From positions 4,270-68,269 of the forward strand of contig MHGF01000029.1 in the NCBI GenBank assembly GCA_001805445.1: a DNA stretch of 64,000 bases, written 5' to 3'. The notes beneath the pieces were generated by a model. It was not told the DNA's origin. It saw only the letters and a list, made by a program, of their open reading frames with translations, and made no database searches. A program made the translations under genes and the position numbers. Positions 1 to 64,000 of this stretch are shown here, in pieces. Source of the DNA: Omnitrophica WOR_2 bacterium GWF2_43_52 (GTDB lineage: Bacteria > Omnitrophota > Gorgyraeia > Gygaellales > UBA12090). Every line of letters starts with the position of its first letter. Position 1 is the first letter of the stretch.

Positions 1-286
1 CCACGCGGCACTCCCCGGAATTATAGCCGCCTCAATGCTGGGTATTGGCAGGGTTATCGGGGAGACGATGGCGGTAATGATGATTACCGGTAACGCCGCG
101 GTAATTCCCACTACTTTTTTGCAGCCGGTGCGCACCCTTACCGCGACCATTGCCGCGGAAATGGGCGAGACAGTGCACGGCAGCATGCATTATTATTCCC
201 TGTTTGCCATCGGCATAATCCTTTTTGTGATTACTTTTATTATTAATGTGACGGCGGATATGTTTTTGCATAGGAATAAAAAATAA
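1..286 (+). CDS. pstC: Phosphate ABC transporter permease PstC, C-terminal part (gene begins upstream of the window)
   Basis: The frame is open from base 2. An EAA-type permease motif (ATIAAEMGETVHG) and a C-terminal TM segment are present. It lies directly upstream of pstA-pstB-phoU. Confidence 0.7.
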   Translation, partial: HAALPGIIAASMLGIGRVIGETMAVMMITGNAAVIPTTFLQPVRTLTATIAAEMGETVHGSMHYYSLFAIGIILFVITFIINVTADMFLHRNKK

Positions 287-288
287 AT

Positions 289-340
289 ACACGAATTAAC
301 ACGAATGAAAAACCGAATTGACACGAATAGATTTGTGATA
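289..340. repeat. Direct array of the octamer ACACGAAT (forward half only) between pstC and pstA
   Basis: acacgaat-ta-acacgaat-gaaaaaccgaat-tg-acacgaat. The same core forms palindromic arrays at four other loci. Confidence 0.6.
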
Positions 341-345
341 ATTAT

Positions 346-1197
346 TTGAGCATGAAGACGACTACTAAGCAGAAAATCGCTTTTAGCATCCTTTTTTTGT
401 GTACTATTATGGTAGTGCTTCCGGTGCTTTTTGTTCTGGGGATTATTATCAAAAATGGCTGGCATGGGATCAACTGGCAATTTTTGACTACCATGCCTAA
501 GGATGGCATGCGCGGGGGAGGGATTTATCCGGCAATCGTTGGGACATTGTATCTGGTTTCCTTATCAATAGTTTTTTCTCTGCCCATAGGGCTCCTTGCC
601 GCCATTTATCTTAACGAATATGCCAAGGATAATTTACTCACCCGCCTTATACGGCTTGCCATTGTTAATCTCTCAGGAGTTTCCTCTGTAGTCTATGGTT
701 TATTCGGTTTGGCATTATTTGTTACGTTTATGAAATTTGGGGTTTCAATCCTTTCCGGAGCGCTTACGTTAGCGATAATGAATCTTCCGATTGTGATTAC
801 TGCCTCAAGAGAGGCATTGGCGAGTGTCCCATATTCTTTTAGGGAGGTAAGTTATTCTTTAGGTTTAAGCCGTTGGCAGACTATCCGGCATTCGGTATTG
901 CCTTTTGCTATCCCCGGGATACTCACCGGCGCGATCCTTAGCTTAGCCAGGGCGGCAGGTGAAACCGCGCCTATTTTATTTACCGTAGCCGCTTTTTATC
1001 TTCCCAAACTTCCGGATTCTATTTTTGACCAGGCAATGGCGTTACCGTATCATCTGTATATTATTTCTACTCAAATCCCTAACATTAGTACGGAAACCAG
1101 GTACGCGACCGCGCTTGTTCTGGTAGGCATTGTTTTTAGTATGAATATTATAGCGGTAGTGATTCGTGCCCGCTTAAGGAAGAGGAAAAAATGGTAA
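346..1197 (+). CDS. pstA: Phosphate ABC transporter permease PstA
   Basis: 283 aa with 6 TM segments. Permease EAA-loop-like region (LSRWQTIRHSVLPFAIPGILTG). Synteny with pstB and phoU. Confidence 0.85.
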   Translation: MSMKTTTKQKIAFSILFLCTIMVVLPVLFVLGIIIKNGWHGINWQFLTTMPKDGMRGGGIYPAIVGTLYLVSLSIVFSLPIGLLAAIYLNEYAKDNLLTRLIRLAIVNLSGVSSVVYGLFGLALFVTFMKFGVSILSGALTLAIMNLPIVITASREALASVPYSFREVSYSLGLSRWQTIRHSVLPFAIPGILTGAILSLARAAGETAPILFTVAAFYLPKLPDSIFDQAMALPYHLYIISTQIPNISTETRYATALVLVGIVFSMNIIAVVIRARLRKRKKW

Positions 1198-1976
1198 CCC
1201 ACGCCACCAGGTCACCAGGTCACCAGGTCACCAGTAAAATTATTATACAACAACTTAGCATTTGGTTTGGAAAGGTTTTGGCTTTAAGGAGCCTGAACCT
1301 GGAAATACAGGGTAATGAAATCCTTGGCGTTATTGGCCCTGCCAACAGTGGCAAGACTTCCTTTTTGAGGCAGCTTAACCGCCTAAATGAATTGGAGGCG
1401 AGTTTTCGGATGAGCGGCGAGGTCATTTTGGATAACAAAAATATCCAGCACATAAAACCTGAAGCGTTACGAAAAAGGGTGGGGATGATTTTTGCCCTTC
1501 CGCAGGTTCTTCCTATATCTATCTATGACAATGTTGCCTATGGGGTGCGGATGCACGATGGTAAGAGTAAAAGTGAACTAGACGGTATCGTTGAGGATTC
1601 GCTTAAGTCATCGTTTTTGTGGGATGAGGTTAAGGACAGGCTAAAAGAATTAGCGACAAAACTCTCAGGAGGCCAACAGCAACGCTTGTGTATTTCCCGC
1701 ACTTTGGCAGTAAAGCCTGAGGTAGTTTTATTCGATGAGCCTTGCTCCGGTCTTGACCCTATTTCTACTGCTAAAGTAGAGGAGTCAATGCTTAAGCTGA
1801 AAGAAAAATATACTATTGTCTTGGTAACCAATAATACCAAGCAGGCAGCCCGGGTAAGCGACCGCACAGCTTTTTTCCTTACGGGTGAGTTGGTAGAGAT
1901 AGACAAAACGCATAAACTATTTACCGCTCCCAAGGATAAAAGGACAGAAGAGTATATACAGGGGAAATTCGGGTAA
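1191..1976 (+). CDS. pstB: Phosphate import ATP-binding protein PstB (copy 1)
   Basis: Walker A GPANSGKTS, ABC signature LSGGQQQR, Walker B VVLFDEP. The start overlaps the pstA stop (ATGGTAA). The N-terminus carries an unusual tandem CACCAGGT x3 insertion. Confidence 0.85.
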   Translation: MVTHATRSPGHQVTSKIIIQQLSIWFGKVLALRSLNLEIQGNEILGVIGPANSGKTSFLRQLNRLNELEASFRMSGEVILDNKNIQHIKPEALRKRVGMIFALPQVLPISIYDNVAYGVRMHDGKSKSELDGIVEDSLKSSFLWDEVKDRLKELATKLSGGQQQRLCISRTLAVKPEVVLFDEPCSGLDPISTAKVEESMLKLKEKYTIVLVTNNTKQAARVSDRTAFFLTGELVEIDKTHKLFTAPKDKRTEEYIQGKFG

Positions 1977-2045
1977 AAAAGCTCAATGTTACGAAGGACG
2001 TATGATGAGAGACGAAGGATGTGAACAGCAAGGTGATTTCCAACA

Positions 2046-2801
2046 ATGTCAAAGATAATTGCAAAAGACTTAAATCTCTGGTATGGCGCTTTTCACGCTT
2101 TAAAGCATATTCACCTTGACTTTGACGAGAGGCGTATCACTGCTATTATCGGCCCCTCCGGATGCGGCAAGTCTACGCTTTTAAGGGTTTTTAACCGGAT
2201 GAATGACTTAGTTGAAGGCGTGCGCATGAAAGGAGAGGTGTTGATAGATGATAAGAGTATTCTTGACGGCGGGTTTAATGATTTGGTAAAATTGCGTAAA
2301 AAAGTAGGTATGGTCTTTCAGAGGCCAAACCCTTTTCCACTTTCGGTGTATGAGAACGTTATCTTCGGCCTTAAAGTCCATCACTTGGCAAAAAAGAATG
2401 ATTTTGACGCTATAGTACAGGAAAGTTTAGAGTCCGTGCTGCTGTGGAATGATTTAAAAGATAAACTGCGTAAGAATGCGTTAGGGTTATCGTTAGAGCA
2501 GAAGCAGCGGCTTTGTATTGCCCGGACTATCGCGGTTAAGCCGGATATAGTGCTGATGGATGAGCCGTGCTCAGCGCTTGACCCGCAGGCAACCCTCAAG
2601 ATAGAAGAGCTGATGCAGCGGCTTAAAAAAGAGTATACGATAGTGATAGTGACGCACAATATGCAGCAGGCAGCGCGGGTTTCTGATGATACGGGATTTA
2701 TGCTTTTGGGTGAACTGATTGAATTCGGAAAGACAGTAGAAATATTTACCGCGCCCAAGGACAAGCGGACAGAGGATTATATTACAGGCAGATACGGGTA
2801 A
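2046..2801 (+). CDS. pstB: Phosphate import ATP-binding protein PstB (copy 2)
   Basis: Walker [13 protein letters not shown] signature LSLEQKQR, Walker B IVLMDEP, and the PstB C-terminal [18 protein letters not shown]. Confidence 0.85.
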
Positions 2802-2945
2802 TTGCAACCGCGGAGGCGCTGAATAACTGTTAGAAGTAAATGTTCCGCAGAAACACAGAAGAAGACTTATTGAATTTCCGCGCTTCAGCGGAAAAGCATA
2901 ATTTTTATTCAAATTCCGCGTTTCAGCGGTTGCAAGGGAGGAATA

Positions 2946-3611
2946 ATGGAAAGAATCTTTGACGAAGAATTGAAGCAATTGCGCCAATACATATTGACTA
3001 TGGCATCATTGGTTGAAGAAGCCATTTTTAAATCAGTAGAGGCGCTTAAGCAAAGGGATAAGTCGCTGGCTGAGGCAGTGATTGCTTCTGATAAAAAGAT
3101 AGATGAGTTAGAAAATAAGATTGATGAATTTTGTTTGGACTTAATCGCGCTTCGCCAGCCGGTTGCCCAGGATTTGCGTTTTATTACCATGGCAATGCAG
3201 AGTGATGCTGACCTTGAGCGGATGGCGGATTTGGCGGTAGATATTGCCCAGAGGGCGGAAGAACTCATTGCTCAGCCACCGTTAAAACCGTTAATTGATA
3301 TCCCGAAATTAGCCGAAATTGCCCAGAAAATGGTAAAAGAGGCAATAGATGCCTTTATCAATAAGGATGTGGAATTAGCAAAGAAGGTTATGCTTGCTGA
3401 TAGGGAAGCGGATGCGCTTCGTGATTTGGTCCAGAAGGAATTGATTTATGATTATATGGTAAAAGACGGCACAACCGCCCCGCGCGCGGTTCCCTTAATT
3501 TTAGTTACCCGCCACTTAGAGCGTATCTGCGACCACGCTACCAATATTGCCGAAGACGTGATTTATATGACTGAGGCAAAGATGGTCAGGCACCATCCGG
3601 AGAAGTTGTAG
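2946..3611 (+). CDS. phoU: Phosphate transport system regulator PhoU
   Basis: 221 aa with two PhoU repeats (DxxxD-type helices such as ADLERMADLAVDIA and HLERICDHATNIAEDV). Immediately downstream of pstB. Confidence 0.85.
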   Translation: MERIFDEELKQLRQYILTMASLVEEAIFKSVEALKQRDKSLAEAVIASDKKIDELENKIDEFCLDLIALRQPVAQDLRFITMAMQSDADLERMADLAVDIAQRAEELIAQPPLKPLIDIPKLAEIAQKMVKEAIDAFINKDVELAKKVMLADREADALRDLVQKELIYDYMVKDGTTAPRAVPLILVTRHLERICDHATNIAEDVIYMTEAKMVRHHPEKL

Positions 3612-3661
3612 CAATCATTATTACCGTTGAGCATCGCATTTTCTTATGATATGATAATGCT

Positions 3662-4348
3662 ATGCCTAAACTGGAAAATTACCGTAAAATAAAAAAGTTT
3701 TGCCTGGAATGGGGCGCGGACCTCTTTGGGGCGGCGGAGATATCCTCGTTAAAAGGTACCTTTGTTATTACTCCAAGAATCGTTGAGGGTTTACAGAGCG
3801 CAATCAGCCTTGGAGTACGCGCTTCGTGCGAAGTTTTAGGTGAAATTGAGCAGCAACCTACCAAACTTTATTTCCATCATTATCGCACCATTAATATGTT
3901 TTTGGACCAATTAGCGCTGCGGTTAAGCAATTATATCCAGAATTTAGGTTTTCGCTCGCTTCCTATACCCGCATCGCAAATCGTTGACTGGCAAAAACAA
4001 ACTGCTCACCTTTCCCATAAGCATATAGCGTATTTAGCGGGATTAGGCTGGATTGGCAGAAATAATTTAATGGTAAATAATAAGTTAGGCAGTCAGTTCA
4101 GGTTGGTAACGGTGCTTACGGATATGCCTTTAAAGTCAGATAAGCCTACGCAAGAAGATTGTGGAAATTGCCGCGCGTGTGTGGTACTATGTCCAGTAAA
4201 AGCAATAAAGGAAAAAAGAGAAGATTTTGACCATTTAGGGTGTTTTGCCTTATTGAAGGAGTTCCAAAAACAAAAGATTGTTGACCAGTATATCTGCGGA
4301 ATCTGCGTAAAAGCCTGTCGTGGAAAATCGCCCTTTAATAAATCTTAA
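3662..4348 (+). CDS. Short epoxyqueuosine-reductase (QueG)-like 4Fe-4S protein
   Basis: QueG-like core AYLAGLGWIGRNNLMVNNKLGSQFRL and 4Fe-4S cluster motif CGNCRACVVLCP. At 228 aa it is shorter than canonical QueG. Confidence 0.45.
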   Translation: MPKLENYRKIKKFCLEWGADLFGAAEISSLKGTFVITPRIVEGLQSAISLGVRASCEVLGEIEQQPTKLYFHHYRTINMFLDQLALRLSNYIQNLGFRSLPIPASQIVDWQKQTAHLSHKHIAYLAGLGWIGRNNLMVNNKLGSQFRLVTVLTDMPLKSDKPTQEDCGNCRACVVLCPVKAIKEKREDFDHLGCFALLKEFQKQKIVDQYICGICVKACRGKSPFNKS

Positions 4349-4416
4349 GCGGTTTTCCGAAGGCCCCGCCTACGGTAAGGCCAAGACGCGGGGTGTCGCT
4401 ATAGTTAAAGGAAAAA

Positions 4417-5115
4417 ATGCCAAAAACCACTAATCAGATTGAGGCGCTTTCTCAAATCGCGCAAGCAATTACCTCGGATTTATATTTAGACGATATCTTG
4501 CGGCTTATTGTCACAGTTACTGCCCAAACCTTGCGTTCGAAGATTTGTTCGCTTATGCTTCTTGATGAGAAAAAACAAGAATTGATAATCAGGGCAACAC
4601 AGTCAATATCCGAAAGCTATAACAAAAAATCTCCGCTTAAGGTTGGTGAGGGCATAGCGGGAAAAGCTGCCTTAGAAAAAAGGCCTATTGCTGTCTATGA
4701 TGTGACTCAGGAAAAAGAATATAAATATAAGGATATTGCCGAAAATGAAGGGCTTGCCTCTTTGTTGTGTGTGCCGCTTATGGTTAAGGGAAGGGTCATC
4801 GGCGTAATAAACCTGTATACCTCAAAACCGCATAAATTTACCAACAATGAAGTGCATATGCTCACCGCGATAGCCAATCAAGCCGCGATGGTGATTGAGA
4901 ATACCGAGCTTATGGTAAAATCAAAAATTATTCAGGAAGAGCTTGAGACACGTAAGTTGGTAGAGAAGGCAAAAGGCATTCTAATGAAAGAACAAGGGTT
5001 ATCAGAGTCAGATTCGTACAGGACGATTCAAAAGTATAGCATGGATTCTCGTAAATCAATGCATCAAGTTGCTGAGGCAATTGTCATGGCGCAGGCAGTG
5101 AAAGAAAAGCGATAA
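4417..5115 (+). CDS. GAF domain plus ANTAR (RNA-binding antiterminator) regulator
   Basis: N-terminal GAF-like fold. The C-terminus has an ANTAR signature (TRKLVEKAKGILMKEQGLSESDSYRTIQKYSM). Confidence 0.6.
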   Translation: MPKTTNQIEALSQIAQAITSDLYLDDILRLIVTVTAQTLRSKICSLMLLDEKKQELIIRATQSISESYNKKSPLKVGEGIAGKAALEKRPIAVYDVTQEKEYKYKDIAENEGLASLLCVPLMVKGRVIGVINLYTSKPHKFTNNEVHMLTAIANQAAMVIENTELMVKSKIIQEELETRKLVEKAKGILMKEQGLSESDSYRTIQKYSMDSRKSMHQVAEAIVMAQAVKEKR

Positions 5116-5119
5116 ATAC

Positions 5120-5205
5120 TTTAAATTGCTGCATTTCAAACTGTTAAACTGCTAAATGGCTAAACTGCTTAACAGTTTAACGCTTTAACACTTTAACAAT
5201 TTAAA
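5120..5205. repeat. Period-8 palindromic array (AAACTGCT units followed by TTAACNNT units)
   Basis: aaactgtt|aaactgct|aaatggct|aaactgct|taacagtt|taacgctt|taacactt|taacaatt. The period is exactly 8 nt and the second half is the reverse complement of the first. Confidence 0.6.
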
Positions 5206-5478
5206 ATGGATTGGCGTATTTTTTTTACCGCATTTACCACAATACTTGTCGCGGAATTAGCGGATAAAACTGAGATGGCAGTCTTAAGCCTGACCGCGAA
5301 GACTAAATCTCCCTGGCCGATATTTTGGGGGGCAATGCTGGCGTTTGCGGTAGCAACTCTCTTAGCGGTTTTGTTAGGGGATGTGGTGGCAAAGTTTGTG
5401 CCTATCCATATCCTGCGTTTTGTCAGCGCAGGGATATTTATTCTTATCGGGATTTTAACTTTATGGGGTAAGCTATAA
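5206..5478 (+). CDS. UPF0016/GDT1-family (TMEM165-like) membrane protein, single-repeat form
   Basis: 90 aa with 3 TM helices and the E-x-G-D-K-T-type motif ELADKTE. Confidence 0.55.
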   Translation: MDWRIFFTAFTTILVAELADKTEMAVLSLTAKTKSPWPIFWGAMLAFAVATLLAVLLGDVVAKFVPIHILRFVSAGIFILIGILTLWGKL

Positions 5479-5502
5479 TATCTTGTTAACCAAATAAAGT
5501 TT

Positions 5503-5535
5503 CGTGTACCGTGTACCGTAACGGTAAACGTAACA
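5503..5535. repeat. Short palindromic array with GTACCG/CGGTAC core
   Basis: gtgtaccg gtgtaccg taacggta aacgtaac. The same core recurs at 16297-16350 upstream of glnK. Confidence 0.45.
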
Positions 5536-5580
5536 TGTCTTCAAGATATAACTATTATTTTATGAAAGTTACTTTGTAAG

Positions 5581-6210
5581 ATGCAGGAAACGGAAGCGGT
5601 AAAAGAGGCGGCGAAACTTATCGGGATAGCCATCCGCACCGCACCCAAAAGCGCTGGGGTTGACGATATTTCGTATACGATAGTGAGTGATTCTGAAAAG
5701 GCAGCATCGGCAGATGAAATCAGAAAAATCGCGGCCTTTCTGATTAAAGAAAATAGGGAAGCAAAGACGAAAAAGGCAATAGAGTTGGATTGGCATAGCG
5801 ACGCGGAGGTGATTGACAAATCAGATTGCCTTATACTTTTAGGAGTGAAGGGCCGTAAACCATTGGGGTTTAATTGCGGGGGCTGCGGCTTTAAAGGCTG
5901 TCAGGAATTCATGAGCGCTAAGTCGCCTGAAACTATCTTTATGGCGGGACCCTTTTGTATGTTTAAGCTTTTGGATTTAGGTATCGCCGTCTCAAGCGCT
6001 GCCAAGGCAGCGGCACATTTTAATATTGATAACCGTATTATGTACCGGGCAGGCTTGGCAGGATACAAGTTAGCTTTATTGAAAGAGTGTAATCCTGTTA
6101 TAGGTATTCCTCTTTCCGCCTCTGGTAAAAATATCTATTTTGACCGTAAGGAAAAGGTAGAAGCCAAAGAACTTTGGAGGCAGATTAATAGTTCTCTTCT
6201 TTCTAAATAA
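5581..6210 (+). CDS. Cys-rich ferredoxin-like protein (DUF2148-like), function unknown
   Basis: The CGGCGFKGC cysteine cluster is the only recognisable feature. Confidence 0.35.
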   Translation: MQETEAVKEAAKLIGIAIRTAPKSAGVDDISYTIVSDSEKAASADEIRKIAAFLIKENREAKTKKAIELDWHSDAEVIDKSDCLILLGVKGRKPLGFNCGGCGFKGCQEFMSAKSPETIFMAGPFCMFKLLDLGIAVSSAAKAAAHFNIDNRIMYRAGLAGYKLALLKECNPVIGIPLSASGKNIYFDRKEKVEAKELWRQINSSLLSK

Positions 6211-6257
6211 TGAGCTATTAGCAAGAATTCGGTAAGGAGTGCGGTAATATGTTGCAA

Positions 6258-6420
6258 ACGGATATCAGGGCATCTAGGGGATTAGGATTTGGGTATCGGG
6301 ACATCGGGGAATCAGGAAAAAGACCGTTGTGTTGTTCCCGACATCCTGATATCCTGATTACCAAATTCTGAGCACCCGATTACCTGATTTCCGCAGTTAA
6401 GATGGTTAACTACACATAGT
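6258..6420. repeat. Palindromic array of ATCAGGG/ATCGGGG units followed by CCCGAT/CCTGAT units, upstream of the lrp-family gene
   Basis: atcagggc atctagggg attagga tttgggt atcggga catcgggg aatcagg ... cccgac atcctgat atcctgat taccaaat ... cctgattt. The flanks AGTGCGGTAATATGTT (5') and ACACATAGTATACGAG (3') are identical to those of the element upstream of glnN. Confidence 0.65.
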
Positions 6421-6437
6421 ATACGAGGGGGAAAGCA

Positions 6438-6923
6438 ATGGATGAAATTTTAGAGATTTTAGAAAAAGACGCGCGCACCAGTCCGGAAGAAATTGCCAAG
6501 ATGCTTCATAAGGATGTTTCAAAGGTAAAGCAGGCAATAAGGAAATATGAGAAAGAGGGGGTAATCTTAAAATACAAAGCGGTAATCAATAAAGAGCTTA
6601 CCCGTGACGAGGAGTCTGAGGTGCGGGCACTCATCGAGGTAAATATCGTGCCGCAAAAAGACTTAGGTTTTGATAAGATTGCAGAGAGGATTTATTCGTT
6701 TCCCGAGGTTACGAGTTGTTACCTTATTTCAGGAACGTATGATTTGTTGGTAGTCATTGAAGGTAAGAATATGCACACGGTTTCGAATTTTGTTGCCGAA
6801 AAGCTTTCTTGTATGGAGAATGTTAGGGGAACCGTGACCCATTTCCTGCTTAAGAAGTATAAGGAGGATGGGGTAATGTTGAAGCATAGAGAAGAGAATA
6901 AGAGGATAGCGATATCGTATTAG
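6438..6923 (+). CDS. Lrp/AsnC-family transcriptional regulator
   Basis: 161 aa with an N-terminal HTH (ILEILEKDARTSPEEIAKML) and a C-terminal RAM domain. Confidence 0.8.
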   Translation: MDEILEILEKDARTSPEEIAKMLHKDVSKVKQAIRKYEKEGVILKYKAVINKELTRDEESEVRALIEVNIVPQKDLGFDKIAERIYSFPEVTSCYLISGTYDLLVVIEGKNMHTVSNFVAEKLSCMENVRGTVTHFLLKKYKEDGVMLKHREENKRIAISY

Positions 6924-7046
6924 CGTATAGCGTGTAGCACATAAGCTGATTAGTTTATGGGTAGGCAGTAGATAGTAATAAGAAAAGATGTTTTTTGTTT
7001 TACTAAACAGCTAACGAGCTAAACAGCTAATGAACTAAGCATTGTT

Positions 7047-8201
7047 ATGAAAGATATTATTTCTAAAGTAGTCCAAGAAATGCAACCTTCAGGTATCCGT
7101 GCCTTCTTTGACCTTGTGCTGGGAATGAAGGATGTCATCTCTCTGGGCGTGGGTGAGCCGGATTTTGTTACCCCTTGGAGTGTCAGGGAATCTGCTATCT
7201 TTTCCTTGGAACAGGGGTATACCAGCTATACCTCGAATAAAGGGATGATGAAGCTCAGGCTTCAAATTGCGCGTTTTCTTAAGAATCATCATGAAGTTAC
7301 CTACGATCCAGACGATGAAATCCTCATTACTGTGGGAGTGAGCGAGGCCTTGGATTTAGCCATGAGGGCTATTATAAACCCTGGAGATAAGGTTTTAATT
7401 CCTGAACCCTGTTATGTTTCTTACGGGCCAGTCACAGCGCTTGCCGGGGGTATCCCTGTGTATGTTTCAACCGCCCCTACAGGCTTTAAAATTACACCTG
7501 AGGCAATTGAGCGGCACTGCGATACGAAAACCAAAGCCATCATTATTAATTATCCTTCTAATCCTACGGGAGTATCGTATAGTAAGAGGGATCTGGAGTG
7601 TTTAAAAAAGGCTATCCTTAAGCATAAGCTTATATTAATTAGCGATGAGGTCTATGATGAGCTTACCTATGATTTCGCGCATACTTCGTTTGCGGCGCTC
7701 TCCGGGCTAAAAAACAATACCCTTTATCTAAACGGATTTTCAAAAAGCTATGCTATGACCGGTTGGCGGGTTGGGTATGCCTGCGGCCCGAAAGAGATAA
7801 TAGCGGCTATGACTAAAATTCACCAATATACCATAATGTGCGTGTCTATAACTAGTCAGATAGCAGCCTGTGAAGCTTTGCAATCGGGGAGAAAAGCTGT
7901 CGAAGAAATGAAGCGTGAGTACCGGCGCAGAAGGGAATTTGTGGTAGATAACCTCAATAGGATAGGATTATCCTGCAATAAGCCTCAAGGGGCGTTTTAT
8001 GCCTTTGCTTCGGTAAAAAACACCAGCTTAAACTCAATAGATTTCTGCCAGCAGTTACTTAAAGAGCAGAAAGTGGCGGTAGTTCCCGGCAACGCCTTTG
8101 GAAAGTCGGGAGAAGGGTATATCCGCATTTCCTATGCCTCCAGCTTTAGCAATTTAAGAGAGGCGTTAAGGAGGATGGAGATATTTTTAAAGGGATTGTG
8201 A
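7047..8201 (+). CDS. Class I/II pyridoxal-phosphate aminotransferase (aspartate/aromatic type)
   Basis: 384 aa. NPTG motif and PLP-lysine context SKSYAMTGWRVGY. Confidence 0.8.
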   Translation: MKDIISKVVQEMQPSGIRAFFDLVLGMKDVISLGVGEPDFVTPWSVRESAIFSLEQGYTSYTSNKGMMKLRLQIARFLKNHHEVTYDPDDEILITVGVSEALDLAMRAIINPGDKVLIPEPCYVSYGPVTALAGGIPVYVSTAPTGFKITPEAIERHCDTKTKAIIINYPSNPTGVSYSKRDLECLKKAILKHKLILISDEVYDELTYDFAHTSFAALSGLKNNTLYLNGFSKSYAMTGWRVGYACGPKEIIAAMTKIHQYTIMCVSITSQIAACEALQSGRKAVEEMKREYRRRREFVVDNLNRIGLSCNKPQGAFYAFASVKNTSLNSIDFCQQLLKEQKVAVVPGNAFGKSGEGYIRISYASSFSNLREALRRMEIFLKGL

Positions 8202-8250
8202 GATAGAAATGCGAGTGAGCAAAAAGGCTTAAAAAAGGAGTAGAGCGGCG

Positions 8251-8700
8251 ATGTTAGAGGAAAAAATTTTAGAGGATTATAAGCAAGCATTGAAGGCCAA
8301 AGACGCAGAAAAGGTGTCTACCATTAGTTTTTTACGTTCACAAATGAAAAATCTAGCCATAGATAAAAGGCAAAATGCTTTAACCGACGAAGATGTGATA
8401 AGTGTTTTAAGAAAGCTGGTTAAACAGCGCAGGGATTCCATCGAGCAGTTTAAGGCCGGCAACCGCCAGGATTTGGTGGAAAAGGAGGCCAAGGAGCTTG
8501 AGATATTGTTGGCATACCTGCCCCAACAGGTTTCTGATGAGAAAATGAAGGAAATCATTGAAGAGGTAGTGAAGGCAACGGGTGCAACCAGTATTCAGGA
8601 TATGGGGAAAGTAATGAAGGAGCTCATGGCTAAGTTTGCCGGCAGGTCTGATAATAAATTGGTGAGTGAATTAGTGAGGCAGCGTTTAACGCAAGGATAG
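8251..8700 (+). CDS. GatB/YqeY-domain protein
   Basis: 149 aa with YqeY-like sequence throughout. Confidence 0.65.
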   Translation: MLEEKILEDYKQALKAKDAEKVSTISFLRSQMKNLAIDKRQNALTDEDVISVLRKLVKQRRDSIEQFKAGNRQDLVEKEAKELEILLAYLPQQVSDEKMKEIIEEVVKATGATSIQDMGKVMKELMAKFAGRSDNKLVSELVRQRLTQG

Positions 8701-8702
8701 CT

Positions 8703-9002
8703 ATGGCAACGGTTAAGAAACTGGTGGATATTTCCCATCACATTGCTAAAGAAAAAGGCTGGTGGGATGATGCTAGGAATGATGGGGAATTAATTGCCCT
8801 GATGCATTCAGAACTTTCAGAGGCGCTTGAGGCAATGCGTAACCATGCCCAAGAAGAGGATGTTGCTGAGGAATTGGCAGATTGCTGTATCCGGATATTT
8901 GATTATTGCGGGGCACGCGGTATAGATTTGCAAAAGGCAATTACGCGGAAGATACAAAAAAACCGTAAACGCCCTTATAAGCACGGGAATAAAAAATTTT
9001 AA
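8703..9002 (+). CDS. MazG-like nucleotide pyrophosphohydrolase (all-alpha NTP-PPase)
   Basis: EexxE-type metal-binding helices (SELSEALEA, EELADC). Confidence 0.55.
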   Translation: MATVKKLVDISHHIAKEKGWWDDARNDGELIALMHSELSEALEAMRNHAQEEDVAEELADCCIRIFDYCGARGIDLQKAITRKIQKNRKRPYKHGNKKF

Positions 9003-9017
9003 GGAAAGATAATAAGG

Positions 9018-9080
9018 GGTCGATAGTCGATGGTCAATAGTCAATAGGGAAAACATAGGCTATAGACCATAGACCATGAG
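9018..9080. repeat. Palindromic array with GTCAATAG/CTATAGAC core
   Basis: tcgatag tcgatgg tcaatag tcaatag ... ctatagac catagac cat. Confidence 0.5.
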
Positions 9081-9095
9081 CTCTCCATTGGTCTA

Positions 9096-9386
9096 ATGTT
9101 TACACACGCCGTATTATTTGAGATTAAGGCTAAGGAAATCAAGGCTTATTGTAAAGACTGTAAGATGTGGGCCGGTTATGCCAAGAAGGCTAAAGGGTTT
9201 ATCCGCTATCTTACCGTAAAACGCCTTGAGTATAAGAACCAGTATGCCTCAGTTTACGAATGGAATTCCAAGCAGGATCACGGCCGTTTTATGAAAAAAT
9301 TCCATGACTGGCTGGTGAGCAAATCAAAAGCAAAAGTAAAGGTCATAGGGTATTATAATCTTAAGGTAATAGATGAGATTAGGTAA
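9096..9386 (+). CDS. Hypothetical small protein, possibly an ABM/Dabb-like fold
   Basis: The ORF is defined by the six-frame track; I have no independent support for the fold. Confidence 0.3.
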   Translation: MFTHAVLFEIKAKEIKAYCKDCKMWAGYAKKAKGFIRYLTVKRLEYKNQYASVYEWNSKQDHGRFMKKFHDWLVSKSKAKVKVIGYYNLKVIDEIR

Positions 9387-9483
9387 GCACGAATTTGCAC
9401 GAATAAAAGGCCGAATGGACACTAATTTATTAAAAATAATTTATTCGTGTTAATTCGTGTGAAATTCGTGTCTATTCGTGTTT
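9386..9483. repeat. Palindromic array of CACGAAT units followed by ATTCGTG units
   Basis: gcacgaat ttgcacgaat aaaaggccgaat ... attcgtgt taattcgtgt gaaattcgtgt ctattcgtgt. The reverse-orientation units are spaced at 11 nt. Confidence 0.65.
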
Positions 9484-9500
9484 AAAAGGAAGAAATAATC

Positions 9501-10265
9501 ATGGCGGACGCGAAATGCCCGGGGCAGAACCCGCAATACTGGAAGCCGGAAGATGCCGTTGAGGTGCAATGCCCTCAGTGTAAAGAGATAGTCGAGTTTT
9601 TTAAGGATGAACCGAAAAGGAAATGTTATAACTGCAAGCATGAGGTAATTAATCCTAAAGTTGATTTTGGCTGTGCGTTGTGGTGCCCCAAGGCAGTGGA
9701 ATGCATTGGCCAGGAACGTTATCAACAGCTTTTAGCTTCCGCGAAACAAGCGCCGGCAACAGATAAATACAGGACTAAAAAGGATCTTTTGGTTTTTGAA
9801 ATGGAGCGATATTTCGGGAAGGATACTAAAAGTATTACCCATGCCAAAAAAGTGCTTAGTTTTGCCGAACAGCTTTTGGAAAAGGAAAAGGCGGAGCCTT
9901 TAGTGGTGATTGCCGCGGCTATTCTTCATGATATAGGGATATGTAAGGCAAAAGAAAAGTACGGCAGCCACGCGGCCGGGTATCAGGAAATTGAAGGCCC
10001 CGCGGTTGCCCGGGAAATGATGGAAAAAATCCAGCTTAAAAAAGAAGTCGTTGATGAAGTCTGCGCGATTATTGCCCATCATCACAGCCCTAAGGAAGCG
10101 GAAACATTAAATTTCAAGGTGCTCTATGACGCGGATTGGCTGGTGAATTTTAAGGATGAGTATGCCAGGTATCATAAGGAAGAGGTATCTGAGGTAATAG
10201 AGAGGGTTTTCTTGACAAAAAGTGGTAAGGAGTTGGCGCGGGAACTTTATATTTTGCCTGAGTAA
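9501..10265 (+). CDS. HD-domain phosphohydrolase with N-terminal Cys4 zinc ribbon
   Basis: Two Cys pairs (CPQC, CYNC) form a zinc ribbon. The HD motif is AAILHDIG and a downstream IAHHH is present. Confidence 0.65.
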   Translation: MADAKCPGQNPQYWKPEDAVEVQCPQCKEIVEFFKDEPKRKCYNCKHEVINPKVDFGCALWCPKAVECIGQERYQQLLASAKQAPATDKYRTKKDLLVFEMERYFGKDTKSITHAKKVLSFAEQLLEKEKAEPLVVIAAAILHDIGICKAKEKYGSHAAGYQEIEGPAVAREMMEKIQLKKEVVDEVCAIIAHHHSPKEAETLNFKVLYDADWLVNFKDEYARYHKEEVSEVIERVFLTKSGKELARELYILPE

Positions 10266-10390
10266 GAGATGAGAAAAAGGCATTCTCTATGCAGAACGAT
10301 AGCCCGTTAGGTTTCAAAGATTTTGTGAGGGACATGTAACCTAACGGGATTTTTGTTTCCAAAAATGATGCCTTCAAAAAGAGCATAGCT

Positions 10391-12334
10391 ATGGATCTTG
10401 AAACAGTTTTTCACGATTTTCTTAACAGTTTTAAAGTCGCGCTGAATAATGCTGCGGTGTATTTTCCTGAGCATCCCGTTTTTAAAAAATCAATAGAAGA
10501 CTGCAAACTGAAAATAGAACTACTGGTAACATTTGTTAATCCTATAAGAATTGCTTTTGCTCCGGTTTCGCTATTTTTTAACGGAAAAGTCTTTGAGAAA
10601 ACGCAACTCTATGAAGACCTGGCAAGGTTTTTCCATTTCCGCAAGATCCAAAGCGTAGAAATTAGAAAAGGGGTATCGTTGGAGGAGTTGATTAATTTTT
10701 TCCTTAATGTTTCGAAGAGTCCCCGCGAAATTTTCAAAAAAGGAGTAATAGAGAGCATTGCTAAAAAAGAGAGCATATCTTCTATTAGGGTAGAAGTGTT
10801 AGATTATTCCCAGTTTCTTTGCACTGATTGGGGAGAAGAGGGTAAGGATGTCTGGGCATACCTGTTTAACACTATTATGTCGGAAGAGGATACCCACAAG
10901 ATTGATCATCTTGCTGATAACTTTGAAGAAGTGGTGGGTAGGTTAAAAAGCAGTGATTTACTCGAGAATGAGGAATTGCACTACAGCATGGTTAAATTCC
11001 TTGAATATCTGCAAAGCAAAGAACACCAAAAGTTCCTTGAATGCTCGAAAGCAGTAATGAACCTTATCTTAAAAGACAGGAATATTTCTCAAGAAGCTAT
11101 GCTTGAGAGGGCGCGCACCTTTTTTAGAGGATTAAATGCGGAACAATTGGCAGATACCTTGTGGCAGGAAATTGTAGGGAATGACAGTTTTAACTCCTTA
11201 AGCTTTGGCCTGTTTTCCACCTTAATTAGGGATAAAAAACAACATGAGCAAATTGCCGTTTCTCTGGCGGATAAATTTAAAAAAGACAAGCGGGTTGTTG
11301 ATAACCCTCGCGTAAGAAAAAAGATTCAAGACTTGTTTTTATCTGCGAATACCTCTGTTCCCGAAGTGTATCGTAGCACGCTTTCGATATTACTTAAGGA
11401 GCTAACTACTTCAAAAGCAGGCCAAGCGCTCTTCAATACTCATTCCGTACATAACAGCTATCGTTTTCTTATCCTTAATTTATTGGCGCAGGAAAGAAAT
11501 CGCAGTAGGCTGGCGCTACTATCGGAAAAACTGTTGGCTGAGTGGTCTTCTGTTACTGCCGATAGTGATATAGAGTTTCTGAAAGTGTTTCTAGTAATAA
11601 TGCAGCAAAAAGCAAACGATGTATCTTTTTTTGATACTCTTGAACCGTTGAAAATGCGTGCCCTAAACTTTATAGAAAACGCTCTATTCGAAGAAGAGAA
11701 TTCTTTAGGTATTGAGCGCATGGCTGATTTTCTGACCAATAGTTCTTTGTCTGCAGATGTCTATTTTAATAAGATATTTAAGGAACATAGAGTACATGCT
11801 TCCATTTTACGCCTGTTTTTCCGTTTTTATTCTAGACGTATGCCTGATTTTTACGCTCTTCTGCAAAAGAAATCTAACGATGGCGTATTTCTCAAGGCTA
11901 TGATGGATAGCTTAAAGGAGGTTAATTCAGCCTTGAGCCTGGAAATACTTAAATACATTTATTCACTTGGCGGTATTTTTGTAAAAAAAGAGATACTTGT
12001 CGCCATGCGCCAGATGACAACCCGAGATGAAAACTTTTTGTTTTCCGTCCTCAAGGAAAATAACGTGCTTCTCAGGAAAGAAGCATTCTTGTTGATACGC
12101 AATGATCCTCAGAGCATGGAAAATGCGTTTGAGCTCTTACTATGCATTTCCAGCCCTTTTGGAGTACATAATAAAATTTTGCAGGAAAATATAGAAATAG
12201 CGGCAGAAGCAAAGGCGGCCAAAGAGGCGCTTAGTTATCTTACACTATTAAGCAGGAAAAGGTTTTTTTGGAACCGAGAGGTTAGGGAAAAGGCGCATGC
12301 TGCCTTAATGAGGTTGAATGCAGAAAAATTTTGA
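10391..12334 (+). CDS. Large alpha-helical hypothetical protein whose first ~130 aa are homologous to the N-terminus of the downstream HD-GYP protein
   Basis: 647 aa. Its stop overlaps the next gene's start (ATGCAGAAAAATTTTGA), indicating translational coupling. The shared N-terminal pattern includes YFPEHP.../YPREHP... and (I/V)R(K/R)GV..EEL..F. Confidence 0.5.
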   Translation: MDLETVFHDFLNSFKVALNNAAVYFPEHPVFKKSIEDCKLKIELLVTFVNPIRIAFAPVSLFFNGKVFEKTQLYEDLARFFHFRKIQSVEIRKGVSLEELINFFLNVSKSPREIFKKGVIESIAKKESISSIRVEVLDYSQFLCTDWGEEGKDVWAYLFNTIMSEEDTHKIDHLADNFEEVVGRLKSSDLLENEELHYSMVKFLEYLQSKEHQKFLECSKAVMNLILKDRNISQEAMLERARTFFRGLNAEQLADTLWQEIVGNDSFNSLSFGLFSTLIRDKKQHEQIAVSLADKFKKDKRVVDNPRVRKKIQDLFLSANTSVPEVYRSTLSILLKELTTSKAGQALFNTHSVHNSYRFLILNLLAQERNRSRLALLSEKLLAEWSSVTADSDIEFLKVFLVIMQQKANDVSFFDTLEPLKMRALNFIENALFEEENSLGIERMADFLTNSSLSADVYFNKIFKEHRVHASILRLFFRFYSRRMPDFYALLQKKSNDGVFLKAMMDSLKEVNSALSLEILKYIYSLGGIFVKKEILVAMRQMTTRDENFLFSVLKENNVLLRKEAFLLIRNDPQSMENAFELLLCISSPFGVHNKILQENIEIAAEAKAAKEALSYLTLLSRKRFFWNREVREKAHAALMRLNAEKF

Positions 12335-13646
12335 GACATCTTTAAGAGATTTAATCAATTCGTTACAGTTAGCAAAAATCTACCCAAGAGAACATCCTCA
12401 ATGTAGGAATGCTCTGGATAAGGCGTATGAAAGTTTGCAACATCTCCTCCAAGGCAAGGAAGAGATTGTGGTGGGGATTGTCGGTGATGAATTAGCTTTT
12501 GAGAAGGAAATTTTTCTTGATTTAAGCAGGGCTGTTAAACCGCTCATCCAGTTTCTTAAGGAAAGAGGAGTGGAAAGGATTGTATTCAGACGGGGAGTGC
12601 GAAGAGAAGAGCTTCTCGAATTTATTGTTTTCTTGATTACTCCAAAAGAAGATATTGGAAATAATGCACAACACTACTTATTACTTAAGGGTGTTGAAAA
12701 TATATTTGTTAGTAAAATAAGGCTATCATCTTCGTCTTCTGAAGAGGTGAGGAAATCAGTGCGTTATTTAAACTTATATCACGGCTCCCTTGATGCTATA
12801 TCGAAATCTATGAATGCAGTTTTAAATAGTCAGGCACTCGATTATATAGATCTAAAGTATGCCTTTACTAATATTACGGAGAAGTTATTCGGTGATTATA
12901 AAGATTTTCTCAAATTAACGACGTTAAAAAAGCACGATGTGAGTACATTTGTGCATATGCTTGATGTGGCGATTTTAGCCATGTATCTTTCTTATAGGAT
13001 GAACTTCAGGAAAGAAGAGATTTATAGTATTGGTATTGCCGCGCTTTTTCATGATATCGGGAAGATCTATATTTCGCGTAAAGTAATTGATAAACCTGAT
13101 AAATTGACAGATGAAGAGTTTGCCATGATGAAAAGTCATACTGTCTTGGGAGCGGAAATCCTTTTGAAATATACTGATAGCCTTGGCATCTTATCGCCGA
13201 CGGTTGCCTTCGAACATCATTTGCGATACGATGTTAAAGGTTATCCGAAATTAAGTTTTCCGCATATGCCGCATCAGGCCTCTCTTATTGTTTCAGTGTG
13301 CGATGTTTATGATGCGCTTAATCAGCGCAGGAGCTATAAAAACAGTTATTCTCCCGATATGATTTATAATTTAATGCTTAAAGAAAAGGGTGGATTATTT
13401 GACCCTGAAATCCTGGAAAGATTTTTTAAGGTGATTGGTGTTTGGCCGATAGGGGCAGTAGTAGCTTTAAGTGACCAGAGGGTAGCTGTGGTAGAAGAAG
13501 TAAATGAGGATGATATTTTTTCCCCTCGCGTTAAAATTCTTTCTCCCGATAGTAAGGAAGAGCGGATAGATTTAAGAGAAAGAAAGCCGGAAATCAAGGT
13601 AGAGCATATTGTGGAGGGGTTTGACTACAAGAAAAATTTCTCTTGA
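12318..13646 (+). CDS. HD-GYP domain protein (putative c-di-GMP phosphodiesterase) with novel N-terminal domain
   Basis: HD motif ALFHDIGK. HD-GYP signature HHLRYDVKGYPK. Confidence 0.75.
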   Translation: MQKNFETSLRDLINSLQLAKIYPREHPQCRNALDKAYESLQHLLQGKEEIVVGIVGDELAFEKEIFLDLSRAVKPLIQFLKERGVERIVFRRGVRREELLEFIVFLITPKEDIGNNAQHYLLLKGVENIFVSKIRLSSSSSEEVRKSVRYLNLYHGSLDAISKSMNAVLNSQALDYIDLKYAFTNITEKLFGDYKDFLKLTTLKKHDVSTFVHMLDVAILAMYLSYRMNFRKEEIYSIGIAALFHDIGKIYISRKVIDKPDKLTDEEFAMMKSHTVLGAEILLKYTDSLGILSPTVAFEHHLRYDVKGYPKLSFPHMPHQASLIVSVCDVYDALNQRRSYKNSYSPDMIYNLMLKEKGGLFDPEILERFFKVIGVWPIGAVVALSDQRVAVVEEVNEDDIFSPRVKILSPDSKEERIDLRERKPEIKVEHIVEGFDYKKNFS

Positions 13647-13705
13647 CAGAATTATTGTTTGTGGTATAGTTTAGGTATTGTACAAAGCTGTAAAGCGCAT
13701 AGAGG

Positions 13706-13740
13706 CGTCCAGAACAAAAGTCTGGACGTTTTTTTTGCAG
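13706..13740 (+). terminator. Rho-independent terminator after the HD-GYP gene
   Basis: ggcgtccagaacaaaagtctggacg followed by tttttttt. Confidence 0.6.
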
Positions 13741-13901
13741 CTATATAAAGGCTCGCTTAAGAACGTAAAGAAAACCATGAAGAAGTAGCTGTAGGTTTTA
13801 AAAGCAGCTTTTATAATGTTTCATTAGTGTTTTGGTGATCTCGGGATAACGATGTCCTGAATATAGCAAGGCTAAAGAAGCTATGTTTGGGACATTTTTT
13901 T

Positions 13902-14480
13902 ATGAAAGAGGCAGCGGGAGAATTTTCATATACTGTGAGAGAGCAAAGTTTTGATACCATAGTCAATGCACTTATGCCGAGCATAAAAAAAATCTGCACA
14001 AAGAATAGATTTTTGGGATGTATTGATAGGGATGATCTCATTCAGGAAGCGCTTATAAGCCTATGGAAACGGTTTGCGTGCGGCCAATTGCGTGATAAAA
14101 CAATAAGCTATGTCCTCAAAGGGTGTTATTTTCATATACAGAATTATATCCGGACACATAAAGTGCGTTGCGATATAAAAAGCCTTGATGAACCTATAGC
14201 CAGAGAAGGGCCTGATATTATTTATCTTAAGGATATCATTCCCGACACAGTGGAGAGTCCTTTACAGAGGCTCAATTGTAAGCTTATTGTTGATGACTTG
14301 ATGCATAACGGATTAAGGAGCCGCGAGAAAGAGGTAGTGAGTTTGCTTTACAAAGGCCTCACGCTCAGGGAGGCGGCGGAAGCGTTAGGTATATCTCATG
14401 TGCGTGTTTTCAAAATAAAACAGGCCATATGCTCAAGGTATAAAGATAAGTTTTTTGATACTAGCAGCGCTGCCAGGTAA
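13902..14480 (+). CDS. Sigma-70-family RNA polymerase sigma factor (regions 2 and 4 only)
   Basis: Region 2.2-like DDLIQEALISLWKRF. C-terminal region 4 HTH LREAAEALGISHVRVFKIKQ. The start could alternatively be the TTG at 13887. Confidence 0.55.
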   Translation: MKEAAGEFSYTVREQSFDTIVNALMPSIKKICTKNRFLGCIDRDDLIQEALISLWKRFACGQLRDKTISYVLKGCYFHIQNYIRTHKVRCDIKSLDEPIAREGPDIIYLKDIIPDTVESPLQRLNCKLIVDDLMHNGLRSREKEVVSLLYKGLTLREAAEALGISHVRVFKIKQAICSRYKDKFFDTSSAAR

Positions 14481-14640
14481 GTCATATTCCTTAGCTGTGG
14501 TGTACACAGGCGAAAACAATGCTGTTACGCTGATAAAAAATAGTAAAGGGTAAAAGCACCGGGAAAGAAGGGTTAAGACAAAGGGCGTCTTACAAAGAAG
14601 GCGCCTCTTTTATTTTTTAAATAAATGAATGGGTGAGAAA

Positions 14641-14961
14641 ATGAAAAAAATTGAGTGTATTGTCCGTGAGGAAAAACTGAAGGAGCTTACGCAAGCACTG
14701 CGCGAGGTAGGTATAGGCGGCATGACCGTAAGTGAAGTGCGGGGTTTTGGCGTGCAGACCCTGCGCCCTGAAAGTTTTCTTTTTGTGCATAAGGTAAAAA
14801 TAGAGATTTACGCCGCGGATTCACAGGTAAATGAAATTGTGGATACGGTTGTCTCCCATTGCGCTTCCGGGAAATTGGGCGATGGTAAGATCGCGGTGTT
14901 ACCGATGGAAGACTGTATCCGCGTGCGTACAGGAGCGCGTAAGCAAACGGCGCTATTTTAG
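14641..14961 (+). CDS. glnB: Nitrogen regulatory protein P-II
   Basis: MKKIECIVREEKL...GGMTVSEVRGFG is a canonical P-II fold. Adjacent to amtB. Confidence 0.85.
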   Translation: MKKIECIVREEKLKELTQALREVGIGGMTVSEVRGFGVQTLRPESFLFVHKVKIEIYAADSQVNEIVDTVVSHCASGKLGDGKIAVLPMEDCIRVRTGARKQTALF

Positions 14962-15004
14962 TTTTAAGGCTAACAAAGATTCACAAAAAAAAGGAGGAAG
15001 AAAG

Positions 15005-16234
15005 ATGATAAACTCAGGAGATACCGCATTTGTCTTGATGTCGGCGGCATTAGTATTGCTCATGACGCCGGCATTGGCATTTTTTTATGGAGGCATGGTA
15101 AAACGTAAAAACGTATTGGGTATTTTGATGCAGTGTTTTATTCTGATGTGCGTGATAAGCCTGCAGTGGGTACTCTACGGCTATAGCCTTTCTTTTGCCC
15201 CCGGAGAAGGTTTTTGGGGTGGGTTTAGCTGGGCAGGGCTTACTAATGTAGGTTTAGAGCCTTACGCGGATTACGCGGGGACGATTCCTCATCAGGCATT
15301 TATGATTTTTCAGGCAATGTTCGCGATTATTACCCCGGCTTTAATCCTGGGCGCGTTTGCCGAAAGGATGAAGTTTTCTTCCTTTTTAGTTATCATGATT
15401 CTTTGGGCGACATTTGTCTATGATCCGGTCTGCCATTGGGTTTGGGGGCTTGGCGGCTTTATCAGGAAATTAGGCGCTTTGGATTTTGCCGGCGGGACTG
15501 TAGTGCATATCAATGCCGGTATCGCGGCGTTAGTAACGGCGCTTGCTATAGGAAAGAGAAAGAATTTTAATCATAGCCCTACCCCTCCGCATAATGTCCC
15601 TTTTATAGTCTTAGGCGCGGGGTTATTATGGTTTGGCTGGTTTGGGTTTAATTCAGGAAGCGCTTTGGCGGCAAATGGCATAGCGGTGAATGCCTTTGTG
15701 GTTACCAATACCGCGGCAGCCGCGGCAGGCTTAAGTTGGGCGCTTTTGGATTGGATGTTTAACGGCAAGCCCACTATTTTTGGATGTGTCACGGGTGTGG
15801 TTGCCGGGTTGGTCGCGATTACCCCCGCGGCAGGCTTTGTGAATGTTATTTCGGCAATAATTATAGGAGTGGTAGTGAGCATAATATGTTTTATTTCGGT
15901 TACCGTGCTTAAGCCGAAACTTGGCTATGATGATTCTCTCGACGCCTTTGGGGTGCATGGTGTTGGCGGTATTTGGGGGGCGCTGGCAACAGGCTTGTTT
16001 GCTTCCAAAAGTGTTAATCCCGCGGGCGCGGACGGATTATTTTATGGTAACCCGCAGCTTTTTATTATCCAATTAAAAGCAGTCGGAATAACCGTCCTCT
16101 ATTCTTTGATTGTTACTTTTGCTATTTACAAGATTGTGGATATGGTAATGGGGGTGAGGGCGTCAGAGAAGGATGAAGTTGTTGGGCTTGACCTTACTCA
16201 GCACCATGAGGCCGCATATACACTTTTGGAATAG
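15005..16234 (+). CDS. amtB: Ammonium transporter Amt
   Basis: ~409 aa with 11 TM segments and Amt signatures (DFAGGTVVHINAG, GAGLLWFGWFGFN). RBS AGGAGG lies 8 nt upstream. The tracked ORF starting at 14831 is an in-frame upstream extension. Confidence 0.9.
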   Translation: MINSGDTAFVLMSAALVLLMTPALAFFYGGMVKRKNVLGILMQCFILMCVISLQWVLYGYSLSFAPGEGFWGGFSWAGLTNVGLEPYADYAGTIPHQAFMIFQAMFAIITPALILGAFAERMKFSSFLVIMILWATFVYDPVCHWVWGLGGFIRKLGALDFAGGTVVHINAGIAALVTALAIGKRKNFNHSPTPPHNVPFIVLGAGLLWFGWFGFNSGSALAANGIAVNAFVVTNTAAAAAGLSWALLDWMFNGKPTIFGCVTGVVAGLVAITPAAGFVNVISAIIIGVVVSIICFISVTVLKPKLGYDDSLDAFGVHGVGGIWGALATGLFASKSVNPAGADGLFYGNPQLFIIQLKAVGITVLYSLIVTFAIYKIVDMVMGVRASEKDEVVGLDLTQHHEAAYTLLE

Positions 16235-16296
16235 AGATTTCTTTAAAAATGAGGAGCAGCGCTGAACATGTTACATAGGAAGATGATAATTGTTGC

Positions 16297-16350
16297 GTGT
16301 ACCGCTCACCGTAACGGTAAACTGTTGGCGGTAAACGGTAAACGAAACAG
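16297..16350. repeat. Palindromic array with GTACCG/CGGTA core upstream of glnK
   Basis: gtgtaccg ctcaccg taacggta aactgttggcggta aacggta aacgaaac. Confidence 0.45.
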
Positions 16351-16373
16351 TATCTTTAAACAGAGGAGGTTAT

Positions 16374-16715
16374 ATGAAACTTATTATCGCGATTATTCAG
16401 CCGCATAAGTTAGAGGATGTCAAGGCTGAACTCTATAATACAGAAGTAAACCTTATTACCGTAAGTGAAGTTTTAGGCCATGGCCGGCAGAAGGGGGTCA
16501 CTGAGGTGTATCGCGCGGCAAGGGAAAAAGGAAACCTTTTACGAAAGGTTAAACTGGAAATTGCCGTTAACGATAATTTTGTCGAGCCAACCATAAAGGC
16601 GATTACTAAGGGCGCGCGGACAGGTGAGATAGGCGATGGTAAAATCTTTGTGTTAGATTTAAAAGATTGTGTCCGTATCCGCACCGAAGAACGCGGGCCT
16701 ATGGCTATAGGATAA
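16374..16715 (+). CDS. glnK: P-II family protein (GlnK-type)
   Basis: 113 aa P-II fold, directly downstream of amt. Confidence 0.85.
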
Positions 16716-17142
16716 AAGAGATGATGGAAGCCGCATGGCCTCTTGGGTGCGCGAGGGGAGGCCTGCGGTCAAGAAAATATGGGTTACCAAAGTAACCATA
16801 AAATTACTTATCATAATAATAAGGTTATGGTATACTCTTTTCTTGGCGGAAAGTGTAAAAAGGGCAAATCGGTTTGACCGTTAGCCCCTAGAGAGACAAA
16901 AAAATTACAGTAGTGCACTGTGAAATTAGTTCTCAATAGTTGACAGTGCACTAAGGGGGTGTGGGGAAGACCGTTACCCACGATTGGGGGGTGTTCAGCG
17001 TAGCCGACGATGAGTCGGCGGAGCGCCGAAGGGGGGCTTGCTCCCATAGCGGAAGTGCGGAGTTAACTTTCGCTATACTACCAATAATTAAGTTAACAGA
17101 GCACTAGTGCGGTAATATGTTAAAAGTGCCTGCCCACGGCTT

Positions 17143-17300
17143 CGCCGTGAGGCGAGCCGCAAGCAGGGATATCGGATGATCAGGGGATTGGGAGAAAAAG
17201 GTAATATTTTGTTCCCAATATCCTGATGCCCTGATTACCAAATCCTGATACCCTGATTGCCTGATTTCCGTATTTCACATCTATTATAACACATAGTATA
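17143..17300. repeat. Palindromic array of ATCAGGG/ATCGG units followed by CCTGAT units, upstream of glnN
   Basis: cagggatatcggatgatcaggggattggg ... cccaatatcctgat gccctgat taccaaat cctgat accctgat tgcctgat ttcc. It shares its 5' flank AGTGCGGTAATATGTT and 3' flank ACACATAGTATACGAG with the lrp-upstream element. Confidence 0.65.
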
Positions 17301-17316
17301 CGAGTGGAGGAGGATC

Positions 17317-19509
17317 ATGAGTATTCGAGAAGAAGTTTTATTCAAAATTAAGAGTGTTGATTTGGAGAAGAAAGAGCAGCCTGAAAGTGTATCGAGCTAT
17401 TATGGTGAGAATACTTTTAGTGTCTCAACAATGAAAGAGCATATTTCCGAAAGCACATTTAACGCCTTTAAGCGTTGGATGTCCGAAGGAATAACTATTT
17501 CCATGGACCAGGCTAATGAGATTGCCGAGTGCATGAAAAAATGGGCTATGTCTAAGGGAGCGACGTACTATACCCATTGGTTTCAGCCGATGACGGGGTT
17601 AACCGCGGAAAAACACGATAGTTTTATTTCCATAATCGCGCCCGGAAGAGTTATCGAGAAATTTTCAGGGAATAAGCTTATTCAGGGTGAGCCTGATGCC
17701 AGCTCTTTTCCTTCCGGCGGCATACGCGCGACTTTTGAGGCCAGGGGTTATACCGCCTGGGACCCTTCAAGCCCCGCGTTTATCATTGAAAGCACATTGG
17801 GCAAAACGTTGTGCATCCCGAGCATTTTTATTTCCTATCACGGAGAGGCATTAGATAAGAAGCTTCCGCTGTTGCGTTCTGATGAGGCTTTAAATAAAGC
17901 CGCCATAGGCCTGTTACAGCTTTTTGGCCATAAAGATGTTAAAAAAGTAGTTTCTACCTGCGGGCCGGAACAGGAGTATTTTTTAATAGACAAGCATTAT
18001 TATAATTTGAGGCAGGACTTGGTATTGACCGGGCGCACCTTGGTAGGGGCGGGTTCCCCTAAGGGCCAGCAGTTAGAAGACCAGTATTTTGGGACCATTA
18101 AAGAGCGGGTGATTAATTTTATGTTTGAGGTGGCTGAGGAAGCCTATAAGTTAGGCATTCCGGTTATTACCCGGCATAATGAAGTCGCGCCGCATCAATA
18201 TGAGTTCGCGCCTATGTTTGAAGAATCAAATCTTGCCGCTGACCATAATCAGCTCTTGATGGAGTTAATGAAGAAGGTCGCGCTTCGCCATAACATGGTG
18301 TGCTTGTTGCACGAAAAGCCGTTTGCCGGCATAAACGGAAGCGGTAAGCACCTTAATTGGTCCTTGGCGGATGATAAAGGCAACAATCTTTTAAATCCCG
18401 GAGAAACCCCTGAGGATAATCTGCAGTTTCTGGCGGTATTAGCCGCGGTGCTTCGGGCAGTCTACAAGCACTCTGACCTTTTACGCGCGAGTGTGGCAAT
18501 GGCAGGAAATGAGCACCGCTTGGGAGCTAACGAGGCCCCGCCTGCGATTATCAGTGTCTTCCTGGGAAGCCAGTTAACCTCTATCCTGGACATGCTTGAA
18601 AAAGGAGCTAAGAATAAGGTTTCTAAACGCGACATAATTGACTTAGGCATTGCCCGCCTGCCCAAGTTTAATAAAGACACCACCGACCGTAACCGTACTT
18701 CGCCATTTGCCTTTACCGGTAATAAGTTTGAATTCAGGGCGGTAGGCTCTTCTCAGAATATTTCAACGCCTATTACGGTAATTAATACTATTATCGCCGA
18801 GAGCCTGGATTACGTAGCCGATAAAATACGCAAGGCTTCAAGCGGTAAAGATTTTAACACCGCAGTGTTACGGGTGGTTGCTGAGCTTACCAAAGAAACC
18901 AAAGATATCCGTTTTGAAGGCAATAATTATTCCGAAGAGTGGCTGAAAGAGGCCAAGAAACGAGGCCTTCCCAATGTCGCTTCTACCGCGGAGTCATTAA
19001 AGGCGTTGGAGAAGAAGGATAATATCGCCCTGTTTGAGAAATATAAGGTTTTCTCAAAGGAGGAACTTATAGCGCGCTACAAGATTTGGATGGATATGTA
19101 TAATATAACCATAGGAATTGAGGCGAATACCCTGAACGAAATGGTCAATTCCTGTATTGTGCCCGCGGGCTGCGAATACGAGCAATTATTGGCGGATAAT
19201 CTTTTAAAGCTTACACAGCTTAAGAAAGAGGTTAAGTTGGAGTTAGATGCCGCGGTGTTAAATGACCAGAAAGCTCATTTGAGTGAAGTGGCGCAAAAGA
19301 TTTATTACGTCAGGCGCAACTCCAAGGAGCTGGAGAAGCTTTTGGAAAAAGCCGCCGGCCTGCACCACGAAGAGCGCGCGGAGCTTTATTTTGAAGAGCT
19401 CAAGCCGCTTATGGAACATATCAGAAAACATGTTGATGCCTTGGAGCGGGTTGTTTCCGATGAACATTGGGATTTGCCCAAGTATCGCGAGATGCTGTTT
19501 GTAAAATAG
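17317..19509 (+). CDS. glnN: Glutamine synthetase type III
   Basis: 730 aa, GSIII-sized, with GS catalytic-domain similarity. Confidence 0.85.
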   Translation: MSIREEVLFKIKSVDLEKKEQPESVSSYYGENTFSVSTMKEHISESTFNAFKRWMSEGITISMDQANEIAECMKKWAMSKGATYYTHWFQPMTGLTAEKHDSFISIIAPGRVIEKFSGNKLIQGEPDASSFPSGGIRATFEARGYTAWDPSSPAFIIESTLGKTLCIPSIFISYHGEALDKKLPLLRSDEALNKAAIGLLQLFGHKDVKKVVSTCGPEQEYFLIDKHYYNLRQDLVLTGRTLVGAGSPKGQQLEDQYFGTIKERVINFMFEVAEEAYKLGIPVITRHNEVAPHQYEFAPMFEESNLAADHNQLLMELMKKVALRHNMVCLLHEKPFAGINGSGKHLNWSLADDKGNNLLNPGETPEDNLQFLAVLAAVLRAVYKHSDLLRASVAMAGNEHRLGANEAPPAIISVFLGSQLTSILDMLEKGAKNKVSKRDIIDLGIARLPKFNKDTTDRNRTSPFAFTGNKFEFRAVGSSQNISTPITVINTIIAESLDYVADKIRKASSGKDFNTAVLRVVAELTKETKDIRFEGNNYSEEWLKEAKKRGLPNVASTAESLKALEKKDNIALFEKYKVFSKEELIARYKIWMDMYNITIGIEANTLNEMVNSCIVPAGCEYEQLLADNLLKLTQLKKEVKLELDAAVLNDQKAHLSEVAQKIYYVRRNSKELEKLLEKAAGLHHEERAELYFEELKPLMEHIRKHVDALERVVSDEHWDLPKYREMLFVK

Positions 19510-19531
19510 CAGCCGCAGTGAAGGAAAAAAA

Positions 19532-19568
19532 GGGGAAACAGGAATAATGTTTCCCCTTTTTTTTCTTG
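19532..19568. terminator. Bidirectional rho-independent terminator after glnN
   Basis: aaaaaaa-ggggaaac-aggaataat-gtttcccc-tttttttt. Confidence 0.7.
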
Positions 19569-19738
19569 CCTAAAGCCCGACTTTGAGATATTATAAATAT
19601 TCGTTTAAGGAAAGGATAAGTGATAAATTATGAATGATAAATTTAAATTTTCCCCCCTCCATGTTTTTATGCAGGCTATTCTTGTCGTAAGGTACAACGT
19701 AAAACTTATCATTTATAACTTATAATTCATAATTTCTA

Positions 19739-22700
19739 ATGAACAGCCGTCAAAACTTAGAAAAATACGGGCTTTATGATTCGCGCTTTGAACATGATTC
19801 CTGCGGCGTGGGTTTTGTCTGCGACATTAAGGGAAGAAAGGCAAATGCCATTGTTACGCAGGGCGTAACTGTGCTTAAGCGCCTTTCGCATAGGGGCGCA
19901 ACCGGCGCGGATCCAAAAACAGGAGACGGGGCAGGGATACTTATTCAGACGCCTCATGAATTCTTTTGCAAAGCCGCGGAAGCCGCAAAAATTACCCTCC
20001 CGCCTTTTGGAGAATATGCTTCGGGTTTAGTGTTTTTGCCTACCAACGCCAAGGAAAGAAAGTTCTGCAAAGAAGTATTTGCCCAAAGTATAAAAAAAGA
20101 GGGGCAAACTCTCTTAGGCTTTAGAAAAGTTCCTGTTGATAGTTCTGTTATCGGTAAAGCGGCGCAAGATAGCCAGCCGGTGATTGAGCAGATATTTATT
20201 GGCAAAGATAGAAGTAATAGTACGGGGTTCAGGGGACAGCCTGCCTGCCGGCAAGGTAGGGGTTCAGGGGACAAGCCGCAGGCAAAAAGTCAAGAGTCTC
20301 TCGAATTTGAGAGGAAGCTTTATGTTATCCGAAAGCAGGTAGAAAATACCATTCGCTCGTCAAATTTAAAACAAAAATCATTCTTTTATATCCCTAATCT
20401 TTCCAGCCGCACGTTTTCCTATAAAGGCCTGCTGATGCCTGAGCAGGTGGATAAATTTTTCCTTGATTTGCAAGACGAGAGCATAAAAAGCGCGATCTGC
20501 CTGGTGCATTCACGGTATTCAACTAATACCTTCCCGACATGGGATTTGGCGCAGCCGTTTCGGTTCCTGGCGCACAATGGCGAGATAAATACCTTACGCG
20601 GCAATGTTAACTGGATGTCAGCGCGCGAGGGATTATTAAAAAGCGAGCTTTTCGGTAAAGATATTCAGAAGCTAAAGCCGGTTATCGTGCCAGGGGGAAG
20701 TGACTCGGCAATGCTGGATAACGCCTTTGAATTGCTTGTGCTTTCCGGAAGGCCCATTTATCATGCCATGATGATGTTGATTCCGGGCGCGTGGGAACAG
20801 CATGCGTTAATGGATGAGAAACTCAAAGACTTTTATAAATACCATGCCTGTTGTATGGAGCCGTGGGATGGCCCTGCCGCGATTGCCTTTACTGATGGTA
20901 TCCAAATAGGCGCGGTGCTCGACAGAAACGGCCTTCGCCCGGCGCGGTATGTGGTGACTAAGCAAGATTTAGTGGTTATGGCATCGGAAGTGGGGGTATT
21001 GGATATTCCTGCTTCAGACATTGTTACTTCAGGCAGGCTTGAACCGGGGAAGATGTTTTTTATAGATACCCAAGAGCAGCGCATTATTAACGATGATGAG
21101 GTAAAGCAGAGGGTATCCCGCCAACGGCCCTATGGAGCGTGGCTTAAGGAGAACCTGTTAGAGTTTGATGCGTTGACAAGAAAGACGAAGGACGTGGGAC
21201 GAAGGACGAAGGACGATTATGACATACTGACGCAACTCAAAGCTTTTGGGTATACTCGCGAAGATTTAAAAGTTATCATCAAGCCAATGGCTGAGGAAGG
21301 AAAAGAGCCTACGGGCTCAATGGGTAATGATGTGCCCCATGCCGTGCTTTCTAAGCATCCTCAGGTCCTGTATACTTATTTTAAACAACTCTTCGCCCAG
21401 GTTACCAATCCGGCGATAGACCCTATCAGAGAAGAATTGGTGATGAGCCTTTTTAGTTTTGTGGGCTCGCAGAAGAACATCCTGGATGAAACTCCGCAGC
21501 ACGCGCATAAATTACTGGTGAAAGAGCCCATTCTTACCAATGACGGCTTAGAGCGGTTTCGCGCAATCAAAGAAAAGGGGTTTAAATCCAAGATAATCTC
21601 TATACTTTCTCCCGCGGAAGGCGCGAAAAAAGATAAAAAAAGCGGCTTCCTAAAAACCCTTAACCGTATCTGCCAAGAGGCGGCCTCCGCTATAAAAAAA
21701 GGTTATAGTTTTATTATTTTAAGCGACCGTGGGGTGAATAAAAACTATATGGCCTTACCCGCGCTTTTAGCGGTGGGCGCGGTGCATCATTATCTGGTCA
21801 AAAAGGCATTACGCACCCAAATCGGTATTATTTTAGAGGCTGCCGAGCCGCGGGAGGTGCATCATTTTGCTTTATTATTCGGTTATGGCGCTGATTGTAT
21901 TAATCCCTACTTGGCATATGAGGCAATTAAACACCTCATTAATGAAGGCCAGTTAAACTTAGAGCCTGAAAAGGCATTAGAAAATTACCGCCATGCCCTT
22001 GATAAAGGAATATTAAAAATACTCTCTAAAATGGGTATTTCAACCTTACAGAGTTATCGGGGCGCCCAGATATTCGAGGCTTTGGGGATACATCAGGAAG
22101 TCATTGACAAATGTTTTAGCGGGACTGTTTCGCGTATCGGCGGAGCCGGCTTTCAGGAAATTGCCGAGGAGACACTGCTTAGGCATACAGCCGCGTTTTC
22201 TGAAAATTTATTGCACTTCCCTTATTTAGCAAGCGGCGGCGTATATCAATGGAAAAAAGACGGAGAATACCATCTTTGGAATCCGGACACTATCGCCGCG
22301 TTACAGGATGCCGCCCGGCGCGGGGACCATAAGAAATATAAAGAATTCGCAAGCCTCATTAACGACCAGTCTAAAAATCCCACTACCTTACGAAGCCTGC
22401 TGAAATTTTTCTCCGAAGGCTCATCCGCCTCTGGCGGAAAACATACCAAAGCGATTTCTATAGACAAGGTTGAGCCGGCGCAGGCATTATTTAAGCGTTT
22501 GGCTACAGGAGCGATGAGTTTTGGCTCTATCTCCCGCGGCGCCCATGAAAATTTGGCCTTTGCCATGAATAAGCTTGGCGGCCGTTCAAACACCGGTGAA
22601 GGCGGCGAAAACCCTGAACGCTTTAAACCCCTTCCTAATGGTGCATCAGCTCGCAGTGCCATAAAGCAGGTAGCTTCGGGTAGGTTTGGGGTTACTGCCA

Positions 22701-24394
22701 ATTATTTAGTTAATGCAGATGAGCTGCAGATAAAGATTGCCCAAGGCGCAAAACCCGGAGAAGGAGGCCAGCTCCCCGGGCATAAGGTAAGCGCGATTAT
22801 CGCCAAAACCCGTTATACTACCCCGGGAGTAACCCTTATTTCACCGCCCCCGCATCATGATATTTACTCTATTGAAGACCTGGCGCAATTGATATTTGAT
22901 TTAAAGAATGCCAACCCCCGGGCGCGTATAAGCGTAAAATTAGTTTCAGAAATCGGCGTAGGAACCATTGCCGCGGGCGTGGCAAAGGGGCACGCGGATA
23001 TGATTTTGATTTCAGGTGGTGACGGCGGCACGGGAGCGTCTCCGGCGAGCTCGATTAAACATGCCGGGCTCCCCTGGGAATTGGGAATTTCTGAAACCCA
23101 TCAAACGCTTGTGCTTAACGATTTAAGGAGCCGGGTGCGCCTTCAGACAGACGGACAAATGCGTACCGGACGCGACATAGCGATAGCCGCGATTTTAGGG
23201 GCTGAGGAATACGGTTTCTGTACCGCGGCGTTAATCATTTCAGGGTGTGTGATGCTCCGGCACTGCCATTTGAATACCTGTTCTGTGGGGGTAGCCACGC
23301 AGGATGTGATGTTAGAAAAAAGATTTAGCGGCAAGCCCGAATACCTGGTTAATTATTTTACTTTCGTGGTAGAAGAATTGCGGGAGATTATGGCCTCTTT
23401 GGGGATAGCCAAGCTTGATGATATGATTGGCAGGACCGAGCTTTTAGAAGTTAATTCAGAAATTATTCCCTGGAAGGCGAAAAGAATAGACTATTCCCGT
23501 ATCTTGTATAAGCCTAAAGCCCCAAAATCTATCGGCACCTATTGCATGATTACCCAAGATCACGGTATTGATACAATCTTAGACCGTAAGCTGATTGAGC
23601 TTTCCAAACCCGCATTGGAAAAGGCTCAAGGAGTAACGATAACTTTACCCATTGAGAATGTGAACAGGACAACCGGAGCGATGTTAAGCGGTGAAGTCTG
23701 CAGGCGTTATGGCGAAGAGGCATTGCCCGATGGGACCATCACTTGTAAGTTTAAGGGAATCGCGGGGCAGAGCTTTGGGGCATTTTTGGCAAAGGGCATT
23801 ACCTTTGAGCTTGAGGGCATGGCAAATGATTATGTGGGTAAGGGTATTTCCGGCGGTAAAATTATTATCTATCCGGATAAGCGGGCAACATATGTCTCCG
23901 AAGAAAACATTATTATAGGAAATACCACTTTTTACGGGGCAATTACCGGCGAGGCATATATTCGCGGTGTTGCCGGTGAGCGCTTTTGTATACGAAATTC
24001 TGGGTTATTCTCGGTGGTAGAGGGCGTGGGTGACCACGGCTGTGAGTATATGACCGGCGGCAGGGTAATAGTGCTGGGTAGAACAGGACGAAATTTTGGC
24101 GCGGGTATGTCCGGCGGAATTGCGTATGTGTACGATAAAAATGGCGACTTCAAAAATAAGTGCAATATGGAGATGGTGGCATTAGAAAAGTCTGATGCCG
24201 ATGATGAGCTTACCATACGCGATTTACTGCATAATCATTACCGTTATACCAATAGCCCTGTGGCCAAGCAGATGCTTGATAATTTTAATGATACGCTCAA
24301 GAAATTTGTAAAGGTTATGCCGCTTGAGTATAAGCGGATTTTAGAACAGAAGAAGCTGGAGAAGAAGCTGGATTTGGCGGAAGTGTCGGATTGA
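19739..24394 (+). CDS. gltB: Glutamate synthase (GOGAT) large subunit
   Basis: 1551 aa. N-terminal amidotransferase Cys (MNSRQNLEKYGLYDSRFEHDSCGVGFV), FMN/Fe-S central domain, and a C-terminal GXGXG domain. Two in-frame low-complexity insertions are encoded by tandem repeats. Confidence 0.9.
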   Translation: MNSRQNLEKYGLYDSRFEHDSCGVGFVCDIKGRKANAIVTQGVTVLKRLSHRGATGADPKTGDGAGILIQTPHEFFCKAAEAAKITLPPFGEYASGLVFLPTNAKERKFCKEVFAQSIKKEGQTLLGFRKVPVDSSVIGKAAQDSQPVIEQIFIGKDRSNSTGFRGQPACRQGRGSGDKPQAKSQESLEFERKLYVIRKQVENTIRSSNLKQKSFFYIPNLSSRTFSYKGLLMPEQVDKFFLDLQDESIKSAICLVHSRYSTNTFPTWDLAQPFRFLAHNGEINTLRGNVNWMSAREGLLKSELFGKDIQKLKPVIVPGGSDSAMLDNAFELLVLSGRPIYHAMMMLIPGAWEQHALMDEKLKDFYKYHACCMEPWDGPAAIAFTDGIQIGAVLDRNGLRPARYVVTKQDLVVMASEVGVLDIPASDIVTSGRLEPGKMFFIDTQEQRIINDDEVKQRVSRQRPYGAWLKENLLEFDALTRKTKDVGRRTKDDYDILTQLKAFGYTREDLKVIIKPMAEEGKEPTGSMGNDVPHAVLSKHPQVLYTYFKQLFAQVTNPAIDPIREELVMSLFSFVGSQKNILDETPQHAHKLLVKEPILTNDGLERFRAIKEKGFKSKIISILSPAEGAKKDKKSGFLKTLNRICQEAASAIKKGYSFIILSDRGVNKNYMALPALLAVGAVHHYLVKKALRTQIGIILEAAEPREVHHFALLFGYGADCINPYLAYEAIKHLINEGQLNLEPEKALENYRHALDKGILKILSKMGISTLQSYRGAQIFEALGIHQEVIDKCFSGTVSRIGGAGFQEIAEETLLRHTAAFSENLLHFPYLASGGVYQWKKDGEYHLWNPDTIAALQDAARRGDHKKYKEFASLINDQSKNPTTLRSLLKFFSEGSSASGGKHTKAISIDKVEPAQALFKRLATGAMSFGSISRGAHENLAFAMNKLGGRSNTGEGGENPERFKPLPNGASARSAIKQVASGRFGVTANYLVNADELQIKIAQGAKPGEGGQLPGHKVSAIIAKTRYTTPGVTLISPPPHHDIYSIEDLAQLIFDLKNANPRARISVKLVSEIGVGTIAAGVAKGHADMILISGGDGGTGASPASSIKHAGLPWELGISETHQTLVLNDLRSRVRLQTDGQMRTGRDIAIAAILGAEEYGFCTAALIISGCVMLRHCHLNTCSVGVATQDVMLEKRFSGKPEYLVNYFTFVVEELREIMASLGIAKLDDMIGRTELLEVNSEIIPWKAKRIDYSRILYKPKAPKSIGTYCMITQDHGIDTILDRKLIELSKPALEKAQGVTITLPIENVNRTTGAMLSGEVCRRYGEEALPDGTITCKFKGIAGQSFGAFLAKGITFELEGMANDYVGKGISGGKIIIYPDKRATYVSEENIIIGNTTFYGAITGEAYIRGVAGERFCIRNSGLFSVVEGVGDHGCEYMTGGRVIVLGRTGRNFGAGMSGGIAYVYDKNGDFKNKCNMEMVALEKSDADDELTIRDLLHNHYRYTNSPVAKQMLDNFNDTLKKFVKVMPLEYKRILEQKKLEKKLDLAEVSD

Positions 24395-24404
24395 TAATAG
24401 TTGA

Positions 24405-24580
24405 ATAGTTACGCGGGTCCTGCCAGGGTTGTATTTTCGCAGGGACGTTCGTCCGCCGTAGGCGGACTCACTCGGCGTAAATTTTTGCACCCGCCACGGA
24501 AGTAATAGCGGGGCCAAGCTGCAAAAATTTTCGTACGCCCCGCTCAAACACAACCCTGTCACCCGCTATAAGTGTTAAGA
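24405..24580. repeat. Nested inverted repeats (about 170 nt) in the gltB-gltD spacer
   Basis: The outer pair is GCGGGTCCTGCCAGGGTTGT ... ACAACCCTGTCACCCGC. The inner pair is GGCGTAAATTTTTGCA ... TGCAAAAATTTTCGTACGCC, and a central hairpin is CCGCCGTAGGCGG. Confidence 0.55.
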
Positions 24581-24599
24581 ATTATTCGGAGAGTTCCTA

Positions 24600-26081
24600 A
24601 TGGCAGTTGATATCAAAGGTTTTTTAAAGGTGAAACGCGGGCATGCTGAATATCGGCCGGTCTGCGAGCGCGTTAAGGACTATAAGGAGGTCATTGTCTT
24701 AAGGAGCGCTTCGCAATCTGAGGAGCAAGGCTTGCGTTGTATGGACTGCGGCACGCCGTTTTGCCATTTTGGCTGCCCGGTTGGCAATTATATCCCGGAA
24801 TGGAATGAGTTGGTGGCATCCGGCAAGTGGCAGAAGGCATTTGAGCTCCTTAATGCCACTAATACTATGCCGGAGATTACCGGGAGGCTTTGCCCGGCAT
24901 TATGCGAATATGCTTGTGTATTAGGAATTAACGATGACCCTGTAACTATACGAGAGAATGAATTAGCAATTATAGAAACTGCCTTTAAAGAAGGATTTAT
25001 TAAGCCGCAGCCTCCTAAGAAGCTCACCGGAAAAAAGGTCGCGGTAGTCGGCTCAGGCCCCGCGGGGTTATCAACTGCCAGCCAGTTAAATAAAGCAGGC
25101 CATACGGTCGTGGTATTTGAAAAGTACACGCACGCAGGAGGTATTTTACGTTACGGCATCCCTGATTTTAAACTTGAGAAACGGGTGATTGATAGGCGCG
25201 TTGCTATCTGGAAAAAAGAAGGAATAAAGTTTAAGACCAATATTAATGTGGGTATAGATTATCCGGCCTCAAAATTATTAAAAGAATTTGACGCGGCCTG
25301 CCTTGCCGGCGGCTCAAGGGTTGCGCGCGATTTAAAGATAGAGGGCAGGGAATTAGCCGGGATTCATTTTGCCATGGATTATTTGATTCAGTCTAACCAG
25401 AGGGCTAGTGAAGAAAAACCAAACCCGCATTGGAAAAATTCCAATGCGGGTTTGGAAGTAGGTCAGCTTATTGATGCCAAAGGAAAGCGTGTATTGGTAA
25501 TCGGCGGAGGGGATACTGGTGCTGATTGCGTGGGGACTGCCAATAGGCAGGGCGCGTCTTGTGTGGTGCAGATAGAGGTTATGCCTAAGCCGCCTGAATG
25601 CCGCACTGAAGATATGCCCTGGCCAAGATATCCGATGCTGCTAAAAACTTCTTCAAGCCATGAAGAGGGTGGAGAGCGCCAATGGGCGGTTTTAACTAAA
25701 AAGTTTATCGGTGAAAATGGAAAGGTTACAAAGGTTTCTTGTGTAAGGGCGGAATTCCCGGGAAAAGACGCCAAAGGCTGCCCTGTGATGAGAGAGGTTG
25801 CGGGAAGCGAATTTGAGATTGAAGCGGACCTGGTAATTTTGGCAATAGGTTTTGTCCATCCCGAGCATGAAGGTTTGTTAAAAGGGTTAAAAATAGAGTT
25901 AGATTCCCGCGGTAACGTCAAAACCGACGAGAACTATATGACTTCCAAGAAGGGTGTGTTTTCCGCAGGCGATATGCGCAGGGGTCAATCCCTGATTGTC
26001 TGGGCAATCCACGAAGGCAGGCACGCAGCCCGCGCTATTGACGCCTACCTTATGGGTAAATCTTCATTACCCATTCTTTAA
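24600..26081 (+). CDS. gltD: Glutamate synthase small subunit (NADPH-dependent)
   Basis: 493 aa. N-terminal Fe-S Cys clusters (CMDCGTPFC, CPALCEYAC) and an FAD/NAD Rossmann motif (VAVVGSGPAGL). Confidence 0.9.
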   Translation: MAVDIKGFLKVKRGHAEYRPVCERVKDYKEVIVLRSASQSEEQGLRCMDCGTPFCHFGCPVGNYIPEWNELVASGKWQKAFELLNATNTMPEITGRLCPALCEYACVLGINDDPVTIRENELAIIETAFKEGFIKPQPPKKLTGKKVAVVGSGPAGLSTASQLNKAGHTVVVFEKYTHAGGILRYGIPDFKLEKRVIDRRVAIWKKEGIKFKTNINVGIDYPASKLLKEFDAACLAGGSRVARDLKIEGRELAGIHFAMDYLIQSNQRASEEKPNPHWKNSNAGLEVGQLIDAKGKRVLVIGGGDTGADCVGTANRQGASCVVQIEVMPKPPECRTEDMPWPRYPMLLKTSSSHEEGGERQWAVLTKKFIGENGKVTKVSCVRAEFPGKDAKGCPVMREVAGSEFEIEADLVILAIGFVHPEHEGLLKGLKIELDSRGNVKTDENYMTSKKGVFSAGDMRRGQSLIVWAIHEGRHAARAIDAYLMGKSSLPIL

Positions 26082-26253
26082 TAAAAAATTTAAAAACTAA
26101 TTTATATCTTGGCTTGATTTTTTTCTGATACATGTTATACTTTGTATAGAAATATGATTTTTATATGTATATAGATAAGCAATTCGCGCATACAAGTTAT
26201 GTTCACCTGCCGCTTTGCGGCGGTTCCATAACTTGTGCGCTCATTAAGGAGGT

Positions 26254-26544
26254 GTGATGGTAACTACCTTTGAGAAGAAGCAGATTGTCAGCAGTACAGA
26301 GCTTGTGCGGTCATTTAAAAAGTATGAAAATGAACTCCCCTTAGGAGATATTTTTATATTTAAACGCAATGCCCCTGAGGCTGTATTAATGGATTATTCC
26401 CGCTACGAGAAAATAAAGCAAAAGCTGGAAGAATTGGAAGAATTATTGGAGCATATAACTATTTATGAAATGGCTCAGCAAAGAAAATCCAGCCCAGCCA
26501 AGAAGGTCTCTTTAGAAAAACTGAAGAAGCAATATGGTTTATAG
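26254..26544 (+). CDS. Phd/YefM-type antitoxin
   Basis: Small acidic protein overlapping the downstream RelE/ParE-like gene by 11 nt. Confidence 0.55.
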   Translation: MMVTTFEKKQIVSSTELVRSFKKYENELPLGDIFIFKRNAPEAVLMDYSRYEKIKQKLEELEELLEHITIYEMAQQRKSSPAKKVSLEKLKKQYGL

Positions 26545-26842
26545 CCTAAAGTGGAAGCCGGAAGCCGAACGGGAATTTAAGAATCTTGATAAAGCAATTC
26601 AAAGGCAGGCATTTGCTCAGTTTAAAAAGTTGGAAAATTCGCCAGAACTTGGTGAACATTTAGGAGATAAGGCGGGTTTTGACCTTACAGGTTACAGAAA
26701 GCTTTATTTCTTTAAGAAAAAATACAGGGTAGTTTATGAGCTTGACTTAAGAAATAAAGAGGTCATTATCTATGCCATCGGCAAGCGGGAAAATATGAAG
26801 GTTTATCAAGAGCTTGCCAGGCGATTAGGAAAAGTGAAATAA
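26534..26842 (+). CDS. RelE/ParE-family toxin
   Basis: 102 aa basic protein with RelE-like length and a terminal KxxR...Y pattern. Paired with the upstream antitoxin. Confidence 0.6.
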   Translation: MVYSLKWKPEAEREFKNLDKAIQRQAFAQFKKLENSPELGEHLGDKAGFDLTGYRKLYFFKKKYRVVYELDLRNKEVIIYAIGKRENMKVYQELARRLGKVK

Positions 26843-26929
26843 TTCAGCTTTCCCGACTTTGTTGCATGCATTATTTGTAACGCTTTGTTTACCAATGAGT
26901 TCTGATAGATTTTTACGCATTGATTCACT

Positions 26930-27010
26930 AACACGAATGCAAACGGATTGTAGCGGATGCAGACAGATTGTTTTTATCCGCGACATCCGTAATCATCCGT
27001 CTGAATCAGT
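26930..27010. repeat. Palindromic array with CGGAT/ATCCG core
   Basis: aacggatt gtagcggat gcagacagatt ... atccgcgac atccgtaatc atccgtctgaatc. Confidence 0.5.
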
Positions 27011-27098
27011 ATATCTAAAAACACAGGTTCATTAAAAACTATGTTTTATCTTTAACTCAAAAGTTGCAACAAACTTAAGAAACTATCGAAATAATAAC

Positions 27099-27127
27099 TT
27101 GACAAAATAAGTTTCTATGATATACTT
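27099..27127 (+). promoter_or_regulatory. Sigma-70-like promoter (TTGACA-N16-TATACT)
   Basis: ttgaca aaataagtttctatga tatact. It would drive a short transcript ending at the 27207-27250 terminator, or an attenuated leader of the giant gene. Confidence 0.35.
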
Positions 27128-27206
27128 TAAATAAGTATTTAACAACAATTAGCTTATATATGTTGCTGGTGTATGGAGGTACGCCAACAACGTAACTAAT
27201 ATATAA

Positions 27207-27250
27207 TGCCGGATTGCCAAAAATGGTCAGTCCGGCATTTTTTATTTTTT
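27207..27250 (+). terminator. Rho-independent terminator/attenuator upstream of the giant gene
   Basis: tgccgga-ttgccaaaaatggtcag-tccggca followed by ttttttatttttt. Confidence 0.5.
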
Positions 27251-27361
27251 GTCCATAACCAAACCCCGCAACCTACGCGGTTGACTTTTTTCCCCGACGG
27301 TAAATTTCCGCAACCTCCGCGGTTGACTTTGGTAAGGGGTTTTTATAGGAGGATTACAAAG

Positions 27362-30300
27362 ATGGTACGTAAGATAATCTCAATAGTAGTAACGATAGGC
27401 TTACTCTTTAACCAAGGCGGGGTTATTTATGCCGCGGGTGAACTTAACCTTTCAAGCTATCTTAGCCAGTTGCATACGAGCCTGGTTAAGCCCGATATCT
27501 TCCGGCCGGTGCACCTGCGCTATTTCTCCTATGACAGCCTGAATAACAGCTACAAGATACTCTTGGATAAAGGAGACTACACCAAGTCACCAAGTCACCA
27601 GGACACCCCCGACGCTTCGGTCGGGGCAGGCAGGTCACCAGAAGAAGATCTCGTGCTCAAGGAAACTGCCCAGGAGTTGATGGACTACTTCCTGATAGGA
27701 GTAACTCTCCCCAATGATACTTTTTGGGTAAACCTAAGGCCTGATGCCCCGGATACCATCATAGACCCTGAGTTAGAGACAACCGATATAGGTAAGATAT
27801 TCCTTGAGGCCGACCTCCAGCTCAAGAAGGATACCGCGAGCTTTACTTCACCCCAAACCCCTGAAGGCAAACAGTATTGGGATAAACTCTATAAAAAGGC
27901 AGGGGAATTATTTGGCTCGGAGAATATTACCATACCTACCTTAACCCGCCCATGGATAGTGCCCAATGAAATCATCGTAAGAGAAACAGATGATTCGGCC
28001 TATGTGTACAAAGCAACGCTTAAGGTGTTGCTGGAAGAAGATTATCTAAAAAGCTCTCAGCCTTCAGCTCTCAGCCCTCAGCAATACAATTTTAAAGATT
28101 CAAGGTTAAAAGAGCTCAATGAATACTCTACCCAGCTTATCAGAGAAACTATAATTCCTAAGCTTACCAGAGAGGTAAACTCAAGCCAAAGGTATGCTAA
28201 GTTACGGCAGGTATACTATTCGCTGATACTTTCAAGATGGTTTAAGGCTCGTTTTAATAGTAAAGAGTCACAAGGTCACCAAGTCACAAGGTCACAAGGA
28301 GAAAATTACATTAATTTAATTGATAGGCGTAATCTCACTAACCTTACCTCAGAAGAACTATGGGATAAGATTACCTATTTTAACCAATACAAAGACTCCT
28401 TCAACAAAGGTGAATATAATATCAAGGAACCTACGTTTACTGCCTACGGCCAGAGTATCAGGAGTTATACCAGCGGGGGGATTGGCATTGGGCAAGCGAT
28501 ATTACCTTTTGAAGCTGATATGCAAGGTCAAGGCGCAGGGAGTCCAATACGGGGAGGAAGTTTTCAAGGGAATAATCCTGTTATTTCTGATGCGGTAATT
28601 GGCGCAGATGAAAAGAGTATAGTTTTAGATGAAAATCTTGAAGTTGTTGAACAGAAGCCTGTTGCCCTCGCCGCCTCGCCGGTGACTGTTGAAGATGCAG
28701 ATCAAAAGATTCTGGATATTCTTGAAGAAGAATTTATTTCAGATATTTTCCCAAAAGATGTGGTAGAGAAGTTTAAAGAATATAAAAGCATTAAAATTAG
28801 CAAATTTAGCAATATTGATAAGGATGTTGGAATGCCCCATGCAAGAAAAGATATAGAGAAATTATCCAGAATAAAAGGCTTTCTTAGGTATGTTATGAAT
28901 GAGTACACTAAAATAAAAGAAAAAGATGAGACCCGAGCGCGGGTACTCCTTAATAAGATAAAAATCTTGCAAGAATATCTAGAACAAGCATTAGGTGGAG
29001 AATTGTCAGTGCTTAAGGAATTTGCCGCTAATATTAATGCTGGAAAAATAACAGTTATTAGCGTTGCCATATTAAAGCAATGGGAAAAATTAATGGCTGA
29101 TATGCTTATTTCTGAAAGATACCACGCATTTGTTAAGCATTTGACTAAGAGAAATATAGAATTCTCTCGGGCAGGGAGCCTGATGAAGATATTGAACTTA
29201 GAAAGAGCAGGTAAGCGCGCCACGCAATTTAAAATTAAAGCTGGAGAGACTCTCGAGAAAAAATATAACCCCGGAGATAAATTTATTTTCAACGATGTTT
29301 TGCCGGATATTGCTTTAGGAATTAACTTTGGGGGGATACTTACTGATATAATAGTAAACGCTAATCCGCTCTTGTGGGGAAATGTGCTTATTCTTCCCGA
29401 TCCCAGTAAGTGCCTTAGCCAATATTTTAACAAAGAAGCAGCGATAGTAGCTCTTAATTTATTGGATAAGTTTAACAACCCGGGTTATAAACTAGGATTT
29501 AATGGCCCTGGGGCTTTTGCTTCTGTCCCTCAACTTCATCTGCAGGGATTTGATTATTTTGACAGCACTGGAGAAGATAAATTGCCCGTAGAAAACGCTG
29601 AAAAAACTTCTTTTTTCAGCAATAACAACGTATCCATTATGACTCTATCAGATTGGGCAGTCAATACCATTGTTTTAAACGGTAGTTCATTAGATTCATT
29701 AAACAAAGCGCTGGTATTACTTACCGATATATTGCATAAACGTAATCAACCGTTTAATATCGTTTTCACAAAAAATAGTGATAACAACTATGCTGTGTAT
29801 GTTTTTCCTAGAAAGCTGGAAGGCCCTGGGGGGGTTTTTGGCACAGGCGTTGCATTTTTAGAGTTAGCCGGAGCAGTATTGTTTACTAATCAGAATTTTG
29901 GCGGAGTGATGTTAAAAGATAAAGATAAAGAAAATCTTGAACAGCGCATAGCTTATCTTAAAAACATACGTCAGATAATATTTGGGGGTGGGACTATTGC
30001 AGAAGACCTCGTTCAGAGTGTTGGACTCGATTGGAAGGATGTTTCCAGCAAATTGATCGAAAATGGTTGGGCGAAGCCAAAAAATAAAACAGAAGTGACT
30101 TTAACAGCAAGTTTGGAACAGGTAAAAGACAGCATGTCAAGAGTTTTTGGTGATAAATGGGAAAAAATTATCTCAATCCTGGAGATTGATGACTTTCGTT
30201 ATGAAAATGAAAAAAACAAAGACGGTGATTATGTTTATTATGCTCGTCCCAAGAGAAGCGGTGAAAGCAAAGAAATTACCCCGTCGGATCTTAGCAATAA

Positions 30301-33300
30301 ATTTATGCACTATATTGATTTATCAAATATAGTGGAAATTCTTTATCAGAAAGCTGGGAGAGAGCCAGAGTTGAGAAAGTATTATGAGAAGATAACAAGC
30401 GAGTTTTATAAGGAAAAATCAGTAGATAATTACAAACAAGCTGAAGAAGATGATTTGCGAAAAGATATTGCCGCCGTGGGGATAGATGATGGCACATTTG
30501 AGAAAATTTTAGAAGTTTATAAAGATCAGTTAGTAAATTTATTCTCTGCCGCCTCGCCGCTGACAACGTTGAAGGAGAAGATAAGCGGGGTGTTCGAGAA
30601 AATACAGGAAAAGATAAATGACCAAGGACTCTTAAATTATAAAGAAGAATTAGCATCATTCTTGGAGAATTTAGAAAAAGATTTAGAAAGGCCGTTAAAT
30701 GAGATAGATAATGTTGTGAACGGGCAAGGCACTCTAAAAGATGCTTTTAGCGCGATTGAAAAAATATCAACTATTCTATTTAATAAGGAAGGTGAAATAG
30801 GCAGTATCCATACCGATATCAAGTCTATGATGGTAAGTTTGCACAGGTATGAACTGCCATCGCTTATGAGGCAAATTGAAAAGAGCCTTGGGCAGAGGGA
30901 AATCACCGCCTCGCCGCTGACGAAACAGACCGTAAAAGATGTACAATTTAACCCAGGAGAAAAGGTGTTCTTGCGCGCTGAGGTTAATATGCCAACCGAT
31001 GAGCAAAGAAATATCACTGACTATACGCGCCTTAAACAGGCGTTACCTACTATCAAATATTTGATAGGACAAGGAGTGAAGCTTGTTATTGCAGGACACC
31101 TGGGCCGGCCGCAGGAGGAGAAAAACAAGGATTTCAGTTTAGATATAGTAGCTCAGGCTCTACGATCTGAGTTGCCAGGAGTAACCATTACATTTGACAA
31201 GACAATCTTTACCCCTAAAGACGCGGAAGGTTTTATTAATTCCGAGATGAAAAACGGGGATATTTTACTTTTAGAAAACGTCCGGATGAATAAAGATGAA
31301 GAACAAAAAGAAGGGATTAATAGCCAATTCGCCAAAGATTTGTTTTTTGGCATAGATAAATATGTTTCAGATGCCTTTGGGGTTATGCATAGAGAAAACA
31401 ATGTTTCAATGGTTGGCGCTCCTAAGGGGATGCCGCGTGTTGCCGGGCTTTTAGTCCAGAAGGAAATAGAGTACCTGAATAAGATTTTGAATCCTGATGT
31501 GGCAATTGTCGGAGGAGCAAAAGTATCCGATAAAATTAAAATAATAGAGAAGCTTTTAGAAAAAGCGGATAAAATTCTTATTGGCGGGGCAATGACATTC
31601 GCTTTTGAAAAAGCCATGGGGAAAGATATTGGCAATTCTAAGCTTGGTAAGAATAAGGAAGAGGCAGAAAGAGAAACGCAATTTGCAAGGCAGCTTCTTG
31701 AAAAGGCGAAAGGAAAAATAATCCTTCCTTTGGATCATATAGTTGCAGATAGATTTAATAATGATGCGGAAAGAAAATCTGCGGAGTCAGGCAAGATCCC
31801 TGACGGCTGGATGGGCTTAGACATTGGCCCTGAGACTATTAAGCATTACAGAGCAATCATTGAGGAGGCGGAAACAGTTATCTGGAACGGCCCTATGGGG
31901 GTATTTGAATTTGATAATTTTGAGCAAGGCACGAGAGTAATAGCCGAGGCAATGGCAGTGGTAAAGAAAAAAGGCGGTATCGCGGTGGTAGGAGGGGGAG
32001 ATTCTGCTTTCGCGGTAGAGAAGTTTGGGCTAGCTGGTGAAATGTCACACGTATCTACAGGAGGAGGCGCGGCCTTAAAGTTTATCGAAGATGATGGCAA
32101 TTTGCCAGGAATTCTAGTGTTAAGTGATAAAGTAGAGGGCATCACCGCCGGCCTGCTGGGAGAAGAAATGTCGGGGGTGTATGGCGAGAATGCGCAGCCT
32201 TTACGCTATGTTTCTGTTGAAGATTTAACTGAGGGGGAACTTAGCTCTTTGAGAAGTTCCATCGTTGAGCGGATGACGTTGTCTGCAAGGGAAACGGATA
32301 ATACATATAAAAATGCGCGCTTTGCGGTTGAAATAGACCAAGGTAAGATTATTGTCTGGGGGAGGTTGGAATATAATGAAAAGACAAATGCAATAAGCCA
32401 GATTATCTTCCCGAACGCTCTAAACCTGAGCGAAGATAAGAAAAAAGATATAGAGGCTGCCTTTATTCAGGCATGGGATGAAGAATCGAAAATAAATGTT
32501 CTTTACACCGCCTCGCCGTTAGAATCTACTCCAGAGATATATGTGTTGGATAATCATCTATCGCTTGCAGAAGGAGCTAAAACCGGGAAGGCTAATATTG
32601 GGCTTGCTAAATCTAGCCTATACGATGGAGGAATTTTAAATCATTCTGAGGAGCGTGCCAGGCTTGAGTGGGCTATAGGGAATGTATTAGGAAGAATACT
32701 TTATTTTGGGTATGAGCGGTTTGACAGTGAACTTAACCGCATGGTTTTTGCTGATGAAGCAGTAGGAATTTGGAAAGCAACTTTAGCAACCGAAGGTATA
32801 TCCGAAACTGATTATAAAGAATATTTTGATCTTCAAAAAGAAAAGGACAAGATTAATCGTGATAATCTGCAAGATAGCGCACGCTCTATAGTGAACAGAA
32901 TAATTAATCTTCAGTTGAAAAAACTAATAGCTTCTACAAAGGGGGAAAAGGGGTATCCAGTCAAACAAGTTGTACTTTGCGTTGGTGAGGATTTAGGTCA
33001 GCGTTACGCAGGGCGGACGCAGGATGTTTTAAGGCAGGACATAAAGGAAATTTTAAAGGACATAATGAAAGAAGATGTGCAGAAATATGGGGGTATTGGT
33101 TTGAGGATAGCCTATGAGCCGCGCTGGGCAATTGGAACAGGCAAAACGCCTACATTGGAAGAGATTCAGAATGCGCATAGATTTATAAAAGATACTCTAA
33201 AAAGCGCAGGAGTACTAGGCATAGAGCTTGATGTTGATTATGGCGGAAGCTTAAACGCAAAGAACAAAGAGATATTATCTTTGCCTGACGTTGACGGTGG

Positions 33301-36229
33301 GCTTATTGGCAGTGCTGCCAAAACCGTTGAGGCAATCAAACCGGTTATAGAGGAAGCGATTATTCAAGGGGAGAAAAAGGGGAAAATCCTCAATATCGGG
33401 ATGAACTGGAAGGCTGAAAATAGAGGAACTGGTTTAGCCCCGCTGGGAAGCTTTATGGCATTTTTCAAGAGCCCTGGTTTTAATATTGTGGGTAAGCTAA
33501 GCATAGCCATTGGAACTACCCGGGTTAGAGATGTTAAAATGGCAGTATTGGGGGTTAAAGAGTATTATAAAAAAATTTACCAAGCAGCCGCCTCGCCGCT
33601 GGCGCTGGAGAATGAAGTGAAGGTGATACAGGAAGTAAGAGAAAAATTAAATGCATATCATAGCGGTACTATACTGCAATTCTCAAACGTATCGCTATCG
33701 AACCTTATAATATCAGTCACAAAGATGGCTAACGAAATTCAGCCAATGAATCGTATGGCTTTACCCGAAGAAGCACAAAAATGGTTTGGTATTGAAGCAG
33801 GGCTTGTACGGATTCAGGCCAAAGTCAGAGAAAATATGGAAGCATATAAAAAAGAGTTGGCAGCTTTTTATGCGGAAATCGGGCAGCATTCATATATTAA
33901 ATTGGATGAAGAGCAGAAATTATACTACACTAATAAATATGCCCGTGATATTGAAACGACGAATGACGTAGATGTAATTATTGAAGCGGCAGAACATGCC
34001 TATCGGCTGCGGGAGACTTATTTAGCGCAAGAGGCACAAAAAAAGATTGTTTCTCAGGGTAATACTTCCGCCGCCTCACCGTTGACGCTTAAGGAATTCT
34101 CTAAAAAGCTTGATCAGATGCCTAATAATAAAGTGTCGTCTCACGAAGCATTTTTAGAATTAATTAAGATGGCATCAGAGCTTTCAGCCCGGGAGGAGAT
34201 ACCGGAAAATATCCAAGAGAAAATATACGCGGCAGTCAGCCGTATCATGCCTGTGGCAGGTGAATATGTTGATAAAGAGCGTAAGGATATCCCCGGGCAG
34301 GCCCGTACTATAGAACCTATCCTGGCTATAATTGAAAGCGGATTAGAAAATTATATGGTTAAAGAGGATATGGGGTTTAAATTAGTGGACGCTATTGAGA
34401 AGGCCTTAACAGGGCATCTTGCCTATTCAAGGTATACACAACAGATAGATGATGTAATAACCGCAATAAAAAAAGATCATATTAAGATAGAAAAGATTCA
34501 AGAGTTTATTAAAGATTCGTTTAGCCAGTATGATGGCATTAAAGATGCGATTGATTTTAAGAGCGGAGAAATCGCGGAGTTGCTTGAGAAAAATAAAGAG
34601 GCTAATGCATTACTCGCGTCAGTAAGGCAGGCAAAGGAGATAACCGCTAAGCAAAGCGGCAATACAATCAAAGGCACGTATATAGACCAATCCCTCTTTG
34701 ACGCTATGGCTTGGGATATAATGATCCAAAGAGTAAGAATCGATAAATTAGAGGAAATTCTGGATGAACAGGTGAGCCGGACGAATCAATTTTTTACCAG
34801 TGATTCTATCAAGCTTTTCTGTAAGGAGTTTAAGGAAGCAGGCAAAACCGGGAAAAAACGCGTATTAGTTTCCAGGTTTAATGAAATCCGGGAAGAGGGC
34901 TCAAGAACCGATAGCGAATTGATCCAGCTAAGAGATTACTTAGCCGGGATTTTAGGAGTATATTATTTAAAAGCGGCTGAGGAGGTAAGAAGCAAGCTTA
35001 CGCCACAGGATACAGTAGAATATAAAGAAGCCCTTGATGCGGCAGGACAAGTTATTGATCTTCTTCTTAAAGGTAACGTAAAGGATCAGTTGTTTTCCGC
35101 GCAATTAGATACCGTTGTCAAGGCGTGGGATAGTATGCAAAAATCCCGTTCATCGTCGGCGCTTACCGCTGAAGAATTTATTCTTGCGGTAGATGCTCTT
35201 GGGAAAATGGCCAAAGAGAAGACGATCTCATATGAAACTGCTTTTGACAGAATGGTAGGAGCGGTTTCGGCTCTTGAAAAAGATGTAGTGGTTCCTTATG
35301 CTAAAATAGCCGATGAGTTGTATTCAATAATTCACAATGGGGTGGCGCTTGACCCTTATAGGTTAACTCTCTGGGAAGATGCCAAAGAAACGTTGTTAAG
35401 AAGGAAGAAATATGCCAGAGAGGGCATTCTTGATATGATTGAAAAAAGATTAGAGATATATAAGCGTGATTTAGCGCAGAAAGCGGGTAAAGATCTTAGC
35501 AAGTGGATAGGCGCGCTCACCGCTCACTTAGGCGCAGGTATCCGCGACTATAAAGAACACATAAACTCTATTAAAAGTACTGAGGATTTATTGTTGACTA
35601 AGGTTCAAGAGTTTTCTTCGGTCAATCGAGCGGTACAGAAGAAAGAATGGTCTGATGATAAAGAGAAGTATTATGAAGCTATGAAAAGGAAAGGCGTTTC
35701 TATTGACGAATTGAAAGGGAAATTGGATGAGATAGATAAATATAACGAATTCCTCTTAACAGTAGCTAAAGCGCGAGAAGCCATCTCTGCCGGCCAAAAA
35801 TCGTCTTCGTCGTCGCTTGTCGCTCAAGAGCCTGCTCAAGACTTTGCTATCCCTGAAGCCCAAAATACCTTCGGTGGTATTGATATGACCGACAGGGCGC
35901 TGCATATTAACTTTGAGCGCTGGGGAAGCCTTGCGGATATAGAGATGGAGCTGCCAAAACTCAGTCATGTGGAAGCGATTGATTTAGACAATGAATACCA
36001 GCAGATACAGGCCATGGCCTCATCCGGCATCAGGCCTTCAGATACGCGTATTTTGGAGTTTATCGCCGCCTGCTATTATAGGGAAGAATTTAGCCAAAGG
36101 CTTTCTGAAATCACCGCCTGCCTTAAAGAAGCGCATGCCTTGGATGAGCGTGAGGGAAAAGAAAGCAGCGAGACCCTGCGTTTAGCCACCTTGCTCCCTG
36201 ATGCGTTGTACGTAAATAGCCTGAATTAA
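27362..36229 (+). CDS. Giant secreted multidomain protein (~2,955 aa) containing a phosphoglycerate-kinase domain and a triosephosphate-isomerase-like domain
   Basis: RBS AGGAGG precedes the ATG at 27362. A signal peptide (MVRKIISIVVTIGLLFNQGGVIYA) is present. The PGK motifs are HLGRPQ, IVGGAKVSDKIKIIEKLLEKADKILIGGAMTFAF, GGGDS and STGGGA. The TIM motifs are AYEPRWAIGTGKTPT and YGGSLN...VDGGLIGSAA. The conserved N- and C-terminal domains are shared with the 813-aa paralog. Confidence 0.8.
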   Translation: MVRKIISIVVTIGLLFNQGGVIYAAGELNLSSYLSQLHTSLVKPDIFRPVHLRYFSYDSLNNSYKILLDKGDYTKSPSHQDTPDASVGAGRSPEEDLVLKETAQELMDYFLIGVTLPNDTFWVNLRPDAPDTIIDPELETTDIGKIFLEADLQLKKDTASFTSPQTPEGKQYWDKLYKKAGELFGSENITIPTLTRPWIVPNEIIVRETDDSAYVYKATLKVLLEEDYLKSSQPSALSPQQYNFKDSRLKELNEYSTQLIRETIIPKLTREVNSSQRYAKLRQVYYSLILSRWFKARFNSKESQGHQVTRSQGENYINLIDRRNLTNLTSEELWDKITYFNQYKDSFNKGEYNIKEPTFTAYGQSIRSYTSGGIGIGQAILPFEADMQGQGAGSPIRGGSFQGNNPVISDAVIGADEKSIVLDENLEVVEQKPVALAASPVTVEDADQKILDILEEEFISDIFPKDVVEKFKEYKSIKISKFSNIDKDVGMPHARKDIEKLSRIKGFLRYVMNEYTKIKEKDETRARVLLNKIKILQEYLEQALGGELSVLKEFAANINAGKITVISVAILKQWEKLMADMLISERYHAFVKHLTKRNIEFSRAGSLMKILNLERAGKRATQFKIKAGETLEKKYNPGDKFIFNDVLPDIALGINFGGILTDIIVNANPLLWGNVLILPDPSKCLSQYFNKEAAIVALNLLDKFNNPGYKLGFNGPGAFASVPQLHLQGFDYFDSTGEDKLPVENAEKTSFFSNNNVSIMTLSDWAVNTIVLNGSSLDSLNKALVLLTDILHKRNQPFNIVFTKNSDNNYAVYVFPRKLEGPGGVFGTGVAFLELAGAVLFTNQNFGGVMLKDKDKENLEQRIAYLKNIRQIIFGGGTIAEDLVQSVGLDWKDVSSKLIENGWAKPKNKTEVTLTASLEQVKDSMSRVFGDKWEKIISILEIDDFRYENEKNKDGDYVYYARPKRSGESKEITPSDLSNKFMHYIDLSNIVEILYQKAGREPELRKYYEKITSEFYKEKSVDNYKQAEEDDLRKDIAAVGIDDGTFEKILEVYKDQLVNLFSAASPLTTLKEKISGVFEKIQEKINDQGLLNYKEELASFLENLEKDLERPLNEIDNVVNGQGTLKDAFSAIEKISTILFNKEGEIGSIHTDIKSMMVSLHRYELPSLMRQIEKSLGQREITASPLTKQTVKDVQFNPGEKVFLRAEVNMPTDEQRNITDYTRLKQALPTIKYLIGQGVKLVIAGHLGRPQEEKNKDFSLDIVAQALRSELPGVTITFDKTIFTPKDAEGFINSEMKNGDILLLENVRMNKDEEQKEGINSQFAKDLFFGIDKYVSDAFGVMHRENNVSMVGAPKGMPRVAGLLVQKEIEYLNKILNPDVAIVGGAKVSDKIKIIEKLLEKADKILIGGAMTFAFEKAMGKDIGNSKLGKNKEEAERETQFARQLLEKAKGKIILPLDHIVADRFNNDAERKSAESGKIPDGWMGLDIGPETIKHYRAIIEEAETVIWNGPMGVFEFDNFEQGTRVIAEAMAVVKKKGGIAVVGGGDSAFAVEKFGLAGEMSHVSTGGGAALKFIEDDGNLPGILVLSDKVEGITAGLLGEEMSGVYGENAQPLRYVSVEDLTEGELSSLRSSIVERMTLSARETDNTYKNARFAVEIDQGKIIVWGRLEYNEKTNAISQIIFPNALNLSEDKKKDIEAAFIQAWDEESKINVLYTASPLESTPEIYVLDNHLSLAEGAKTGKANIGLAKSSLYDGGILNHSEERARLEWAIGNVLGRILYFGYERFDSELNRMVFADEAVGIWKATLATEGISETDYKEYFDLQKEKDKINRDNLQDSARSIVNRIINLQLKKLIASTKGEKGYPVKQVVLCVGEDLGQRYAGRTQDVLRQDIKEILKDIMKEDVQKYGGIGLRIAYEPRWAIGTGKTPTLEEIQNAHRFIKDTLKSAGVLGIELDVDYGGSLNAKNKEILSLPDVDGGLIGSAAKTVEAIKPVIEEAIIQGEKKGKILNIGMNWKAENRGTGLAPLGSFMAFFKSPGFNIVGKLSIAIGTTRVRDVKMAVLGVKEYYKKIYQAAASPLALENEVKVIQEVREKLNAYHSGTILQFSNVSLSNLIISVTKMANEIQPMNRMALPEEAQKWFGIEAGLVRIQAKVRENMEAYKKELAAFYAEIGQHSYIKLDEEQKLYYTNKYARDIETTNDVDVIIEAAEHAYRLRETYLAQEAQKKIVSQGNTSAASPLTLKEFSKKLDQMPNNKVSSHEAFLELIKMASELSAREEIPENIQEKIYAAVSRIMPVAGEYVDKERKDIPGQARTIEPILAIIESGLENYMVKEDMGFKLVDAIEKALTGHLAYSRYTQQIDDVITAIKKDHIKIEKIQEFIKDSFSQYDGIKDAIDFKSGEIAELLEKNKEANALLASVRQAKEITAKQSGNTIKGTYIDQSLFDAMAWDIMIQRVRIDKLEEILDEQVSRTNQFFTSDSIKLFCKEFKEAGKTGKKRVLVSRFNEIREEGSRTDSELIQLRDYLAGILGVYYLKAAEEVRSKLTPQDTVEYKEALDAAGQVIDLLLKGNVKDQLFSAQLDTVVKAWDSMQKSRSSSALTAEEFILAVDALGKMAKEKTISYETAFDRMVGAVSALEKDVVVPYAKIADELYSIIHNGVALDPYRLTLWEDAKETLLRRKKYAREGILDMIEKRLEIYKRDLAQKAGKDLSKWIGALTAHLGAGIRDYKEHINSIKSTEDLLLTKVQEFSSVNRAVQKKEWSDDKEKYYEAMKRKGVSIDELKGKLDEIDKYNEFLLTVAKAREAISAGQKSSSSSLVAQEPAQDFAIPEAQNTFGGIDMTDRALHINFERWGSLADIEMELPKLSHVEAIDLDNEYQQIQAMASSGIRPSDTRILEFIAACYYREEFSQRLSEITACLKEAHALDEREGKESSETLRLATLLPDALYVNSLN

Positions 36230-36239
36230 CCGATAGCTA

Positions 36240-36385
36240 CCAATGCCCGCCAATGCCAGGCATAGTCAAGTAAGAATTGTTAATGCCTGGTATCTTAGTG
36301 TTATCAGTGCCAGACATATACAACGCGTAAACAACTTGCCTATGCCTGGCACTGTCTATTTATAGATGCCAGGCATTGCTCTTTT
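36240..36385. repeat. Dispersed copies of the palindromic motif (A)TGCCAGGCAT downstream of the giant gene
   Basis: aatgccaggcat, aatgcctggtat, agtgccagacat, atgcctggcact and atgccaggcatt, spaced about 25-30 nt apart. Confidence 0.5.
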
Positions 36386-36403
36386 TTTAGCAGAAAAAAT
36401 ATT

Positions 36404-36436
36404 TGACAAAAGAAGAAAATATGTTACATTATAGGC
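36404..36436 (+). promoter_or_regulatory. Candidate sigma-70 promoter for the ATP synthase operon
   Basis: ttgaca-N16-tacatt, about 150 nt upstream of the first atp gene. Confidence 0.3.
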
Positions 36437-36580
36437 ACGTTATGAGGCTATAAAGACAAGGGTGTCTAAAAAGGCTATGTGTGCCTTAAAAGCTAAACCT
36501 AAAGTTTAGTACCCCGCACCCGTAATAGTAGTAATCCCAAAAGGTTACACTTCTGCTTTAATACTTAACAGGCGAGGCAT

Positions 36581-36826
36581 TTGCTGAATCCCGCGGATAA
36601 CAAAGACAAAAACGAGAATCTTAAATACTTAAAGGTTGTCCTTGAGGCTACAAGCATCCCCTTTGTATTGCTTGGCGGGCCGATGGTGGGATTTTTTATC
36701 GGGGCTTTTCTTGACCAAAGGTTTAATTCCGGGAAGTTATTTACTTTTCTCTTTGTAGTGTTGGGTTTTGTCGCGGCAGTCAAAGAAACTATTTATATTA
36801 TTAAGAGGGTGCAAAAAGGCATATAA
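36581..36826 (+). CDS. AtpZ/AtpI-like small membrane protein of the ATP synthase operon
   Basis: 81 aa with 2 TM segments. First gene of the atp operon. Confidence 0.5.
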   Translation: MLNPADNKDKNENLKYLKVVLEATSIPFVLLGGPMVGFFIGAFLDQRFNSGKLFTFLFVVLGFVAAVKETIYIIKRVQKGI

Positions 36827-36828
36827 GC

Positions 36829-37224
36829 GTGGAGATCTCTTTTATCTACAAGTCGCTCAAAGTAAGCTTTTGGTTTACTCTACTGCTTTCATTATTTTCT
36901 CTTTATTATTTCGGCCAAAAATTCACATTAGGCTTAATCAGCGGCTCTTTCTGGAGTATAGCTAATTTTTTGCTTTTTGTTGGGCTTTCAAAAGCTTTTA
37001 CGGATATTGCTCATAACAAGCTGAAGATAGCCTTGTATGCTTTTATTAAGTTTGGAGCGCTTTATATTACAGGTTATTTGATTATATCATCGTCTAAGGT
37101 TTCATTGCCCGGTATCAGTGTGGGGTTTGGCATCATTTTTACGGTGATTTTTCTGCAGGCAATAGGAATGGTGTTTGCCTCGTTGGAGACTACAGCGCAA
37201 CCGGAAAAATTAAAATGTCTCTGA
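36829..37224 (+). CDS. atpI: ATP synthase protein I-like membrane protein
   Basis: 131 aa with 4 TM segments and a GTG start. Lies between the atpZ-like gene and atpB. Confidence 0.5.
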   Translation: MEISFIYKSLKVSFWFTLLLSLFSLYYFGQKFTLGLISGSFWSIANFLLFVGLSKAFTDIAHNKLKIALYAFIKFGALYITGYLIISSSKVSLPGISVGFGIIFTVIFLQAIGMVFASLETTAQPEKLKCL

Positions 37225-37251
37225 CGGGGTTTACTCAAAAAGAGGTGCCTT

Positions 37252-38073
37252 GTGTCAGGCTCTGAAAGCTCCTCACAGGAATTAGCAAATTTTATCGGTA
37301 TCACGGTTAAAGGTTTAGGTGATTCAGGCCTTGGGATATTCCTTCATCGCTGGGAAAATGTGATTTTTTCCTTGATAGCGGTGGTGTTTCTATCTCTTAT
37401 GGCTTACTTTGCCCAGCGTAACCGCTCTTTTGTCCCTGAGCGAAGGCTCCAGAATATGGTTGAGGTACTGGTTGAGAGTTTAAGTAATTTTGTCTCCGGG
37501 GTCCTGGGTGAAAAAGAAGGCAGGCATTATCTTCCGTATATAGGCACGCTTTTTCTCTATATCTTAATTATGAATTTTATGGGTATGGTGCCGGGAATGA
37601 AATCGCCCACGTCCAGCCTGAACACGACTGTGGCACTTGCGCTTTGCACCTTTATCTACGTGCAATATACCGGGATACGGAGGCTGGGAATGATCGGCTA
37701 TCTTGACCATATGGCAGGAAGCCCGCGCATGCCTGAGGAAAAAGGCGTTTTTAAAATATTCTTAATTTTACTGTTTATTCCTATCCATATCCTTTTATTC
37801 ATTATCCATATTATTGGCGAGTTTGTAAAACCAGTAAGCTTATCCCTGCGTCTTTTTGGGAATATTACCGGTGAAGACGCGCTTTTGTATGTGTTTGTTA
37901 TGTTGGGGCTTTCAATGTTTTCTGCCTGGAAAAGTCCCGTAGGGTTCCCTCTGCAGATACCGATAATGTTTTTGTCGTTAATCGGGGGGGCGGTGCAGGC
38001 AATGGTCTTTAGCCTGCTTTCGGCAGTGTATATCTCGATGATGCTTCCGCATCATGAAGAAGTGAAACATTAA
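37252..38073 (+). CDS. atpB: F0F1 ATP synthase subunit a
   Basis: 273 aa. Conserved Arg within LSLRLFGNI. Confidence 0.85.
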   Translation: MSGSESSSQELANFIGITVKGLGDSGLGIFLHRWENVIFSLIAVVFLSLMAYFAQRNRSFVPERRLQNMVEVLVESLSNFVSGVLGEKEGRHYLPYIGTLFLYILIMNFMGMVPGMKSPTSSLNTTVALALCTFIYVQYTGIRRLGMIGYLDHMAGSPRMPEEKGVFKIFLILLFIPIHILLFIIHIIGEFVKPVSLSLRLFGNITGEDALLYVFVMLGLSMFSAWKSPVGFPLQIPIMFLSLIGGAVQAMVFSLLSAVYISMMLPHHEEVKH

Positions 38074-38096
38074 TAAGAAAGGAGAAACGTAAAAAA

Positions 38097-38339
38097 ATGG
38101 ATGCAAATACAGCATTAGCACTTTCTTTGCCGTTTGGATTGGCAATCGCCGCGCTGGCAAGTGCCTTCGCGTTGGGCAGGGCAGTGTCGGCAGCAATGGA
38201 TGCCATGGCGCGCCAGCCTGAGGCAGCCCCGAAAATTCAGGTGGCGATGATTATCGGATGCGCTTTTATTGAAGCATTGACGATTTACGCGTTTGTTATC
38301 GCGTTTCTTTCAATGGCAAAGATACAGGCGGTTCATTAA
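38097..38339 (+). CDS. atpE: F0F1 ATP synthase subunit c
   Basis: 80 aa hairpin protein. Within IEALTIYAFVIAF, the E of IEAL is the proton-binding carboxylate. Confidence 0.85.
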   Translation: MDANTALALSLPFGLAIAALASAFALGRAVSAAMDAMARQPEAAPKIQVAMIIGCAFIEALTIYAFVIAFLSMAKIQAVH

Positions 38340-38340
38340 T

Positions 38341-38440
38341 CTACAATGTAGGGCTACGCGAATAAACGCGAATAAAAAGATTGAGAATATTCGCGAATTA
38401 AAATTCGCGTAAATTTACGTAACAATGTAAAGTTGTTTCA
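38341..38440. repeat. Palindromic array with the variant core CGCGAAT/ATTCGCG
   Basis: acgcgaat aaacgcgaat ... attcgcgaat taaaattcgcgt aaatttacgt. An ACAATGTA direct repeat flanks the array at both ends. Confidence 0.55.
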
Positions 38441-38469
38441 TTGCAGTAACTTTTTAGTAAGGCACGAAC

Positions 38470-38955
38470 ATGATGAATCTTGATTTTCAACAGGTACTTA
38501 CCCAAGCCGTAGGTTTTCTCATCCTTTTGGGGCTGCTCAAGCTGTTTTTCTGGAAGCCGGTCATATCTTTACTTGACCAGAGGAAAGAAAAGATAGCCGC
38601 GGAGTTTAAACACATTGAGGACGCCAAGGCAGAGCTTGCTACATTAAAGGCTGAATATGAAACAAGGCTTGCCTCAATTGAGGAAATCGCCCGGCAGAAG
38701 ATAAAAGAGGCTGTTGAAGAAGGAAAAAGAATAACCGATGAGTTGAAGTCCAAGGCTGAGGAGCAGGCACGCCAGATAATAGAAAGTGGCCGGGAGAATA
38801 TCAGGCAGGAGCTCTTAAAGACAAAGCAGGAATTAAAAAGCCATATCGTGGATTTGGCGTTAAGGGCTACTGAGAGTATTATCCTTGAGAAACTCACGGC
38901 AGATCATGACAAGAAGCTGGTTGAAGATTTTCTTGACAAGATAGACAGGGCCTGA
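38470..38955 (+). CDS. atpF: F0F1 ATP synthase subunit b
   Basis: N-terminal TM segment followed by a long charged coiled coil. Confidence 0.8.
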   Translation: MMNLDFQQVLTQAVGFLILLGLLKLFFWKPVISLLDQRKEKIAAEFKHIEDAKAELATLKAEYETRLASIEEIARQKIKEAVEEGKRITDELKSKAEEQARQIIESGRENIRQELLKTKQELKSHIVDLALRATESIILEKLTADHDKKLVEDFLDKIDRA

Positions 38956-39016
38956 TGAACCCCGCGCCTTCTAAAATGTTTAAAAGATTAAAAATGAATA
39001 AGAACGAAGGTGCGGG

Positions 39017-39565
39017 GTGAAGGACGATGTGCTAGCAAAGAGATACGCCGATGCCTTTTTAAGCTATGCCTGCCAGGGCCTAAGTGAAGAAAAGGCGCTT
39101 GACGATTTTAAAAAGGCAAGGGAAATTCTCTTAGAGAATAAAGAGCTTATTCTTGATTTCTTGGAAGCTCCGGCAGTAACCGTGCTTGAGAAAAACGCCT
39201 TTATTGATAAGTTCTTTGGCGAGGGCTTCTCAGAAGAGTTCCGGCAGTTTTTAAAATTTCTTTTAAAGAAAAACAGGATCGACAAACTCTGGGATGTCGC
39301 GGAATATGTCAGGGTCGCCTATTCTCACGGCAAAAGCGTAAGGGCGCTGCTTAAGACGAGTTTTCCTTTAGATTTGGAATTGGTCCAGTTGATTATTGAC
39401 AGCCTGGAGAGAAAGTTCCAGAGAAAAATCAAACTGTATATAGAGCTTGACGGCGAGCTGTTAGGGGGAGTTAAGGTGGTCATAGGCAACAAGGTAATTG
39501 ATGGGTCCGTGAAAAGGCGTATTGAAAGGCTTAAAGAACGATTTGAAACACTAAGGACTGCGTAA
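39017..39565 (+). CDS. atpH: F0F1 ATP synthase subunit delta
   Basis: 182 aa OSCP/delta-like protein, positioned between atpF and atpA. Confidence 0.75.
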
Positions 39566-39566
39566 A

Positions 39567-41096
39567 ATGGCGATAAAACCGGAAGAAGTAACATCAATAC
39601 TCAAGAAAGAATTAGAAAAGTACCGTTCAAAGATTGAGGTGGAGTCGGTTGGTACCGTAATCCAGGTGGGAGATACTATTGCCCGCGTCTATGGCCTGGA
39701 TGATGTGATGATGGGTGAACTGGTGCAATTCCCCGGCGGGATTATGGGAATGGTGTTAAACTTGGAAGAAAATAGCGTGGGTGTGGTTATCTTCGGGACT
39801 GACAATGCTGATATGACTATCCGCGAGGGGGATATTGTCAAGCGCACAGGAAAAATTGTCCAGGTCCCTGTGGGTAATGCCCTGGTGGGACGGGTAGTAA
39901 ACGCGCTGGGAAGCCCGATTGACGGTAAAGGCGCCGTGGTTACGGATAAATATCGGCCTCTTGAAGCAGGCGCCCCTAATGTCATTGACCGTCAGCCGGT
40001 AAAAGAGCCGCTTGAAACCGGCATCAAGGCAATTGATTCAATGATTCCTATCGGTAGAGGGCAAAGAGAGTTGATTATCGGCGACCGCCAGACAGGAAAA
40101 ACCGCGATTGTTATTGATACTATCATCAATCAAAAAGGAAAAGGCGTTTACTGTATCTATGTGGCGATAGGCCAGAAGATGTCAAGTGTGGTGGCTATAC
40201 ATGAACTTCTGAAGACCTATGGGGCAATGGAATATACTACTATCGTCAGCGCCTCAAGCCGGGCATCAGCATCGTTACAGTATTTAGCGCCGTACGCTGG
40301 ATGCGCGATAGGCGAAGAGATGATGTATTCGGGAAAGCATGTGCTAGTGATTTATGATGACCTTTCTAAGCATGCCCAGAGCTATCGGCAGCTGTCGTTA
40401 CTTTTAAGGCGCCCACCGGGAAGAGAGGCATATCCCGGTGACGTGTTTTATCTGCATTCCCGCCTTTTAGAGAGGGCGGCAAAGCTCAAGGATTCCTTAG
40501 GCGGAGGCTCGCTTACCGCGTTACCTATAATTGAGACACAGGCCGGAGATATCACCAGCTATATCCCGACTAATGTTATTTCAATTACTGACGGCCAGAT
40601 TTACCTTGAGAATGACCTATTTTATTCAGGGGTGCGCCCGGCTATAAACGTGGGGCTATCCGTTTCAAGAGTCGGAGGCAAGGCCCAGATAAAGGCAATG
40701 CGCCAGGTGGCCGCGAAGCTGCGCCTTGACCTGGCCCAATACAGGGAATTGGCGGCGTTTGCCCAATTCGGAAGCGAATTGGATAAGACTACCCAGATGC
40801 AGCTGACCCGCGGGGAGAAGATGGTTGAAATACTCAAACAGGCGCAGTTTGTGCCGCTTCCGGTGGCAAGGCAGATTTTGATTATTTATTGCGGCACGCG
40901 CGGGTTTCTTGACGATTTGCCGATACACTTACTCAAGGATTTTGAGGCCAAAATCTTCGCGCATATCGAGAAGGAATATCCTGACCTTGAGTATGAGATT
41001 GAGAATAAAAAAGAATTAAGCCCTGATTTGATGAAAAAGCTTGATGAGATAATTGCTTCGTTCAAGCAGTATTTCAAAGGCACAGGCGCAAGCTAA
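39567..41096 (+). CDS. atpA: F0F1 ATP synthase subunit alpha
   Basis: 509 aa. Walker A GDRQTGKT. Confidence 0.95.
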
Positions 41097-41110
41097 CCGC
41101 ATTCAGTCGT

Positions 41111-43382
<2,272 letters not shown>

Positions 43383-43386
43383 GATA

Positions 43387-43644
43387 ATGGAAAAAGACTT
43401 TTTACTTACCATACTTTGCCCGGATAAAAAATTATACGAAGGGAGAATCAAGTCGTTAATAGTGCCTTCTGAATTAGGGTATCTTGGTGTCCTCGCTAAC
43501 CACGCCCCGCTTATCACTAACCTTGTTCCCGGAAAAATCACCATCCGCAATCCATCCGATGAGATAACCGTACTTCATGCTCACGGTAAAGGCTTCTTAG
43601 AAGTTTTTAAGAATAACGTCACCCTCCTCGTAAGCGCCGCCTGA
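43387..43644 (+). CDS. atpC: F0F1 ATP synthase subunit epsilon
   Basis: The ATG lies 4 nt after the atpD stop and the product has an epsilon beta-sandwich N-terminus. The tracked ORF starting at 43351 is an in-frame upstream extension overlapping atpD. Confidence 0.8.
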   Translation: MEKDFLLTILCPDKKLYEGRIKSLIVPSELGYLGVLANHAPLITNLVPGKITIRNPSDEITVLHAHGKGFLEVFKNNVTLLVSAA

Positions 43645-43715
43645 TGCGCTTAACCACGTTCATTTAATTATAATAGTCTAAAGAATTGACAGCGTCTCTG
43701 GACACTAAAAAACAA

Positions 43716-43748
43716 AAAAGCCCTTTATCCAAGGGCCCTTTTGGAGGC
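43716..43748 (+). terminator. Rho-independent terminator after the ATP synthase operon
   Basis: aaaaagccctttatccaagggccctttt. A second hairpin plus T-run (tagcgcttgtcgcta ttttttt) follows at about 43758-43785. Confidence 0.6.
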
Positions 43749-44206
43749 TATAAACCTCTAGCGCTTGTCGCTATTTTTTTCCTCCTTTATTTATGAGTTC
43801 TTAGGGATTGTTGCTTTAGGGAGGCAGTTCCCCAAGACTTTTAGAAAACTTGTAACTAAAGTATGCCATAAGAAAACAAAAAAACAAGGGGTAAAAAGCC
43901 ATTTTTAGAAAGCGTTTTCTCGGTGTTTGAAATAATGAAAACTTGGATAAACGAATTCAGGCGGATGGTTACGGATGTCGCGGATAAAAAAATCTGTTTG
44001 CATTCGTGTATTTAATCAATGCGCAAAAATCTATTCTGATTCATTGGTAAATAAAATATTACAAAAAGTGCTTACAACAAAATCGGGAAAGCTTCCTTGA
44101 TTTTGGTTGACAAGCTTACCTTTTATGCTATCCTAAAATAAATAGATTTATAAAATAACGCTGCGGTAATGATAAGAATTAATTTCATAACAGGAAGGCG
44201 CGCTGA

Positions 44207-45844
<1,638 letters not shown>

Positions 45845-46168
45845 TCGCGAATTTTCTATCTTCTTTCTCCGTTATTGTTATCCTGCCTAGTTAAGATCTC
45901 CCTCCTCGCTTGCCTGCCGGCAGGTAAGCCGAGGCAAAATCTCTAATCCAGAGGAATATATTTTTCTCTCCATTAAAAGAAAGGTTTTCGATAATTTTTG
46001 CCTCAGTCGGCCGGATAATTAAGTTATTGCCTTATTAAAGAAAACGCTTTCCCGAAACCCCTGTTTTAGCCTTGTAATCCTAAGAATCGAGGGTATACTT
46101 TAATTACCAATTGAAAACTCAAAAAAGTTTATGTTTTCCTCTAAAACAATTTTTAGGAGATATGGCCA

Positions 46169-48610
46169 ATGCTAAAAAAGACGATAGCCGTTTTTTTATC
46201 TTTTAACTTCCTCTTCACCCAATGCCTTTTTGCCCAAGGCGTAGCCCAACTTAATATAGGAAGCTACCTGCGTACTGCAACGAGCAGTATGGCAGTGGAT
46301 AAATTCCGCCCTGTGCATATGCGTTATTTCTCCTATGATATAGCAACGGATAAGTTTGAAATGCTTTTGGATAAGGGAGACAATAAGGATATAAAGGAAG
46401 ATGAGCTTAAGGATAAGTCTAAAGCATTGATGGAGTATTTTCAGATTGGATTATCTTTGCCTAACGATAAGTTTTGGGTGAACTTGAGGCCGGATGCGGA
46501 AGACCAGATAATTGATCCGGAACTGGAAAAGACTGATGTGGGCAAGATTATGCTTGAGGCTGACCTGCAGTTAAAGAAAGACACCGCAAGTTTTACTTCG
46601 CCTCAAACTCCGGAAGGAAAAGAATATTGGGATAAGTTGTATAAAAAAGCAGGTGAGCTCTTCGGAACAGAAAATATCACTATCCCCACTATAACCCGTC
46701 CCTGGATAGTCCCGGGGGAGATAATTATAAGAGAAGGGGAAGATTCTGGTTCGACTTCGCTCACCACAAGCGCCTATATCTACAAGGCGAATATGAAGGT
46801 GATGTTAGAGCAGGATCACCTTCAGGGGACAGGGGGAAGAGTTCAGGGGATAGATTACAGTTTTAAGGACCCACGAATGAAGGAATTGAATGAATATTCC
46901 TCACAGTTAATCCGGGAACTGATTATCCCTAAGCTGACCAAAGAGGTAAATATCTCCAAAAGATACGCCGCTCTTCGGCAGGTATTCTTTTCCTTGGTAA
47001 TGGCTCGCTGGTTTAAGGATAATTTCACCGGAAAACCCGGCACCTACGCCAGCCTGATTGACAGCCATAACCTTAATGATATTAGCTCTCAAGAACCCTG
47101 GTCAAAGACTGTTTATTTCAACCAATACAAGGAGTCTTTTGCCAAGGGCGAATATAACCTCAAAGAGCAGGTAGCCACTCCCTATGGACAGACGATTCGA
47201 AGTTATGTGAGCGGGGGAGTTGTGATGAATTTCGCTAAGAACATATACGAAGGAGGTAAGAAATTATTCTTGCCTGTTTTGTTTGCAGGAGTCTCAAATT
47301 TATCTCTTTTTGCTGGTAATGGTGATACGGGAGCAATGAGAAAGGTGGGGGCTGAAGAATATTCTGTAAGGCAAGAGAAGGCATTAACAGTGGCTAATTA
47401 TCTTAGAGCAAAGAAAGAAACGCAGGATAATATTAGAGCATTTACGCGCGATCTCGAAAAAAAATTTCCTCTTAGCCCCCAGATTATTAGGAAAATCCAA
47501 GAATATATTATTGGTTTTTCTTCAAAAGTTCTCAGTTTAAGTCCTCAAGACTCGAGAGAGAAAAGAATAGGAGATATCCTAAAAGATATAAGAGAAGAAT
47601 TCGGACAAGATTATCCAATTACAGGTATGAATGAATCTCTGGAAGGAATACTCAATCCGCTAGATACACTTGCAAATGAAAATAACTCTATAGAGCTTAA
47701 TGAGGCAATAAGATTAGCGATAAGACAAGCTACGTTAGATTTAAGGTCATCAATTGAACGAAGTCTTAAGGAGAGAACAGGCTCTTCGCCTCTTGCGGAG
47801 AAAGAAAAGATATCGAGGCAAATTTGGCTGGCTATGGCTGATTTGAAAAAGCTGCTTAATGATTTGGATGGAAAGATTACGCCTGAGGATATGAAGCCAG
47901 CCCAGGTACCTTTTGGTCCGGAGGTGCCAACGGTAAGATCTCCTGAGAGGGCTGTAAATATATTGCTTAATCTTATAGCGGATTATTTAAAAGATATGAA
48001 TAGTATTCCATCAGGCCTGGATACTTTCATAAGGATAATGGAAAACTATCGTGATAAGGACTTAAAAGAGGTTTTAGAAAAATATAAGTTTGTGGATAAG
48101 CTTAATCAAATTATTGAGAAGCTTAGCCCTAAGCAAAAAGATGCGGTTTCTCCGGAGGTGAGCATAGAAGCAACTCGGGAGAAGCAGGCAGCAAGCCCTC
48201 TTGCAGGTAGTGAGCCCTCTAGAGATACCTTAGGCGGTATTGACTTTCGTGCCATGAATTACCTCACGCAGCCGATGGGTAGTTTTCAGGGGCTTAATTT
48301 TACCCTGCCTCTGCTTAGCAGCAGCGCTCTTGAGGCAATAGACTTGGATGAAGAATTAGACCAGATAACGAATATGGCCATGCAGGGGATAATTCCTTCC
48401 GGCCAAAGGATAAAGGAGTATTTGGCTGCTTGCTTCCAGAAAGGCAAGATTGAGGATAAACAGGAATACTTGCTCTTATGCTTAGTTGAGGTCTGCCGCC
48501 TGCTTGAGGATGAGAATATGGAGAGCGCACCTGAGCTTCGGGAAGCCATAGTCATTGCCGATTCAGGGAGGTTTGTCTTGCAAGCAAAAGAGAATATTTC
48601 GCTGAATTAG
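46169..48610 (+). CDS. Secreted 813-aa paralog of the giant protein (shared N- and C-terminal domains, unrelated middle)
   Basis: Signal peptide MLKKTIAVFLSFNFLFTQCLFAQG. The N-terminal ~380 aa are about 60% identical to the giant protein (FRPVH(L/M)RYFSYD, WVNLRPDA, LEADLQLKKDTASFTSPQTPEGK, YWDKLYKKAGELFG). The C-terminal domain begins GGID and ends SLN in both proteins. Confidence 0.7.
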   Translation: MLKKTIAVFLSFNFLFTQCLFAQGVAQLNIGSYLRTATSSMAVDKFRPVHMRYFSYDIATDKFEMLLDKGDNKDIKEDELKDKSKALMEYFQIGLSLPNDKFWVNLRPDAEDQIIDPELEKTDVGKIMLEADLQLKKDTASFTSPQTPEGKEYWDKLYKKAGELFGTENITIPTITRPWIVPGEIIIREGEDSGSTSLTTSAYIYKANMKVMLEQDHLQGTGGRVQGIDYSFKDPRMKELNEYSSQLIRELIIPKLTKEVNISKRYAALRQVFFSLVMARWFKDNFTGKPGTYASLIDSHNLNDISSQEPWSKTVYFNQYKESFAKGEYNLKEQVATPYGQTIRSYVSGGVVMNFAKNIYEGGKKLFLPVLFAGVSNLSLFAGNGDTGAMRKVGAEEYSVRQEKALTVANYLRAKKETQDNIRAFTRDLEKKFPLSPQIIRKIQEYIIGFSSKVLSLSPQDSREKRIGDILKDIREEFGQDYPITGMNESLEGILNPLDTLANENNSIELNEAIRLAIRQATLDLRSSIERSLKERTGSSPLAEKEKISRQIWLAMADLKKLLNDLDGKITPEDMKPAQVPFGPEVPTVRSPERAVNILLNLIADYLKDMNSIPSGLDTFIRIMENYRDKDLKEVLEKYKFVDKLNQIIEKLSPKQKDAVSPEVSIEATREKQAASPLAGSEPSRDTLGGIDFRAMNYLTQPMGSFQGLNFTLPLLSSSALEAIDLDEELDQITNMAMQGIIPSGQRIKEYLAACFQKGKIEDKQEYLLLCLVEVCRLLEDENMESAPELREAIVIADSGRFVLQAKENISLN

Positions 48611-48667
48611 TGGTGCGGTTTTAAAAAGGTTGATTATCATTATGGGTATGTTATAATTAATCCCATA

Positions 48668-49057
48668 ATGAACAGAAAGGCCAAAACCTGGCTGGAATTA
48701 GCCGAGAATGATTTAGAGCTGGCTAAAGAGCTTTTAAAGCGTAACGGAAAAGTTTATTATTCCGCGCATTTTTGCCATTAGGCAATTGAGAAGCTGCTAA
48801 AAGCGATAATATCCCATCGCACTGAGAAAATCCCTCTACCTACCCATAATTTTAAAATCTTGCTTGATCAAGCTGAGCTAAAAGATATTCCTGAAGACAG
48901 AAAGAAATTCCTGTTTGGCTTAATGCCGCATTATATCGGAACAAGATATCCTGAGGATATCGCTAAACTTTATAAGCAATATACGAAAGCTTTTGCGATG
49001 AGATTATATAAAGAAACTTACGAGGTTTTTAAATGGTTAGAAGCTTATCTGAAATAA
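48668..49057 (+). pseudogene. HEPN-domain gene interrupted by an in-frame TAG at codon 38 (nt 48779-48781)
   Basis: MNRKAKTWLELAENDLELAKELLKRNGKVYYSAHFCH*AIEKLLKAI. The stop sits where HEPN proteins carry a Gln (CAG to TAG). The downstream part continues in frame to 49057 and overlaps the MNT gene start. Confidence 0.5.
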
Positions 49058-49362
49058 AAAAGATAGTTAATGCCTATAAAGGCGAATTGAGGCGCCATAA
49101 TATCCGCATTACCAAAACCATCCTTTACGGCTCTTACGCCAGGGGAAATCCTAAACCTTATAGCGATATAGATTTGGTAGTAATTTCTCCGGATTTAGCA
49201 AAATTCCCTCCTTTAAAAAGGCAGGAATTGCTTGCCCGCTTCACTATGGATATTGACGCTCCCCTTGAGGTAATAGGGTATACTCCCAAGGAATTAAGGA
49301 ATTCTAATAATACCATTTTCGGGCAGATAATCCGCGAAACCGGGAAGGTTTTGCCTGCTTGA
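49033..49362 (+). CDS. Minimal nucleotidyltransferase (MNT), partner of HEPN
   Basis: GSYARGNPKPYSDIDLVVIS is a GS...DxD nucleotidyltransferase motif. Confidence 0.7.
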   Translation: MVRSLSEIKKIVNAYKGELRRHNIRITKTILYGSYARGNPKPYSDIDLVVISPDLAKFPPLKRQELLARFTMDIDAPLEVIGYTPKELRNSNNTIFGQIIRETGKVLPA

Positions 49363-49451
49363 GGCCTGCCGCCAGTCATTGCTGATTCCGTAAGGGTTGT
49401 CCTGCAAACAGAAGATCCTTCAGAATTAAAAGCTTGTTTTAATTCTGAAGG

Positions 49452-50684
49452 CTAAGCCTCGTTACGAGGCTTAGCCTTGACAAAATCCAATATGCTTTTG
49501 GCGGCGCGAAGGGGGGCGCCTGGCTCGCCTAAATTTTCCCTCAAGGCAGTGAACTCTCTCTTTAGCTCATCTAATCGTTGTGTATCGCTCAATATTTCTA
49601 AAACTTTTTTAGCTATTGCCTCTGGTTTTGCCTTGAATTGAATGAATTCAGGGGCTATGCATTTTCCTGCCACGATATTTTCCATTCCAATGTAAGGTAC
49701 CCTTACTAGCGGCCGGTAGAGCATATAATTTAACGCTGACATTTTATAGATAACCACATTCGGTTTTTCCATTATGGCAGTCTCAAGGGTCGCTGTTCCA
49801 GAACTCACCAGGACAAAATCCGCCACATTGAGGCAGTCATACTGTTTTCCTTCAATAATCTTGATTTCTAAATTGAGATTGCTTCGTCCTGCTTCGGCTT
49901 CGCCTCGCAGTCCTGGCAATGACGACTGAATAATTTTCTCGTATAGAGTAGTGTCGAGGGATGAGGGTTTAGAAATAATAAACTGGGCGTTAGGTATTTT
50001 TTCTTTGATCAGCCGCGCGCTTTGGAGCATAATGGGTAAGATATTGTTTATTTCCGAGGCCCGCGAACCCGGTAAAAGCGCGAAAACAGGGCAGTTTTCT
50101 TTTAAGCCAAACGCCTGTAATGCCTCTTGCCGGCTAAGGGTTGGTTTTACGATATCTAAAAGCGGATGGCCCACAAACTCCGCGTCTATCCCGAATCTCC
50201 GGTAAAACTCCCGCTCAAATTTAAAGATAACAATCATCTTGTCAATACATTCTTTAATGGTTTTTACCCTGCCCTGCCGGGAAGCCCAGACTTGAGGGCT
50301 GATGTAGTAGATGGTTTTGGTGAGGGTATGTATCCTTTTGGCAAGCCTAAGGTTAAAACCAGAAAAATCCACGAAGATTACCGCATCAGGCTTAAGCTCT
50401 TCAATCTTATCCAAGACCAAGCGCATCAATTTTTTGAACTTATCGAGATTCTTTAGAACGTCAAAAAAGCCTAAGACGCTTAAATCCTTGATATCGTGAA
50501 TAATTTCCGCCCCCGCGGCCTTGAGGCGTTCACCGCCAACAGCAAAAACCTCTAAAGTGGTATCTAATGCCTTTAATTGGGAAACAAGCAGTCCAGCCTG
50601 AAGGTCTCCTGATGGCTCTCCTGTAACTATGAGAACCTTTTTCATACCCCTGGCGTGTGTAAGGGGTTCTATCGGTGTTTCCAT
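49452..50684 (-). CDS. lpxB: Lipid-A-disaccharide synthase
   Basis: 410 aa glycosyltransferase-family protein with an LpxB-like N-terminus (KVLIVTGEPSGDLQAGLLV). Confidence 0.8.
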   Translation of the reverse strand: METPIEPLTHARGMKKVLIVTGEPSGDLQAGLLVSQLKALDTTLEVFAVGGERLKAAGAEIIHDIKDLSVLGFFDVLKNLDKFKKLMRLVLDKIEELKPDAVIFVDFSGFNLRLAKRIHTLTKTIYYISPQVWASRQGRVKTIKECIDKMIVIFKFEREFYRRFGIDAEFVGHPLLDIVKPTLSRQEALQAFGLKENCPVFALLPGSRASEINNILPIMLQSARLIKEKIPNAQFIISKPSSLDTTLYEKIIQSSLPGLRGEAEAGRSNLNLEIKIIEGKQYDCLNVADFVLVSSGTATLETAIMEKPNVVIYKMSALNYMLYRPLVRVPYIGMENIVAGKCIAPEFIQFKAKPEAIAKKVLEILSDTQRLDELKREFTALRENLGEPGAPLRAAKSILDFVKAKPRNEA

Positions 50685-51634
50685 ATTAAATTTTGGATAT
50701 GGAGGGCTACTTGAAGCGCCTGGCGGCCTTCAAGGCCAGAGACCAAGGGTTTTTGTTTGTGGGCTACACATTCAAGGAAAGAGGAAAGTTCTTTTTTGAG
50801 GGGTTCTTCTTTTTTTATCCAGATGGATTCCTTGGTTATTTTCTGGCTTGGGCTAGAGGAAGCCCAACCATTGCCCTCTGGCTGATCGCCGTCTTTGCGG
50901 TAAATGACAGCTTCTTCGTTCTTATAATCTAATGAAATATAAGTATTGTTTAGGAAAATGCGGATTTTACGTATGGATTCATCAGAGATACGGCTGGCGG
51001 TAAGATTGGTGACGCATCCATTTTTGAAAGTAATTCTCGCGTTGGCAATATCTTCATGTTTGGTAAGTACAGGGATGCCAACTGCTTCTATACGTTTAAT
51101 CGGAGAATGTACTATCCCCAAAACAATGTCAATATCATGGATCATCAGGTCCAGCACCACTCCGATATCAAGGGAACGCCCGGGAAAACCGCTTAAACGG
51201 TGGACTTCGATAAATTTTGGTTCTTTACAGATATGGGTGATCGCGGAGAACGCGGAATTAAACCTTTCGATATGCCCAACCTGCACGGTCAATTTCTTTT
51301 TTTTGGCGAGCTTAAGCAGGCTGTCTGCATCTTTGAGGCTGGTAGTGAATGGTTTTTCTACCAGGACATTGATTCCGGAAAGCAGAAATTCTCTGGCGAT
51401 TGCGTAGTGGCTCACGGTGGGGGTGGCAATGCTTACTGCCTGCACGCGGGAGAAAAGGCCTTTATAGTCAAAAAATGCCTTGGTTTGGAGGGATTCCGCG
51501 ATGCTGAGCGCCTTGGAGTGCTCAGTGTCGCAGACTCCGATGAGGTTTGCCTGAGGCAATTCGCTGTATACGCGCGCGTGGGCTGAACCCAGCCGCCCTA
51601 CGCCAATGACTGCTACGTTGATTTTGGTAGACAT
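50669..51634 (-). CDS. Gfo/Idh/MocA-family NAD(P)-dependent oxidoreductase
   Basis: N-terminal Rossmann motif VAVIGVGRLGSAHARV and an EKP motif. The minus-strand reading frame overlaps the lpxB reading frame. Confidence 0.75.
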   Translation of the reverse strand: MSTKINVAVIGVGRLGSAHARVYSELPQANLIGVCDTEHSKALSIAESLQTKAFFDYKGLFSRVQAVSIATPTVSHYAIAREFLLSGINVLVEKPFTTSLKDADSLLKLAKKKKLTVQVGHIERFNSAFSAITHICKEPKFIEVHRLSGFPGRSLDIGVVLDLMIHDIDIVLGIVHSPIKRIEAVGIPVLTKHEDIANARITFKNGCVTNLTASRISDESIRKIRIFLNNTYISLDYKNEEAVIYRKDGDQPEGNGWASSSPSQKITKESIWIKKEEPLKKELSSFLECVAHKQKPLVSGLEGRQALQVALHIQNLIWKHR

Positions 51635-51711
51635 TAAACCTAATCATAACAAATAGCTTGTGAAAAGTCAATAAGTTTGGTATACTTAAATTTCACTGAA
51701 AACTCTTTTAA

Positions 51712-51803
51712 ACACGAATTCTCACGAATTGCACACAAATTGACACAAATATAGTCTTGAAATCATTCGTGCGTATTCGTGTGTAATTCGTGTCTATTCG
51801 TGC
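51712..51803. repeat. Palindromic array of CACGAAT units followed by ATTCGTG units in the divergent spacer between the oxidoreductase and msbA-like genes
   Basis: acacgaat tctcacgaat tgcacacaaat tgacacaaat ... attcgtgc gtattcgtgt gtaattcgtgt ctattcgtgc. Confidence 0.65.
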
Positions 51804-51833
51804 CTAATATTTCTTAAAACTATATAATTTTCT

Positions 51834-53627
51834 ATGAAAGAATATCGCAGGTTTATCCGGTTTCTAAAACCGCATTCAGGGATTTTAGGCTTGGCAGCGG
51901 TGTTTATGGCTATTTCCAGCCTTTTTGACTGGGTTTCCATTGCCATGCTTGTACCGGTTACCGATAAAGTCTTTAATAACGGTAAGATTGTCTTTCCTGT
52001 TAAACTGCCTGAGGCCGTTGAAGGCTTTGTGGGGAGGATTAACAATATCTCGCAGATAGACTTACTGCATATGCTTATTCTTTTTATTCCTCTTCTTTTC
52101 CTCTTAAAAGGGCTAACCAATTTCCTTTATTCATACTATATGTCTGATATAGGCCAGCTCTGCGTGCGGGATATCCGCAGCCGTTTGTATGAGAAGCTTC
52201 AGAGCTTATCTTTGGAGTATTTTACTAAAAAACGGGCTGGTGAGCTTGTTTCGCGGATTACCAACGATGTGAAACTGGTAGAGAATGCCCTTTCCTATGG
52301 CACTACGGATTTGGTCTACCAGTCATTTTTGATTATCATTTTTGCCTTTACCATATTTTTTATCCATTGGAAATTAGCCCTTCTTTCCTTACTGTTGATT
52401 CCTTTTATCGCTCTTCCTATTACTAAAGTAGGCAGAAAGCTGCGCAAGATCTCCCGTTTTTCCCAGGAAAAGATGGCGGATACTAATTCGCTTTTGGTAG
52501 AGACGATAAGCGGGGTGAGGATTGTGAAGGCTTTTTGTATGGAACCGTATGAAATAGCCAAGTTCAAGAAGCAAAATCACGAGTATTATAAATTGTCCAT
52601 GAAGTCAATAAAGCGTTCGCTGCTCTTAGGCCCGCTCACAGAACTTATCGGAGTTTTCTTCGGGATTTTTATCCTTTCATGGGTGGGTAAAGATGTGATT
52701 TCCGGGAAGCTTTCGTTCGGGGTATTCGGGCTTTATTTAGGCTCGCTTTTTTCCTTGATCCGTCCGCTTAAAAAACTCAGCCAGGTGAATTCTATCAATC
52801 AGCAGGCGCTTGCCGCAAATAGCCGTATTTATGAAGTGCTTGACGCCCCGATAGCCGTTAGGGAGGCGCCGAATGCCTTTGATTTAAGCAGGGTTTCTCA
52901 GCAGATAGAGTTTAAGGATGTTTCTTTTAGATACGAAGAGGCGCAGGTATTAAAACATATCAGTTTTTCGGTTAAAGTGGGGGAAGCGATTGCTATTGCT
53001 GGCCCCAGCGGCGTGGGTAAAAGCACGTTGCTTGATCTGCTGCCCCGTTTTTATGACCCTCAGGAAGGCGTGATTTTAATTGACGGGATTAATAGTAAAA
53101 CTATTTCCCTGAAATCGTTGCGAAATCAGATCGGCATAGTGACGCAGGAGGTTGTGTTATTCAATGATACCGTAAAGGCGAATATCAGCTATGGCCACTT
53201 GGATGTTGATGAGAAGAAAATAGTTGAGGCTTCTCGTATTGCCAATGCCCATGATTTTATTATAAAGCTTCCGGATGGATACGATACGTTTGTGGGAGAC
53301 AGAGGGGTGAAGCTTTCCGGAGGAGAGCGCCAGAGGCTTGCCATTGCCAGGGCATTATTCAAGAATCCTCCGATTCTTTTATTGGATGAAGCAACCAGCC
53401 AGTTAGACAGCGAGTCGGAGCGTTTGGTCCAGGAGGCGCTTAATCAACTGATGCGGGGAAGGACCGTGTTTATGGTAGCCCATAGGCTTTCTACGCTTAA
53501 GAACGCGTCGCAGATTATTGTTTTGGATAAGGGGGCTATTGTGCAGTCGGGCACCCATCAGGATTTACTTGAAAAAGAAGGCCTGTACCGCAGGCTCTGG
53601 GATATGCAAAATTTTAGTAAAATTTGA
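51834..53627 (+). CDS. ABC exporter, MsbA-like (lipid A/lipid flippase family)
   Basis: 597 aa. A six-TM transmembrane domain is followed by Walker A GPSGVGKST, ABC signature LSGGERQR and Walker B ILLLDEATS. Confidence 0.8.
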   Translation: MKEYRRFIRFLKPHSGILGLAAVFMAISSLFDWVSIAMLVPVTDKVFNNGKIVFPVKLPEAVEGFVGRINNISQIDLLHMLILFIPLLFLLKGLTNFLYSYYMSDIGQLCVRDIRSRLYEKLQSLSLEYFTKKRAGELVSRITNDVKLVENALSYGTTDLVYQSFLIIIFAFTIFFIHWKLALLSLLLIPFIALPITKVGRKLRKISRFSQEKMADTNSLLVETISGVRIVKAFCMEPYEIAKFKKQNHEYYKLSMKSIKRSLLLGPLTELIGVFFGIFILSWVGKDVISGKLSFGVFGLYLGSLFSLIRPLKKLSQVNSINQQALAANSRIYEVLDAPIAVREAPNAFDLSRVSQQIEFKDVSFRYEEAQVLKHISFSVKVGEAIAIAGPSGVGKSTLLDLLPRFYDPQEGVILIDGINSKTISLKSLRNQIGIVTQEVVLFNDTVKANISYGHLDVDEKKIVEASRIANAHDFIIKLPDGYDTFVGDRGVKLSGGERQRLAIARALFKNPPILLLDEATSQLDSESERLVQEALNQLMRGRTVFMVAHRLSTLKNASQIIVLDKGAIVQSGTHQDLLEKEGLYRRLWDMQNFSKI

Positions 53628-53874
53628 GTTGCCATATTGCTTTTTTATGGTATAATTTTTTTTTACCTGTAGAGTGTTTAGTTTTTTGATGATGAGTAGT
53701 AATTAATAACATAATACCCTGACAGTTGAGATGCTGTAGCGATCCATTCCTTTGGCTATTACTAGGAATTATGTACGGTAATAGCAGATAAAAAGGTTTG
53801 GCAGTGGGTTTTTAACCTCTATTAGATATTAGAAGTTTTTCTAAAGAGCGTGGCATTAAAGGAGGAGAATACAA

Positions 53875-54783
53875 TTGGCAGAAGAGTTAGTTAAGCAGTT
53901 ACTTGAAGCAGGGGTGCATTTTGGGCACCAGACAAAGCGCTGGAATCCTAAAATGGCGCCTTTTATTTTTGGAGAGCGCAACAATATCTACATTATAAAC
54001 CTTGAGAAAACAGTAGAGTATTTGCAGCGGGCTCGGGAGTTTCTAAAGGATTTAGCCAGAAAAGGCGAGATTGTGCTCTTTGTCGGCACGAAGAAGCAGG
54101 CCCAGGACATTATTGCCGAGCAGGCGAAAGCATGCGGAATGTATTATGTCCCTCATCGTTGGTTGGGCGGGCTTCTGACCAATTTTAAGACGATCGAGAA
54201 GTCAATCAACAGGCTCAAGGATATCGAGAAAATGAAAGAAGACGGCCGCATGAATAGCTACATCAAGAAAGAAGTGAGCATGCTGCTTAAAGAGCAAGAG
54301 AAGCTGGAAAAGAATCTTGGGGGCATTAAGGATATGGAACGCCTGCCGTCTGCTTTATTTGTTATTGATTCCAAAAAGGAATCGTTGGCAGTCGCTGAAG
54401 CGCGGAAATTGGGTATTCCTATTATTGGGCTTATTGATACCAATTGTAATCCTGATCTCATTGATTATCCTATCCCGGGTAACGATGACGCGATTAAATC
54501 AATCCGCCTTGTCACGACTCTCATCGCGGAATCTATCGCCGAAGGCAGAAAAGGATTCCTTGAGTATTTGGCACAGGTGAATATAAAAGCTCAGGCCGAT
54601 GAGGCAGCGATAGAAAGTCAAACAATAACCTTCGGCGAAGATGGAAACGTAAAAGAAGAAATTATCGCGTTAGCCGAAGAAGTCGTAGGCGTTGACAAGG
54701 AAGAAGCCGGTAAAAGGCCCCTGAAAGCGAAGCCCATAGATGCCGCAGCCGACCAAAGGGCAAAGAGGAAGGGTAAAAAATAA
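53875..54783 (+). CDS. rpsB: 30S ribosomal protein S2
   Basis: TTG start with GGAGGAG 8 nt upstream. Conserved [18 protein letters not shown]. Confidence 0.9.
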
Positions 54784-54936
54784 GCTGTTTTAGAATCAGA
54801 AGAGCCTTTTCGCGGATATGAGGCATGAAAGGCATGCTTCATGAGAAAACTACCGGATTTTCTGACTAAGGTAAGCGCGGGTTTAAGAAGAGATAATGAT
54901 AGTCGAAGCTATAGACGTTAGAGGTGAGGAGGTTTC

Positions 54937-55467
54937 ATGGGAATACATGGTTCTTTAGAATTAATCAAGCAATTGCGCGAAACTACTTCCTTGGGAGTGT
55001 CTGATTGCAGAAAGGCTTTGTACGAAGCAAAAGGAGATGTCACTAAAGCAAAAGATATTTTAATGAAGCGAGGCCTCGAGATCGCTGCTAAAAAATCCGA
55101 TCGGATAGCCAAGGCAGGCAGAATCGCGAGCTACATCCATCATGATAATAAAACCGGGGTTCTGGTTGAGGTAAATTCAGAGACTGATTTTGTGGCGCGC
55201 AATGAAGAGTTTATCAAGTTTTCCAGTGATGTGGCTCTGCATGTGGCAGCAATGAAGCCTCGCTATGTTAAGAGGGAAGATGTTCCGCAGGAAACGGTGA
55301 AGGAGCAGGCTGATGGAGAGGCTTTTTGTAAAGAGGCCTGCCTCTTGGAGCAGCCGTTTGTGAAGAATCCTTCTCTTACCATCAAGGAGTATCTTAATTC
55401 AATCATTGCTAAGGTGGGGGAAAATGTAATTATCCGGCGTTTTACGCGTTTTCAGATCGGAGAATAA
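54937..55467 (+). CDS. tsf: Elongation factor Ts (short form)
   Basis: N-terminal UBA-like LRETTSLGVSDCRKALYEAKGDVTKA. rpsB-tsf-pyrH-frr synteny. Confidence 0.8.
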   Translation: MGIHGSLELIKQLRETTSLGVSDCRKALYEAKGDVTKAKDILMKRGLEIAAKKSDRIAKAGRIASYIHHDNKTGVLVEVNSETDFVARNEEFIKFSSDVALHVAAMKPRYVKREDVPQETVKEQADGEAFCKEACLLEQPFVKNPSLTIKEYLNSIIAKVGENVIIRRFTRFQIGE

Positions 55468-55572
55468 AAATTCTGGCATATCCTTGAGCGTAATCATTCA
55501 ATGAATCAAGGATAATACTCTCCACTCTTTGCTGTAGGATACATAAGACAATAAACCTTTGTAACGGATACA

Positions 55573-56298
55573 ATGATCAAAAAGCCTGTTTATAAACGTG
55601 TGGTCCTGAAACTAAGCGGCGAAGCCTTGCAGGGCGCGCATCGCCACGGTATAGACCAGAAGACGCTTTTCTCCATTGCGACGCAAATAAAAGAAATTAA
55701 ACAGCTAGGGATTGAAGTCGCCCTTGTGCTGGGCGGCGGCAACATATTCCGGGGACAGGAAAATGTAGAGGCTAAGGGCCTTGATATGGACCGTTCGGTA
55801 GCCGATTATATGGGAATGTTGGCAACAGTGATCAACGGCATGGCGCTTCAAGACGCATTGGAAAAAATAGGCGTGGCTACTCGAATTATGACCGCTATAG
55901 AAATCAGGCAGGTCGCGGAATCCTATATCAGGCGGCGGGCCATGCGCCACTTAGAAAAGGGGAGAGTCGTCATTTTTGTAGCAGGGACGGGAAATCCTTA
56001 TTTCACTACCGATACCACAGCGGCATTAAGGGCAAAAGAAATTAATGCCCAGGTTGTATTAAAGGCAACGAAGGTCGATGGAGTATACGCGGCAGATCCC
56101 TTTAAAGTCAAGGGGGCCAAGAGGTTTTCCGAACTTAAGTATATTGATGTGGTAAGAAAGGGCTTGCGGGTAATAGATTCGACAGCTGTTACGTTGTGTA
56201 TGGAAAATAAACTTCCTATTATAATTTTTGATATGACCAAGGAAGGGAATATCCACAAGGTAATAATGGGCGAGAAAATAGGGACGATTATCCAGTAA
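55573..56298 (+). CDS. pyrH: UMP kinase
   Basis: [19 protein letters not shown] and a conserved C-terminus. Confidence 0.9.
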
Positions 56299-56299
56299 A

Positions 56300-56420
56300 A
56301 AGGCGGATATTAGGTAATCGGGTGATTGGGATTTGGGTGTCAGGGAATTGGGGATTAGGGACAGAAACCCCCCAATATCCAAATCCCGATACCCTGATTT
56401 CCCGGTCGCCGCATTTAAAT
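56300..56420. repeat. Palindromic array of ATCGGG/TCAGGG units followed by CCCGAT/CCTGAT units, upstream of frr
   Basis: aatcgggtg attggga tttgggtg tcaggga attgggg attaggg ... ccccccaat atccaaat cccgat accctgat ttccc. Confidence 0.6.
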
Positions 56421-56459
56421 ATTATTGATAACATAGAGCAGCAGGATAGAGAGGTAAAT

Positions 56460-57020
56460 ATGGCAGTAAAAGACATAATAAAAGACGCGGATGAAAAGAT
56501 GAAGAAGGCTCTCGAGGCGATGCAGAGAGAATTTTCGGAAATTAGTACCGGGAGGGCAAACCCTCATATGGTAGAGGGCTTGCGTGTTGAGTGTTACGGC
56601 TCTCCGATGCTTTTAAAGCAATTAGCATCGATTAGTGTTCCCGACGCGCGGACACTATTGATTCAGCCCTGGGATACCACAGTCATTCCGGAAATAGAGA
56701 AGGCAATTTTGAAATCAAACCTTGGGGTTAGCCCGGTTAATGATAAGAAAGTGGTAAGGCTTGCAATCCCGCAACTTTCTAAAGACAGGCGCGATGAGCT
56801 GGCCAAAGTGGTAAAGAAAATGGCAGAAGAAGGAAGAATCTCCTTGCGGACTATTCGCCGAGACATGAAAGAAGCTATTGATAAGCTGGAGAAGGATAAA
56901 CGTATTTCAGAAGATGATAAATTCAAAGGCCATGACAGTTTGCAGAAAGTGATGGATTCTCACATAGAGAGAGTTGATCAGATATTGGCAGCAAAAGAAA
57001 AAGAATTGGCCGAATTCTAA
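56460..57020 (+). CDS. frr: Ribosome recycling factor
   Basis: MAVKDIIKDADEKMKKALE is a canonical Frr start. The tracked ORF is extended upstream in frame. Confidence 0.9.
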   Translation: MAVKDIIKDADEKMKKALEAMQREFSEISTGRANPHMVEGLRVECYGSPMLLKQLASISVPDARTLLIQPWDTTVIPEIEKAILKSNLGVSPVNDKKVVRLAIPQLSKDRRDELAKVVKKMAEEGRISLRTIRRDMKEAIDKLEKDKRISEDDKFKGHDSLQKVMDSHIERVDQILAAKEKELAEF

Positions 57021-57021
57021 A

Positions 57022-57117
57022 ACACGAATTATCACGAATGAAAAGCCGAATTAACACGAATAAAAACCATGCGGTTAATTCGTGTTATTTTGATTCAAAT
57101 TCGTGTAAATTCGTGTT
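57022..57117. repeat. Palindromic array of CACGAAT units followed by ATTCGTG units between frr and tRNA-Lys
   Basis: acacgaat tatcacgaat gaaaagccgaat taacacgaat ... attcgtgt tattttgattcaa attcgtgt aa attcgtgt. Confidence 0.65.
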
Positions 57118-57120
57118 TAT

Positions 57121-57193
57121 GGGCCGCTAGCTCATCAGGTAGAGCATCGGCTTTTTAAGCCGAGTGTGCCGTGTTCGAGTCACGGGCGGCTCA
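57121..57193 (+). tRNA. tRNA-Lys (anticodon TTT)
   Basis: Manual fold: acceptor GGGCCGC/GCGGCTC, D-arm GCTC..GAGC, anticodon stem TCGGC/GCCGA with loop TTTTTAA, T-arm CCGTG-TTCGAGT-CACGG. Confidence 0.85.
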
Positions 57194-57196
57194 TTT

Positions 57197-57399
57197 TTAT
57201 AATTTCGCAGGTGACGTAGAACACAAGGGGGTTGAGGGGGAAGCATTTCCCCCTCGCTTTCGGGGTAACAGTCCGCCACGATTTTTGGCGGACGCCATAG
57301 GGGCAGTGGTTCGATTTTGCTTACCATCCTTCGAATCATCCTGAGCGAAGTCGAAGGAAGCCTCTTTGGATAGTGTTCGAGTCACGGGCGGCTCATTTT
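57197..57399 (+). other. 177-nt structured insert bounded by a 26-bp direct duplication of the tRNA-Lys 3' end
   Basis: gtgttcgagtcacgggcggctcattt occurs at 57171-57196 and again at 57374-57399. The insert contains hairpins GGGGGAAGCATTTCCCCC, TCCGCC-N9-GGCGGA and CCTTCGA-N16-TCGAAGG. Confidence 0.5.
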
Positions 57400-57495
57400 A
57401 AGTGTAAAGTGTGTAAGTGTAAAGTGTGTAAGTGGGATGAGTGTGTATGAGATTCACGAAACTTTACACTTACGCACGTACACACTTTTTGTCTG
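57400..57495. repeat. Palindromic array with AGTGTAAAGTGTGTA units (two direct copies followed by inverted copies) plus a T-run
   Basis: agtgtaaagtgtgta agtgtaaagtgtgta agtg ... actttacacttacgcacgtacacact ttttt. Confidence 0.5.
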
Positions 57496-57504
57496 CCTTA
57501 CCGA

Positions 57505-57586
57505 GGGCGGATGGCGGAATTGGCATACGCGATAGCCTTAGGAGCTATTGGGGAAACCCTTGGAGGTTCAAATCCTCTTCCGCCCA
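57505..57586 (+). tRNA. tRNA-Leu (anticodon TAG), long variable arm
   Basis: Manual fold: acceptor GGGCGGA/TCCGCCC, anticodon stem ATAGC/GCTAT with loop CTTAGGA, variable arm GGGGAAACCC, T-arm GGAGG-TTCAAAT-CCTCT. Confidence 0.8.
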
Positions 57587-57689
57587 GTACATCAGAACTA
57601 AGAGCTAAGAATTTAGTTTGTAGCCACAGGTGGCTTTTTAACAATATCCTGCCTTCGGCAGGATAATTGTTGTAAGCAAACATAGCCGA

Positions 57690-57810
57690 TTGTTAAAAAG
57701 CCAAAGGGGTGCGGGGAAGGAATTTTCCCCGCGCTGTTGGGGTGACAGCCCTAACGTAACTTCGGGGCGCCATAGGGGCGAAGCCCCTATGGGGAGTGAA
57801 CGTCCGTCAA
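57690..57810 (+). ncRNA. Candidate structured RNA element, paralogous to part of the 57197-57372 insert, with RNase P RNA S-domain-like motifs
   Basis: AAAGGGGUGCGG...CCCCGCGC, GGGGUGACAG, CGCCAUAGGGGC-GAA-GCCCCUAUGG. It aligns with the earlier insert over GGGGTAACAG ... CGCCATAGGGGC. Confidence 0.35.
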
Positions 57811-57886
57811 TAGGAGATAAGTTTTTGATAAGGCAAAAAGCTTTATTTGTTTACTTGCTAGCCTTGAATAGTCTATAGTGAACGAC

Positions 57887-57959
57887 GCGGGAGTAGCTCA
57901 GTTGGTAGAGCGCAACCTTGCCAAGGTTGATGTCACGGGTTCGAATCCCGCCTCCCGCT
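57887..57959 (+). tRNA. tRNA-Gly (anticodon GCC)
   Basis: GCGGGAGTAGCTCAGTTGGTAGAGC...CCTTGCCAAGG...TTCGAAT...CTCCCGC. Close to the canonical tRNA-Gly(GCC). Confidence 0.85.
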
Positions 57960-58154
57960 TATTTACCCCAGTAGAGAAAGCCACCGAATTTATTCGGTGG
58001 TCATCACCTTATAAAGTCGACGGTGGTTTAATGCCACCGTTGGCGCGGACCGTTAGAGAACGTAATTCTCTAACGGGGTTTACTTTAGCGTGGAAGTTTT
58101 CATTGTATTTTTAGTTTAACAAGTTGTTGCTATCGGTATTGTGTTGAAGGAGGA

Positions 58155-58634
58155 ATGACTCGTATGAAAATTATAGAGTTTCTGTCGAAAGACGCAATGA
58201 GCGCAGATATTAAAGCAACCAAAAAGGAGGATGTGCTCAAGGAAATGGTTGATTTGCTTGTCTCTGCCCAAGCGATCGATAAAAAATGCCGCAATAAACT
58301 TGTCGAGCAGCTTATGGCAAGAGAAGCGTTAGGTTCAACCGCGATTGGACAGGGAGTAGGAATACCCCATACTAAATCGGATTGCGTCAATAAGCTTACT
58401 GCTGCCTTTAGCCTGTCGCAAAAGGGCGTTGATTTTGATTCCCTTGACGGAGAGAAAGTGTATATCTTTTTCCTGCTTATTGCCCCTATAGATTCCGCGG
58501 GCCCTCATTTAAAGGCCTTGGCCAGGATTTCCCGTCTTCTTAAAGACAAATATTTCCGTGACAGCCTTAAGGAATGTAAAGATGAAAAGGCTATTTTTAA
58601 AATCATCATTCAGGAGGATGAAAAAAGAGTATAG
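58155..58634 (+). CDS. ptsN: PTS EIIA-Ntr-type regulatory protein (PtsN-like)
   Basis: EIIA fructose/Ntr family, with the active-site His context GQGVGIPH. Confidence 0.7.
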   Translation: MTRMKIIEFLSKDAMSADIKATKKEDVLKEMVDLLVSAQAIDKKCRNKLVEQLMAREALGSTAIGQGVGIPHTKSDCVNKLTAAFSLSQKGVDFDSLDGEKVYIFFLLIAPIDSAGPHLKALARISRLLKDKYFRDSLKECKDEKAIFKIIIQEDEKRV

Positions 58635-58710
58635 CCCTCTAGGTGTTTTTAGATGAGCCATTGGCGGTTGTGGCAGGAAAAGAGATTCATTATGGCAGCG
58701 AAGCTATGCT

Positions 58711-59970
58711 TTGTTGGTACGAATGAAGAATAATTCAAATATATTCTTTAAGGTAATAAAGTGGCTTTATCCTGGAATGAGGGTAAAACGATGGATTGCC
58801 TTGCTTACCCTTGCGGTAGTACTGATTACTTTTGGCAGCGCCCGCCTTTTGGTTGAGCCGAGTGTCTTTTACCGCGCGTTTTATATTTTAGCGATATTTA
58901 CCGGTGTGTTCTTAGGCATTCTTGGCTTACGTAATATCCTTGGCTCGTTTATTAATGTCTTTATACCGCCCGGTGAAAGAGAAATCGTAGATATGATCTA
59001 CCGCAAGCGTTATCTCGAGAAAGGGCCGCGGATTGTTGCTATCGGAGGAGGCACAGGGTTATCAGCATTACTCTACGGACTCAAGGAGTATACTTCTAAT
59101 ATTTCGGCAGTAGTTACCGTGGCTGATGATGGCGGTTCTTCAGGAAGGATACGGCAGGAATTCGATATCCTTCCACCCGGGGATATACGCAATTGCCTTG
59201 TGGCGCTAGCGGATGCGCCGAGTTTGATGCAGGATTTATTCCAATTCCGGTTTGATACCTCAAGTGAATTGTCCGGGCACAGTTTTGGGAATTTATTTAT
59301 TACCGTTATGACGAAACTCACCGGTGATTTTGAGAAAGCGGTTAAGGAATCAAGCAAGGTCCTGGCGATACGCGGCCAGGTAATACCATCAACGTTAAAT
59401 AAGGTATCGTTGGTTGCCCGCTACAGAGATGGTACAACTACCGAGGGAGAGGCCTCAATACCGAAAAAAAAACAGCCTATCGCGAAGATATCATTAAAAC
59501 CTCAGGATGCTATTGCTACTCCTGAGGCCCTCAAGGCAATTTCCGAGGCACAGGCTATTATCCTTGGGCCGGGGAGTTTATATACGAGCGTTATTCCGAA
59601 TCTTTTGATTAAGGAAATCAGAGACGCGGTTACCGCCAGCAGCGCCTTAAAAATATATATATGCAACGTCATGACACAGCTCGGAGAAACTGAAGGCTAT
59701 AGTGCTTTTGACCATATCAAGGCGGTCATCGACCATAGTTCTCCCAAGATCATTGATTACTGCGTTGTGAATGTTACCCACATAGCCAAGGAGTTATTGG
59801 ATAGATATAGCCATGAATATTCATATCCTGTAGTTGTTGATATGGAAAAGATACGGCATGCCGGCTATAGGGTTATCGAGGCGGACATCATCAACGCGAA
59901 AGATTATGTGCGCCATGATTCGGGGAAGCTCGCGCGTATTATTAGCGATTTGATTCAAGAAAACTTTTAA
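58711..59970 (+). CDS. YvcK/UPF0052 (CofD-like) gluconeogenesis-factor-family protein with N-terminal TM extension
   Basis: IVAIGGGTGLSALLYGLKEYTSNISAVVTVADDGGSSGRIR. Confidence 0.8.
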   Translation: MLVRMKNNSNIFFKVIKWLYPGMRVKRWIALLTLAVVLITFGSARLLVEPSVFYRAFYILAIFTGVFLGILGLRNILGSFINVFIPPGEREIVDMIYRKRYLEKGPRIVAIGGGTGLSALLYGLKEYTSNISAVVTVADDGGSSGRIRQEFDILPPGDIRNCLVALADAPSLMQDLFQFRFDTSSELSGHSFGNLFITVMTKLTGDFEKAVKESSKVLAIRGQVIPSTLNKVSLVARYRDGTTTEGEASIPKKKQPIAKISLKPQDAIATPEALKAISEAQAIILGPGSLYTSVIPNLLIKEIRDAVTASSALKIYICNVMTQLGETEGYSAFDHIKAVIDHSSPKIIDYCVVNVTHIAKELLDRYSHEYSYPVVVDMEKIRHAGYRVIEADIINAKDYVRHDSGKLARIISDLIQENF

Positions 59971-60049
59971 AAATAGTTTTCAGCCGAAGGCTGATAGCTT
60001 GCGCCGTAGGCGCATCCGCCTGCGGCGGAGATAACTGATAGCTAAAGAA

Positions 60050-60394
60050 ATGCATACTGTAAAAAAGAAAATAATAGTGAAAAACAAGCTCGGCCTTCAT
60101 GCCCGGCCGGCTGCTTTGTTTGTGCAAATCGCGAATAAATTTGAAGCTGATGTTAAGGTTACCAAGGATGATATGGAAGTTAATGGTAAGTCCATCATGG
60201 GAATATTGATGCTTGCGGCAGAAAAGGATAGCACTATCACTATTGTAACTACAGGAAAAGATGCTCATGAGGCAATGGCTGAGCTTGAGAAAATGGCAGG
60301 GACCGATGATATGGAGCAGATGCTTAAACCTGTCAATCCAGTGCCGGCAGAGAGAAATCCATCAAAACATGGTGAAAAGAAGGCGAAGAAATGA
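60050..60394 (+). CDS. ptsH: Phosphocarrier protein HPr
   Basis: Active-site His in GLHARPAALFV. Overlaps the ptsI start. Confidence 0.8.
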   Translation: MHTVKKKIIVKNKLGLHARPAALFVQIANKFEADVKVTKDDMEVNGKSIMGILMLAAEKDSTITIVTTGKDAHEAMAELEKMAGTDDMEQMLKPVNPVPAERNPSKHGEKKAKK

Positions 60395-62127
60395 TTAACT
60401 TAAAGGGGATCCCTGCATCAGGGGGCATTGCTATAGGCCCGGCCTATTTATGGACAAAAGAGGAGCTCATTGTCCCCAAGCAGGTTATTTCAGATGACCA
60501 GATTGCAACCCAAATCCAGATTTTTGAAGAAGCATTAATTAAAACGCGCCGTGAGATCCTGGATTTGCAGAAGAAAATAGCAGATGAGATGGGGCAGGAT
60601 GAGGCGGAAATTTTTGATGCTCATCTTCTCGTTCTTGAGGACCGCACGATTATAGAAGAAGTAATTTCCCAGTTGAAGAAGGATAAGCTTAGTGCCGCGT
60701 ATGTCTTTCAGGATGTGCTGCGTAAGTATGTTCAGGTATTTTTAAGGATTGAGGATGAATACCTTAAAGAGCGGGTGAGCGATATTAACGATGTAGGCAG
60801 GCGTGTGCTGCGTAATCTTTTGGGCAAAACCGCTAAGCCTCTTGAAGAACTCCAGGAAAAGGTCATTTTGGTTTCGCATGATTTGTCTCCTTCAGATACG
60901 GCAATGATGCATAGGAAAAATGTCTTGGCGTTTGTGACTAATGTAGGAGGCAAGACTTCTCATACCGCGATTATGGCTAAATCTATGGAGATACCAGCCG
61001 TTGTCGGCCTTGAAGTGGCAACGCTTAAGATTAAAACCGGCGATACCCTTATTATTGATGGAAGCACGGGATTGGTTTTTATTGATCCTGACAGCCAGAC
61101 GCTGGAAAGCTATCAGCGGCAAAAAACAGCATTTAAAGATACTACTCAGCGTTTTATCGGCCTCAAGGATAAGCCCGCCCTCACGCTTGACGGAACGCGC
61201 GTGCATATAGCGGCGAATATAGAACTTCCTGATGAAATCCCTTCCCTCAAAGAGCATGGGGCAGATGGGATAGGGTTGTACCGCACGGAATTTTTCTATA
61301 TGAACAGGGTTGACCTGCCCACAGAAGAGGAGCATTATGAAGCATACAAATTTGTCGCGGAGGCGATGAACCCTCATTCTGTTACTATCCGGACCTTGGA
61401 TTTAGGAGGGGATAAGTTTATATCTCACTTGGAGATTCCTCGTGAGATGTCTCCGTTCTTGGGGTGGAGGGCAATCCGTTTTTGTTTGGCGCGGCCCGAT
61501 ATGTTTAAGTCGCAGCTGCGGGCGATCCTCAGGGCGTCAGCCCACGGGAAGCTTAAGCTTATGTACCCTATGATTTCCGGGATTGAAGAGTTGAGGCAGG
61601 CAAATGTGCTTTTGGAAGAATGTAAAAATGAATTGCGCCAGCGTAAGAGCCCTTTTGATGAGTCAATTGAAGTAGGGGCAATGATTGAGGTGCCTTCCGC
61701 GGCAATGACCGCCGACATTCTGGCACGAGAGGTTGATTTCTTCAGCATTGGCACCAATGACCTGATTCAATATTCTATAGCGGTTGACCGCAGCAACGAG
61801 AAAGTAGCGTACCTTTATGAACCCGCGCATCCGGGGGTGCTGCGTTTTATAAAACACATTATTGATATAGGCCATGCCGCGGGTATTCGTGTGGGGATGT
61901 GCGGGGAAATGGCAGGGGATTCGCTTTTTAGCCTGGTATTGCTGGGTTTGGGTTTAGATGAATTCAGTATGCCTTCGGTGATGATTCCTGAAATAAAACA
62001 TGTCATTCGTTCTGTGACGATGGCTCAGGCAAGCCAGATTGCTACCCAGGCGTTATCGTTACCAACGGCAAAGGAAGTTGAAAGCTTTATCCAGAGTAAA
62101 TTGGATGAATTAGAGATTGTGCGCTAA
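60391..62127 (+). CDS. ptsI: Phosphoenolpyruvate-protein phosphotransferase (PTS Enzyme I)
   Basis: 578 aa. Phospho-His domain GGKTSHTAIMAKSMEIPAVVG and a PEP-utilising C-terminal domain. Confidence 0.9.
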   Translation: MINLKGIPASGGIAIGPAYLWTKEELIVPKQVISDDQIATQIQIFEEALIKTRREILDLQKKIADEMGQDEAEIFDAHLLVLEDRTIIEEVISQLKKDKLSAAYVFQDVLRKYVQVFLRIEDEYLKERVSDINDVGRRVLRNLLGKTAKPLEELQEKVILVSHDLSPSDTAMMHRKNVLAFVTNVGGKTSHTAIMAKSMEIPAVVGLEVATLKIKTGDTLIIDGSTGLVFIDPDSQTLESYQRQKTAFKDTTQRFIGLKDKPALTLDGTRVHIAANIELPDEIPSLKEHGADGIGLYRTEFFYMNRVDLPTEEEHYEAYKFVAEAMNPHSVTIRTLDLGGDKFISHLEIPREMSPFLGWRAIRFCLARPDMFKSQLRAILRASAHGKLKLMYPMISGIEELRQANVLLEECKNELRQRKSPFDESIEVGAMIEVPSAAMTADILAREVDFFSIGTNDLIQYSIAVDRSNEKVAYLYEPAHPGVLRFIKHIIDIGHAAGIRVGMCGEMAGDSLFSLVLLGLGLDEFSMPSVMIPEIKHVIRSVTMAQASQIATQALSLPTAKEVESFIQSKLDELEIVR

Positions 62128-62136
62128 GTTTATACA

Positions 62137-62913
62137 ATGAAAACATTGATATTAGCCGCAGGCTACGGCACGCGGCTTTACCCATTAACCAAAGAGTATC
62201 CTAAGCCGCTTCTTCCTGTGGCCAAAAGGCCCATACTTGACTATATTGCTGAAAAGTTGGCCAGGATTAAAGAAATAACGCAGCTACAGGTAATAACGAA
62301 TGATAAATACTATAAAAATTTCTTGGCCTGGGCGGATAATTTTAAAAAGTCTTCTCGTAAGTATCAGCGACTATCTATAAACGTACTCAATGACGGCACA
62401 AAAAGCGTGGAAGACCGCTTAGGAGCAATTGGGGATATACATTTTGCCCTGCGTCAGGAAGAGAGTACGGAGGATGTCCTTATTTTTGGAGGGGATAATC
62501 TTTTTGAGGAAAGCCTGGATAGTTTTATCGCGTTTGCCTTAAGCAAGAAGCCGCAGGCAAGTATCGGTGTTTATGATATCGGGCAAAGGGAACTTGCTGC
62601 CAAATATGGAGTCGTGAGCCTGGATACCAGTAATCAAATTGTTGATTTTGTGGAAAAGCCCTCTGTGCCGCGGTCATCATTGATTGCGACATGCCTTTAC
62701 TATATTCCTCGGGAAAAAGTAAAGTACATTAATGAATATGTCCAGAGCGCGCATACGGAAAAGGATGCCAGCGGCAGTTTTATACGTTGGCTAAGCAGCA
62801 AAGAAACGGTGTATGGCTTTGTTTTTAATAAGCATTGGTATGATATAGGTGATCCGCAGGTGTATCAGGAAGCGGATAAGGTGTTTGAAAAATTTAAAAA
62901 AGGAGAAGAGTAG
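62137..62913 (+). CDS. Sugar-phosphate nucleotidyltransferase (glucose-1-phosphate thymidylyl/uridylyltransferase family)
   Basis: MKTLILAAGYGTRLYPLT is the G-x-G-T-R signature. Confidence 0.75.
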   Translation: MKTLILAAGYGTRLYPLTKEYPKPLLPVAKRPILDYIAEKLARIKEITQLQVITNDKYYKNFLAWADNFKKSSRKYQRLSINVLNDGTKSVEDRLGAIGDIHFALRQEESTEDVLIFGGDNLFEESLDSFIAFALSKKPQASIGVYDIGQRELAAKYGVVSLDTSNQIVDFVEKPSVPRSSLIATCLYYIPREKVKYINEYVQSAHTEKDASGSFIRWLSSKETVYGFVFNKHWYDIGDPQVYQEADKVFEKFKKGEE

Positions 62914-64000
62914 ATGGAAAAACGCAGGTATTTGTTTACTTCGGAATCAGTCGGTGAGGGCCATCCGGATAAGGTCTGTGACCAGATATCGGACGGTATT
63001 TTAGATTGTGTTTTACGCCAGGATCCTTATGGAAGGGTTGCCTGTGAAACATACGTTACCATGGGGCTTCTTATTGTCGGTGGTGAAATTACCACTACAG
63101 GTTTTGTAGACGTGCATAATTTAACCAGGAACATATTAAAGGAAATTGGCTACGATCATCCCAAGTATGGTTTTGATTATCATACCTGCGCGGTTATTAA
63201 TACCATCCACAGCCAGTCTCCGGATATTGCCCAGGGAGTAAATACCGGAGGCGCCGGCGATCAGGGATTTATGGTTGGGTATGCCTGTAGGGAAACCCCT
63301 GAACTTATGCCGCTTCCCATTATGCTCGCGCACCATTTGGTAAGGAAAACTGCTGAGGTAAGAAGGGCAAAGATTCTCAAATATCTCGGCCCTGATTGTA
63401 AGAGTCAGGTGAGCGTGGAATATGTTGATGGACATCCTAAGCGAGTGGATTCCGTGGTTATTGCCTGCCAGCACACTGAGGAAATCCTTGATAGCTCAGG
63501 CATGCATATCACCAAAAAAGCGAAGCAGGAAATTATCGATGAGATTGTCAAGCCTATAGTGAAAGAGTATTTAGATAAAGACACCAAGTTTTATATCAAT
63601 GAAACCGGAAAATTTGTGGTTGGTGGCCCTCAATCGGATACCGGAATGACTGGGCGAAAGATAGTGGTTGATACCTATGGCGGAATGGTTGCTTCAGGAG
63701 GCGGGGCGTTTTCCGGGAAAGACCCGACAAAAGTTGACCGTTCGGCCGCCTATATGGGCAGGTACATTGCCAAGAATATCGTTGCCGCGGGTATCGCCGA
63801 GAAATGCCTTATTCATGTTGCCTATGTTATCGGCAAGGCGGAGCCTTTGGCGGTAATGGTTGATACCTACGGGACAGGAAAGATTTCTGAGCCCGCGATA
63901 GAAAAGCTTATTAAGAACAATTTTGATATGACCCCTCAGGGGATGATTCAGAGCCTGGATTTGCTCAGGCCTATATACAGGAAAACTGCTTGCTATGGGC
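62914..64000 (+). CDS. metK: S-adenosylmethionine synthetase (3' end beyond the window)
   Basis: The ATG is fused to the preceding stop (TAGATG). [34 protein letters not shown] and GGGAFSGKD motifs are present. The six-frame track omits it because no stop falls inside the window. Confidence 0.9.

Follow-up and report, generated by a model that had tools for sequence, protein, structure and literature searches.

Conserved terminal domains and predicted glycolytic enzyme cassettes in a very large, modular family of Omnitrophota proteins

Two genes encoding proteins of related architecture, one of 2,955 residues and one of 813, lie on the forward strand of the window, the 64,000-nt stretch of DNA analysed here (Table 1). 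The giant's ATG at 27362 follows a Shine-Dalgarno sequence, AGGAGG, 8 nt upstream, while the ATG of the shorter gene at 46169 has AGGAG 9 nt upstream. A longer frame for the giant, starting at 27206, was rejected because its opening sits within a terminator hairpin. The giant's frame runs for 8.9 kb without interruption. Five independent contigs carry a gene for the identical 2,955-aa protein, which rules out an assembly artefact. BLASTP aligns the two proteins in their N-terminal regions (E = 3e-133, 51% identity across 442 columns, gaps counted) and in their C-terminal regions (E = 2e-19, 35% over 168 columns). Global alignment of the domain cores gives 208 of 318 residues identical (65%) for the N-domain and 50 of 118 (42%) for the C-domain. 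These results bear out the initial annotation, which had described both frames, an N-domain about 60% identical between the proteins and a C-terminal domain common to both; the motifs it quoted (FRPVH[LM]RYFSYD, WVNLRPDA... and GGID ... SLN) are found in each. No copy beyond these two occurs in the window, and the source genome encodes at least one third member, P0046 (A2Y00_09565).

Table 1. Features of the two genes and their products (positions in the window; aa, residues of the respective protein).
Feature	Residues	Position	Strand	Evidence
Giant family member: signal peptide, N-domain, six cassettes, C-domain	2,955 aa + stop	27362..36229	+	ORF, translation, SD, 5 contigs
Signal-peptide-like N-terminus, giant, MVRKIISIVVTIGLLFNQGGVIYAA	1-25	27362..27436	+	family-wide n/h/c-region statistics
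Conserved N-domain, giant	26-374	27437..28483	+	jackhmmer borders; 65% identity to paralog; ~50 invariant residues in 114 sequences
Linker motif A-S-P-V, DNA word CCGCCTCGCCG		28671..28681; recurs 30549-30559, 30906-30916, 32508-32518, 33588-33598, 34071-34081 (one mismatch)	+	
Cassette M2, GDP-D-glucose phosphorylase-like (GDPGP1_N/C, HIT-type HLHLQ)	439-1064	28676..30553	+	Pfam PF26217/PF26216
Cassette M3, helical, linker motifs at both ends	1065-1183	30554..30910	+	match to P0077
Cassette M4, contains PGK domain	1184-1717	30911-32512	+	PGK match
Complete phosphoglycerate kinase (PGK) domain	1192-1576	30935..32089	+	Pfam PGK E = 1.4e-122
Cassette M5, TIM-like	1718-2077	32513..33592	+	Pfam TIM
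Cassette M6, without known domain	2078-2238	33593..34075	+	match to P0070
Cassette(s) M7, helical, without known domain	2239-2835	34076..35866	+	no match in sampled family
Conserved C-domain, giant, GGID...SLN	2836-2955	35867..36226	+	BLASTP, jackhmmer borders, global alignment
813-aa family member, P0001 = A2Y00_10745	813 aa	46169..48610	+	ORF, translation, SD
Signal-peptide-like N-terminus, 813-aa protein, MLKKTIAVFLSFNFLFTQCLFAQG	1-24	46169..46240	+	family statistics; AF2
Conserved N-domain, 813-aa protein, three beta-hairpins and long helices	25-351	46241..47221	+	
TM-like hydrophobic segment, LFLPVLFAGVSNLSLFAGNG, KK just before	366-385	47264..47323	+	17-aa Kyte-Doolittle hydropathy 1.9
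Helical middle, 813-aa protein, without known domain	386-686	47324..48226	+	Pfam, AF2
Linker motifs, 813-aa protein	539-542; 675-678	47783-47794; 48191-48202	+	AF2 pLDDT < 50 at both
Conserved C-domain, 813-aa protein, short strands and helical bundle	687-813	48227..48607	+	AF2 pLDDT 92-98; jackhmmer borders; co-occurring Cys pair

The middle regions had been taken as unrelated to each other, and their best local score, 57, is not significant; the giant's middle, however, is not anonymous, as it contains PGK, the C-terminal half of TIM and a GDPGP1-like module. Its PGK domain matches 1vpe with E = 8.8e-97 and retains every catalytic motif. The top NCBIfam match of the whole protein is the bifunctional PGK/TIM model NF010569, at 504 bits, which falls short of the 883 bits set as that family's cut-off. 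In M5 the Pfam TIM match covers residues 1869-1997 (32966-33352), corresponding to profile positions 118-243 of 245 (E = 6.7e-30), and includes the Glu165 loop YEPRWAIGTG and the stretch NHSEER. The N-terminal half of TIM is not recognisable in place in M5; a permuted arrangement was considered and found no support. In the 813-aa protein, the AF2 model has the signal region as a helix, with a low-confidence linker between it and the N-domain, and the TM-like segment is stronger in the orthologs P0002, P0015, P0031 and P0060.

Cassette borders coincide with a short linker motif. Its DNA word, CCGCCTCGCCG, has seven matches in the window, six of them in the giant gene, against 0.58 expected. At the protein level, [AS]-S-P-[LVIM] occurs 182 times in family middles against 8.65 +/- 3.1 expected (21-fold) and never in N-domains. 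It is concentrated beside both terminal domains, sits in disordered linkers, and has a conserved context of small residues before and acidic residues after. Codon bias is also present at the motif, which points to a history at the DNA level, at least in part. Four cassettes of the giant match cargo in other paralogs, with the match ending or starting at the motif. M2 is homologous to cargo in P0017, P0012 and L013. Along its whole length, M3 is 60.5% identical to residues 702-820 of P0077, its end coinciding exactly with the P0077 motif; M5 is homologous to P0088 403-607; and M6 is 40% identical to P0070 373-527, a match that begins exactly at the motif at residue 372. Such shared borders show, at the level of sequence comparison, that cassettes are exchanged or fused at the linker to give new architectures, and recombination would be the mechanism.

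The initial annotation spoke of a two-member family, which understates it: both genes are members of a previously undescribed modular protein family of Omnitrophota that is very large. Searches returned 6,446 cluster representatives at E <= 1e-30; the best 150 of them range in length from 537 to 6,439 aa. A word-indexed search gave 564 matches, and all those carrying a source name are Omnitrophota. In species-representative genomes there are 466 loci, the best 80 of which all belong to Omnitrophota-type MAGs, with many paralogs per genome. jackhmmer finds the two terminal domains together in 114 of 121 proteins, where they enclose middles of 75-2,461 aa. The predicted layout is a Sec-type signal peptide, an N-domain of about 320 aa, one to many cassettes and a helical C-domain of about 115 aa. 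The N-domain stays about 60% identical among paralogs with unrelated cargo. Its AF2 model is confident, and no structural relative of that model was found in the PDB; the initial annotation had recognised neither terminal domain as a described family. Family genes occur in tandem at seven loci and lie in conserved housekeeping synteny. Both window genes have housekeeping neighbours, none of them a secretion or immunity partner. Frame-broken family genes occur in some other MAGs.

As judged from domain matches, sugar-phosphate and glycolytic enzymes make up most of the cargo of relatives, and a single polypeptide often holds several successive steps of a pathway. The census includes PGK, PGM, FBPase, transaldolase, iPGM, GAPDH, TIM, GPI, PPDK, GDH, enolase and aldolase. 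P0287 carries GAPDH, PGK, an aldolase-like domain, TIM and enolase, and P0248 carries PGK and PPDK. The enzymes appear catalytically competent: PGK motifs are kept, and the identity between the embedded TIM and ordinary TIMs is about 50%. The suggestion of a surface, adhesin or effector family lacks direct support; the middles are not adhesin-type repeats but cassettes in which central-carbon enzymes, normally cytoplasmic, predominate.

The closest described proteins are the Archaeovorins, whose type sequence comes from Ca. Velamenicoccus archaeovorus (West-Roberts et al. 2023, bioRxiv 10.1101/2023.11.21.568195). That study reported domains of TIM, GPI, FBPase, PGM, aldolase and PPDK in those stretches of giant Omnitrophota proteins that are predicted to be extracellular, doubted the extracellular prediction itself, and proposed post-translational cleavage. 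Both groups come from Omnitrophota and have a signal peptide or membrane association. In both, HEAT/TPR, NUDIX and methyltransferase domains occur alongside TIM, GPI, FBPase, PGM/PMM, FBP-aldolase and PPDK domains predicted to be extracytoplasmic, domain copies are highly divergent, and cleavage has been suggested. Archaeovorins, however, exceed 30,000 aa and contain many TM helices along with SecA-like domains, glycosyltransferases and peptidases, whereas members of the present family have 0.5-6.4 kaa and usually no TM helix past the signal peptide. The present family is set apart by description, being defined by an N-domain and a C-domain absent from the preprint's account of Archaeovorins. 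Glycolytic enzymes, some fused, with an N-terminal signal targeting them out of the cytosol are also known from eukaryotes, in kinetoplastid glycosomes and as stramenopile TPI-GAPDH fusions with mitochondrial targeting signals (PMC3527533, PMC6198282); those cases involve organelles, known import machinery and metabolite carriers, in contrast to a bacterium and a Sec-type signal here. The Thermotoga-type bifunctional enzyme likewise has PGK then TIM in one polypeptide. It is cytoplasmic, whereas the giant has its PGK and TIM domains about 290 residues apart with a linker motif between them, its TIM can be recognised only in the C-terminal half, and the pair lies with other cassettes in a signal-peptide protein. 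Cellulosome-type scaffolds (cohesin/dockerin) offer only a functional analogy, as modular exported enzyme arrays with linkers and a conserved module shared by paralogs with different catalytic domains. Domain searches of the window proteins and relatives found no cohesin, dockerin or SLH domain, and the enzymes here are of intracellular glycolytic type, not glycoside hydrolases, and joined by covalent fusion, not docking. GAPDH, enolase, PGK and TIM act as moonlighting adhesins on the surface of pathogens, where they are ordinary cytoplasmic proteins without signal peptides. The same enzyme set is predicted outside the cytoplasm here, but export would be hard-wired, with the enzymes embedded in a dedicated carrier.

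Across 126 N-termini, the medians are three K/R and no D/E in the n-region and a hydrophobic core of 12 residues, followed by QQxGFA|Q. This is the n/h/c layout, with an A-x-A-like site, of a cleaved Sec signal. In the giant, hydrophobic 19-mers above threshold are confined to the signal region and one buried segment in the GDPGP1-like module. The N-domain is nearly without cysteine, and the two C-domain cysteines co-occur (odds ratio 10, p = 4e-11, a statistic that ignores phylogeny), compatible with a disulfide outside the cytoplasm. The earlier description of the proteins as secreted is consistent with the signal-peptide-like N-termini but complicated, for the 813-aa protein, by its TM-like segment. 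A segment of this kind directly follows the N-domain in 13% of members; if it is a real TM helix, the C-domain would be cytoplasmic there and exported elsewhere, which is hard to reconcile. PGK, GAPDH and PPDK need ATP/ADP, NAD or AMP/PPi, cofactors that one would not expect to find in the periplasm or extracellularly, and this counts against exported enzymes. A rather unlikely alternative is a glycolytic metabolon of the cell's own, in which the hydrophobic N-terminus, in some members with the second segment, anchors a fused pathway to the inner membrane while cargo and C-domain stay inside. It accommodates the cytoplasmic-type, cofactor-dependent folds, the fusion of consecutive steps (FBA-TIM, ENO-PPDK, PGK...ENO, GAPDH-PGK-FBA-TIM-ENO), the intact motifs and identities near 50%, the TM-like segments, the housekeeping synteny and the doubts of West-Roberts et al. 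In degree of conservation, embedded enzymes roughly match housekeeping orthologs from other phyla, which also fits such a pathway, and in 1.27 Mb of flanking DNA homologs of PGK, TIM, GAPDH and PPDK occur inside family ORFs only. However, K/R residues on the N-terminal side of the hydrophobic core place the rest of the chain outside by the positive-inside rule, 12 residues are too few for the core to form a stable TM anchor, and none of the 13 enzyme-bearing members examined has a second TM-like segment to return the cargo inside. A standalone enolase exists alongside the family (one found, against about three standalone enzymes expected), and many cassettes are highly divergent (GAPDH 89 bits, GDH 46 bits, PGK 27-38% identity), unlike sole housekeeping enzymes.

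With either localisation, the giants might be polyprotein precursors cut into separate enzymes after synthesis or export, with [AS]SP[LVIM] as cleavage or modification sites and the terminal domains as carrier or pro-region. The placement of the motif at every cassette border, its enrichment, disordered setting and conserved context, and the cleavage proposed for other Omnitrophota giants agree with this, but the motif could be a mere flexible linker or recombination scar, domain searches found no protease domain in either window protein, and no conserved neighbouring protease was found; we regard the proposal as unlikely, on a par with the metabolon. Delivery of effectors into or onto prey or host, in line with the effector/adhesin idea of the initial annotation and with the N-domain serving translocation or recognition and the cassettes rewiring or draining prey metabolism, is improbable. 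A signal peptide, conserved ends and a polymorphic middle would suit it, as would the predatory or epibiotic ultramicrobacteria among Omnitrophota and the HEAT, TPR, WD40, FHA and DnaJ protein-interaction modules among non-enzyme cassettes. Yet ordinary metabolic enzymes dominate the cargo, the variable part is central and not C-terminal, no toxin-type domain, immunity gene or linked machinery for secretion or injection turned up, and the neighbours are housekeeping genes in conserved synteny. That the genes reflect chimeric assembly, fused pseudogenes or chance similarity is effectively refuted: the data are metagenome-assembled and broken copies exist elsewhere, but the long intact frame with its strong SD site, the identical protein on five contigs, the E-values between the two proteins and thousands of homologs of the same architecture contradict it.

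The explanation we tentatively prefer, at somewhat less than even confidence, is that the family comprises exported modular carriers. The polypeptide would leave the cytoplasm via Sec, and the invariant N-domain, possibly with the C-domain, would anchor or assemble all paralogs at a common site in the envelope. Cassettes would thereby be co-localised into an extracytoplasmic multi-enzyme array, which may act on sugar phosphates or nucleotide sugars, such as those set free by the prey or hosts of these ultra-small epibionts. If this is true, these ultra-small bacteria possibly run part of their sugar breakdown outside the cytoplasm.

The two genes, whose positions are collected with those of the other features in the table below, encode proteins that share both ends. 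BLASTP aligns the giant, the longer of the two, with the 813-aa protein over the N-terminal ~370 residues (E = 3e-133) and the C-terminal ~150 residues (E = 2e-19). When the domain cores are aligned globally, identity is 65% for the N-domain and 42% for the C-domain, while alignment of the middles finds no significant similarity, so the two conserved ends and unrelated middles described in the initial annotation are confirmed. Good Shine-Dalgarno sites precede both start codons; an upstream ATG at 27206 was rejected as the start of the giant because it sits within a terminator hairpin. The 813-aa protein is identical (100%) to A2Y00_10745 of Omnitrophica WOR_2 bacterium GWF2_43_52. Five independent contigs encode an identical giant protein, and an artefact is excluded.

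The description of a two-member family holds for the window, which contains these two copies only, but not for the family as a whole. An HMM scan of 1.84 billion cluster representatives returned 6,446 clusters at E <= 1e-30 and 8,293 at E <= 1e-3, with protein lengths of 537-6,439 aa among the best 150 representatives. A word-indexed search returned 564 relatives, and all matches with a named source are from Omnitrophota. Relatives occur at 466 loci in species-representative genomes; the best 80 of these all come from Omnitrophota-type MAGs and show many paralogs per genome, with at least 8 loci and 11 family genes in E14_concoct.bin.43 and at least 5 family loci in GWA2_41_15. Tandem pairs of family genes are found at 7 loci. 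The genome of the window itself has a third paralog, P0046 (A2Y00_09565, 613 aa; P-numbers denote family proteins from the homology search), with an N-domain, a TM-like segment and no detectable C-domain. Both terminal domains are present in 114 of the 121 proteins analysed. In this set every N-domain begins near residue 25-30, the last ~115 residues are in each case the C-domain, and the middles, tabulated across homologs as the initial annotation had proposed, vary from 75 to 2,461 aa. The C-domain appears apart from the N-domain only in frameshift or locus-edge fragments.

Neither terminal domain belongs to a described family that we could detect, in agreement with the first reading of the sequence. 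The Pfam-A search finds nothing in the 813-aa protein at E <= 0.01 and only PGK and TIM in the giant, and the N- and C-domains have no NCBIfam match. In particular, Pfam-A and NCBIfam models for sorting, anchoring or secretion domains (autotransporter beta-domain, T9SS CTD, PEP-CTERM, LPXTG, SLH, dockerin) match neither end. Single-sequence and profile searches of PDB sequences find no relative of either domain, the profile giving coiled-coil noise in middle columns only. The homolog search and structure modelling suggested at the outset yielded thousands of clusters and high-confidence models of both terminal domains: AlphaFold2, run on the family alignment, gives pLDDT above 90 for the N-domain (~45-350) and 92-98 for the C-domain, with disordered linkers. 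Comparison of the N-domain model with PDB chains found no structural similarity. The N-domain is ~60% identical between paralogs of unrelated cargo, has ~50 invariant residues, and is practically free of cysteine. The C-domain has two cysteine positions, 67/68 and 83, in adjacent helices (aa 753/754 and 769 of the 813-aa protein). Among 232 distinct C-domains, both cysteines are present in 151, neither in 33 and one in 48, so that gains and losses of the two coincide (odds ratio 10, p = 4e-11, uncorrected for phylogeny). Because these cysteines co-occur while the N-domain essentially lacks the residue, the pair may form a disulfide, which would indicate an oxidising, extracytoplasmic location.

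N-termini of 126 members were compared with the layout of Sec signals (positive n-region, h-region of 7-15 residues, polar c-region, small residues at -3/-1). By this heuristic they satisfy the Sec/signal peptidase I layout, with a median of 3 K/R and 0 D/E in the n-region and a 12-residue hydrophobic core; 97% pass the hydropathy threshold. The position logo reads K/R K I I S L V L S F x L L F Q Q x G F A, with Q after the predicted cleavage point. So judged, the family N-terminus is a canonical Sec-type signal peptide, with export and cleavage predicted. Tat export was considered and rejected: the second basic position is R in only ~20% of members, most carrying KK or RK instead, which makes a twin-arginine signal common to the family unlikely. 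In all 13 enzyme-bearing members examined, the signal peptide is the sole TM-like segment, so that by sequence logic their enzymes and N-domain would share one side of the membrane. A convincing hydrophobic segment of ~20 residues does follow the N-domain by 15-40 residues in 23 of 178 members (13%). One is the 813-aa protein; others are P0002, P0015, P0031, P0034, P0046, P0060, P0062 and P0064, a set that includes orthologs of the 813-aa protein as well as the third paralog of its genome. Were this segment to cross the membrane, proteins with and without it would have their C-domains on opposite sides, and the family possibly comprises two topological sub-types. The proposal that both window proteins are secreted fits the signal layout and is complicated, for the 813-aa protein, by its TM-like segment.

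The middle of the giant contains PGK, TIM-like and GDP-D-glucose-phosphorylase-like modules that the initial annotation had overlooked, the last recognised from precomputed GDPGP1_N/C matches. The PGK (PF00162) scores 409.8 bits against a cut-off of 27, covers profile positions 2-377 of 379, and matches PDB 1vpe at E = 9e-97. It keeps all of the motifs R..N.P, ENVR, HR, GGAKVSDK, NGPMGVFE, GGGD and TGGGA, and is 47.7% identical to canonical PGK and 48% to PGKs of Firmicutes. To judge from its sequence, this is a complete, full-length domain above gathering score with catalytic and substrate-binding motifs. The TIM match (PF00121), judged against a complete (beta/alpha)8 barrel with Lys12, His95 and Glu165, covers only profile positions 118-243 of 245: the C-terminal half is well conserved, with the Glu165 loop and 'NHSEER' (equivalent to GHSERR), and the N-terminal half is unrecognisable, with no beta1 'NWK' region found in place. 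A circularly permuted TIM, in which 'NIGMNWKAEN' after the TIM match would be the displaced beta1, is not supported: phmmer of the 79-aa segment against PDB found no TIM.

Across the family, middles carry PGK, PGM/PMM, FBPase, transaldolase, iPGM, GAPDH, TIM, GPI, PPDK and glutamate dehydrogenase; other cargo includes guanylate kinase, NUDIX and HD domains, and HEAT, TPR, WD40, DnaJ, FHA and further modules. Consecutive pathway steps are often joined in one protein, as in the examples from loci L021 and L051 and in P0287 and P0248. Some embedded enzymes stay near-canonical while others have diverged strongly. The TIM at L021 is ~50% identical to ordinary TIMs, and embedded PGKs other than that of the giant are 27-38% identical to canonical PGK with most catalytic motifs kept. 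In P0081 the Pfam order of glutamate dehydrogenase is reversed, the catalytic ELFV_dehydrog preceding the dimerisation domain ELFV_dehydrog_N, which suggests a permuted or rearranged cassette. Two genes, at L045 and L074, have middles of more than 3,300 aa that run past the locus ends; Pfam matches nothing in them, so much of the cargo repertoire lacks a known domain. Canonical glycolytic enzymes can coexist with the family: in MAG WY5.bin157, the gene lying immediately 5' of a family gene encodes a standalone enolase of ordinary length that lacks both terminal domains. It is the only standalone enzyme in 1.27 Mb of flanking DNA, against ~3 expected, a difference that is not significant; PGK, TIM, GAPDH and PPDK have no standalone copy there. 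Large homology searches with the giant PGK and the L021 TIM returned only ordinary 250-400-aa enzymes of other phyla. Because self-matches were also absent, these searches are uninformative for long multidomain proteins, and so also on whether the embedded copies are sole copies.

The middles are punctuated by a short linker motif, [AS]-S-P-[LVIM], which occurs 182 times in 67,082 middle residues, against 8.65 +/- 3.1 expected from shuffles, and 0 times in N-domains. Copies concentrate at two places, 30-50 residues past the N-domain and 10-20 residues ahead of the C-domain, and the motif sits in low-confidence, disordered linkers of the AlphaFold2 model. Six copies delimit the modules of the giant. 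Four of its cassettes, M2 (GDPGP1-like), M3 (helical), M5 (TIM-like) and M6 (no known domain), match the cargo of smaller paralogs. Since these matches end or start exactly at the motif in both partners, the motif marks the border of cassettes shared and rearranged among paralogs. Tandem family genes would fuse, we infer, when the linker after the N-domain of one recombines with the linker before the C-domain of its neighbour.

In the giant, all six A-S-P-[LV] motifs are encoded by one shared GC-rich DNA word, CCGCCTCGCCG (one copy with one mismatch), in a genome of 42% GC. The window has 7 matches to this word, 6 of them in the giant gene, against 0.58 expected. DNA similarity around the sites is limited to ~15 nt; long-range repeats were accordingly rejected, and the cassettes of the giant are not recent duplications of one another. 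In 83 family genes from other genomes, the motif Ser is TCG in 46% of cases against a background of 10%, and the motif Pro is CCG in 50% against 29%, figures uncorrected for phylogeny; the 813-aa paralog encodes its linker motifs in other codons. Candidate explanations for the bias are shared ancestry of the linkers, recombination, and selection on DNA or RNA.

Around the family genes, the window encodes housekeeping functions of a diderm: GlnA type III, glutamate synthase, an ammonium transporter, CTP synthase, LpxB, an MsbA-like ABC transporter, ribosomal protein S2, tRNAs and PtsI, with an F-type ATP synthase operon between the two family genes. At other loci the recurring flanking genes (RsmI, GlmS, GyrA/B, HisG, PFOR, transketolase) likewise reflect housekeeping synteny only. 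Clustering of 821 neighbouring ORFs revealed no secretion, protease, chaperone or immunity gene as partner, and a dedicated secretion system, protease or chaperone was rejected on this basis. The PhdYeFM/ParE pair next to the giant is not one of the neighbours conserved across the sampled family loci. Upstream of the giant, the element CCGCAACCT[A/C]CGCGGTTGACTTT occurs twice, each copy partly palindromic with a TTGAC(T) -35-like hexamer; the paired element could be a promoter or operator. Elsewhere in the window, an ORF with no Pfam match is followed by an overlapping gene for an HD-domain protein.

Positions of features in the window, in other family loci (L-numbers) and in family proteins (aa)
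Feature	Source	Positions	Strand	Remark
ORF, 647 aa	window	10391-12334	+	no Pfam match
HD-domain protein	window	12318-13646		overlaps preceding ORF
PhdYeFM-type antitoxin (95 aa) and ParE-type toxin (102 aa)	window	26257-26842		directly upstream of giant
Intrinsic-terminator-like hairpin	window	~27206-27245		after PhdYeFM/ParE pair, before giant
Paired ~22-nt element	window	27266-27291, 27309-27334		within 100 nt 5' of giant start
Giant gene	window	27362-36229	+	2,955-aa protein
CCGCCTCGCCG sites in giant	window	28671-28681, 30549-30559, 30906-30916, 32508-32518, 33588-33598, 34071-34081
Smaller family gene	window	46169-48610	+	813-aa protein
Hydrophobic segment after N-domain	window	47264-47323		aa 366-385 of 813-aa protein
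Match to M2	P0017 and P0012			match to cargo
Match to M3	P0077	aa 702-820		60% identity
Match to M5	P0088	from residue 403
Match to M6	P0070	from residue 373
Family gene	L021 (one MAG)	11057-17488		aldolase + TIM
Tandem family gene	L021 (same MAG)	19078-21114		enolase + PPDK
Family gene	L051	9992-15106		PGK ... enolase
Family protein	P0287			3,600 aa; GAPDH + PGK + aldolase-like + TIM + enolase
Family protein	P0248			2,494 aa; PGK + complete PPDK
Glutamate dehydrogenase domains	P0081	aa 492-660, 829-910		ELFV_dehydrog, ELFV_dehydrog_N
Family gene	L045	11003-21169
Family gene	L074	11021-21028
Standalone enolase, 456-aa ORF	L062	1391-2760	+

The best-supported reading, which we hold tentatively, is that the family consists of Sec-exported modular enzyme carriers whose N-domain anchors the paralogs in an extracytoplasmic array. 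The invariant N-domain, perhaps with help from the C-domain, would anchor the paralogs at one envelope site common to all, or assemble them there, and the cassettes would then work as an array on sugar phosphates or nucleotide sugars. A bolder form of the idea, less likely than not but with an appreciable chance of being true, is that Omnitrophota export pathway-ordered glycolytic polypeptides (up to GAPDH-PGK-aldolase-TIM-enolase, or PGK-PPDK) via Sec, that the N-domain assembles them in the periplasm, on the surface or at a prey interface, and that part of glycolysis, including substrate-level phosphorylation, would be extracytoplasmic. The main rival places the enzymes in a membrane-tethered metabolon on the cytoplasmic side. 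The cofactor needs and high conservation of the embedded enzymes speak for it, but the signal-peptide features and the lack of a re-entry TM segment argue against it, and we judge it rather unlikely. Processing at the linker motif, which is compatible with either localisation, also seems unlikely.

The initial annotation saw an architecture typical of surface, adhesin or effector families. That comparison finds no direct support: polymorphic toxins and effectors are recognised by a variable C-terminal toxin, an adjacent immunity gene and a linked secretion system, whereas here it is the C-terminus that is conserved, housekeeping genes flank the family, and the cargo is mostly enzymes. With toxin, immunity and secretion-system context all absent, an effector role is improbable.

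The nearest published precedent is a brief passage by West-Roberts et al. 2023 (bioRxiv 10.1101/2023.11.21.568195) on Omnitrophota proteins of more than 30,000 aa ('Archaeovorins'): regions predicted to be extracellular contain TIM, GPI, FBPase, PGM/PMM, aldolase and PPDK domains, a localisation that the authors themselves doubt. Common to both are glycolytic-type, HEAT/TPR, NUDIX and methyltransferase domains in predicted extracytoplasmic regions. Archaeovorins, however, exceed 90 kb per gene, a size approached neither by the window proteins nor by the longest of the best 150 representatives; they have many TM helices, whereas the giant and the enzyme-bearing members lack strong internal TM candidates; and they have SecA_DEAD/SecA preprotein-binding domains, of which Pfam finds none in the members scanned. 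The family is further set apart by its own N- and C-domains, which our literature search found described in no paper or preprint. As for enzyme fusions, the best NCBIfam model for the giant is bifunctional PGK/TIM (NF010569), at 504.3 bits below the cut-off of 883; that protein has contiguous PGK and complete TIM, whereas the partial TIM of the giant lies ~290 aa from its PGK. The family would relate to two known kinds: glycolytic enzyme fusions, and the exported multi-domain proteins of modular build known from Omnitrophota. Omnitrophota genome surveys score glycolysis as present without remark on such fusions, and current surveys may count the embedded domains as ordinary cytoplasmic glycolysis.

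Should the signal peptides prove functional, thousands of genes in a phylum of ultra-small, host-associated bacteria would hard-wire the export of ATP- and NAD-dependent glycolytic enzymes, the strictly cytoplasmic nature of bacterial glycolysis would be challenged, and metabolic reconstruction of Omnitrophota would change. Extracytoplasmic glycolysis, if true, would be categorically new, a bacterial counterpart of the glycosome or, for sugar phosphates from prey, an 'external stomach'. If the cargo is cytoplasmic, the family would be a natural, covalently fused, membrane-tethered glycolytic metabolon, which is also unusual. Either way, it offers a ~320-aa domain under strong constraint for which no structural relative is detectable, a natural set of cassettes, joined by a defined linker motif, from which multi-enzyme polypeptides can be built, and small, tractable relatives of the enigmatic giant Archaeovorins, on which localisation and processing can be tested.

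Follow-up and report, generated by a model that had tools for sequence, protein, structure and literature searches.

Polymorphic toxins carry a short peptide where their conserved part meets the exchangeable modules, VENN in CdiA and PxxxxDPxGL in Rhs proteins. The DNA of these junctions is also conserved, and it has been proposed to guide the recombination by which modules are swapped. In Borrelia burgdorferi, the vlsE cassette region is flanked by 17-bp direct repeats. The vls system consists of a silent array of homologous cassettes and uses gene conversion to produce antigenic variation. At the level of protein structure, the helix N-capping box places Ser or Thr at the N-cap, Pro at N1, and an acidic residue at N3-N4.

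The Omnitrophota are uncultured nanobacteria known for giant, puzzling genes. Proteins of the 'Archaeovorin' type from this phylum, with 30,000 amino acids and more and with C39/S8 peptidase domains, have been described in a preprint that calls the module and cleavage points of the giant proteins unknown (West-Roberts et al., bioRxiv 10.1101/2023.11.21.568195).

A gene that shares features with these systems can be found in Omnitrophica WOR_2 bacterium GWF2_43_52, in a 64-kb stretch of DNA referred to here as the window. Inside its giant open reading frame, a 17-nt G+C-rich motif recurs at the borders of modules. With a probability of about 0.55, this motif is the gene-specific form of a family-wide module-junction signal, which would act both as a helix-capping linker and as a G+C-rich patch of homology for module exchange.

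The initial annotation reported six copies of the motif. Their recurrence is real and far above what shuffled sequences give. The copies are listed below with their matches to the 17-mer GCCGCCTCGCCGCTGAC and the 11-mer CCGCCTCGCCG. Three starts (28670, 30548, and 32507) are as first reported; the other three (30906, 33588, and 34071) were one base too high, the in-frame positions being 30905, 33587, and 34070.

28670..28686, plus strand: copy 1, GCC GCC TCG CCG GTG AC (AASPV), at the start of module 1; 1 mismatch to the 17-mer, 11-mer exact at 28671
30548..30564, plus strand: copy 2, GCC GCC TCG CCG CTG AC (AASPL); exact 17-mer, 11-mer exact at 30549
30905..30921, plus strand: copy 3, ACC GCC TCG CCG CTG AC (TASPL), directly before the first residues of phosphoglycerate kinase; 1 mismatch to the 17-mer, 11-mer exact at 30906
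32507..32523, plus strand: copy 4, ACC GCC TCG CCG TTA GA (TASPLE); 5 mismatches to the 17-mer, 11-mer exact at 32508, 3' part diverged
33587..33603, plus strand: copy 5, GCC GCC TCG CCG CTG GC (AASPLA); 1 mismatch to the 17-mer, 11-mer exact at 33588
34070..34086, plus strand: copy 6, GCC GCC TCA CCG TTG AC (AASPLT); 2 mismatches to the 17-mer, 11-mer with one mismatch at 34071

The 17-mer has 5 matches at up to 3 mismatches where 0.11 are expected, a count reached in 0 of 100 shuffles. The giant frame holds five exact copies of the 11-mer and one with a single mismatch. On both strands of the 64-kb window the total is 7 matches, near-matches counted, against 0.58 expected; the only near-match outside the giant gene lies on the minus strand at 63831, and there are no other exact copies. 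With 0 copies beyond the giant gene in 64 kb, a Chi-like genome-wide signal is ruled out.

All six copies share frame 0 of the reading frame at 27206-36229 and encode, in order, AASPV, AASPL, TASPL, TASPL, AASPL, and AASPL. The probability of finding GCC six times, TCG at least five times in six, and CCG six times is 1.6e-10 from the codon usage of the window, because GCC makes up only 28% of Ala codons there, TCG 14% of Ser codons, and CCG 33% of Pro codons. Pairwise identity summed over the copies is 196/225. When the peptides were held fixed and codons drawn by local usage 200,000 times, the mean was 139 and the maximum 182. The G+C content is 82% in the motif and about 40% in the surrounding gene, and the flanks of the copies in the window share no nucleotide similarity. 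The suggestion that conservation exceeds the needs of the peptide thus holds: simulations never match it, and the codon bias described below extends through the family, beyond the giant gene.

The giant protein opens with a signal peptide and the conserved N-domain, continues through seven modules of cargo or helical type, and closes with the conserved C-domain. It has six canonical and two degenerate junctions, the latter both rich in TCG codons, and its enzyme cargo is phosphoglycerate kinase (PGK), triosephosphate isomerase (TIM), and a GDPGP1-like module. The main features, apart from the motif copies, are as follows.

27206..36229, plus strand: giant open reading frame of 3007 amino acids with the NCBI name 'phosphoglycerate kinase' (OGX20759.1)
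27362..28669, plus strand: signal-peptide-like start and conserved N-domain (FWVNLRPD ... RSYTSGG), then a Gly-rich tail; about 60-75% identity across the family
28535-28549, plus strand: N-proximal AGSPI, with codons AGT-CCA unlike those of the junctions
28670..30547, plus strand: module 1, residues 489-1114, GDPGP1-like (HIT/GalT-type) by the precomputed Pfam hits PF26217/PF26216
30548..30904, plus strand: module 2, residues 1115-1233, a predicted four-helix bundle between 16-nt perfect direct repeats
30905..32506, plus strand: module 3, full-length PGK (Pfam PGK, residues 1244-1628) with a C-terminal extension of about 130 residues
32507..33586, plus strand: module 4, TIM-like, the Pfam TIM match being limited to the C-terminal half (residues 1921-2049)
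35150..35164, plus strand: degenerate junction of Ser-Ala type, TCA TCG TCG GCG CTT (SSSAL), with a TCG-GCG core as in the ASSAV dialect of the family
35807..35821, plus strand: degenerate junction right before the C-domain, TCG TCG TCG CTT GTC (SSSSLV)
35807..36226, plus strand: conserved C-terminal domain of the family (GGID... motif), 38% identical to the C-domain of the paralog

The true start of the protein is probably Met53 at 27362; the ENA and JGI gene calls have 2955 amino acids and begin with the signal-peptide-like MVRKIISIVV... A local hmmscan of module 1 gave no match at E<=0.1.

An 813-aa paralog in the window has the same terminal domains.

46169..48610, plus strand: A2Y00_10745, with N- and C-domains as in the giant protein
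47780-47794 (GSSPL), plus strand: junction GSSPLA, GGC TCT TCG CCT CTT GCG, with codons unlike those of the giant gene
48188-48202 (AASPL), plus strand: junction AASPLA, GCA GCA AGC CCT CTT GCA, with codons unlike those of the giant gene

Two degenerate copies of the motif had been noted in this paralog. The one at 47780 is confirmed, the second begins at 48188 rather than 48193, and both differ in codons from the giant gene. Apart from the N-domain of the paralog, the 64-kb window contains no DNA resembling the modules of the giant gene.

The giant gene is a member of a family specific to the Omnitrophota, with a signal peptide, an N-domain, variable cargo, and a C-domain. All three family features are present in it: the N-domain, the C-domain, and variable cargo split by [AS][SAG]S[PA][LVIM] junctions. 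The N-domain of the family, about 330 residues long (FWVNLRPD ... SL[IV][LM][SA][RQ]WFK ... RSYxSGG), follows a signal-peptide-like start, and its profile is matched by 7,644 clusters at 50% identity. Residues 96-425 of the giant protein are 63-74% identical to family members, with E-values down to 1e-272, and the PDB contains no match to this N-domain by fold or by sequence. The C-domain is 50-69% identical to those of the relatives L001 and L006; compared with the paralog, residues 2868-3007 give E 3e-20. There are hundreds of relatives, with cargo including PGK, TIM, GAPDH, enolase, PGM, FBA, and PPDK. No prior description of the family or the motif was found in the literature searched.

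The N-terminal edge of a cargo module carries the pentapeptide [A/S/T]-[A/S/G]-S-[P/A]-[L/V/I/M]. Throughout the family, [A/S]-[S/A/G]-S-[P/A]-[L/V/I/M] lies at module borders and shows a 5-11 fold enrichment (520 occurrences where 46 are expected, and for a wider pattern 1275 where 245 are expected), counts that are not fully independent because the sampled MAGs include close relatives. The motif is not universal, being absent from some large family members. In a structural model of the junction, predicted from a single sequence and of modest confidence, one helix stops 3-5 residues ahead of the motif and the next begins at the Pro; Glu and Asp are enriched at positions +3..+6 of the junction. 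The proposal of a protein-level linker is thus supported in part, by the enrichment, by the position immediately before each module, and by the modelled stop and start of helices.

Recent duplication of modules had been offered as one source of the repeated motif. It does not hold for this gene, since comparing the eight inter-motif segments with one another by blastp and blastn gave no significant match. As these are mutually unrelated in both protein and DNA, a tandemly duplicated repeat protein is ruled out. The initial annotation would have been contradicted by unrelated segments together with a motif that is not enriched; the segments are non-homologous, and the motif is strongly enriched in gene and family.

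Another suggestion, that the motifs are cassette boundaries, is supported. Homology blocks between relatives begin and end exactly at the motif, as in the pair L045 and L073, and the same module is found in other contexts and orders. An example is the pair L031 and L032, in which one module is shared at 81.6% DNA identity while the flanks are unrelated and the order is permuted. Module 2 of the window is 78% identical in DNA to residues 719-841 of the L006 gene in another genome, where it is flanked by different modules. Of the ends of BLAST blocks, 26.5% fall within 10 residues of a motif, compared with 5.9% of random positions. Judged from these sequence comparisons, gains, losses, replacements, and re-orderings of modules in evolution break exactly at the motif.

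Family loci were gathered by protein match, and codons were compared across 80 relatives, all in other genomes. Internal junctions favour the codons GCC-(GCC/AGC/GGC)-TCG-(C/G)CG-(C/G)TG. Relative to background in these 80 genes, the motif uses TCG for 53% of Ser against 10%, CCG for 58% of Pro against 28%, GCC for 68% of Ala against 28%, and CTG for 40% of Leu against 14%. Neither genome codon usage nor Ser-Pro context is the cause: TCGCCG encodes 43% of Ser-Pro pairs at the motif, against 7% of other Ser-Pro pairs in the same genes and in neighbouring genes. In the Ser-Ala form, TCGGCG reaches 33% at the motif and 1.8% elsewhere. Nucleotide information at the junctions is limited to about -7..+8. 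The N-proximal class of the motif does not have the TCG-CCG bias, the codons of the ancient pre-C-domain junction have drifted, and about half of internal junctions lack the C-TCG-SCG core.

Each gene has its own nucleotide "dialect", the copies within a gene being more alike than copies across the genes of one genome. In an unbiased k-mer count, the top repeated in-frame 10-mers of many genes are variants of the junction, for instance C-AGC-TCG-CCG seven times in L038 and GCC-AGT-TCG-GCG-GTG five times in L011. Within-gene identity of junctions is 9.29/15, compared with 8.27 +- 0.13 after permutation. With gene labels permuted within genomes, the values are 9.75 observed and 8.95 +- 0.14 permuted, the observed value being reached in 0 of 2000 permutations. 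Given the same residue, the same codon is used with frequency 0.50 against 0.39 +- 0.02, and a junction is more similar to its neighbours than to junctions farther along the gene (p about 0.001). In the genome to which the window belongs, the gene A2Y00_09970 uses ASSAV; on the L077 contig, whose product is 99.95% identical to that of A2Y00_09970, the junction codons are AGC-TCG-GCG-GTR three times.

Extra synonymous conservation was not seen at aligned junctions, where the value for close pairs is 0.65 against 0.70 in the flanks; this speaks against stronger purifying selection on the synonymous sites of junctions between orthologues. Because aligned junctions do not exceed their flanks in conservation and the ancient pre-C-domain junction has drifted, the bias is best read as arising at the origin of a junction rather than through ongoing selection.

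A model with two layers can be proposed for these observations. As a peptide, the junction would be a minimal linker at which one module ends and the next module's first helix is N-capped, Ser serving as the cap and Pro or Ala taking the first position in the helix; it may double as a processing site. As DNA, an island of 12-17 nt, G+C-rich within A+T-rich genes, would provide short homology at which motif-flanked cassettes could be inserted, deleted, or exchanged in frame. A cassette recombining into an existing junction would double the recipient's junction sequence, which would give rise to gene-specific dialects and to the six near-identical copies in the giant gene. Older junctions, such as the pre-C-domain junction and those of the 813-aa paralog, would keep the peptide and drift synonymously. 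The motif codons are thus conserved probably because modules swap by recombination at the motif, a mechanism that we infer.

Several points weigh against this model. Recombination was not observed directly, and the window contains no recombinase, transposase, or integrase genes. Since 12-17 nt is short for homologous recombination of the RecA type, a route by microhomology, annealing, or site-specific recombination must be assumed. Breakpoints in linkers are also expected if selection merely purges recombinants cut inside domains. Some large family members lack the motif, the structural model of the junction is of modest confidence, and the sampled MAGs are partly close relatives. The giant gene is found in two other assemblies, both 100% identical, with a run of N as the sole apparent gap, and it has no full-length orthologues beyond such near-identical assemblies; structural polymorphism is not seen because all available assemblies are identical.

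The codon bias could instead be a translation-level signal, in which NNC-NNC-UCG-CCG-NUG is selected to slow or tune the ribosome at module borders and so aid co-translational folding or processing upstream. The bias is motif-specific and family-wide, no Ser codon is rarer than TCG (10-14%), CTG is among the minor codons for Leu, and the motif lies exactly at domain borders in very long proteins. However, GCC, CCG, and AGC are not rare in these genes, the synonymous sites of aligned junctions show no more conservation than the flanks, and the bias is missing at the ancient pre-C-domain junction. The dialects carry residue changes in identical codons and differ between two genes of one genome, which counts against such a signal because a shared tRNA pool predicts neither feature. 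The tRNA genes of the window (Lys, Leu, and Gly only) are uninformative on the codon question. Overall, a signal to the ribosome is unlikely. The odds are lower for a dedicated sequence-specific enzyme, either a site-specific recombinase that moves or deletes cassettes or a nuclease or RNase that cuts DNA or mRNA at CTCG(C/G)CG. Such an enzyme would fit a C-TCG-SCG core kept across many genomes between variable flanks, copies that are all direct repeats in one orientation and frame, and modules re-ordered between genes, but no recombinase or nuclease gene was found near the giant gene, the core is missing at about half of internal junctions, inverted arms or an extended site structure are absent, and the assemblies of the gene are identical.

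It is very unlikely that the motif matters as a peptide only, as a protease or processing site or a structural linker, with nucleotide identity left over from recent common ancestry of the linkers by duplication or local gene conversion. The peptide is indeed kept in the paralog and at pre-C-domain junctions despite their different codons, and cleavage of giant Omnitrophota proteins has been proposed (West-Roberts et al., bioRxiv 10.1101/2023.11.21.568195). Yet the modules are not duplicates, their flanks are dissimilar, and neither a protease domain nor any peptidase family was detected in the giant protein or its neighbours; as a full explanation, a peptide-only motif is contradicted by a codon bias repeated in unrelated genes from many genomes. 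Local RNA structure, with the G+C-rich 12-mer as a hairpin arm in the mRNA, has hardly any probability left. A G+C-rich island amid A+T-rich sequence would suit it, but the six motif contexts fold with energies equal to shuffled controls and with differing pairing partners, so the copies in the window share no RNA structure. No complementary copy lies nearby, an Rfam scan gave no match (one sub-threshold chance hit), and conservation is absent outside the motif.

The module-junction reading has several uses. It provides a simple, sequence-readable module delimiter for thousands of Omnitrophota proteins, together with evidence of module exchange at that delimiter, core glycolytic enzymes included. 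Codon-level conservation of a five-codon linker, combined with gene dialects, is an unusual signature of multi-domain gene assembly. The motif also points to a large family, so far uncharacterised, whose glycolytic enzymes lie behind a signal peptide. As a long shot, the Omnitrophota may own a dedicated system of in-frame module shuffling, an 'integron for protein domains', with the CTCG(C/G)CG-centred junction as its recombination site and ASSP[LV] as a possible guide for polyprotein processing. If so, metabolic enzymes could be plugged into or removed from exported carrier proteins, and ASSP[LV] could direct the processing of a polyprotein into separate enzymes.

Like CdiA and Rhs proteins, the giant protein has a short conserved peptide at the borders of exchangeable modules. 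Unlike them, it has many junctions rather than one, carries housekeeping-type enzymes and helical modules as cargo, ends in a conserved family domain with no toxin domain detected, and has no immunity gene or array of orphan cassettes nearby. Its neighbours are all housekeeping genes, without mobile-element context. The conserved C-terminus, the ATP synthase operon downstream, and the lack of a detected toxin domain rule out a polymorphic toxin system of this type. The giant gene resembles vlsE in having in-frame direct repeats of about 17 nt that bound exchanged segments. It differs in that its modules are non-homologous, the window holds no silent array, and exchange shows up only over evolutionary time; with no silent homologous cassettes in the 64-kb window, a vls- or pil-type locus for antigenic variation is ruled out. 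Nor does the locus qualify as an integron- or shufflon-type cassette system, as the window has no recombinase and the direct repeats have no inverted arms.

PGK followed by TIM in one polypeptide is also known from the PGK-TIM fusion of Thermotoga type (NCBIfam PRK13962). The giant protein differs by the extension of about 130 residues and the junction motif between PGK and TIM, by a TIM match limited to the C-terminal half, and by the 3007-aa host protein; its score of 504 bits, below the cut-off of 883 and covering only positions 2-395 of the 645-position model, rules out this bifunctional identity. The junction S-P-hydrophobic-x-x-E/D, with a modelled helix beginning at the Pro, is like an N-capping box, which alone explains neither the conserved A-[S/A/G] that precedes it nor the codon preference. 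The N-domain family, the junction motif, and the codon conservation are absent from the account of West-Roberts et al., and the likeness to Archaeovorin-type proteins is one of description. It consists of the same phylum, a multi-domain make-up of great length combined with a signal peptide or an association with the membrane, and cargo common to those proteins and the relatives in this family: HEAT, TPR, PPDK, NUDIX, and GGDEF.

The giant gene of this window encodes a protein in which a conserved N-domain and a conserved C-domain enclose cargo modules, numbered between copies of a short in-frame repeat found at the start of each. We put at roughly 0.9 the probability that this repeat is a family-wide motif marking module junctions and that module exchange has its breakpoints there.

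Features of the giant gene and its paralog in the window
27206-36229, plus strand: giant gene, 3007 aa (OGX20759.1, annotated 'phosphoglycerate kinase')
Start of the protein: signal-peptide-like
N-domain: conserved, about 330 aa
28670-30547: module 1, GDPGP1-like, from precomputed Pfam matches to GDPGP1_N and GDPGP1_C (GDP-D-glucose phosphorylase-like, PF26217/PF26216)
aa 1115-1233: module 2, small, helical
Module 3: complete PGK
32507-33586, aa 1768-2127: module 4, TIM-like
After module 4: three more modules, helical
C-terminal end: C-domain, conserved
46169-48610, plus strand: 813-aa paralog, identical to A2Y00_10745 (Omnitrophica WOR_2 bacterium GWF2_43_52)

The true start of the giant protein is probably Met53. 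It opens a typical signal-peptide-like sequence (MVRKIISIVVTIGLLF...) after 52 codons reading MPDCQKWSV... (27206-27361). ENA and JGI gene calls begin there, giving 2955 aa, and the NCBI model of 3007 aa is probably too long. For module 1, a local hmmscan gave no match at E<=0.1. In module 4, the Pfam TIM match is confined to profile positions 118-243. The first ~150 aa of the module have diverged and seem to contain a large insertion. An NHSEER stretch can be recognised, and the usual GNWK region reads LDNHLS. This enzyme may have changed in function or lost its activity.

Hundreds of relatives have the N- and C-domains in common and carry different cargo, including PGK, TIM, GAPDH, enolase, phosphoglycerate mutase, aldolase, PPDK, transketolase, HEAT/TPR repeats, DnaJ and NUDIX. 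A search with the N-domain profile over 1.84 billion representative proteins yields 7,644 clusters at 50% identity. No solved structure resembles the N-domain in sequence or fold. In this family of ~7,600 clusters, a signal-peptide-like N-terminus and an orphan N-domain precede core glycolytic and gluconeogenic enzymes carried as cargo.

The neighbours of the giant gene are housekeeping genes (ammonium transporter, glutamine synthetase III, glutamate synthase, ATP synthase operon, CTP synthase, LpxB, S2/EF-Ts, PTS components), with no recombinase, transposase or protease among them. A nitrogen-assimilation cluster (ammonium transporter, type III glutamine synthetase, large and small glutamate synthase subunits) lies directly upstream at 14831-26081, and the F-type ATP synthase operon adjoins the gene directly downstream. 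At 10391-12334, a 647-aa ORF with no Pfam match adjoins two HD-domain proteins.

The initial annotation described a 17-nt motif recurring six times in the giant gene. The recurrence is real, and all six copies are in frame in ORF 27206-36229, encoding [A/T]ASP[L/V] (in order AASPV, AASPL, TASPL, TASPL, AASPL, AASPL). Three of the starts were correctly placed; the other three were one base too high and are properly 30905, 33587 and 34070. A search of the window for the 17-mer GCCGCCTCGCCGCTGAC gives 5 matches against 0.11 expected: the copy at 30548 is exact, those at 28670, 30905 and 33587 each differ from the 17-mer by one base, and that at 34070 differs by two. The copy at 32507 differs from the 17-mer in its 3' part and contains the 11-mer core CCGCCTCGCCG exactly. 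Five copies have this core unchanged, and the remaining one departs from it by a single base; elsewhere in the 64 kb only one near-match occurs, at 63831 on the minus strand. The sequences flanking the copies show no similarity to one another. Both degenerate copies reported in the paralog are present, GSSPLA at 47780 as stated and AASPLA at 48188 rather than ~48193, with codons that differ from those of the giant gene. In five of the six giant-gene copies the +1 frame meets a stop (TGA or TAG) that straddles the codon following Pro (28682-28687, 30560-30565, 30917-30922, 32519-32524, 34082-34087), probably as a by-product of NTG-A / TTA-G codon pairs.

The copies are indeed more alike than the peptide requires. 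When codons for the six peptides are drawn from the window's own usage (GCC 28%, TCG 14%, CCG 33%), none of 200,000 simulated draws reaches the observed nucleotide identity, and the probability of GCC in all six, TCG in at least five and CCG in all six is 1.6e-10. Recent module duplication, one explanation offered for this, is ruled out for the giant gene because its eight motif-delimited segments have no significant mutual similarity as protein or DNA. The only DNA repeats among them are the motif copies. Some paralogous modules occur in a few relatives, and most modules are not paralogous.

At the peptide level, [AS]SP[LVIM] occurs 520 times in 240 relatives (46 expected), and [ASG]S[PA][LVIM] 1275 times in 317 proteins (245 expected), the median spacing being 213 aa. 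Not every member has the motif, which is absent from some large ones. Enzyme domains are directly preceded by it; for instance, the PGK N-terminus comes immediately after TASPLT, an arrangement shared by several other PGK-bearing members. At positions +3 to +6 there is an excess of acidic residues. In a single-sequence AlphaFold model of aa 1073-1282, of modest confidence, one helix ends a few residues before the motif and the next begins at Pro, Ser taking the cap position; for module 2 the model gives a four-helix bundle (pLDDT 70-89). Read with what is generally known of helix capping, the model fits a helix stop/start linker.

The suggestion that the motifs are cassette boundaries is borne out in relatives, where the ends of homology blocks coincide with copies of the motif. 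Among family loci fetched from other Omnitrophota genomes (L numbers), L045 and L073 are 75-80% identical mosaics with blocks bounded by motif copies. A ~1,090-aa stretch unique to L073 in this pair has GAMPI, a degenerate copy, on its left and a canonical copy on its right; L045 has one copy in its place. L031 and L032 share a ~145-aa module with 81.6% DNA identity that starts right after GCC AGC TCG G.. and stops right before GCC AGC TCG CC.., both flanks being unrelated and the shared modules standing in opposite order in the two genes. In another genome, aa 719-841 of L006 match module 2 of the giant gene with 78% DNA identity from junction to junction, and the modules beyond differ. The repeats flanking module 2 in the window gene are identical over 16 nt and closer to each other than to their L006 counterparts. 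Overall, 26.5% of internal BLAST block ends have a motif no more than 10 aa away, a share that is 5.9 +- 0.6% when positions are chosen at random.

The codon bias extends across the family. From 76 loci in many Omnitrophota genomes, 80 family genes were collected, with ORFs defined stop-to-stop and with close relatives among the MAGs sampled. In these genes the motif uses TCG for 53% of Ser (background 10%), CCG for 58% of Pro (28%), GCC for 68% of the preceding Ala (28%) and CTG for 40% of Leu (14%). TCGCCG encodes 43% of motif Ser-Pro and 7% of other Ser-Pro in the same and neighbouring genes; in the Ser-Ala variant (ASSAV), TCGGCG reaches 33% against 1.8%. The nucleotide information is limited to about fifteen bases, GCC-(A/G)(G/C)Y-TCG-CCG-(G/C)T(G). 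Internal junctions are biased (TCGCCG 30%, TCGGCG 18%), and the ancient junction preceding the C-domain has mixed codons. A motif-like SSP ends the N-domain with AGY-CCN codons. At 28535-28549 and equivalent sites in relatives it reads xxSP[IL], lacks the TCG-CCG bias and behaves as a separate, older element.

Individual genes also have their own nucleotide form of the motif, or dialect. An unbiased count of repeated in-frame 10-mers per gene picks junction variants in many genes.

Examples of junction dialects
Window gene: CCGCCTCGCCG, five times
L038: C-AGC-TCG-CCG, seven times
L011: GCC-AGT-TCG-GCG-GTG, five times
L032: GCC-AGC-TCG-GCG-GT, five times
L002: GGC-TCG-CCG-CTG, three times

Internal junctions of one gene agree at 9.29 of 15 positions (8.27 +- 0.13 after permutation), a result that stands without the window gene. 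With gene labels permuted within genomes only, the values are 9.75 and 8.95 +- 0.14, and 0 of 2000 permutations reach the observed one. Where the residue is the same, the codon agrees too in a fraction of 0.50 of the pairs from one gene, against 0.39 +- 0.02, and adjacent junctions are more alike than distant ones (p ~0.001). In many genes (L011, L030, L031, L032, L045 and the window gene), Ser-Pro junctions lie N-ward and Ser-Ala junctions (ASSAV, TCG-GCG) C-ward; the window gene has six SP junctions, then SSSAL and SSSSL.

Several causes of the bias can be weighed. A simple preference for rare codons is rejected, GCC, CCG and AGC being common, and so is plain G+C richness, which does not explain GCC rather than GCG, TCG rather than TCC or CCG rather than CCC. 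The motif has neither a common RNA structure nor a match to an Rfam element. Two family genes of the window's genome differ in dialect, which would be expected neither from a tRNA pool common to both nor from a recognition factor acting genome-wide: A2Y00_09970 has ASSAV junctions, unlike the AASPL of the giant gene. On the contig L077, whose product is 99.95% identical to A2Y00_09970, the junction codons are AGC-TCG-GCG-GTR (three times). Synonymous sites of aligned orthologous internal junctions are not better conserved than flanking ones (0.65 vs 0.70 in close pairs, 0.40 vs 0.49 in intermediate, 0.39 vs 0.31 in distant ones), and the oldest junctions have drifted codons.

The absence of extra conservation at synonymous sites, this drift, the failure of the codon and RNA explanations, the dialects and the breakpoints together favour a junction-copying process, and recombination-linked copying is, by a narrow preference, our explanation of the nucleotide identity. 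Joining modules would copy the junction sequence, with later synonymous drift while the peptide is retained. In the simplest route, microhomology or short-homology annealing would place motif-flanked cassettes into an existing junction, leaving the recipient's junction in two copies; the reverse reaction would be deletion between direct repeats. Alternatively, a dedicated enzyme may recognise the CTCG(C/G)CG core. Tandem pairs of family genes are frequent in other genomes (L004, L008, L009, L015, L043, L049), and such arrays would be substrates for junction-to-junction recombination. No polymorphism or recombination event was seen, other assemblies of the giant gene being identical. In the GWA2_44_7 assembly (GCA_001804385.1, MHFW01000145.1) a run of N breaks the giant-gene copy (L079, 430-500); this is a scaffold gap in the Gly-rich region after the N-domain rather than a structural variant, and it accounts for the 'partial' annotation.

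Polymorphic toxins have junction motifs such as VENN and PxxxxDPxGL, and vls cassettes are surrounded by 17-bp repeats. By analogy, the window motif resembles both in logic. However, the defining pair of polymorphic toxins, a toxin and an immunity gene, is absent from the giant gene and its neighbourhood, and the silent cassette array that defines vls is absent from the window. A literature search found no paper that describes the N-domain family, its junction motif or the conservation of the motif's codons. Giant Omnitrophota proteins with similar cargo types ('Archaeovorins'; bioRxiv 10.1101/2023.11.21.568195) have been proposed to be cleaved into several products, at points stated to be unknown. 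The window motif would be a variant of an already known kind, that of conserved junctions delimiting exchangeable modules.

What the first reader, a model, noticed from the sequence alone, without database searches (positions are those of the whole stretch)
27362..48610. Two-member family of secreted proteins with conserved N- and C-terminal domains and unrelated, size-variable middles (2,955 aa and 813 aa)
Both proteins begin with a signal peptide followed by a ~380-aa domain about 60% identical between them (FRPVH[LM]RYFSYD, WVNLRPDA..D.IIDPELE.TD.GKI.LEADLQLKKDTASFTSPQTPEGK.YWDKLYKKAGELFG.ENITIPT.TRPWIVP). Both end with a ~120-aa domain that starts GGID and ends ...SLN. I do not recognise either terminal domain as a described family. 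The architecture of conserved ends with a shuffled middle is what is typically seen in surface, adhesin or effector families.
Basis: seen in the sequence. Interest (0 to 1): 0.7.

Follow-up and report, generated by a model that had tools for sequence, protein, structure and literature searches.

The report
Modular secreted cargo-carrier proteins of Omnitrophota
The two genes belong to a very large, undescribed protein family found in the uncultured bacterial phylum Omnitrophota: each protein has a signal for export, fixed pieces at both ends that are predicted to clamp together, and an interchangeable middle, often built from copies of ordinary metabolic enzymes such as phosphoglycerate kinase and triosephosphate isomerase.

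Summary
P0001 (window 27362-36229, 2955 aa from an ATG with an AGGAGG ribosome-binding site) and P0002 (46169-48610, 813 aa) both begin with a Sec-type signal peptide and a conserved N-domain (51% identical over 442 aa) and end with a conserved C-domain of about 125 aa that runs from GGID to ...SLN. The middle of P0001 carries a full-length phosphoglycerate kinase (PGK) and a triosephosphate isomerase (TIM) module, while the middle of P0002 has no annotation. Neither end domain matches Pfam, NCBIfam or PDB, or shows a structural match outside the family. The family is Omnitrophota-specific and very large: 7,704 representatives at 50% identity, about 15 paralogs in this genome, and members up to about 9,000 aa. 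The middles are mosaics of modules shared between paralogs and homologs. The module boundaries sit at a linker motif, A/T-A-S-P-L-T, encoded by a conserved GC-rich DNA word (GCCGCCTCGCCGCTGAC), which points to exchange of modules by recombination. Cargo modules include PGK (captured at least twice independently), TIM (possibly circularly permuted), GAPDH, cupin-type glucose-6-phosphate isomerase, PPDK, a glutamate dehydrogenase with its domains in swapped order, M23 peptidase, GNAT and NUDIX enzymes. The N- and C-domains are predicted to dock onto each other through their invariant motifs, closing a bracket from which the cargo hangs. Best reading: an exported carrier that displays or delivers enzyme cargo, with the cargo reshuffled at DNA-level junctions.

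The parts
27362..36229 (+). P0001: family member, 2955 aa (ORF open to 27206, but start at 27362 by SD and homologs)
27362..27436 (+). P0001 Sec-type signal peptide (res 53-77 of ORF)
   Evidence: hydrophobic core 53-76; homolog N-termini conserved
27437..28669 (+). P0001 conserved N-domain (about 380 aa; novel fold; invariant FWVNLRPD and TRPWIVP motifs)
28670..28684 (+). junction linker ASPV encoded by GCCGCCTCGCCG (first of six in P0001: 28670, 30548, 30905, 32507, 33587, 34070)
28670..30547 (+). module A (res 489-1115); part 605-989 shared with homologs P0013/P0018/P0051
30548..30904 (+). module B (res 1115-1234), shared with P0078 at 55% identity; bounded by junctions
30905..32506 (+). 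PGK module (Pfam PGK at res 1244-1628, full length; KVSDK, GGGD, WNGP, HLGRP motifs kept)
32507..33586 (+). TIM-like module (TIM res ~70-251 incl. HSE and AYEPxWAIGTG motifs, then a downstream NWK-like motif: possible circular permutation); shared with paralog on C28 (44%) and P0089
33587..34069 (+). module (res 2128-2289) shared with P0071 at 39%
34070..35784 (+). module (res 2289-~2860), unannotated
35785..36229 (+). P0001 S/T-rich linker plus conserved C-domain (GGID at 35873; 5-helix bundle)
46169..48610 (+). P0002: family member, 813 aa
46169..46240 (+). P0002 signal peptide
   Evidence: conserved in homologs
46241..47398 (+). P0002 conserved N-domain
47399..48187 (+). P0002 variable middle (no Pfam; weak helical-repeat-like structural hits only)
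48188..48202 (+). junction linker AASPL (other codons: GCAGCAAGCCCTCTT)
48203..48610 (+). P0002 C-domain (GGIDF at 48233 ... ENISLN)

Best explanation
P0001 and P0002 are members of a large Omnitrophota-specific family of Sec-exported modular proteins. Each has a conserved N-terminal carrier domain after the signal peptide and a conserved C-terminal domain. The two are predicted to dock onto each other through their invariant motifs, forming one bracket, with everything in between looping out as variable cargo. The cargo is built from interchangeable modules separated by a short linker (A/T-A-S-P-L-T). That linker is encoded by a conserved GC-rich DNA word, which most likely acts as a homology anchor that lets modules be swapped among the many paralogs by recombination. 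Cargo modules are often whole or partial copies of cytoplasmic enzymes, especially central-carbon enzymes (PGK, TIM, GAPDH, glucose-6-phosphate isomerase, PPDK, glutamate dehydrogenase), plus classic effector-type enzymes (M23 peptidase, GNAT, NUDIX). The likely function is to export enzymatically active cargo to the cell surface or to the host/partner cell that these ultra-small, host-dependent bacteria live on. Shown: architecture, signal peptides, family size and distribution, module sharing at junctions, the conserved junction DNA, the enzyme identities of the cargo. Predicted only: the N/C docking. Inferred: export destination and function.
For: Conserved signal peptide plus N-domain in thousands of members. 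Conserved C-domain starting GGIDFR in most homologs. Middles vary: PGK, TIM, GAPDH, GPI, PPDK, GDH, NUDIX, GNAT, M23, DnaJ, HEAT, TPR, guanylate kinase. Modules shared between different members are bounded exactly by the ASPL junctions (P0001 1115-1234 ~ P0078; 1768-2128 ~ C28 paralog and P0089; 2128-2289 ~ P0071). The junction DNA is identical at synonymous sites (10 junctions use GCCGCCTCGCCG), about 0.3% expected per junction from codon usage. The 11-mer occurs only in family genes in this genome and recurs in other Omnitrophota loci. The PGK cargo of P0001 and that of P0096 are only 32% identical to each other, so PGK entered the family at least twice. Predicted complex of N-domain and C-domain: score 0.61 vs best control 0.01; contacts agree across runs; partner pLDDT >= 73. 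The interface is built from the invariant FWVNLRPD and TRPWIVP (N) and GGIDFR and E121 (C) motifs.
Against: No direct evidence on localisation, processing or cargo activity. The N/C bracket is a prediction. Many cargo modules are fragments (TIM C-half, PrmA fragment, partial GNAT/M23) or unannotated, which is not what one expects if every cargo is a working enzyme. The junction motif is absent from several members, so it is not the only exchange route. No dedicated secretion partner or immunity gene was found beside members (unannotated neighbours only).
Confidence: 0.5

Rival explanations
1. Diversity generator for surface proteins: the shuffled middles are mainly antigenic or structural spacers. 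Captured gene pieces serve as raw material, and most cargo is non-functional, as in contingency or antigenic-variation loci.
For: Many cargos are fragments or possibly permuted (TIM C-half plus a downstream NWK-like motif; GDH domains in swapped order; PrmA fragment). Module exchange at conserved junction DNA. Many paralogs per genome.
Against: The PGK cargo in P0001 is full length with its motifs kept. PGK was captured independently at least twice, and central-carbon enzymes recur as cargo, which suggests selection for enzyme function rather than random spacers.
Confidence: 0.25
2. Interbacterial or host-directed polymorphic toxin/effector system, with M23, GNAT, NUDIX and other cargos as the toxic payload.
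For: M23 peptidase, GNAT acetyltransferase and NUDIX are classic polymorphic-toxin and effector domains. The architecture is modular with a signal peptide.
Against: The variable part is internal, not C-terminal. Cargos are dominated by housekeeping metabolic enzymes. No cognate immunity genes or delivery apparatus were found next to members (unannotated).
Confidence: 0.15
3. Assembly or annotation artefact (chimeric contigs or fused genes).
For: Paralog-rich regions break the assembly (several members at contig ends).
Against: Hundreds of independent assemblies show the same architecture. Logan contigs from four independent runs cover P0001 in long pieces (4947 and 4172 bp). There are intact ORFs with SD sites.
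Confidence: 0.03

Closest known systems
MARTX toxins (Vibrio RtxA)
   Same: Conserved N- and C-terminal regions flank a variable array of interchangeable modules that differ between strains and are reshuffled by recombination.
   Different: MARTX are T1SS-exported (no Sec signal peptide), carry glycine-rich repeats and an internal cysteine protease domain that releases effectors; none was found here. MARTX cargos are host-targeting toxins, not copies of glycolytic enzymes.
Polymorphic toxins (CdiA, Rhs) with junction motifs (VENN, PxxxxDPxGL)
   Same: Modules are exchanged at a conserved motif whose DNA acts as a recombination anchor; some cargo domain types overlap (M23, GNAT, NUDIX).
   Different: In those systems the variable toxin is C-terminal and paired with immunity genes; here the C-terminus is a conserved domain and the cargo is internal.
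Inteins (Hint domain)
   Same: N- and C-terminal parts flank an inserted domain and are predicted to fold together into one unit.
   Different: No splicing nucleophiles or Hint motifs; the N-domain (~350 aa) and C-domain (~110 aa) are unrelated in sequence to Hint; no self-excision predicted.
Type IX secretion CTD cargo (Bacteroidota)
   Same: Sec signal peptide, variable cargo, conserved C-terminal domain.
   Different: The T9SS CTD is an Ig-like beta-sandwich; this C-domain is a 5-helix bundle, not matched by T9SS models. This family also has a large conserved N-domain.
Surface 'moonlighting' glycolytic enzymes (GAPDH, PGK, TIM on streptococcal surfaces) and the PGK-TIM fusion (Thermotoga; NCBIfam PRK13962)
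   Same: The same enzymes appear outside their usual cytoplasmic context. P0001's PGK region best fits the bifunctional PGK/TIM model.
   Different: Here the enzymes are fused into a dedicated Sec-exported carrier rather than exported leaderless; the TIM module is separate and possibly permuted.

Membership tests
MARTX toxin | Internal cysteine protease domain (CPD, Peptidase_C80) for autoprocessing | tested here: not met
   No such Pfam/NCBIfam hit in P0001 or P0002
MARTX toxin | T1SS export without Sec signal peptide; glycine-rich repeat regions at both ends | tested here: not met
   Sec-type signal peptides present; no tandem repeat arrays beyond short coding repeats
Polymorphic toxin (CdiA/Rhs type) | Variable toxin domain at the C-terminus with a cognate immunity gene downstream | tested here: not met
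   C-terminus is a conserved domain in nearly all members; variable part is internal; downstream neighbours are unrelated housekeeping genes
Intein / Hint | Hint domain with N-terminal Cys/Ser and C-terminal His-Asn-(Cys/Ser/Thr) splice junctions | tested here: not met
   No Hint Pfam match; C-terminus ends ...SLN with no downstream extein
T9SS CTD cargo | C-terminal Ig-like beta-sandwich CTD (TIGR04183/PF18962) | tested here: not met
   No match; predicted C-domain is all-helical
Undescribed Omnitrophota modular carrier family (this work) | Signal peptide plus N-domain with invariant FWVNLRPD and TRPWIVP motifs; C-domain beginning GGIDFR; variable middle | tested here: met
   Alignments A1 and A2; P0001 and P0002 both carry both domains
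Known fold for the N- or C-domain | Structural match to a solved or atlas-annotated domain | tested here: inconclusive
   Foldseek PDB, VIA-wide and atlas found no match outside the family; a weak or missing match does not show a new fold

The most novel reading that the evidence does not exclude
A dedicated Omnitrophota system that repeatedly captures copies of central-metabolism enzymes (PGK, TIM, GAPDH, glucose-6-phosphate isomerase, PPDK, GDH) into a Sec-exported N/C bracket. The episymbiont would then deploy active glycolytic enzymes outside its own cytoplasm, at or into its host, to tap or redirect host metabolism. Some cargos are circularly permuted, which may hint at capture through a circular or tandem-duplicated DNA intermediate.
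Probability: 0.2. Interest if true: 0.85.

Novelty: new variant of a known kind. Interest (0 to 1): 0.65.

Why it matters
This family has thousands of members and up to about 15 or more paralogs per genome in a phylum of ultra-small, host-dependent bacteria, yet it has no Pfam or structural description. It would be a major, unrecognised part of how Omnitrophota deal with their hosts or partners. The combination of features makes two open questions testable: how episymbionts manipulate their hosts, and how protein modules are acquired and reshuffled. Those features are a conserved export carrier whose two ends clamp together, cargo swapped at a DNA-encoded junction, and repeated, independent capture of glycolytic enzymes (sometimes permuted). 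If the cargo enzymes are active outside the cell or in a host, it would be a new strategy of metabolic interference.

Tried and rejected
Pfam found no family for P0002 or for either terminal domain, and NCBIfam found none for P0002. A PDB sequence-profile search gave only chance-level hits (Penton protein E 0.7 for the N-domain; PPR repeat E 1e-4 over 38 residues for the C-domain). These were rejected as not covering the domains. Foldseek and VIA-align gave no structural match. The VIA run was dominated by the signal-peptide helix, so the N-domain fold is not fully tested and would need the domain without its signal peptide. The atlas hits were only Omnitrophota clusters, one automatically mis-named 'RecJ fragment'. 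I tested TIM circular permutation by rotated alignments: the HSE region matched with Z about 3-4, but the N-terminal part only by the NWK hexapeptide (Z under 1), so the permutation is not established. A Mantel test of N- against C-domain identity among paralogs had too few usable members (6) to say anything. A sequencing-run search found DNA holders in groundwater and soil metagenomes but no RNA holder listed; this says nothing on expression. Laying Logan contigs showed breaks at 27608 and 28299-28303. They mapped to exact 30-mers elsewhere in the genome (C23, C34, C19), so they are shared short repeats, not population variants. The break after the NWK motif (33406-33414) remains unexplained. 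A scan of gene neighbourhoods found no conserved partner gene next to paralogs (neighbours not annotated).
Full report
The finding is real. P0001 is an ORF at window 27206-36229 (+). P0002 is 46169-48610 (+), 813 aa, with AGGAGA upstream. BLASTP gives 51% identity over 442 aa for the N-terminal region, E 5e-133, and 35% over 168 aa for the C-terminal region. Both begin with a Sec-type signal peptide and both end with a ~125-aa domain from GGID to ...SLN. The middles differ. Pfam puts a full-length phosphoglycerate kinase (res 1244-1628, E 1.5e-122) and the C-terminal half of triosephosphate isomerase (1921-2049) in P0001's middle, and finds nothing in P0002. NCBIfam places the P0001 PGK region closest to the bifunctional PGK/TIM model PRK13962.

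The genome (G000; 2.47 Mb, 40 contigs) carries its own canonical pgk-tpi operon on another contig. P0001's PGK is only 42% identical to it, and 45-48% to many Clostridia and other bacterial PGKs. The PGK cargo of another family member, P0096, is 32% identical to P0001's, so PGK was captured into the family at least twice, not copied once from the host operon. The genome's name was not given; the family's distribution implies it is an Omnitrophota genome.

The family is large and limited to Omnitrophota. A protein search found at least 564 homologs, all named ones 'Candidatus Omnitrophota'. A scan of GTDB genome contigs found 404 encoding stretches, all in Omnitrophota MAGs or in MAGs labelled 'uncultured Planctomycetales' or 'bacterium'. 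An HMM search of 1.84 billion 50%-cluster representatives returned 7,704 hits at E ≤ 1e-3 (6,408 at ≤ 1e-30), with lengths up to 6,439 aa. In a sample of 401 Omnitrophota genomes, 115 carry it, often in several copies. This genome has about 15 paralogs of 613-3007 aa on many contigs, several broken at contig ends. A 6.4-kb contig that is one open frame is a piece of yet another paralog.

Neither end domain is a described family. There were no Pfam or NCBIfam hits. Profile searches of the PDB sequences gave nothing meaningful. An AlphaFold model of the N-domain from a 41-sequence alignment (pLDDT 75.6, pTM 0.68; mixed alpha/beta) had no Foldseek, VIA-align or atlas match outside the family. The C-domain model is a well-predicted 5-helix bundle (pLDDT 80; 95+ in the core) with no significant match. 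The N-domain alignment has many invariant residues, grouped in motifs such as FWVNLRPD and TRPWIVP. The C-domain alignment's most conserved stretch is GGIDFR, plus R88 and E121. A predicted complex of the N-domain (P0002 25-350) with the C-domain scored 0.61 against a best control of 0.01; contacts agreed in at least 89% across runs and partner pLDDT was at least 73. The predicted interface is made precisely of those invariant motifs on both sides. So the two conserved ends probably form one composite unit, a bracket from which the variable middle loops out. This is a prediction; it has not been measured.

The middles are modular. Short A/T-A-S-P-L-T linkers recur at module boundaries: six in P0001 (res 489, 1115, 1234, 1768, 2128, 2289), one in P0002 before the C-domain (674), and others in paralogs. 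All-against-all BLAST shows that modules shared with other family members start and stop at these linkers. P0001 1115-1234 matches P0078 (55%). P0001 1768-2128, the TIM-like module, matches a paralog on contig C28 (44%) and P0089. P0001 2128-2289 matches P0071. Module 605-989 matches P0013, P0018 and P0051, which carry the new Pfam families PF26216 and PF26217; these are absent from our Pfam copy. The linker DNA is conserved at synonymous sites: ten junctions in six paralogs read GCCGCCTCGCCG(C/G/T)TGAC. From the genome's codon usage, about 0.3% of AASP codon sets would be GCC-GCC-TCG-CCG by chance. The 11-mer CCGCCTCGCCG occurs 12 times in the genome, all in family genes or a family fragment. 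It recurs in homologous loci of other Omnitrophota. Flanking DNA diverges within a few codons. This is the pattern expected if short identical junction sequences act as anchors for recombination between paralogs, as the VENN and DPxG motifs do in CdiA and Rhs polymorphic toxins. The junction is not universal: several members lack it, so it is not the only exchange route.

Cargo content is notable. In this genome it includes PGK plus a TIM-like module in P0001, NUDIX, a PrmA methyltransferase fragment, GNAT plus M23 peptidase, and M23. In homologs it includes GAPDH (both halves), cupin-type glucose-6-phosphate isomerase (three proteins), pyruvate-phosphate dikinase, glutamate dehydrogenase (catalytic domain before the dimerisation domain, i.e. 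swapped order), guanylate kinase, DnaJ, HEAT, TPR, FHA, HD, acyl-carrier, MraZ, mTERF and N-terminal Asn amidohydrolase.

P0001's TIM-like module holds TIM residues ~70-251 with the His (NHSEER, Z ≈ 3-4 vs shuffles) and Glu (AYEPRWAIGTG) motifs. An NWK-like motif, the TIM active-site Lys motif, follows about 20 residues after the TIM C-terminus. The order His-Glu-Lys would fit a circularly permuted TIM barrel. However, the N-terminal part matches only at the hexapeptide level, so the permutation is a possibility, not a finding. The PGK cargo keeps the canonical motifs (HLGRP, KVSDK, GGGD, WNGP, STGGGA), with D→E at the DFN site.

Mechanism, in order of support. Shown: Sec-type signal peptides; conserved N- and C-domains; a variable modular middle; module boundaries at a linker encoded by conserved junction DNA; modules shared among members; cargos that are often housekeeping enzymes, some captured more than once. 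Predicted: N/C docking into a bracket. Inferred: these are exported carriers that display or deliver enzyme cargo, plausibly at the interface with the host or partner cells on which ultra-small Omnitrophota depend. The module repertoire is diversified by recombination at the junctions. I rate the whole statement at about 0.5. Rivals are a surface-antigen diversity generator with largely non-functional cargo (0.25; supported by the many fragments and permutations), a polymorphic toxin system (0.15; some cargo domains are classic effectors, but the C-terminus is conserved and no immunity genes were seen), and an assembly artefact (0.03; rejected by hundreds of independent assemblies and by Logan contigs covering P0001 in long pieces in four independent runs).

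Comparison with known systems follows. It works like MARTX toxins (conserved ends around a shuffled effector array) and like CdiA/Rhs polymorphic toxins (exchange at a conserved junction). It also resembles intein halves folding around an insertion, and T9SS cargo with a conserved C-terminal targeting domain. Its cargo echoes moonlighting surface glycolytic enzymes. It fails defining tests of each family: no cysteine protease domain, Sec export, internal rather than C-terminal variability, no Hint motifs, and a helical rather than beta-sandwich CTD. I therefore file it as an undescribed Omnitrophota family that is a new variant of the known 'modular polymorphic secreted protein' kind, not as a member of any of these families.

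Things noticed in passing: the members sit among ordinary housekeeping operons (gltB/gltD/glnN, F-type ATP synthase, pyrG). Short coding tandem repeats lie inside P0001 N-domain insertions. Logan contig breaks at 27608 and 28299-28303 are caused by short sequences shared with other genome loci.

Noticed in passing
window 17317-26081 and 36829-45844: P0001 lies just downstream of glnN (type III glutamine synthetase), gltB and gltD, and upstream of an F-type ATP synthase operon. P0002 lies just after pyrG (CTP synthase). The members sit among housekeeping operons rather than in a mobile island.
   Followed up: partly
window 28052-28082 and 28267-28299: Short coding tandem repeats (14-mer x2.2; GTCACAAG x4) inside low-complexity insertions of the P0001 N-domain that P0002 lacks. 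30-mers next to them occur exactly at G000 C23:125450, C23:127756 and C34:129649, and break Logan contigs there.
   Followed up: partly
window 33406-33414: Logan contigs in two runs break just after the TIM NWK-like motif, with a loose end not found in the genome. This may be a population variant or a missing paralog at a module boundary.
   Followed up: no
window 36342-36390: A 24-bp unit repeated twice in the intergenic region just downstream of P0001.
   Followed up: no
window 28702-29478 (-), 30303-30659 (-), 30637-31017 (-), 31153-31635 (-): Antisense ORFs inside P0001, most likely spurious.
   Followed up: no
G000 contig C5 (6,412 bp): The whole contig is one open reading frame with ASPL junction linkers. 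It is a piece of another family paralog's middle; the paralog count in this genome is underestimated.
   Followed up: yes
homologs P0013, P0018, P0051: They carry new Pfam families PF26216 and PF26217 (not in the Pfam copy used here) on the module that P0001 shares at residues 605-989. These new Pfam entries may already describe one of the cargo modules.
   Followed up: partly
homolog P0082: Glutamate dehydrogenase cargo with the catalytic domain before the dimerisation domain, i.e. swapped domain order.
   Followed up: partly

Follow-up and report, generated by a model that had tools for sequence, protein, structure and literature searches.

A large family of Omnitrophota proteins with two conserved orphan end-domains framing variable enzyme modules

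Results

Two genes with related ends and unrelated middles

The window, i.e., the whole 64,000-nucleotide stretch of DNA analysed here, contains two members of one protein family. Both ORFs lie where the original prediction placed them, on the forward strand: gene 1 at 27362-36229 (2,955 aa) and gene 2 at 46169-48610 (813 aa), as seen from the ORFs and their translations.

Gene 1 consists of a signal peptide, an N-domain, six cargo or spacer modules and a C-domain. Its start ATG (27362) has an AGGAGG ribosome-binding site 8 nt upstream, and the extension of the ORF back to 27206 is a non-coding leader. This leader contains, at 27268-27327, the palindrome GCAACCTnCGCGGTTGAC twice at a distance of 42 bp, a candidate operator. 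Related palindrome pairs are also found upstream of two further family members of the same genome, the C19 and C28 paralogs. The signal-peptide-like segment MVRKIISIVVTIGLLFNQGGVIYA (27362-27433), read from the sequence, is likely cleaved after IYA. The N-domain (27434-28480), ending with RSYTSGG, is supported by BLASTP to gene 2, alignment A1 and a structural model. The C-domain (35873-36226) begins with GGIDM and is 63% identical to that of the C19 paralog.

Gene 2 is a minimal family member. Its signal-peptide-like segment MLKKTIAVFLSFNFLFTQCLFA (46169-46234) follows the family-wide pattern, and its N-domain (46235-47218), supported by the same three kinds of evidence, ends with RSYVSGG. 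A helical spacer of approximately 335 aa without a known domain separates it from the C-domain (48233-48607; alignment A2).

The predicted 60% identity of the N-terminal ends is reproduced over the trimmed domain in alignment A1, which has 51 invariant columns; BLASTP gives 51% over 442 aa (E 5e-133). However, the conserved part comprises approximately 330 aa rather than the 380 aa initially proposed: the last 50 aa or so, modelled as disordered, are kept in close relatives only. The C-terminal ends are also related (BLASTP, 35% identity over 168 aa, E 2e-19), and BLASTP found nothing significant between the ends, in agreement with the claim of unrelated middles. The C-domain was expected to start with GGID and to end with SLN. 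Both features are present in the two proteins, but SLN is not family-wide.

Putative export signal and genomic setting

In both proteins, M-x-[KR]-K at the N-terminus is followed by 12-14 hydrophobic residues and then by a small-x-A site, in line with the signal peptides originally predicted. More than 100 homologs have the corresponding n/h/c pattern (M-x-KK, 12-14 hydrophobic residues, G-F-A and then Q). A cleavable Sec signal typically combines basic residues, a short hydrophobic core and a small-x-small site, and its N-in orientation places the rest of the chain outside. Having read the N-terminus by eye, we infer Sec-type export of the family proteins. Inspection by eye of the translations of genes 1 and 2 revealed no other hydrophobic segment.

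The window also encodes lpxB and an MsbA-like ABC exporter, which indicates an LPS-bearing outer membrane, and the source genome has nine secretin genes. The neighbourhoods of its family members contain no conserved partner gene (transporter, protease or chaperone).

Family size and range

The two genes were described as a two-member family, which proved far too narrow. The source genome, a 2.47-Mb Candidatus Omnitrophota MAG of 40 contigs, encodes 14 paralogs including genes 1 and 2, and hundreds to thousands of relatives exist elsewhere. The N-domain comes first and the C-domain last in 14 of 14 paralogs, some of which are broken by contig ends or an in-frame stop.

Database searches gave 568 and 530 matches with the same signal peptide and N-domain. 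The C-domain is also present in 82 of the first 121 N-domain matches, the remainder being mostly from short contigs. The C-domain profile matched 1,199 clusters at 50% identity (422 with E<=1e-30), and in every match the domain occupies the extreme C-terminus. Family proteins are 0.5-5.4 kaa long. Among 201 Omnitrophota genomes the family occurs in 26, all in the class of the source genome, with up to at least 10 copies scored per genome. All named sources of relatives are Omnitrophota MAGs or generically labelled MAGs. The family is large and undescribed, and it was found only in this one class of Candidatus Omnitrophota.

Orphan end-domains predicted to dock

Both end-domains are orphans, as the original prediction had suspected. 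Neither has a match in Pfam or NCBIfam or a convincing fold match among solved structures; in particular, no well-characterised sorting or anchoring family was hit. The N-domain is modelled as an alpha/beta domain (pLDDT 80, pTM 0.77), and the C-domain, approximately 120 aa long, as an extended strand, which carries GGIDF in gene 2, followed by a five-helix bundle (pLDDT 81).

The complex prediction for the N-domain with the C-domain scored 0.75 (runs 0.80, 0.65 and 0.75), against 0.00 for the best control; the 0.75 mark is met by 58 of 80 solved complexes and by 2 of 110 mismatched pairs. Contact agreement is at least 71% and partner pLDDT at least 69. In the model, the N-domain groove with the highest conservation (FWVNLR, RPWIVP, LEADL) accommodates the invariant C-domain strand GGID[FM]R. 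The interface takes in most invariant residues of both domains, and its N-domain residues are approximately twice as conserved as the rest (0.51 vs 1.02 bits). The ends are thereby predicted to clip onto each other as one composite clasp, in a single in-silico prediction from unpaired, custom-built alignments in which docking in cis and in trans looks the same.

Cargo enzymes

Two enzyme modules of gene 1 were overlooked in the original prediction. The phosphoglycerate kinase (PGK) module (30935-32089) is full length (PF00162, E 1.5e-122, profile positions 2-377 of 379) and has the motifs GHLGRP, GGAKVSDKI, NGPMGVFE and GGGDS; its PROSITE-type motif is R-A-E-V-N-M-P, compared with the expected R-x-D-x-N-[SACV]-P. 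The TIM-like module (32522-33586) matches PF00121 at 32966-33352 (E 7e-30), which covers only the C-terminal half of the profile (positions 118-243), and matches TIMs in PDB with E 3e-23. AYEPRWAIGTG is present, the NHSEER match is weak, and comparison with Pfam and PDB revealed no recognisable N-terminal strand with the catalytic Asn and Lys. Thus the activity of the cargo is not assured, since the TIM part is without this strand and the motif of the PGK deviates, although the PGK looks catalytically intact.

Stand-alone housekeeping pgk and tpiA adjoin each other on contig C3 of the source genome, so the cargo PGK, 42% identical to the stand-alone one, and the cargo TIM are extra copies. In total, the cargo in the source genome includes PGK, TIM, NUDIX, a PrmA-like methyltransferase, GNAT, M23 peptidase (in two paralogs) and PGM. 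Enzymes of glycolysis, gluconeogenesis or the pentose-phosphate pathway are found in 38 of the 120 longer relatives listed: hexokinase, GPI, aldolase, TIM, GAPDH, PGK, PGM, enolase, PPDK, FBPase, transaldolase and transketolase. Together, the relatives hold a nearly full glycolytic set. Single proteins may combine several steps (iPGM, GAPDH, TIM and PGK in P0145; enolase, GAPDH, TIM and PGK in P0239). Other cargo of relatives includes NUDIX, kinases, methyltransferases and M23 peptidase. Nothing supports the suggested adhesin-type role, as the middles are cytoplasm-type enzymes and not adhesive repeats; an effector or surface-display role is possible.

The proposed architecture of conserved ends with a shuffled middle is borne out at the DNA level by a sharply mosaic identity of gene 1 and the C19 paralog: approximately 90% in the first 1.2 kb, 71-88% in the last 350 nt and approximately 45% between. 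TIM-like and M23 modules are common to otherwise unrelated middles, and the TIM-like module of gene 1 has a counterpart with 44% identity in the C28 paralog.

Junction motif

Modules are joined by the motif [AS][AS]-S-P-[LV], which occurs after the N-domain, between cargo modules and 9-30 residues ahead of GGID. Gene 1 has six such junctions: AASPV (28670-28684), AASPL (30548-30562), TASPL directly before the PGK module (30905-30919), TASPL (32507-32521) and AASPL (33587-33601 and 34070-34084). Gene 2 has GSSPL (47780-47794) and, 10 residues ahead of GGIDF, AASPL (48188-48202). The density of the motif is 0.83 per 1,000 aa in the family versus 0.031 in the remaining proteome, a 27-fold enrichment. 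Its Ser codons differ (TCG, AGC, TCT), and therefore selection acts at the protein level. The motif lies within 80 aa after the N-domain in 48% of proteins and within 30 aa before GGID in 30%; 112 of 293 proteins have none upstream of GGID. It is also present in contig-spanning giant ORFs of the source genome.

Discussion

We give about even chances to the following explanation: the family products are Sec-exported modular enzyme carriers whose ends form one clasp and which are diversified by cassette exchange. A carrier would comprise a cleavable-type signal peptide, the N-domain, one to many swappable cargo modules (in gene 1 an intact-looking PGK, a partial TIM and unannotated modules; in gene 2 the spacer only) and the C-domain. 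Insertion of the GGID[FM]R strand into the groove of the N-domain would produce a closed loop from which the cargo protrudes, if docking is in cis, or a head-to-tail chain of carriers, if it is in trans. The clasp may be the shared element through which carriers are folded, exported, retained or assembled outside the cytoplasm. Recombination that replaces the middle but leaves both ends in place would give rise to new members.

MARTX toxins free their effector modules through cuts in inter-domain linkers. The carriers could likewise be polyprotein precursors that, once exported, are cleaved at the S-P-[LV] junctions by a protease or in the target cell, so that free enzymes are released and the docked ends are a disposable delivery handle. 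The placement of the motif, its enrichment under protein-level selection and its presence in the giant ORFs agree with this, but we consider it unlikely. Genes 1 and 2 have no protease domain in Pfam, and the only protease seen in other members of the source genome is the M23 cargo. The motif is found at the first junction in only about half of the proteins and is often absent upstream of GGID; the textbook effect of Pro following Ser is to disfavour signal peptidase I, and an O-glycosylated or merely rigid hinge suits the motif equally well. Post-translational cleavage has, on the other side, been proposed for giant Omnitrophota proteins by West-Roberts et al. The docking prediction also agrees with a polymer or coat in which the C-domain of one carrier sits on the N-domain of the next. 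The 14 paralogs would thereby build a joint fibre or surface layer decorated with enzymes, as a non-covalent equivalent of giant multi-enzyme proteins. Since all paralog subfamilies have the same invariant interface residues, every C-domain could fit every N-domain; paralogs are many per genome, and an extracellular coat of giant proteins has been proposed for Velamenicoccus in the literature. We regard such a polymer as quite unlikely: cis docking accounts for the same data, and the N and C subtypes co-vary within one protein.

It is very doubtful that the carriers are a cytoplasmic membrane-tethered metabolon, with the N-terminal segment an uncleaved anchor or unused for export and the enzyme strings channelling glycolysis. 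The cofactor needs of the cargo, the intact look of the PGK, a PGK-TIM order equal to that of the housekeeping pair and a bifunctional PGK/TIM model as the best NCBIfam match would suit it. Against it are the N-terminus, which fits a cleavable Sec signal with the rest of the chain outside, the lack of further hydrophobic segments noticed by eye in the two proteins, the separate housekeeping enzymes, and M23 cargo, a peptidoglycan peptidase that works outside the cytoplasm. Finally, chimeric ORFs from metagenomic misassembly or gene calling might be suspected in a 40-contig MAG with some truncated members. This is extremely improbable, as the architecture recurs at 14 loci and in hundreds of assemblies obtained independently, with contigs of 0.2-2 Mb among them, and the gene 2 sequence is near-identical in sequencing runs from 11 studies.

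In giant Omnitrophota proteins, metabolic and glycolytic domains with a predicted extracytoplasmic location have been noted before (10.1101/2023.11.21.568195; 10.64898/2026.06.07.730766). These multi-enzyme ORFs, named “Archaeovorins” (West-Roberts et al. 2023 preprint) or assigned to a “multi-enzyme metabolic” class (2026 preprint 10.64898/2026.06.07.730766), belong to the same phylum, have signal-peptide or membrane-associated N-termini and contain strings of cytoplasm-type domains (PPDK, aldolase, PGM, NUDIX, GNAT, methyltransferases, HEAT); pieces of such ORFs in the source genome share the S-P-[LV] junction motif. However, they are 10-147 kaa long, whereas the carriers (0.5-5.4 kaa) are smaller, lack transmembrane helices other than the signal peptide and form a discrete homologous family with two orphan end-domains predicted to dock. 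The Omnitrophota papers that we searched do not mention such a family or domain pair.

In MARTX toxins, too, conserved termini frame a mosaic, strain-variable enzyme array with short linkers that is diversified by module exchange. Unlike these cytotoxic effectors with a type I C-terminal signal, the carriers have metabolic cargo and an N-terminal Sec-type signal, and genes 1 and 2 have no RTX repeats or cysteine protease domain in Pfam. In flagellins, including enzymatic “giant” ones, associated ends display a hypervariable, sometimes enzymatic middle; the carriers have no Flagellin_N/C match in Pfam, their end-domains are of other size and fold, and their export appears to be Sec-type rather than flagellar type III. 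Type IX secretion cargo shares the N-terminal Sec signal, diverse enzymes, one conserved C-terminal domain and many paralogs per genome. Its CTD is a beta-sandwich, unlike the predicted strand and helix bundle of the carriers, which add a conserved N-end domain predicted to bind the C-domain. The PGK followed by TIM in gene 1 resembles the bifunctional PGK-TIM of Thermotoga (NCBIfam NF010569), but the PGK part scores 504 bits, under the 883-bit cut-off, the two parts are approximately 280 residues and a junction motif apart, the TIM part matches in its C-terminal half only, and the unit is embedded in a signal-peptide-bearing carrier.

ATP/ADP and NAD, needed by PGK, GAPDH and kinases, are not expected in the periplasm or the medium, which speaks for a site of action within a host or prey cell, or else for a location in the cytoplasm. 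Chlamydia secretes glycogen enzymes into the inclusion. Microsporidia secrete hexokinases (PMC6460350). In the carriers, as in these host-dependent microbes, normally cytosolic sugar-phosphate enzymes appear to have gained export signals; those are single enzymes with ordinary signals, whereas the carriers are a dedicated scaffold with multi-enzyme strings. The phylum literature, on which we rely here, suggests that the source organism may associate with a host or prey. The cargo of the carriers would use sugar phosphates and nucleotides as substrates, either in the periplasm or cell coat or within an attached host or prey cell.

Conserved ends and unrelated middles

The studied genome of Omnitrophica WOR_2 bacterium GWF2_43_52 is 2.47 Mb long, is 94% complete and consists of 40 contigs; the window is C29:4270-68269. 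The reading frame of gene 1 is open from position 27206, its start is the ATG at 27362 behind AGGAGG, and it ends at 36229, encoding 2,955 aa (the protein P0001). Gene 2 occupies positions 46169-48610 and encodes 813 aa. Both lie on the forward strand. The N-terminus of both proteins reads M-x-[KR]-K, and after a core of 12-14 hydrophobic residues there is a small-x-Ala site (IYA↓A, LFA↓Q). According to BLASTP, the N-ends are 51% identical over 442 aa (E 5e-133) and the C-ends are 35% identical over 168 aa (E 2e-19), with no significant similarity between the middles; GGID is the start of the C-domain in both proteins. Since the ORFs, the end matches, the N-terminal pattern and the GGID starts were all confirmed, the sequence observation behind the original prediction, namely paired genes with conserved ends and unrelated middles, is real.

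Both proteins contain a putative signal peptide, an N-domain (with FWVNLRPD, TRPWIVP and SLxLxxWFK) and a terminal GGID-helical C-domain. No hydrophobic segments past the signal peptide were noticed by eye in either of them. Gene 2 is a minimal member of the family, and its 335-aa middle has no domain recognisable by Pfam.

Size and range of the family

The family was initially described as having two members, which turned out to be a strong underestimate. A six-frame search of the same genome revealed 14 genes with the N-domain first and the C-domain last, encoding 813-2,955 aa; contig ends truncate one of them, and another contains an in-frame TAA. Together the 14 paralogs take up ~69 kb, or ~2.8% of the genome. 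At the locus L011 (G000:C22:8927-12640) a single in-frame TAA, between GVMN and SDASS, splits an N-domain half (614 aa) from a C-domain half (622 aa). This resembles the split at L024, a locus in another MAG, where an N-domain ORF and a PPDK-bearing ORF overlap by 8 nt, likely due to a frameshift. P0369 looked like a stand-alone N-domain protein, a reading that was rejected, as it is the first piece of such a split gene and is followed, with an 8-nt overlap, by a PPDK-bearing ORF of 1,426 aa.

Relatives are also numerous in databases. The N-domain search in protein databases retrieved 568 relatives of 447-1,423 aa and 530 relatives of 1,424-4,065 aa, and the best matches all have E<1e-120. The C-domain profile matched 1,199 clusters at 50% identity among 1.84 billion representatives; in the 150 best of these the match reaches the C-terminus or ends within ~25 residues of it. 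The N-domain was found in 26 of 201 Omnitrophota species genomes, all 26 belonging to the class of the window genome; they include 12 of 17 genomes of a sister family from the same order. Among the 201 genomes the number of copies per genome goes up to at least 10 scored ones and up to 65 first-look candidates. All named sources of relatives are Omnitrophota MAGs or MAGs with a generic or automated label. Public sequencing runs with the gene 2 sequence are groundwater and soil metagenomes, and no RNA run is listed among them.

Comparison of gene 1 with the paralog encoded on contig C19 gives a DNA identity of ~90% in the initial ~1.2 kb, of only ~45% in the middle, and of 71-88% in the final ~350 nt. 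TIM-like and M23 modules are common to otherwise unrelated middles. Because of this mosaic of identity and these shared modules, the family appears to diversify by cassette exchange between conserved ends.

Enzymes carried by the middle region

The middle of gene 1 contains a full-length phosphoglycerate kinase (PGK) domain (PF00162, E 1.5e-122, 409.7 bits at a cut-off of 27), which covers profile positions 2-377 of 379 and residues 1244-1628 of P0001. We take the substrate- and nucleotide-binding motifs of PGK to be GHLGRP, K-x-x-x-K, NGPxGVFE and GGGD[ST], along with an N-terminal R-x-D-x-N-[SACV]-P. In gene 1 GHLGRP, GGAKVSDKI, NGPMGVFE and GGGDS are all kept, and the N-terminal motif reads R-A-E-V-N-M-P (D is replaced by E, and M stands at the small-residue position). 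A complete triose-phosphate isomerase (TIM) is a (beta/alpha)8 barrel with catalytic Lys12, His95 and Glu165. The TIM module of gene 1 (PF00121, E 7e-30) corresponds to the C-terminal half only, profile positions 118-243 of 245: AYEPRWAIGTG, with Glu165, is kept, NHSEER aligns weakly to GHSERR, and no GNWK-type first strand carrying the catalytic Lys could be identified in the module. The best NCBIfam match of gene 1 is a bifunctional PGK/TIM model. The housekeeping pgk and tpiA are separate, adjoining genes in the window genome, and the PGK encoded there shares 42% identity with the cargo PGK; therefore the cargo copies are additional and old.

The other paralogs of the window genome carry NUDIX, a second TIM-like module, a PrmA-like methyltransferase, GNAT, an M23 peptidase and a four-domain phosphoglucomutase. 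Precomputed Pfam domains were available for 73 of 120 longer relatives (120 listed of 530), and enzymes of glycolysis, gluconeogenesis or the pentose-phosphate pathway occur in 38 of these 73. This central-carbon cargo includes hexokinase, GPI, class II aldolase, TIM, GAPDH, PGK, three kinds of PGM, enolase, PPDK, two kinds of FBPase, transaldolase and transketolase. Strings of enzymes are frequent, for example in the relatives P0145 (iPGM+GAPDH+TIM+PGK) and P0239 (enolase+GAPDH+TIM+PGK). Further cargo among the relatives comprises guanylate and adenylate kinases, HD, HAD, metallophosphatase, protein kinase, DnaJ, FHA, HEAT and TPR. The PGK module of P0239 (3,600 aa) aligns with that of gene 1 in permuted order, the C-terminal part first, which suggests a circularly permuted or split PGK.

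The remaining middle modules of both window proteins have no match in Pfam and NCBIfam searches with whole proteins or in Pfam searches with seven sub-segments at E<=1, and a PDB sequence search with P0001 residues 495-1240 gave no match either. The segment GPGAFASVPQLHLQGF (window ~29480-29560, P0001 ~760-785) may resemble the GalT-branch HIT motif of GDP-hexose/Ap4A phosphorylases; HMM and PDB sequence searches did not support a HIT/GalT-like identity for it.

Predicted folds and docking of the end domains

The suggestion that the terminal domains belong to no described family was borne out: neither the N-domain nor the C-domain has a Pfam or NCBIfam match, and no solved fold is convincingly similar to them. 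The AlphaFold2 model of the N-domain, based on a 120-sequence alignment, has a core pLDDT above 90 and a pTM of 0.77. The predicted fold is mixed alpha/beta, with three beta-hairpins against long helices and a disordered stretch of the last ~50 residues. Among solved structures the best Foldseek/PDB match has E 0.048 and TM <0.15, and the best hit of the VIA wide search has Z 4.0; nothing meaningful was found in the viral fold library. Neighbours in the ESM Atlas are Omnitrophota clusters and one Actinomycetota cluster of LPXTG proteins (TM 0.56). Conservation of the N-domain is unusually high: family-wide it is 57-77% identical to that of gene 2 and has 51 invariant columns. A loop of the N-domain contains a low-complexity insert (window ~27578-27655), which in gene 1 is a degenerate SPSHQDTPDASVGAGRSPEE and in the C19 and C28 paralogs (L015, L016) consists of tandem SPGHQVT heptads.

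In the C-domain model (pLDDT 81) a GGIDF stretch in extended conformation leads into a bundle of five helices; G, D and R are invariant columns, and near-invariance is seen for G-I-F, E, S and E. Its best Foldseek/PDB match has E 0.3, and its Atlas matches have TM<=0.42. In the VIA wide search Z reached 8.9 at most, with designed helical binders and HEAT/ARM-like repeats, a level that does not go beyond the similarity of generic helical bundles; the structural matches of the C-domain are generic helical repeats. ClyA-family pore formers (NheA, MakB, YaxB) were considered as a lead to translocation and dropped, being weak Foldseek rows with probability <=0.04 and TM ~0.1.

The complex of the two end domains was predicted with a score of 0.75 (runs 0.80, 0.65, 0.75), and three controls all scored 0.00. 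In a benchmark the 0.75 mark was attained by 58 of 80 solved complexes and by two of 110 mismatched pairs, a calibration that applies only roughly to our custom input alignments. The runs have at least 71% of contacts in common, and the partner pLDDT is at least 69. As no similar complex is known, the predictor is unlikely to have simply reproduced a known structure. On the C side the predicted interface involves residues 16-30 (G18 G19 I20 D21 F22 R23), on the N side residues 78-86 (F81 W82 V83 N84 L85 R86), 107-114 (LEADL), 156-161 (R156 P157 W158 I159 V160 P161) and 252-260. Interface entropy is 0.51 vs 1.02 bits elsewhere in the N-domain and 1.66 vs 2.12 bits in the C-domain. The docking result carries weight because the interface is formed by the invariant motifs of both domains. 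The end domains are thus predicted to dock on each other, and docking in cis and in trans is equally compatible with the models.

The junction motif

A short motif, [AGST][AGST]-S-P-[LV], lies between the modules. Gene 1 has six copies (AASPV, AASPL, TASPL, TASPL, AASPL, AASPL) and gene 2 has two. The density of the motif is 0.83 per 1,000 aa in 241 family proteins vs 0.031 in non-family, non-giant ORFs of the window genome. It is found within 80 aa after the N-domain in 118 of 247 proteins and within 30 aa before GGID in 87 of 293. The Ser codon is TCG, TCT, TCA or AGC among the copies, which implies selection on protein rather than on a DNA site; with Ser and Ala codons differing between copies, we rejected the motif as a recombination site. 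The data are compatible with a role as a processing site, as an O-glycosylated hinge or as a helix-capping linker.

The motif also occurs in contig-spanning pieces of giant ORFs from the same genome (11 copies in the 11,118 aa of contig C6, and also in C1, C2, C5 and C7) and therefore ties the family to the giant proteins of the phylum. The contigs C6, C20, C16, C30, C1, C2, C5, C7 and C17 are each a single frame throughout (11,118, 10,764, 8,344, 5,690, 4,163 aa etc.) and represent pieces of giant genes.

Genomic context

The paralogs are dispersed and have housekeeping genes as neighbours. In the window, glutamine synthetase III, gltB and gltD (17317-26081) lie upstream of gene 1, the F-type ATP synthase operon (a, b, delta, alpha, gamma, beta) and the CTP synthase gene pyrG (37252-45844) lie between the two genes, and lpxB with an MsbA-like exporter follows gene 2. 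The presence of lpxB points to an LPS-bearing outer membrane. The genome encodes nine secretins (PF00263; on C34, C36, C12, C23, C25 and C24), which is unusually many for 2.47 Mb and is a heavy investment in outer-membrane channels. ATP/ADP translocase (PF03219) has no match in the window genome, a result that is uninformative since control genomes are equally silent.

No recurrent partner gene was found around the 14 paralog loci. Directly upstream of gene 1 there is a toxin-antitoxin-like pair (26258-26842) with a ParE-family toxin (PF05016, E 3.5e-8); the partner overlapping the toxin ORF is Phd/YefM-like by position and size only. A 109-aa MNT-like nucleotidyltransferase (PF01909; 49033-49362) lies downstream of gene 2, and the C19 paralog is followed by an ORF 37% identical to it. 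Between the ParE gene and the leader of gene 1, a GC-rich hairpin (GCCGGA...TCCGGC) with a T-run, noticed by eye at 27208-27250, looks like an intrinsic terminator. The palindrome GCAACCTnCGCGGTTGAC is present twice (27268-27285 and 27310-27327), 42 bp apart, at distances of 93 and 51 bp before the start of gene 1. Its relaxed form TCAACCTACGAGGTTGA makes up pairs with the same 42-bp spacing immediately before the C19 and C28 paralogs and is present once upstream of the C22 paralog. Genome-wide there are 22 sites at <=1 mismatch, mostly 23-75 bp upstream of ORF starts, and the palindrome looks like a regulon operator.

Comparison with known systems

The C-terminal sorting domain of type IX secretion is a beta-sandwich of ~80-100 aa for which Pfam/TIGRFAM models exist, whereas the C-domain of the family has no Pfam or NCBIfam match and is modelled as a strand and five helices. 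Type V autotransporters have a beta-barrel translocator at the C-terminus or, in the inverse form, at the N-terminus; no Pfam match to them was found in the window proteins, and in the models the C-domain is helical and the N-domain is not a barrel. Neither the glycine-rich RTX repeats at both ends nor the internal cysteine protease of MARTX toxins was detected in the window proteins (Pfam, sub-segments at E<=1). The helical domains Flagellin_N and Flagellin_C likewise have no Pfam match there, and only the logic of associating ends and a variable middle is common with flagellin, the association being predicted. Dockerin (PF00404) and cohesin of cellulosomes have no Pfam match in either window protein.

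Rhs, CDI and LXG polymorphic toxins combine a variable C-terminal toxin tip with a cognate immunity gene next to it, whereas here the centre is variable and the C-terminus is conserved. Across the 14 loci no small neighbouring gene recurs, the only exceptions being two pairs of small ORFs unrelated to each other. We rejected the phage, defence-system and polymorphic-toxin readings given the location of paralogs among housekeeping genes (gltBD, atp operon, pyrG, lpxB) without immunity-like neighbours. Giant ORFs of Omnitrophota, or Archaeovorins, reach tens of thousands of residues and have many transmembrane helices and a C39 or S8 peptidase near the N-terminus. The window proteins, of 813 and 2,955 aa and without a peptidase Pfam match, differ from them in this respect and have enzyme content and the junction motif in common with them.

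Discussion

We favour as the simplest interpretation, about as likely true as not, that the family represents Sec-exported modular enzyme carriers whose ends form a composite clasp. The clasp would be a common handle for folding, export, retention or assembly, and the middle would carry enzymes of sugar-phosphate and nucleotide metabolism to an extracytoplasmic site. Since PGK, GAPDH and kinases need cofactors, the site of action should be rich in cytoplasmic metabolites; it may be an attached host or prey cell, or its leaking contents. Such a site fits the host-dependent lifestyle proposed for Omnitrophota (PMC10066038), and the carrier reading fits the prediction that glycolytic domains of giant Omnitrophota proteins are extracellular (10.1101/2023.11.21.568195; 10.64898/2026.06.07.730766).

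The proteins could instead be polyproteins processed at the junctions, which we regard as unlikely; a processing role is one of three that suit the motif. Somewhat less probable still is a head-to-tail coat or fibre, to which docking in trans would correspond, docking in cis being equally compatible with the models. Both of these alternatives refine the carrier reading and do not contradict it. A tethered metabolon in the cytoplasm, where the enzyme strings would channel glycolysis, is an option to which we give little credence. An assembly artefact is extremely improbable: members cut by contig ends or by an in-frame stop might raise the suspicion, but the same architecture recurs at 14 loci of the genome and in other assemblies.

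Returning to the exported carriers, we may extend the reading, at a speculative and rather doubtful level, to promiscuous N:C docking by which the carriers would self-assemble outside the cytoplasm. The product would be an extracellular or prey-delivered "glycolysome" of an ultra-small host-dependent bacterium, in which the greater part of glycolysis would proceed, with the ATP-yielding steps of PGK and PPDK among its reactions, and it would be built on a clasp of two folds with no solved relative. Exported long multi-enzyme proteins of Omnitrophota are known in the case of giants (10.1101/2023.11.21.568195; 10.64898/2026.06.07.730766). A discrete family with two orphan domains, their predicted docking and an S-P-[LV] motif shared with giants was not found in the searched Omnitrophota literature or domain libraries.

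Database labels of family members include "phosphoglycerate kinase", "triose-phosphate isomerase", "enolase" and "transketolase". As pipelines label the members as plain enzymes, metabolic reconstructions of Omnitrophota MAGs may count cargo that bears a signal peptide as cytoplasmic central metabolism, a consequence that holds whatever the mechanism of the family proteins. Two orphan domains are now defined, each being a testable partner of the other, and the family provides a tractable model of kilobase size for the phylum's giant multi-enzyme proteins, which have the same junction motif and are otherwise intractable. If the carrier reading is true, one class of Omnitrophota devotes about 3% of a 2.5-Mb genome to a dedicated scaffold that would put glycolytic and nucleotide-handling enzymes outside the cytoplasm, which bears on the exploitation of hosts or prey by uncultured nanobacteria.
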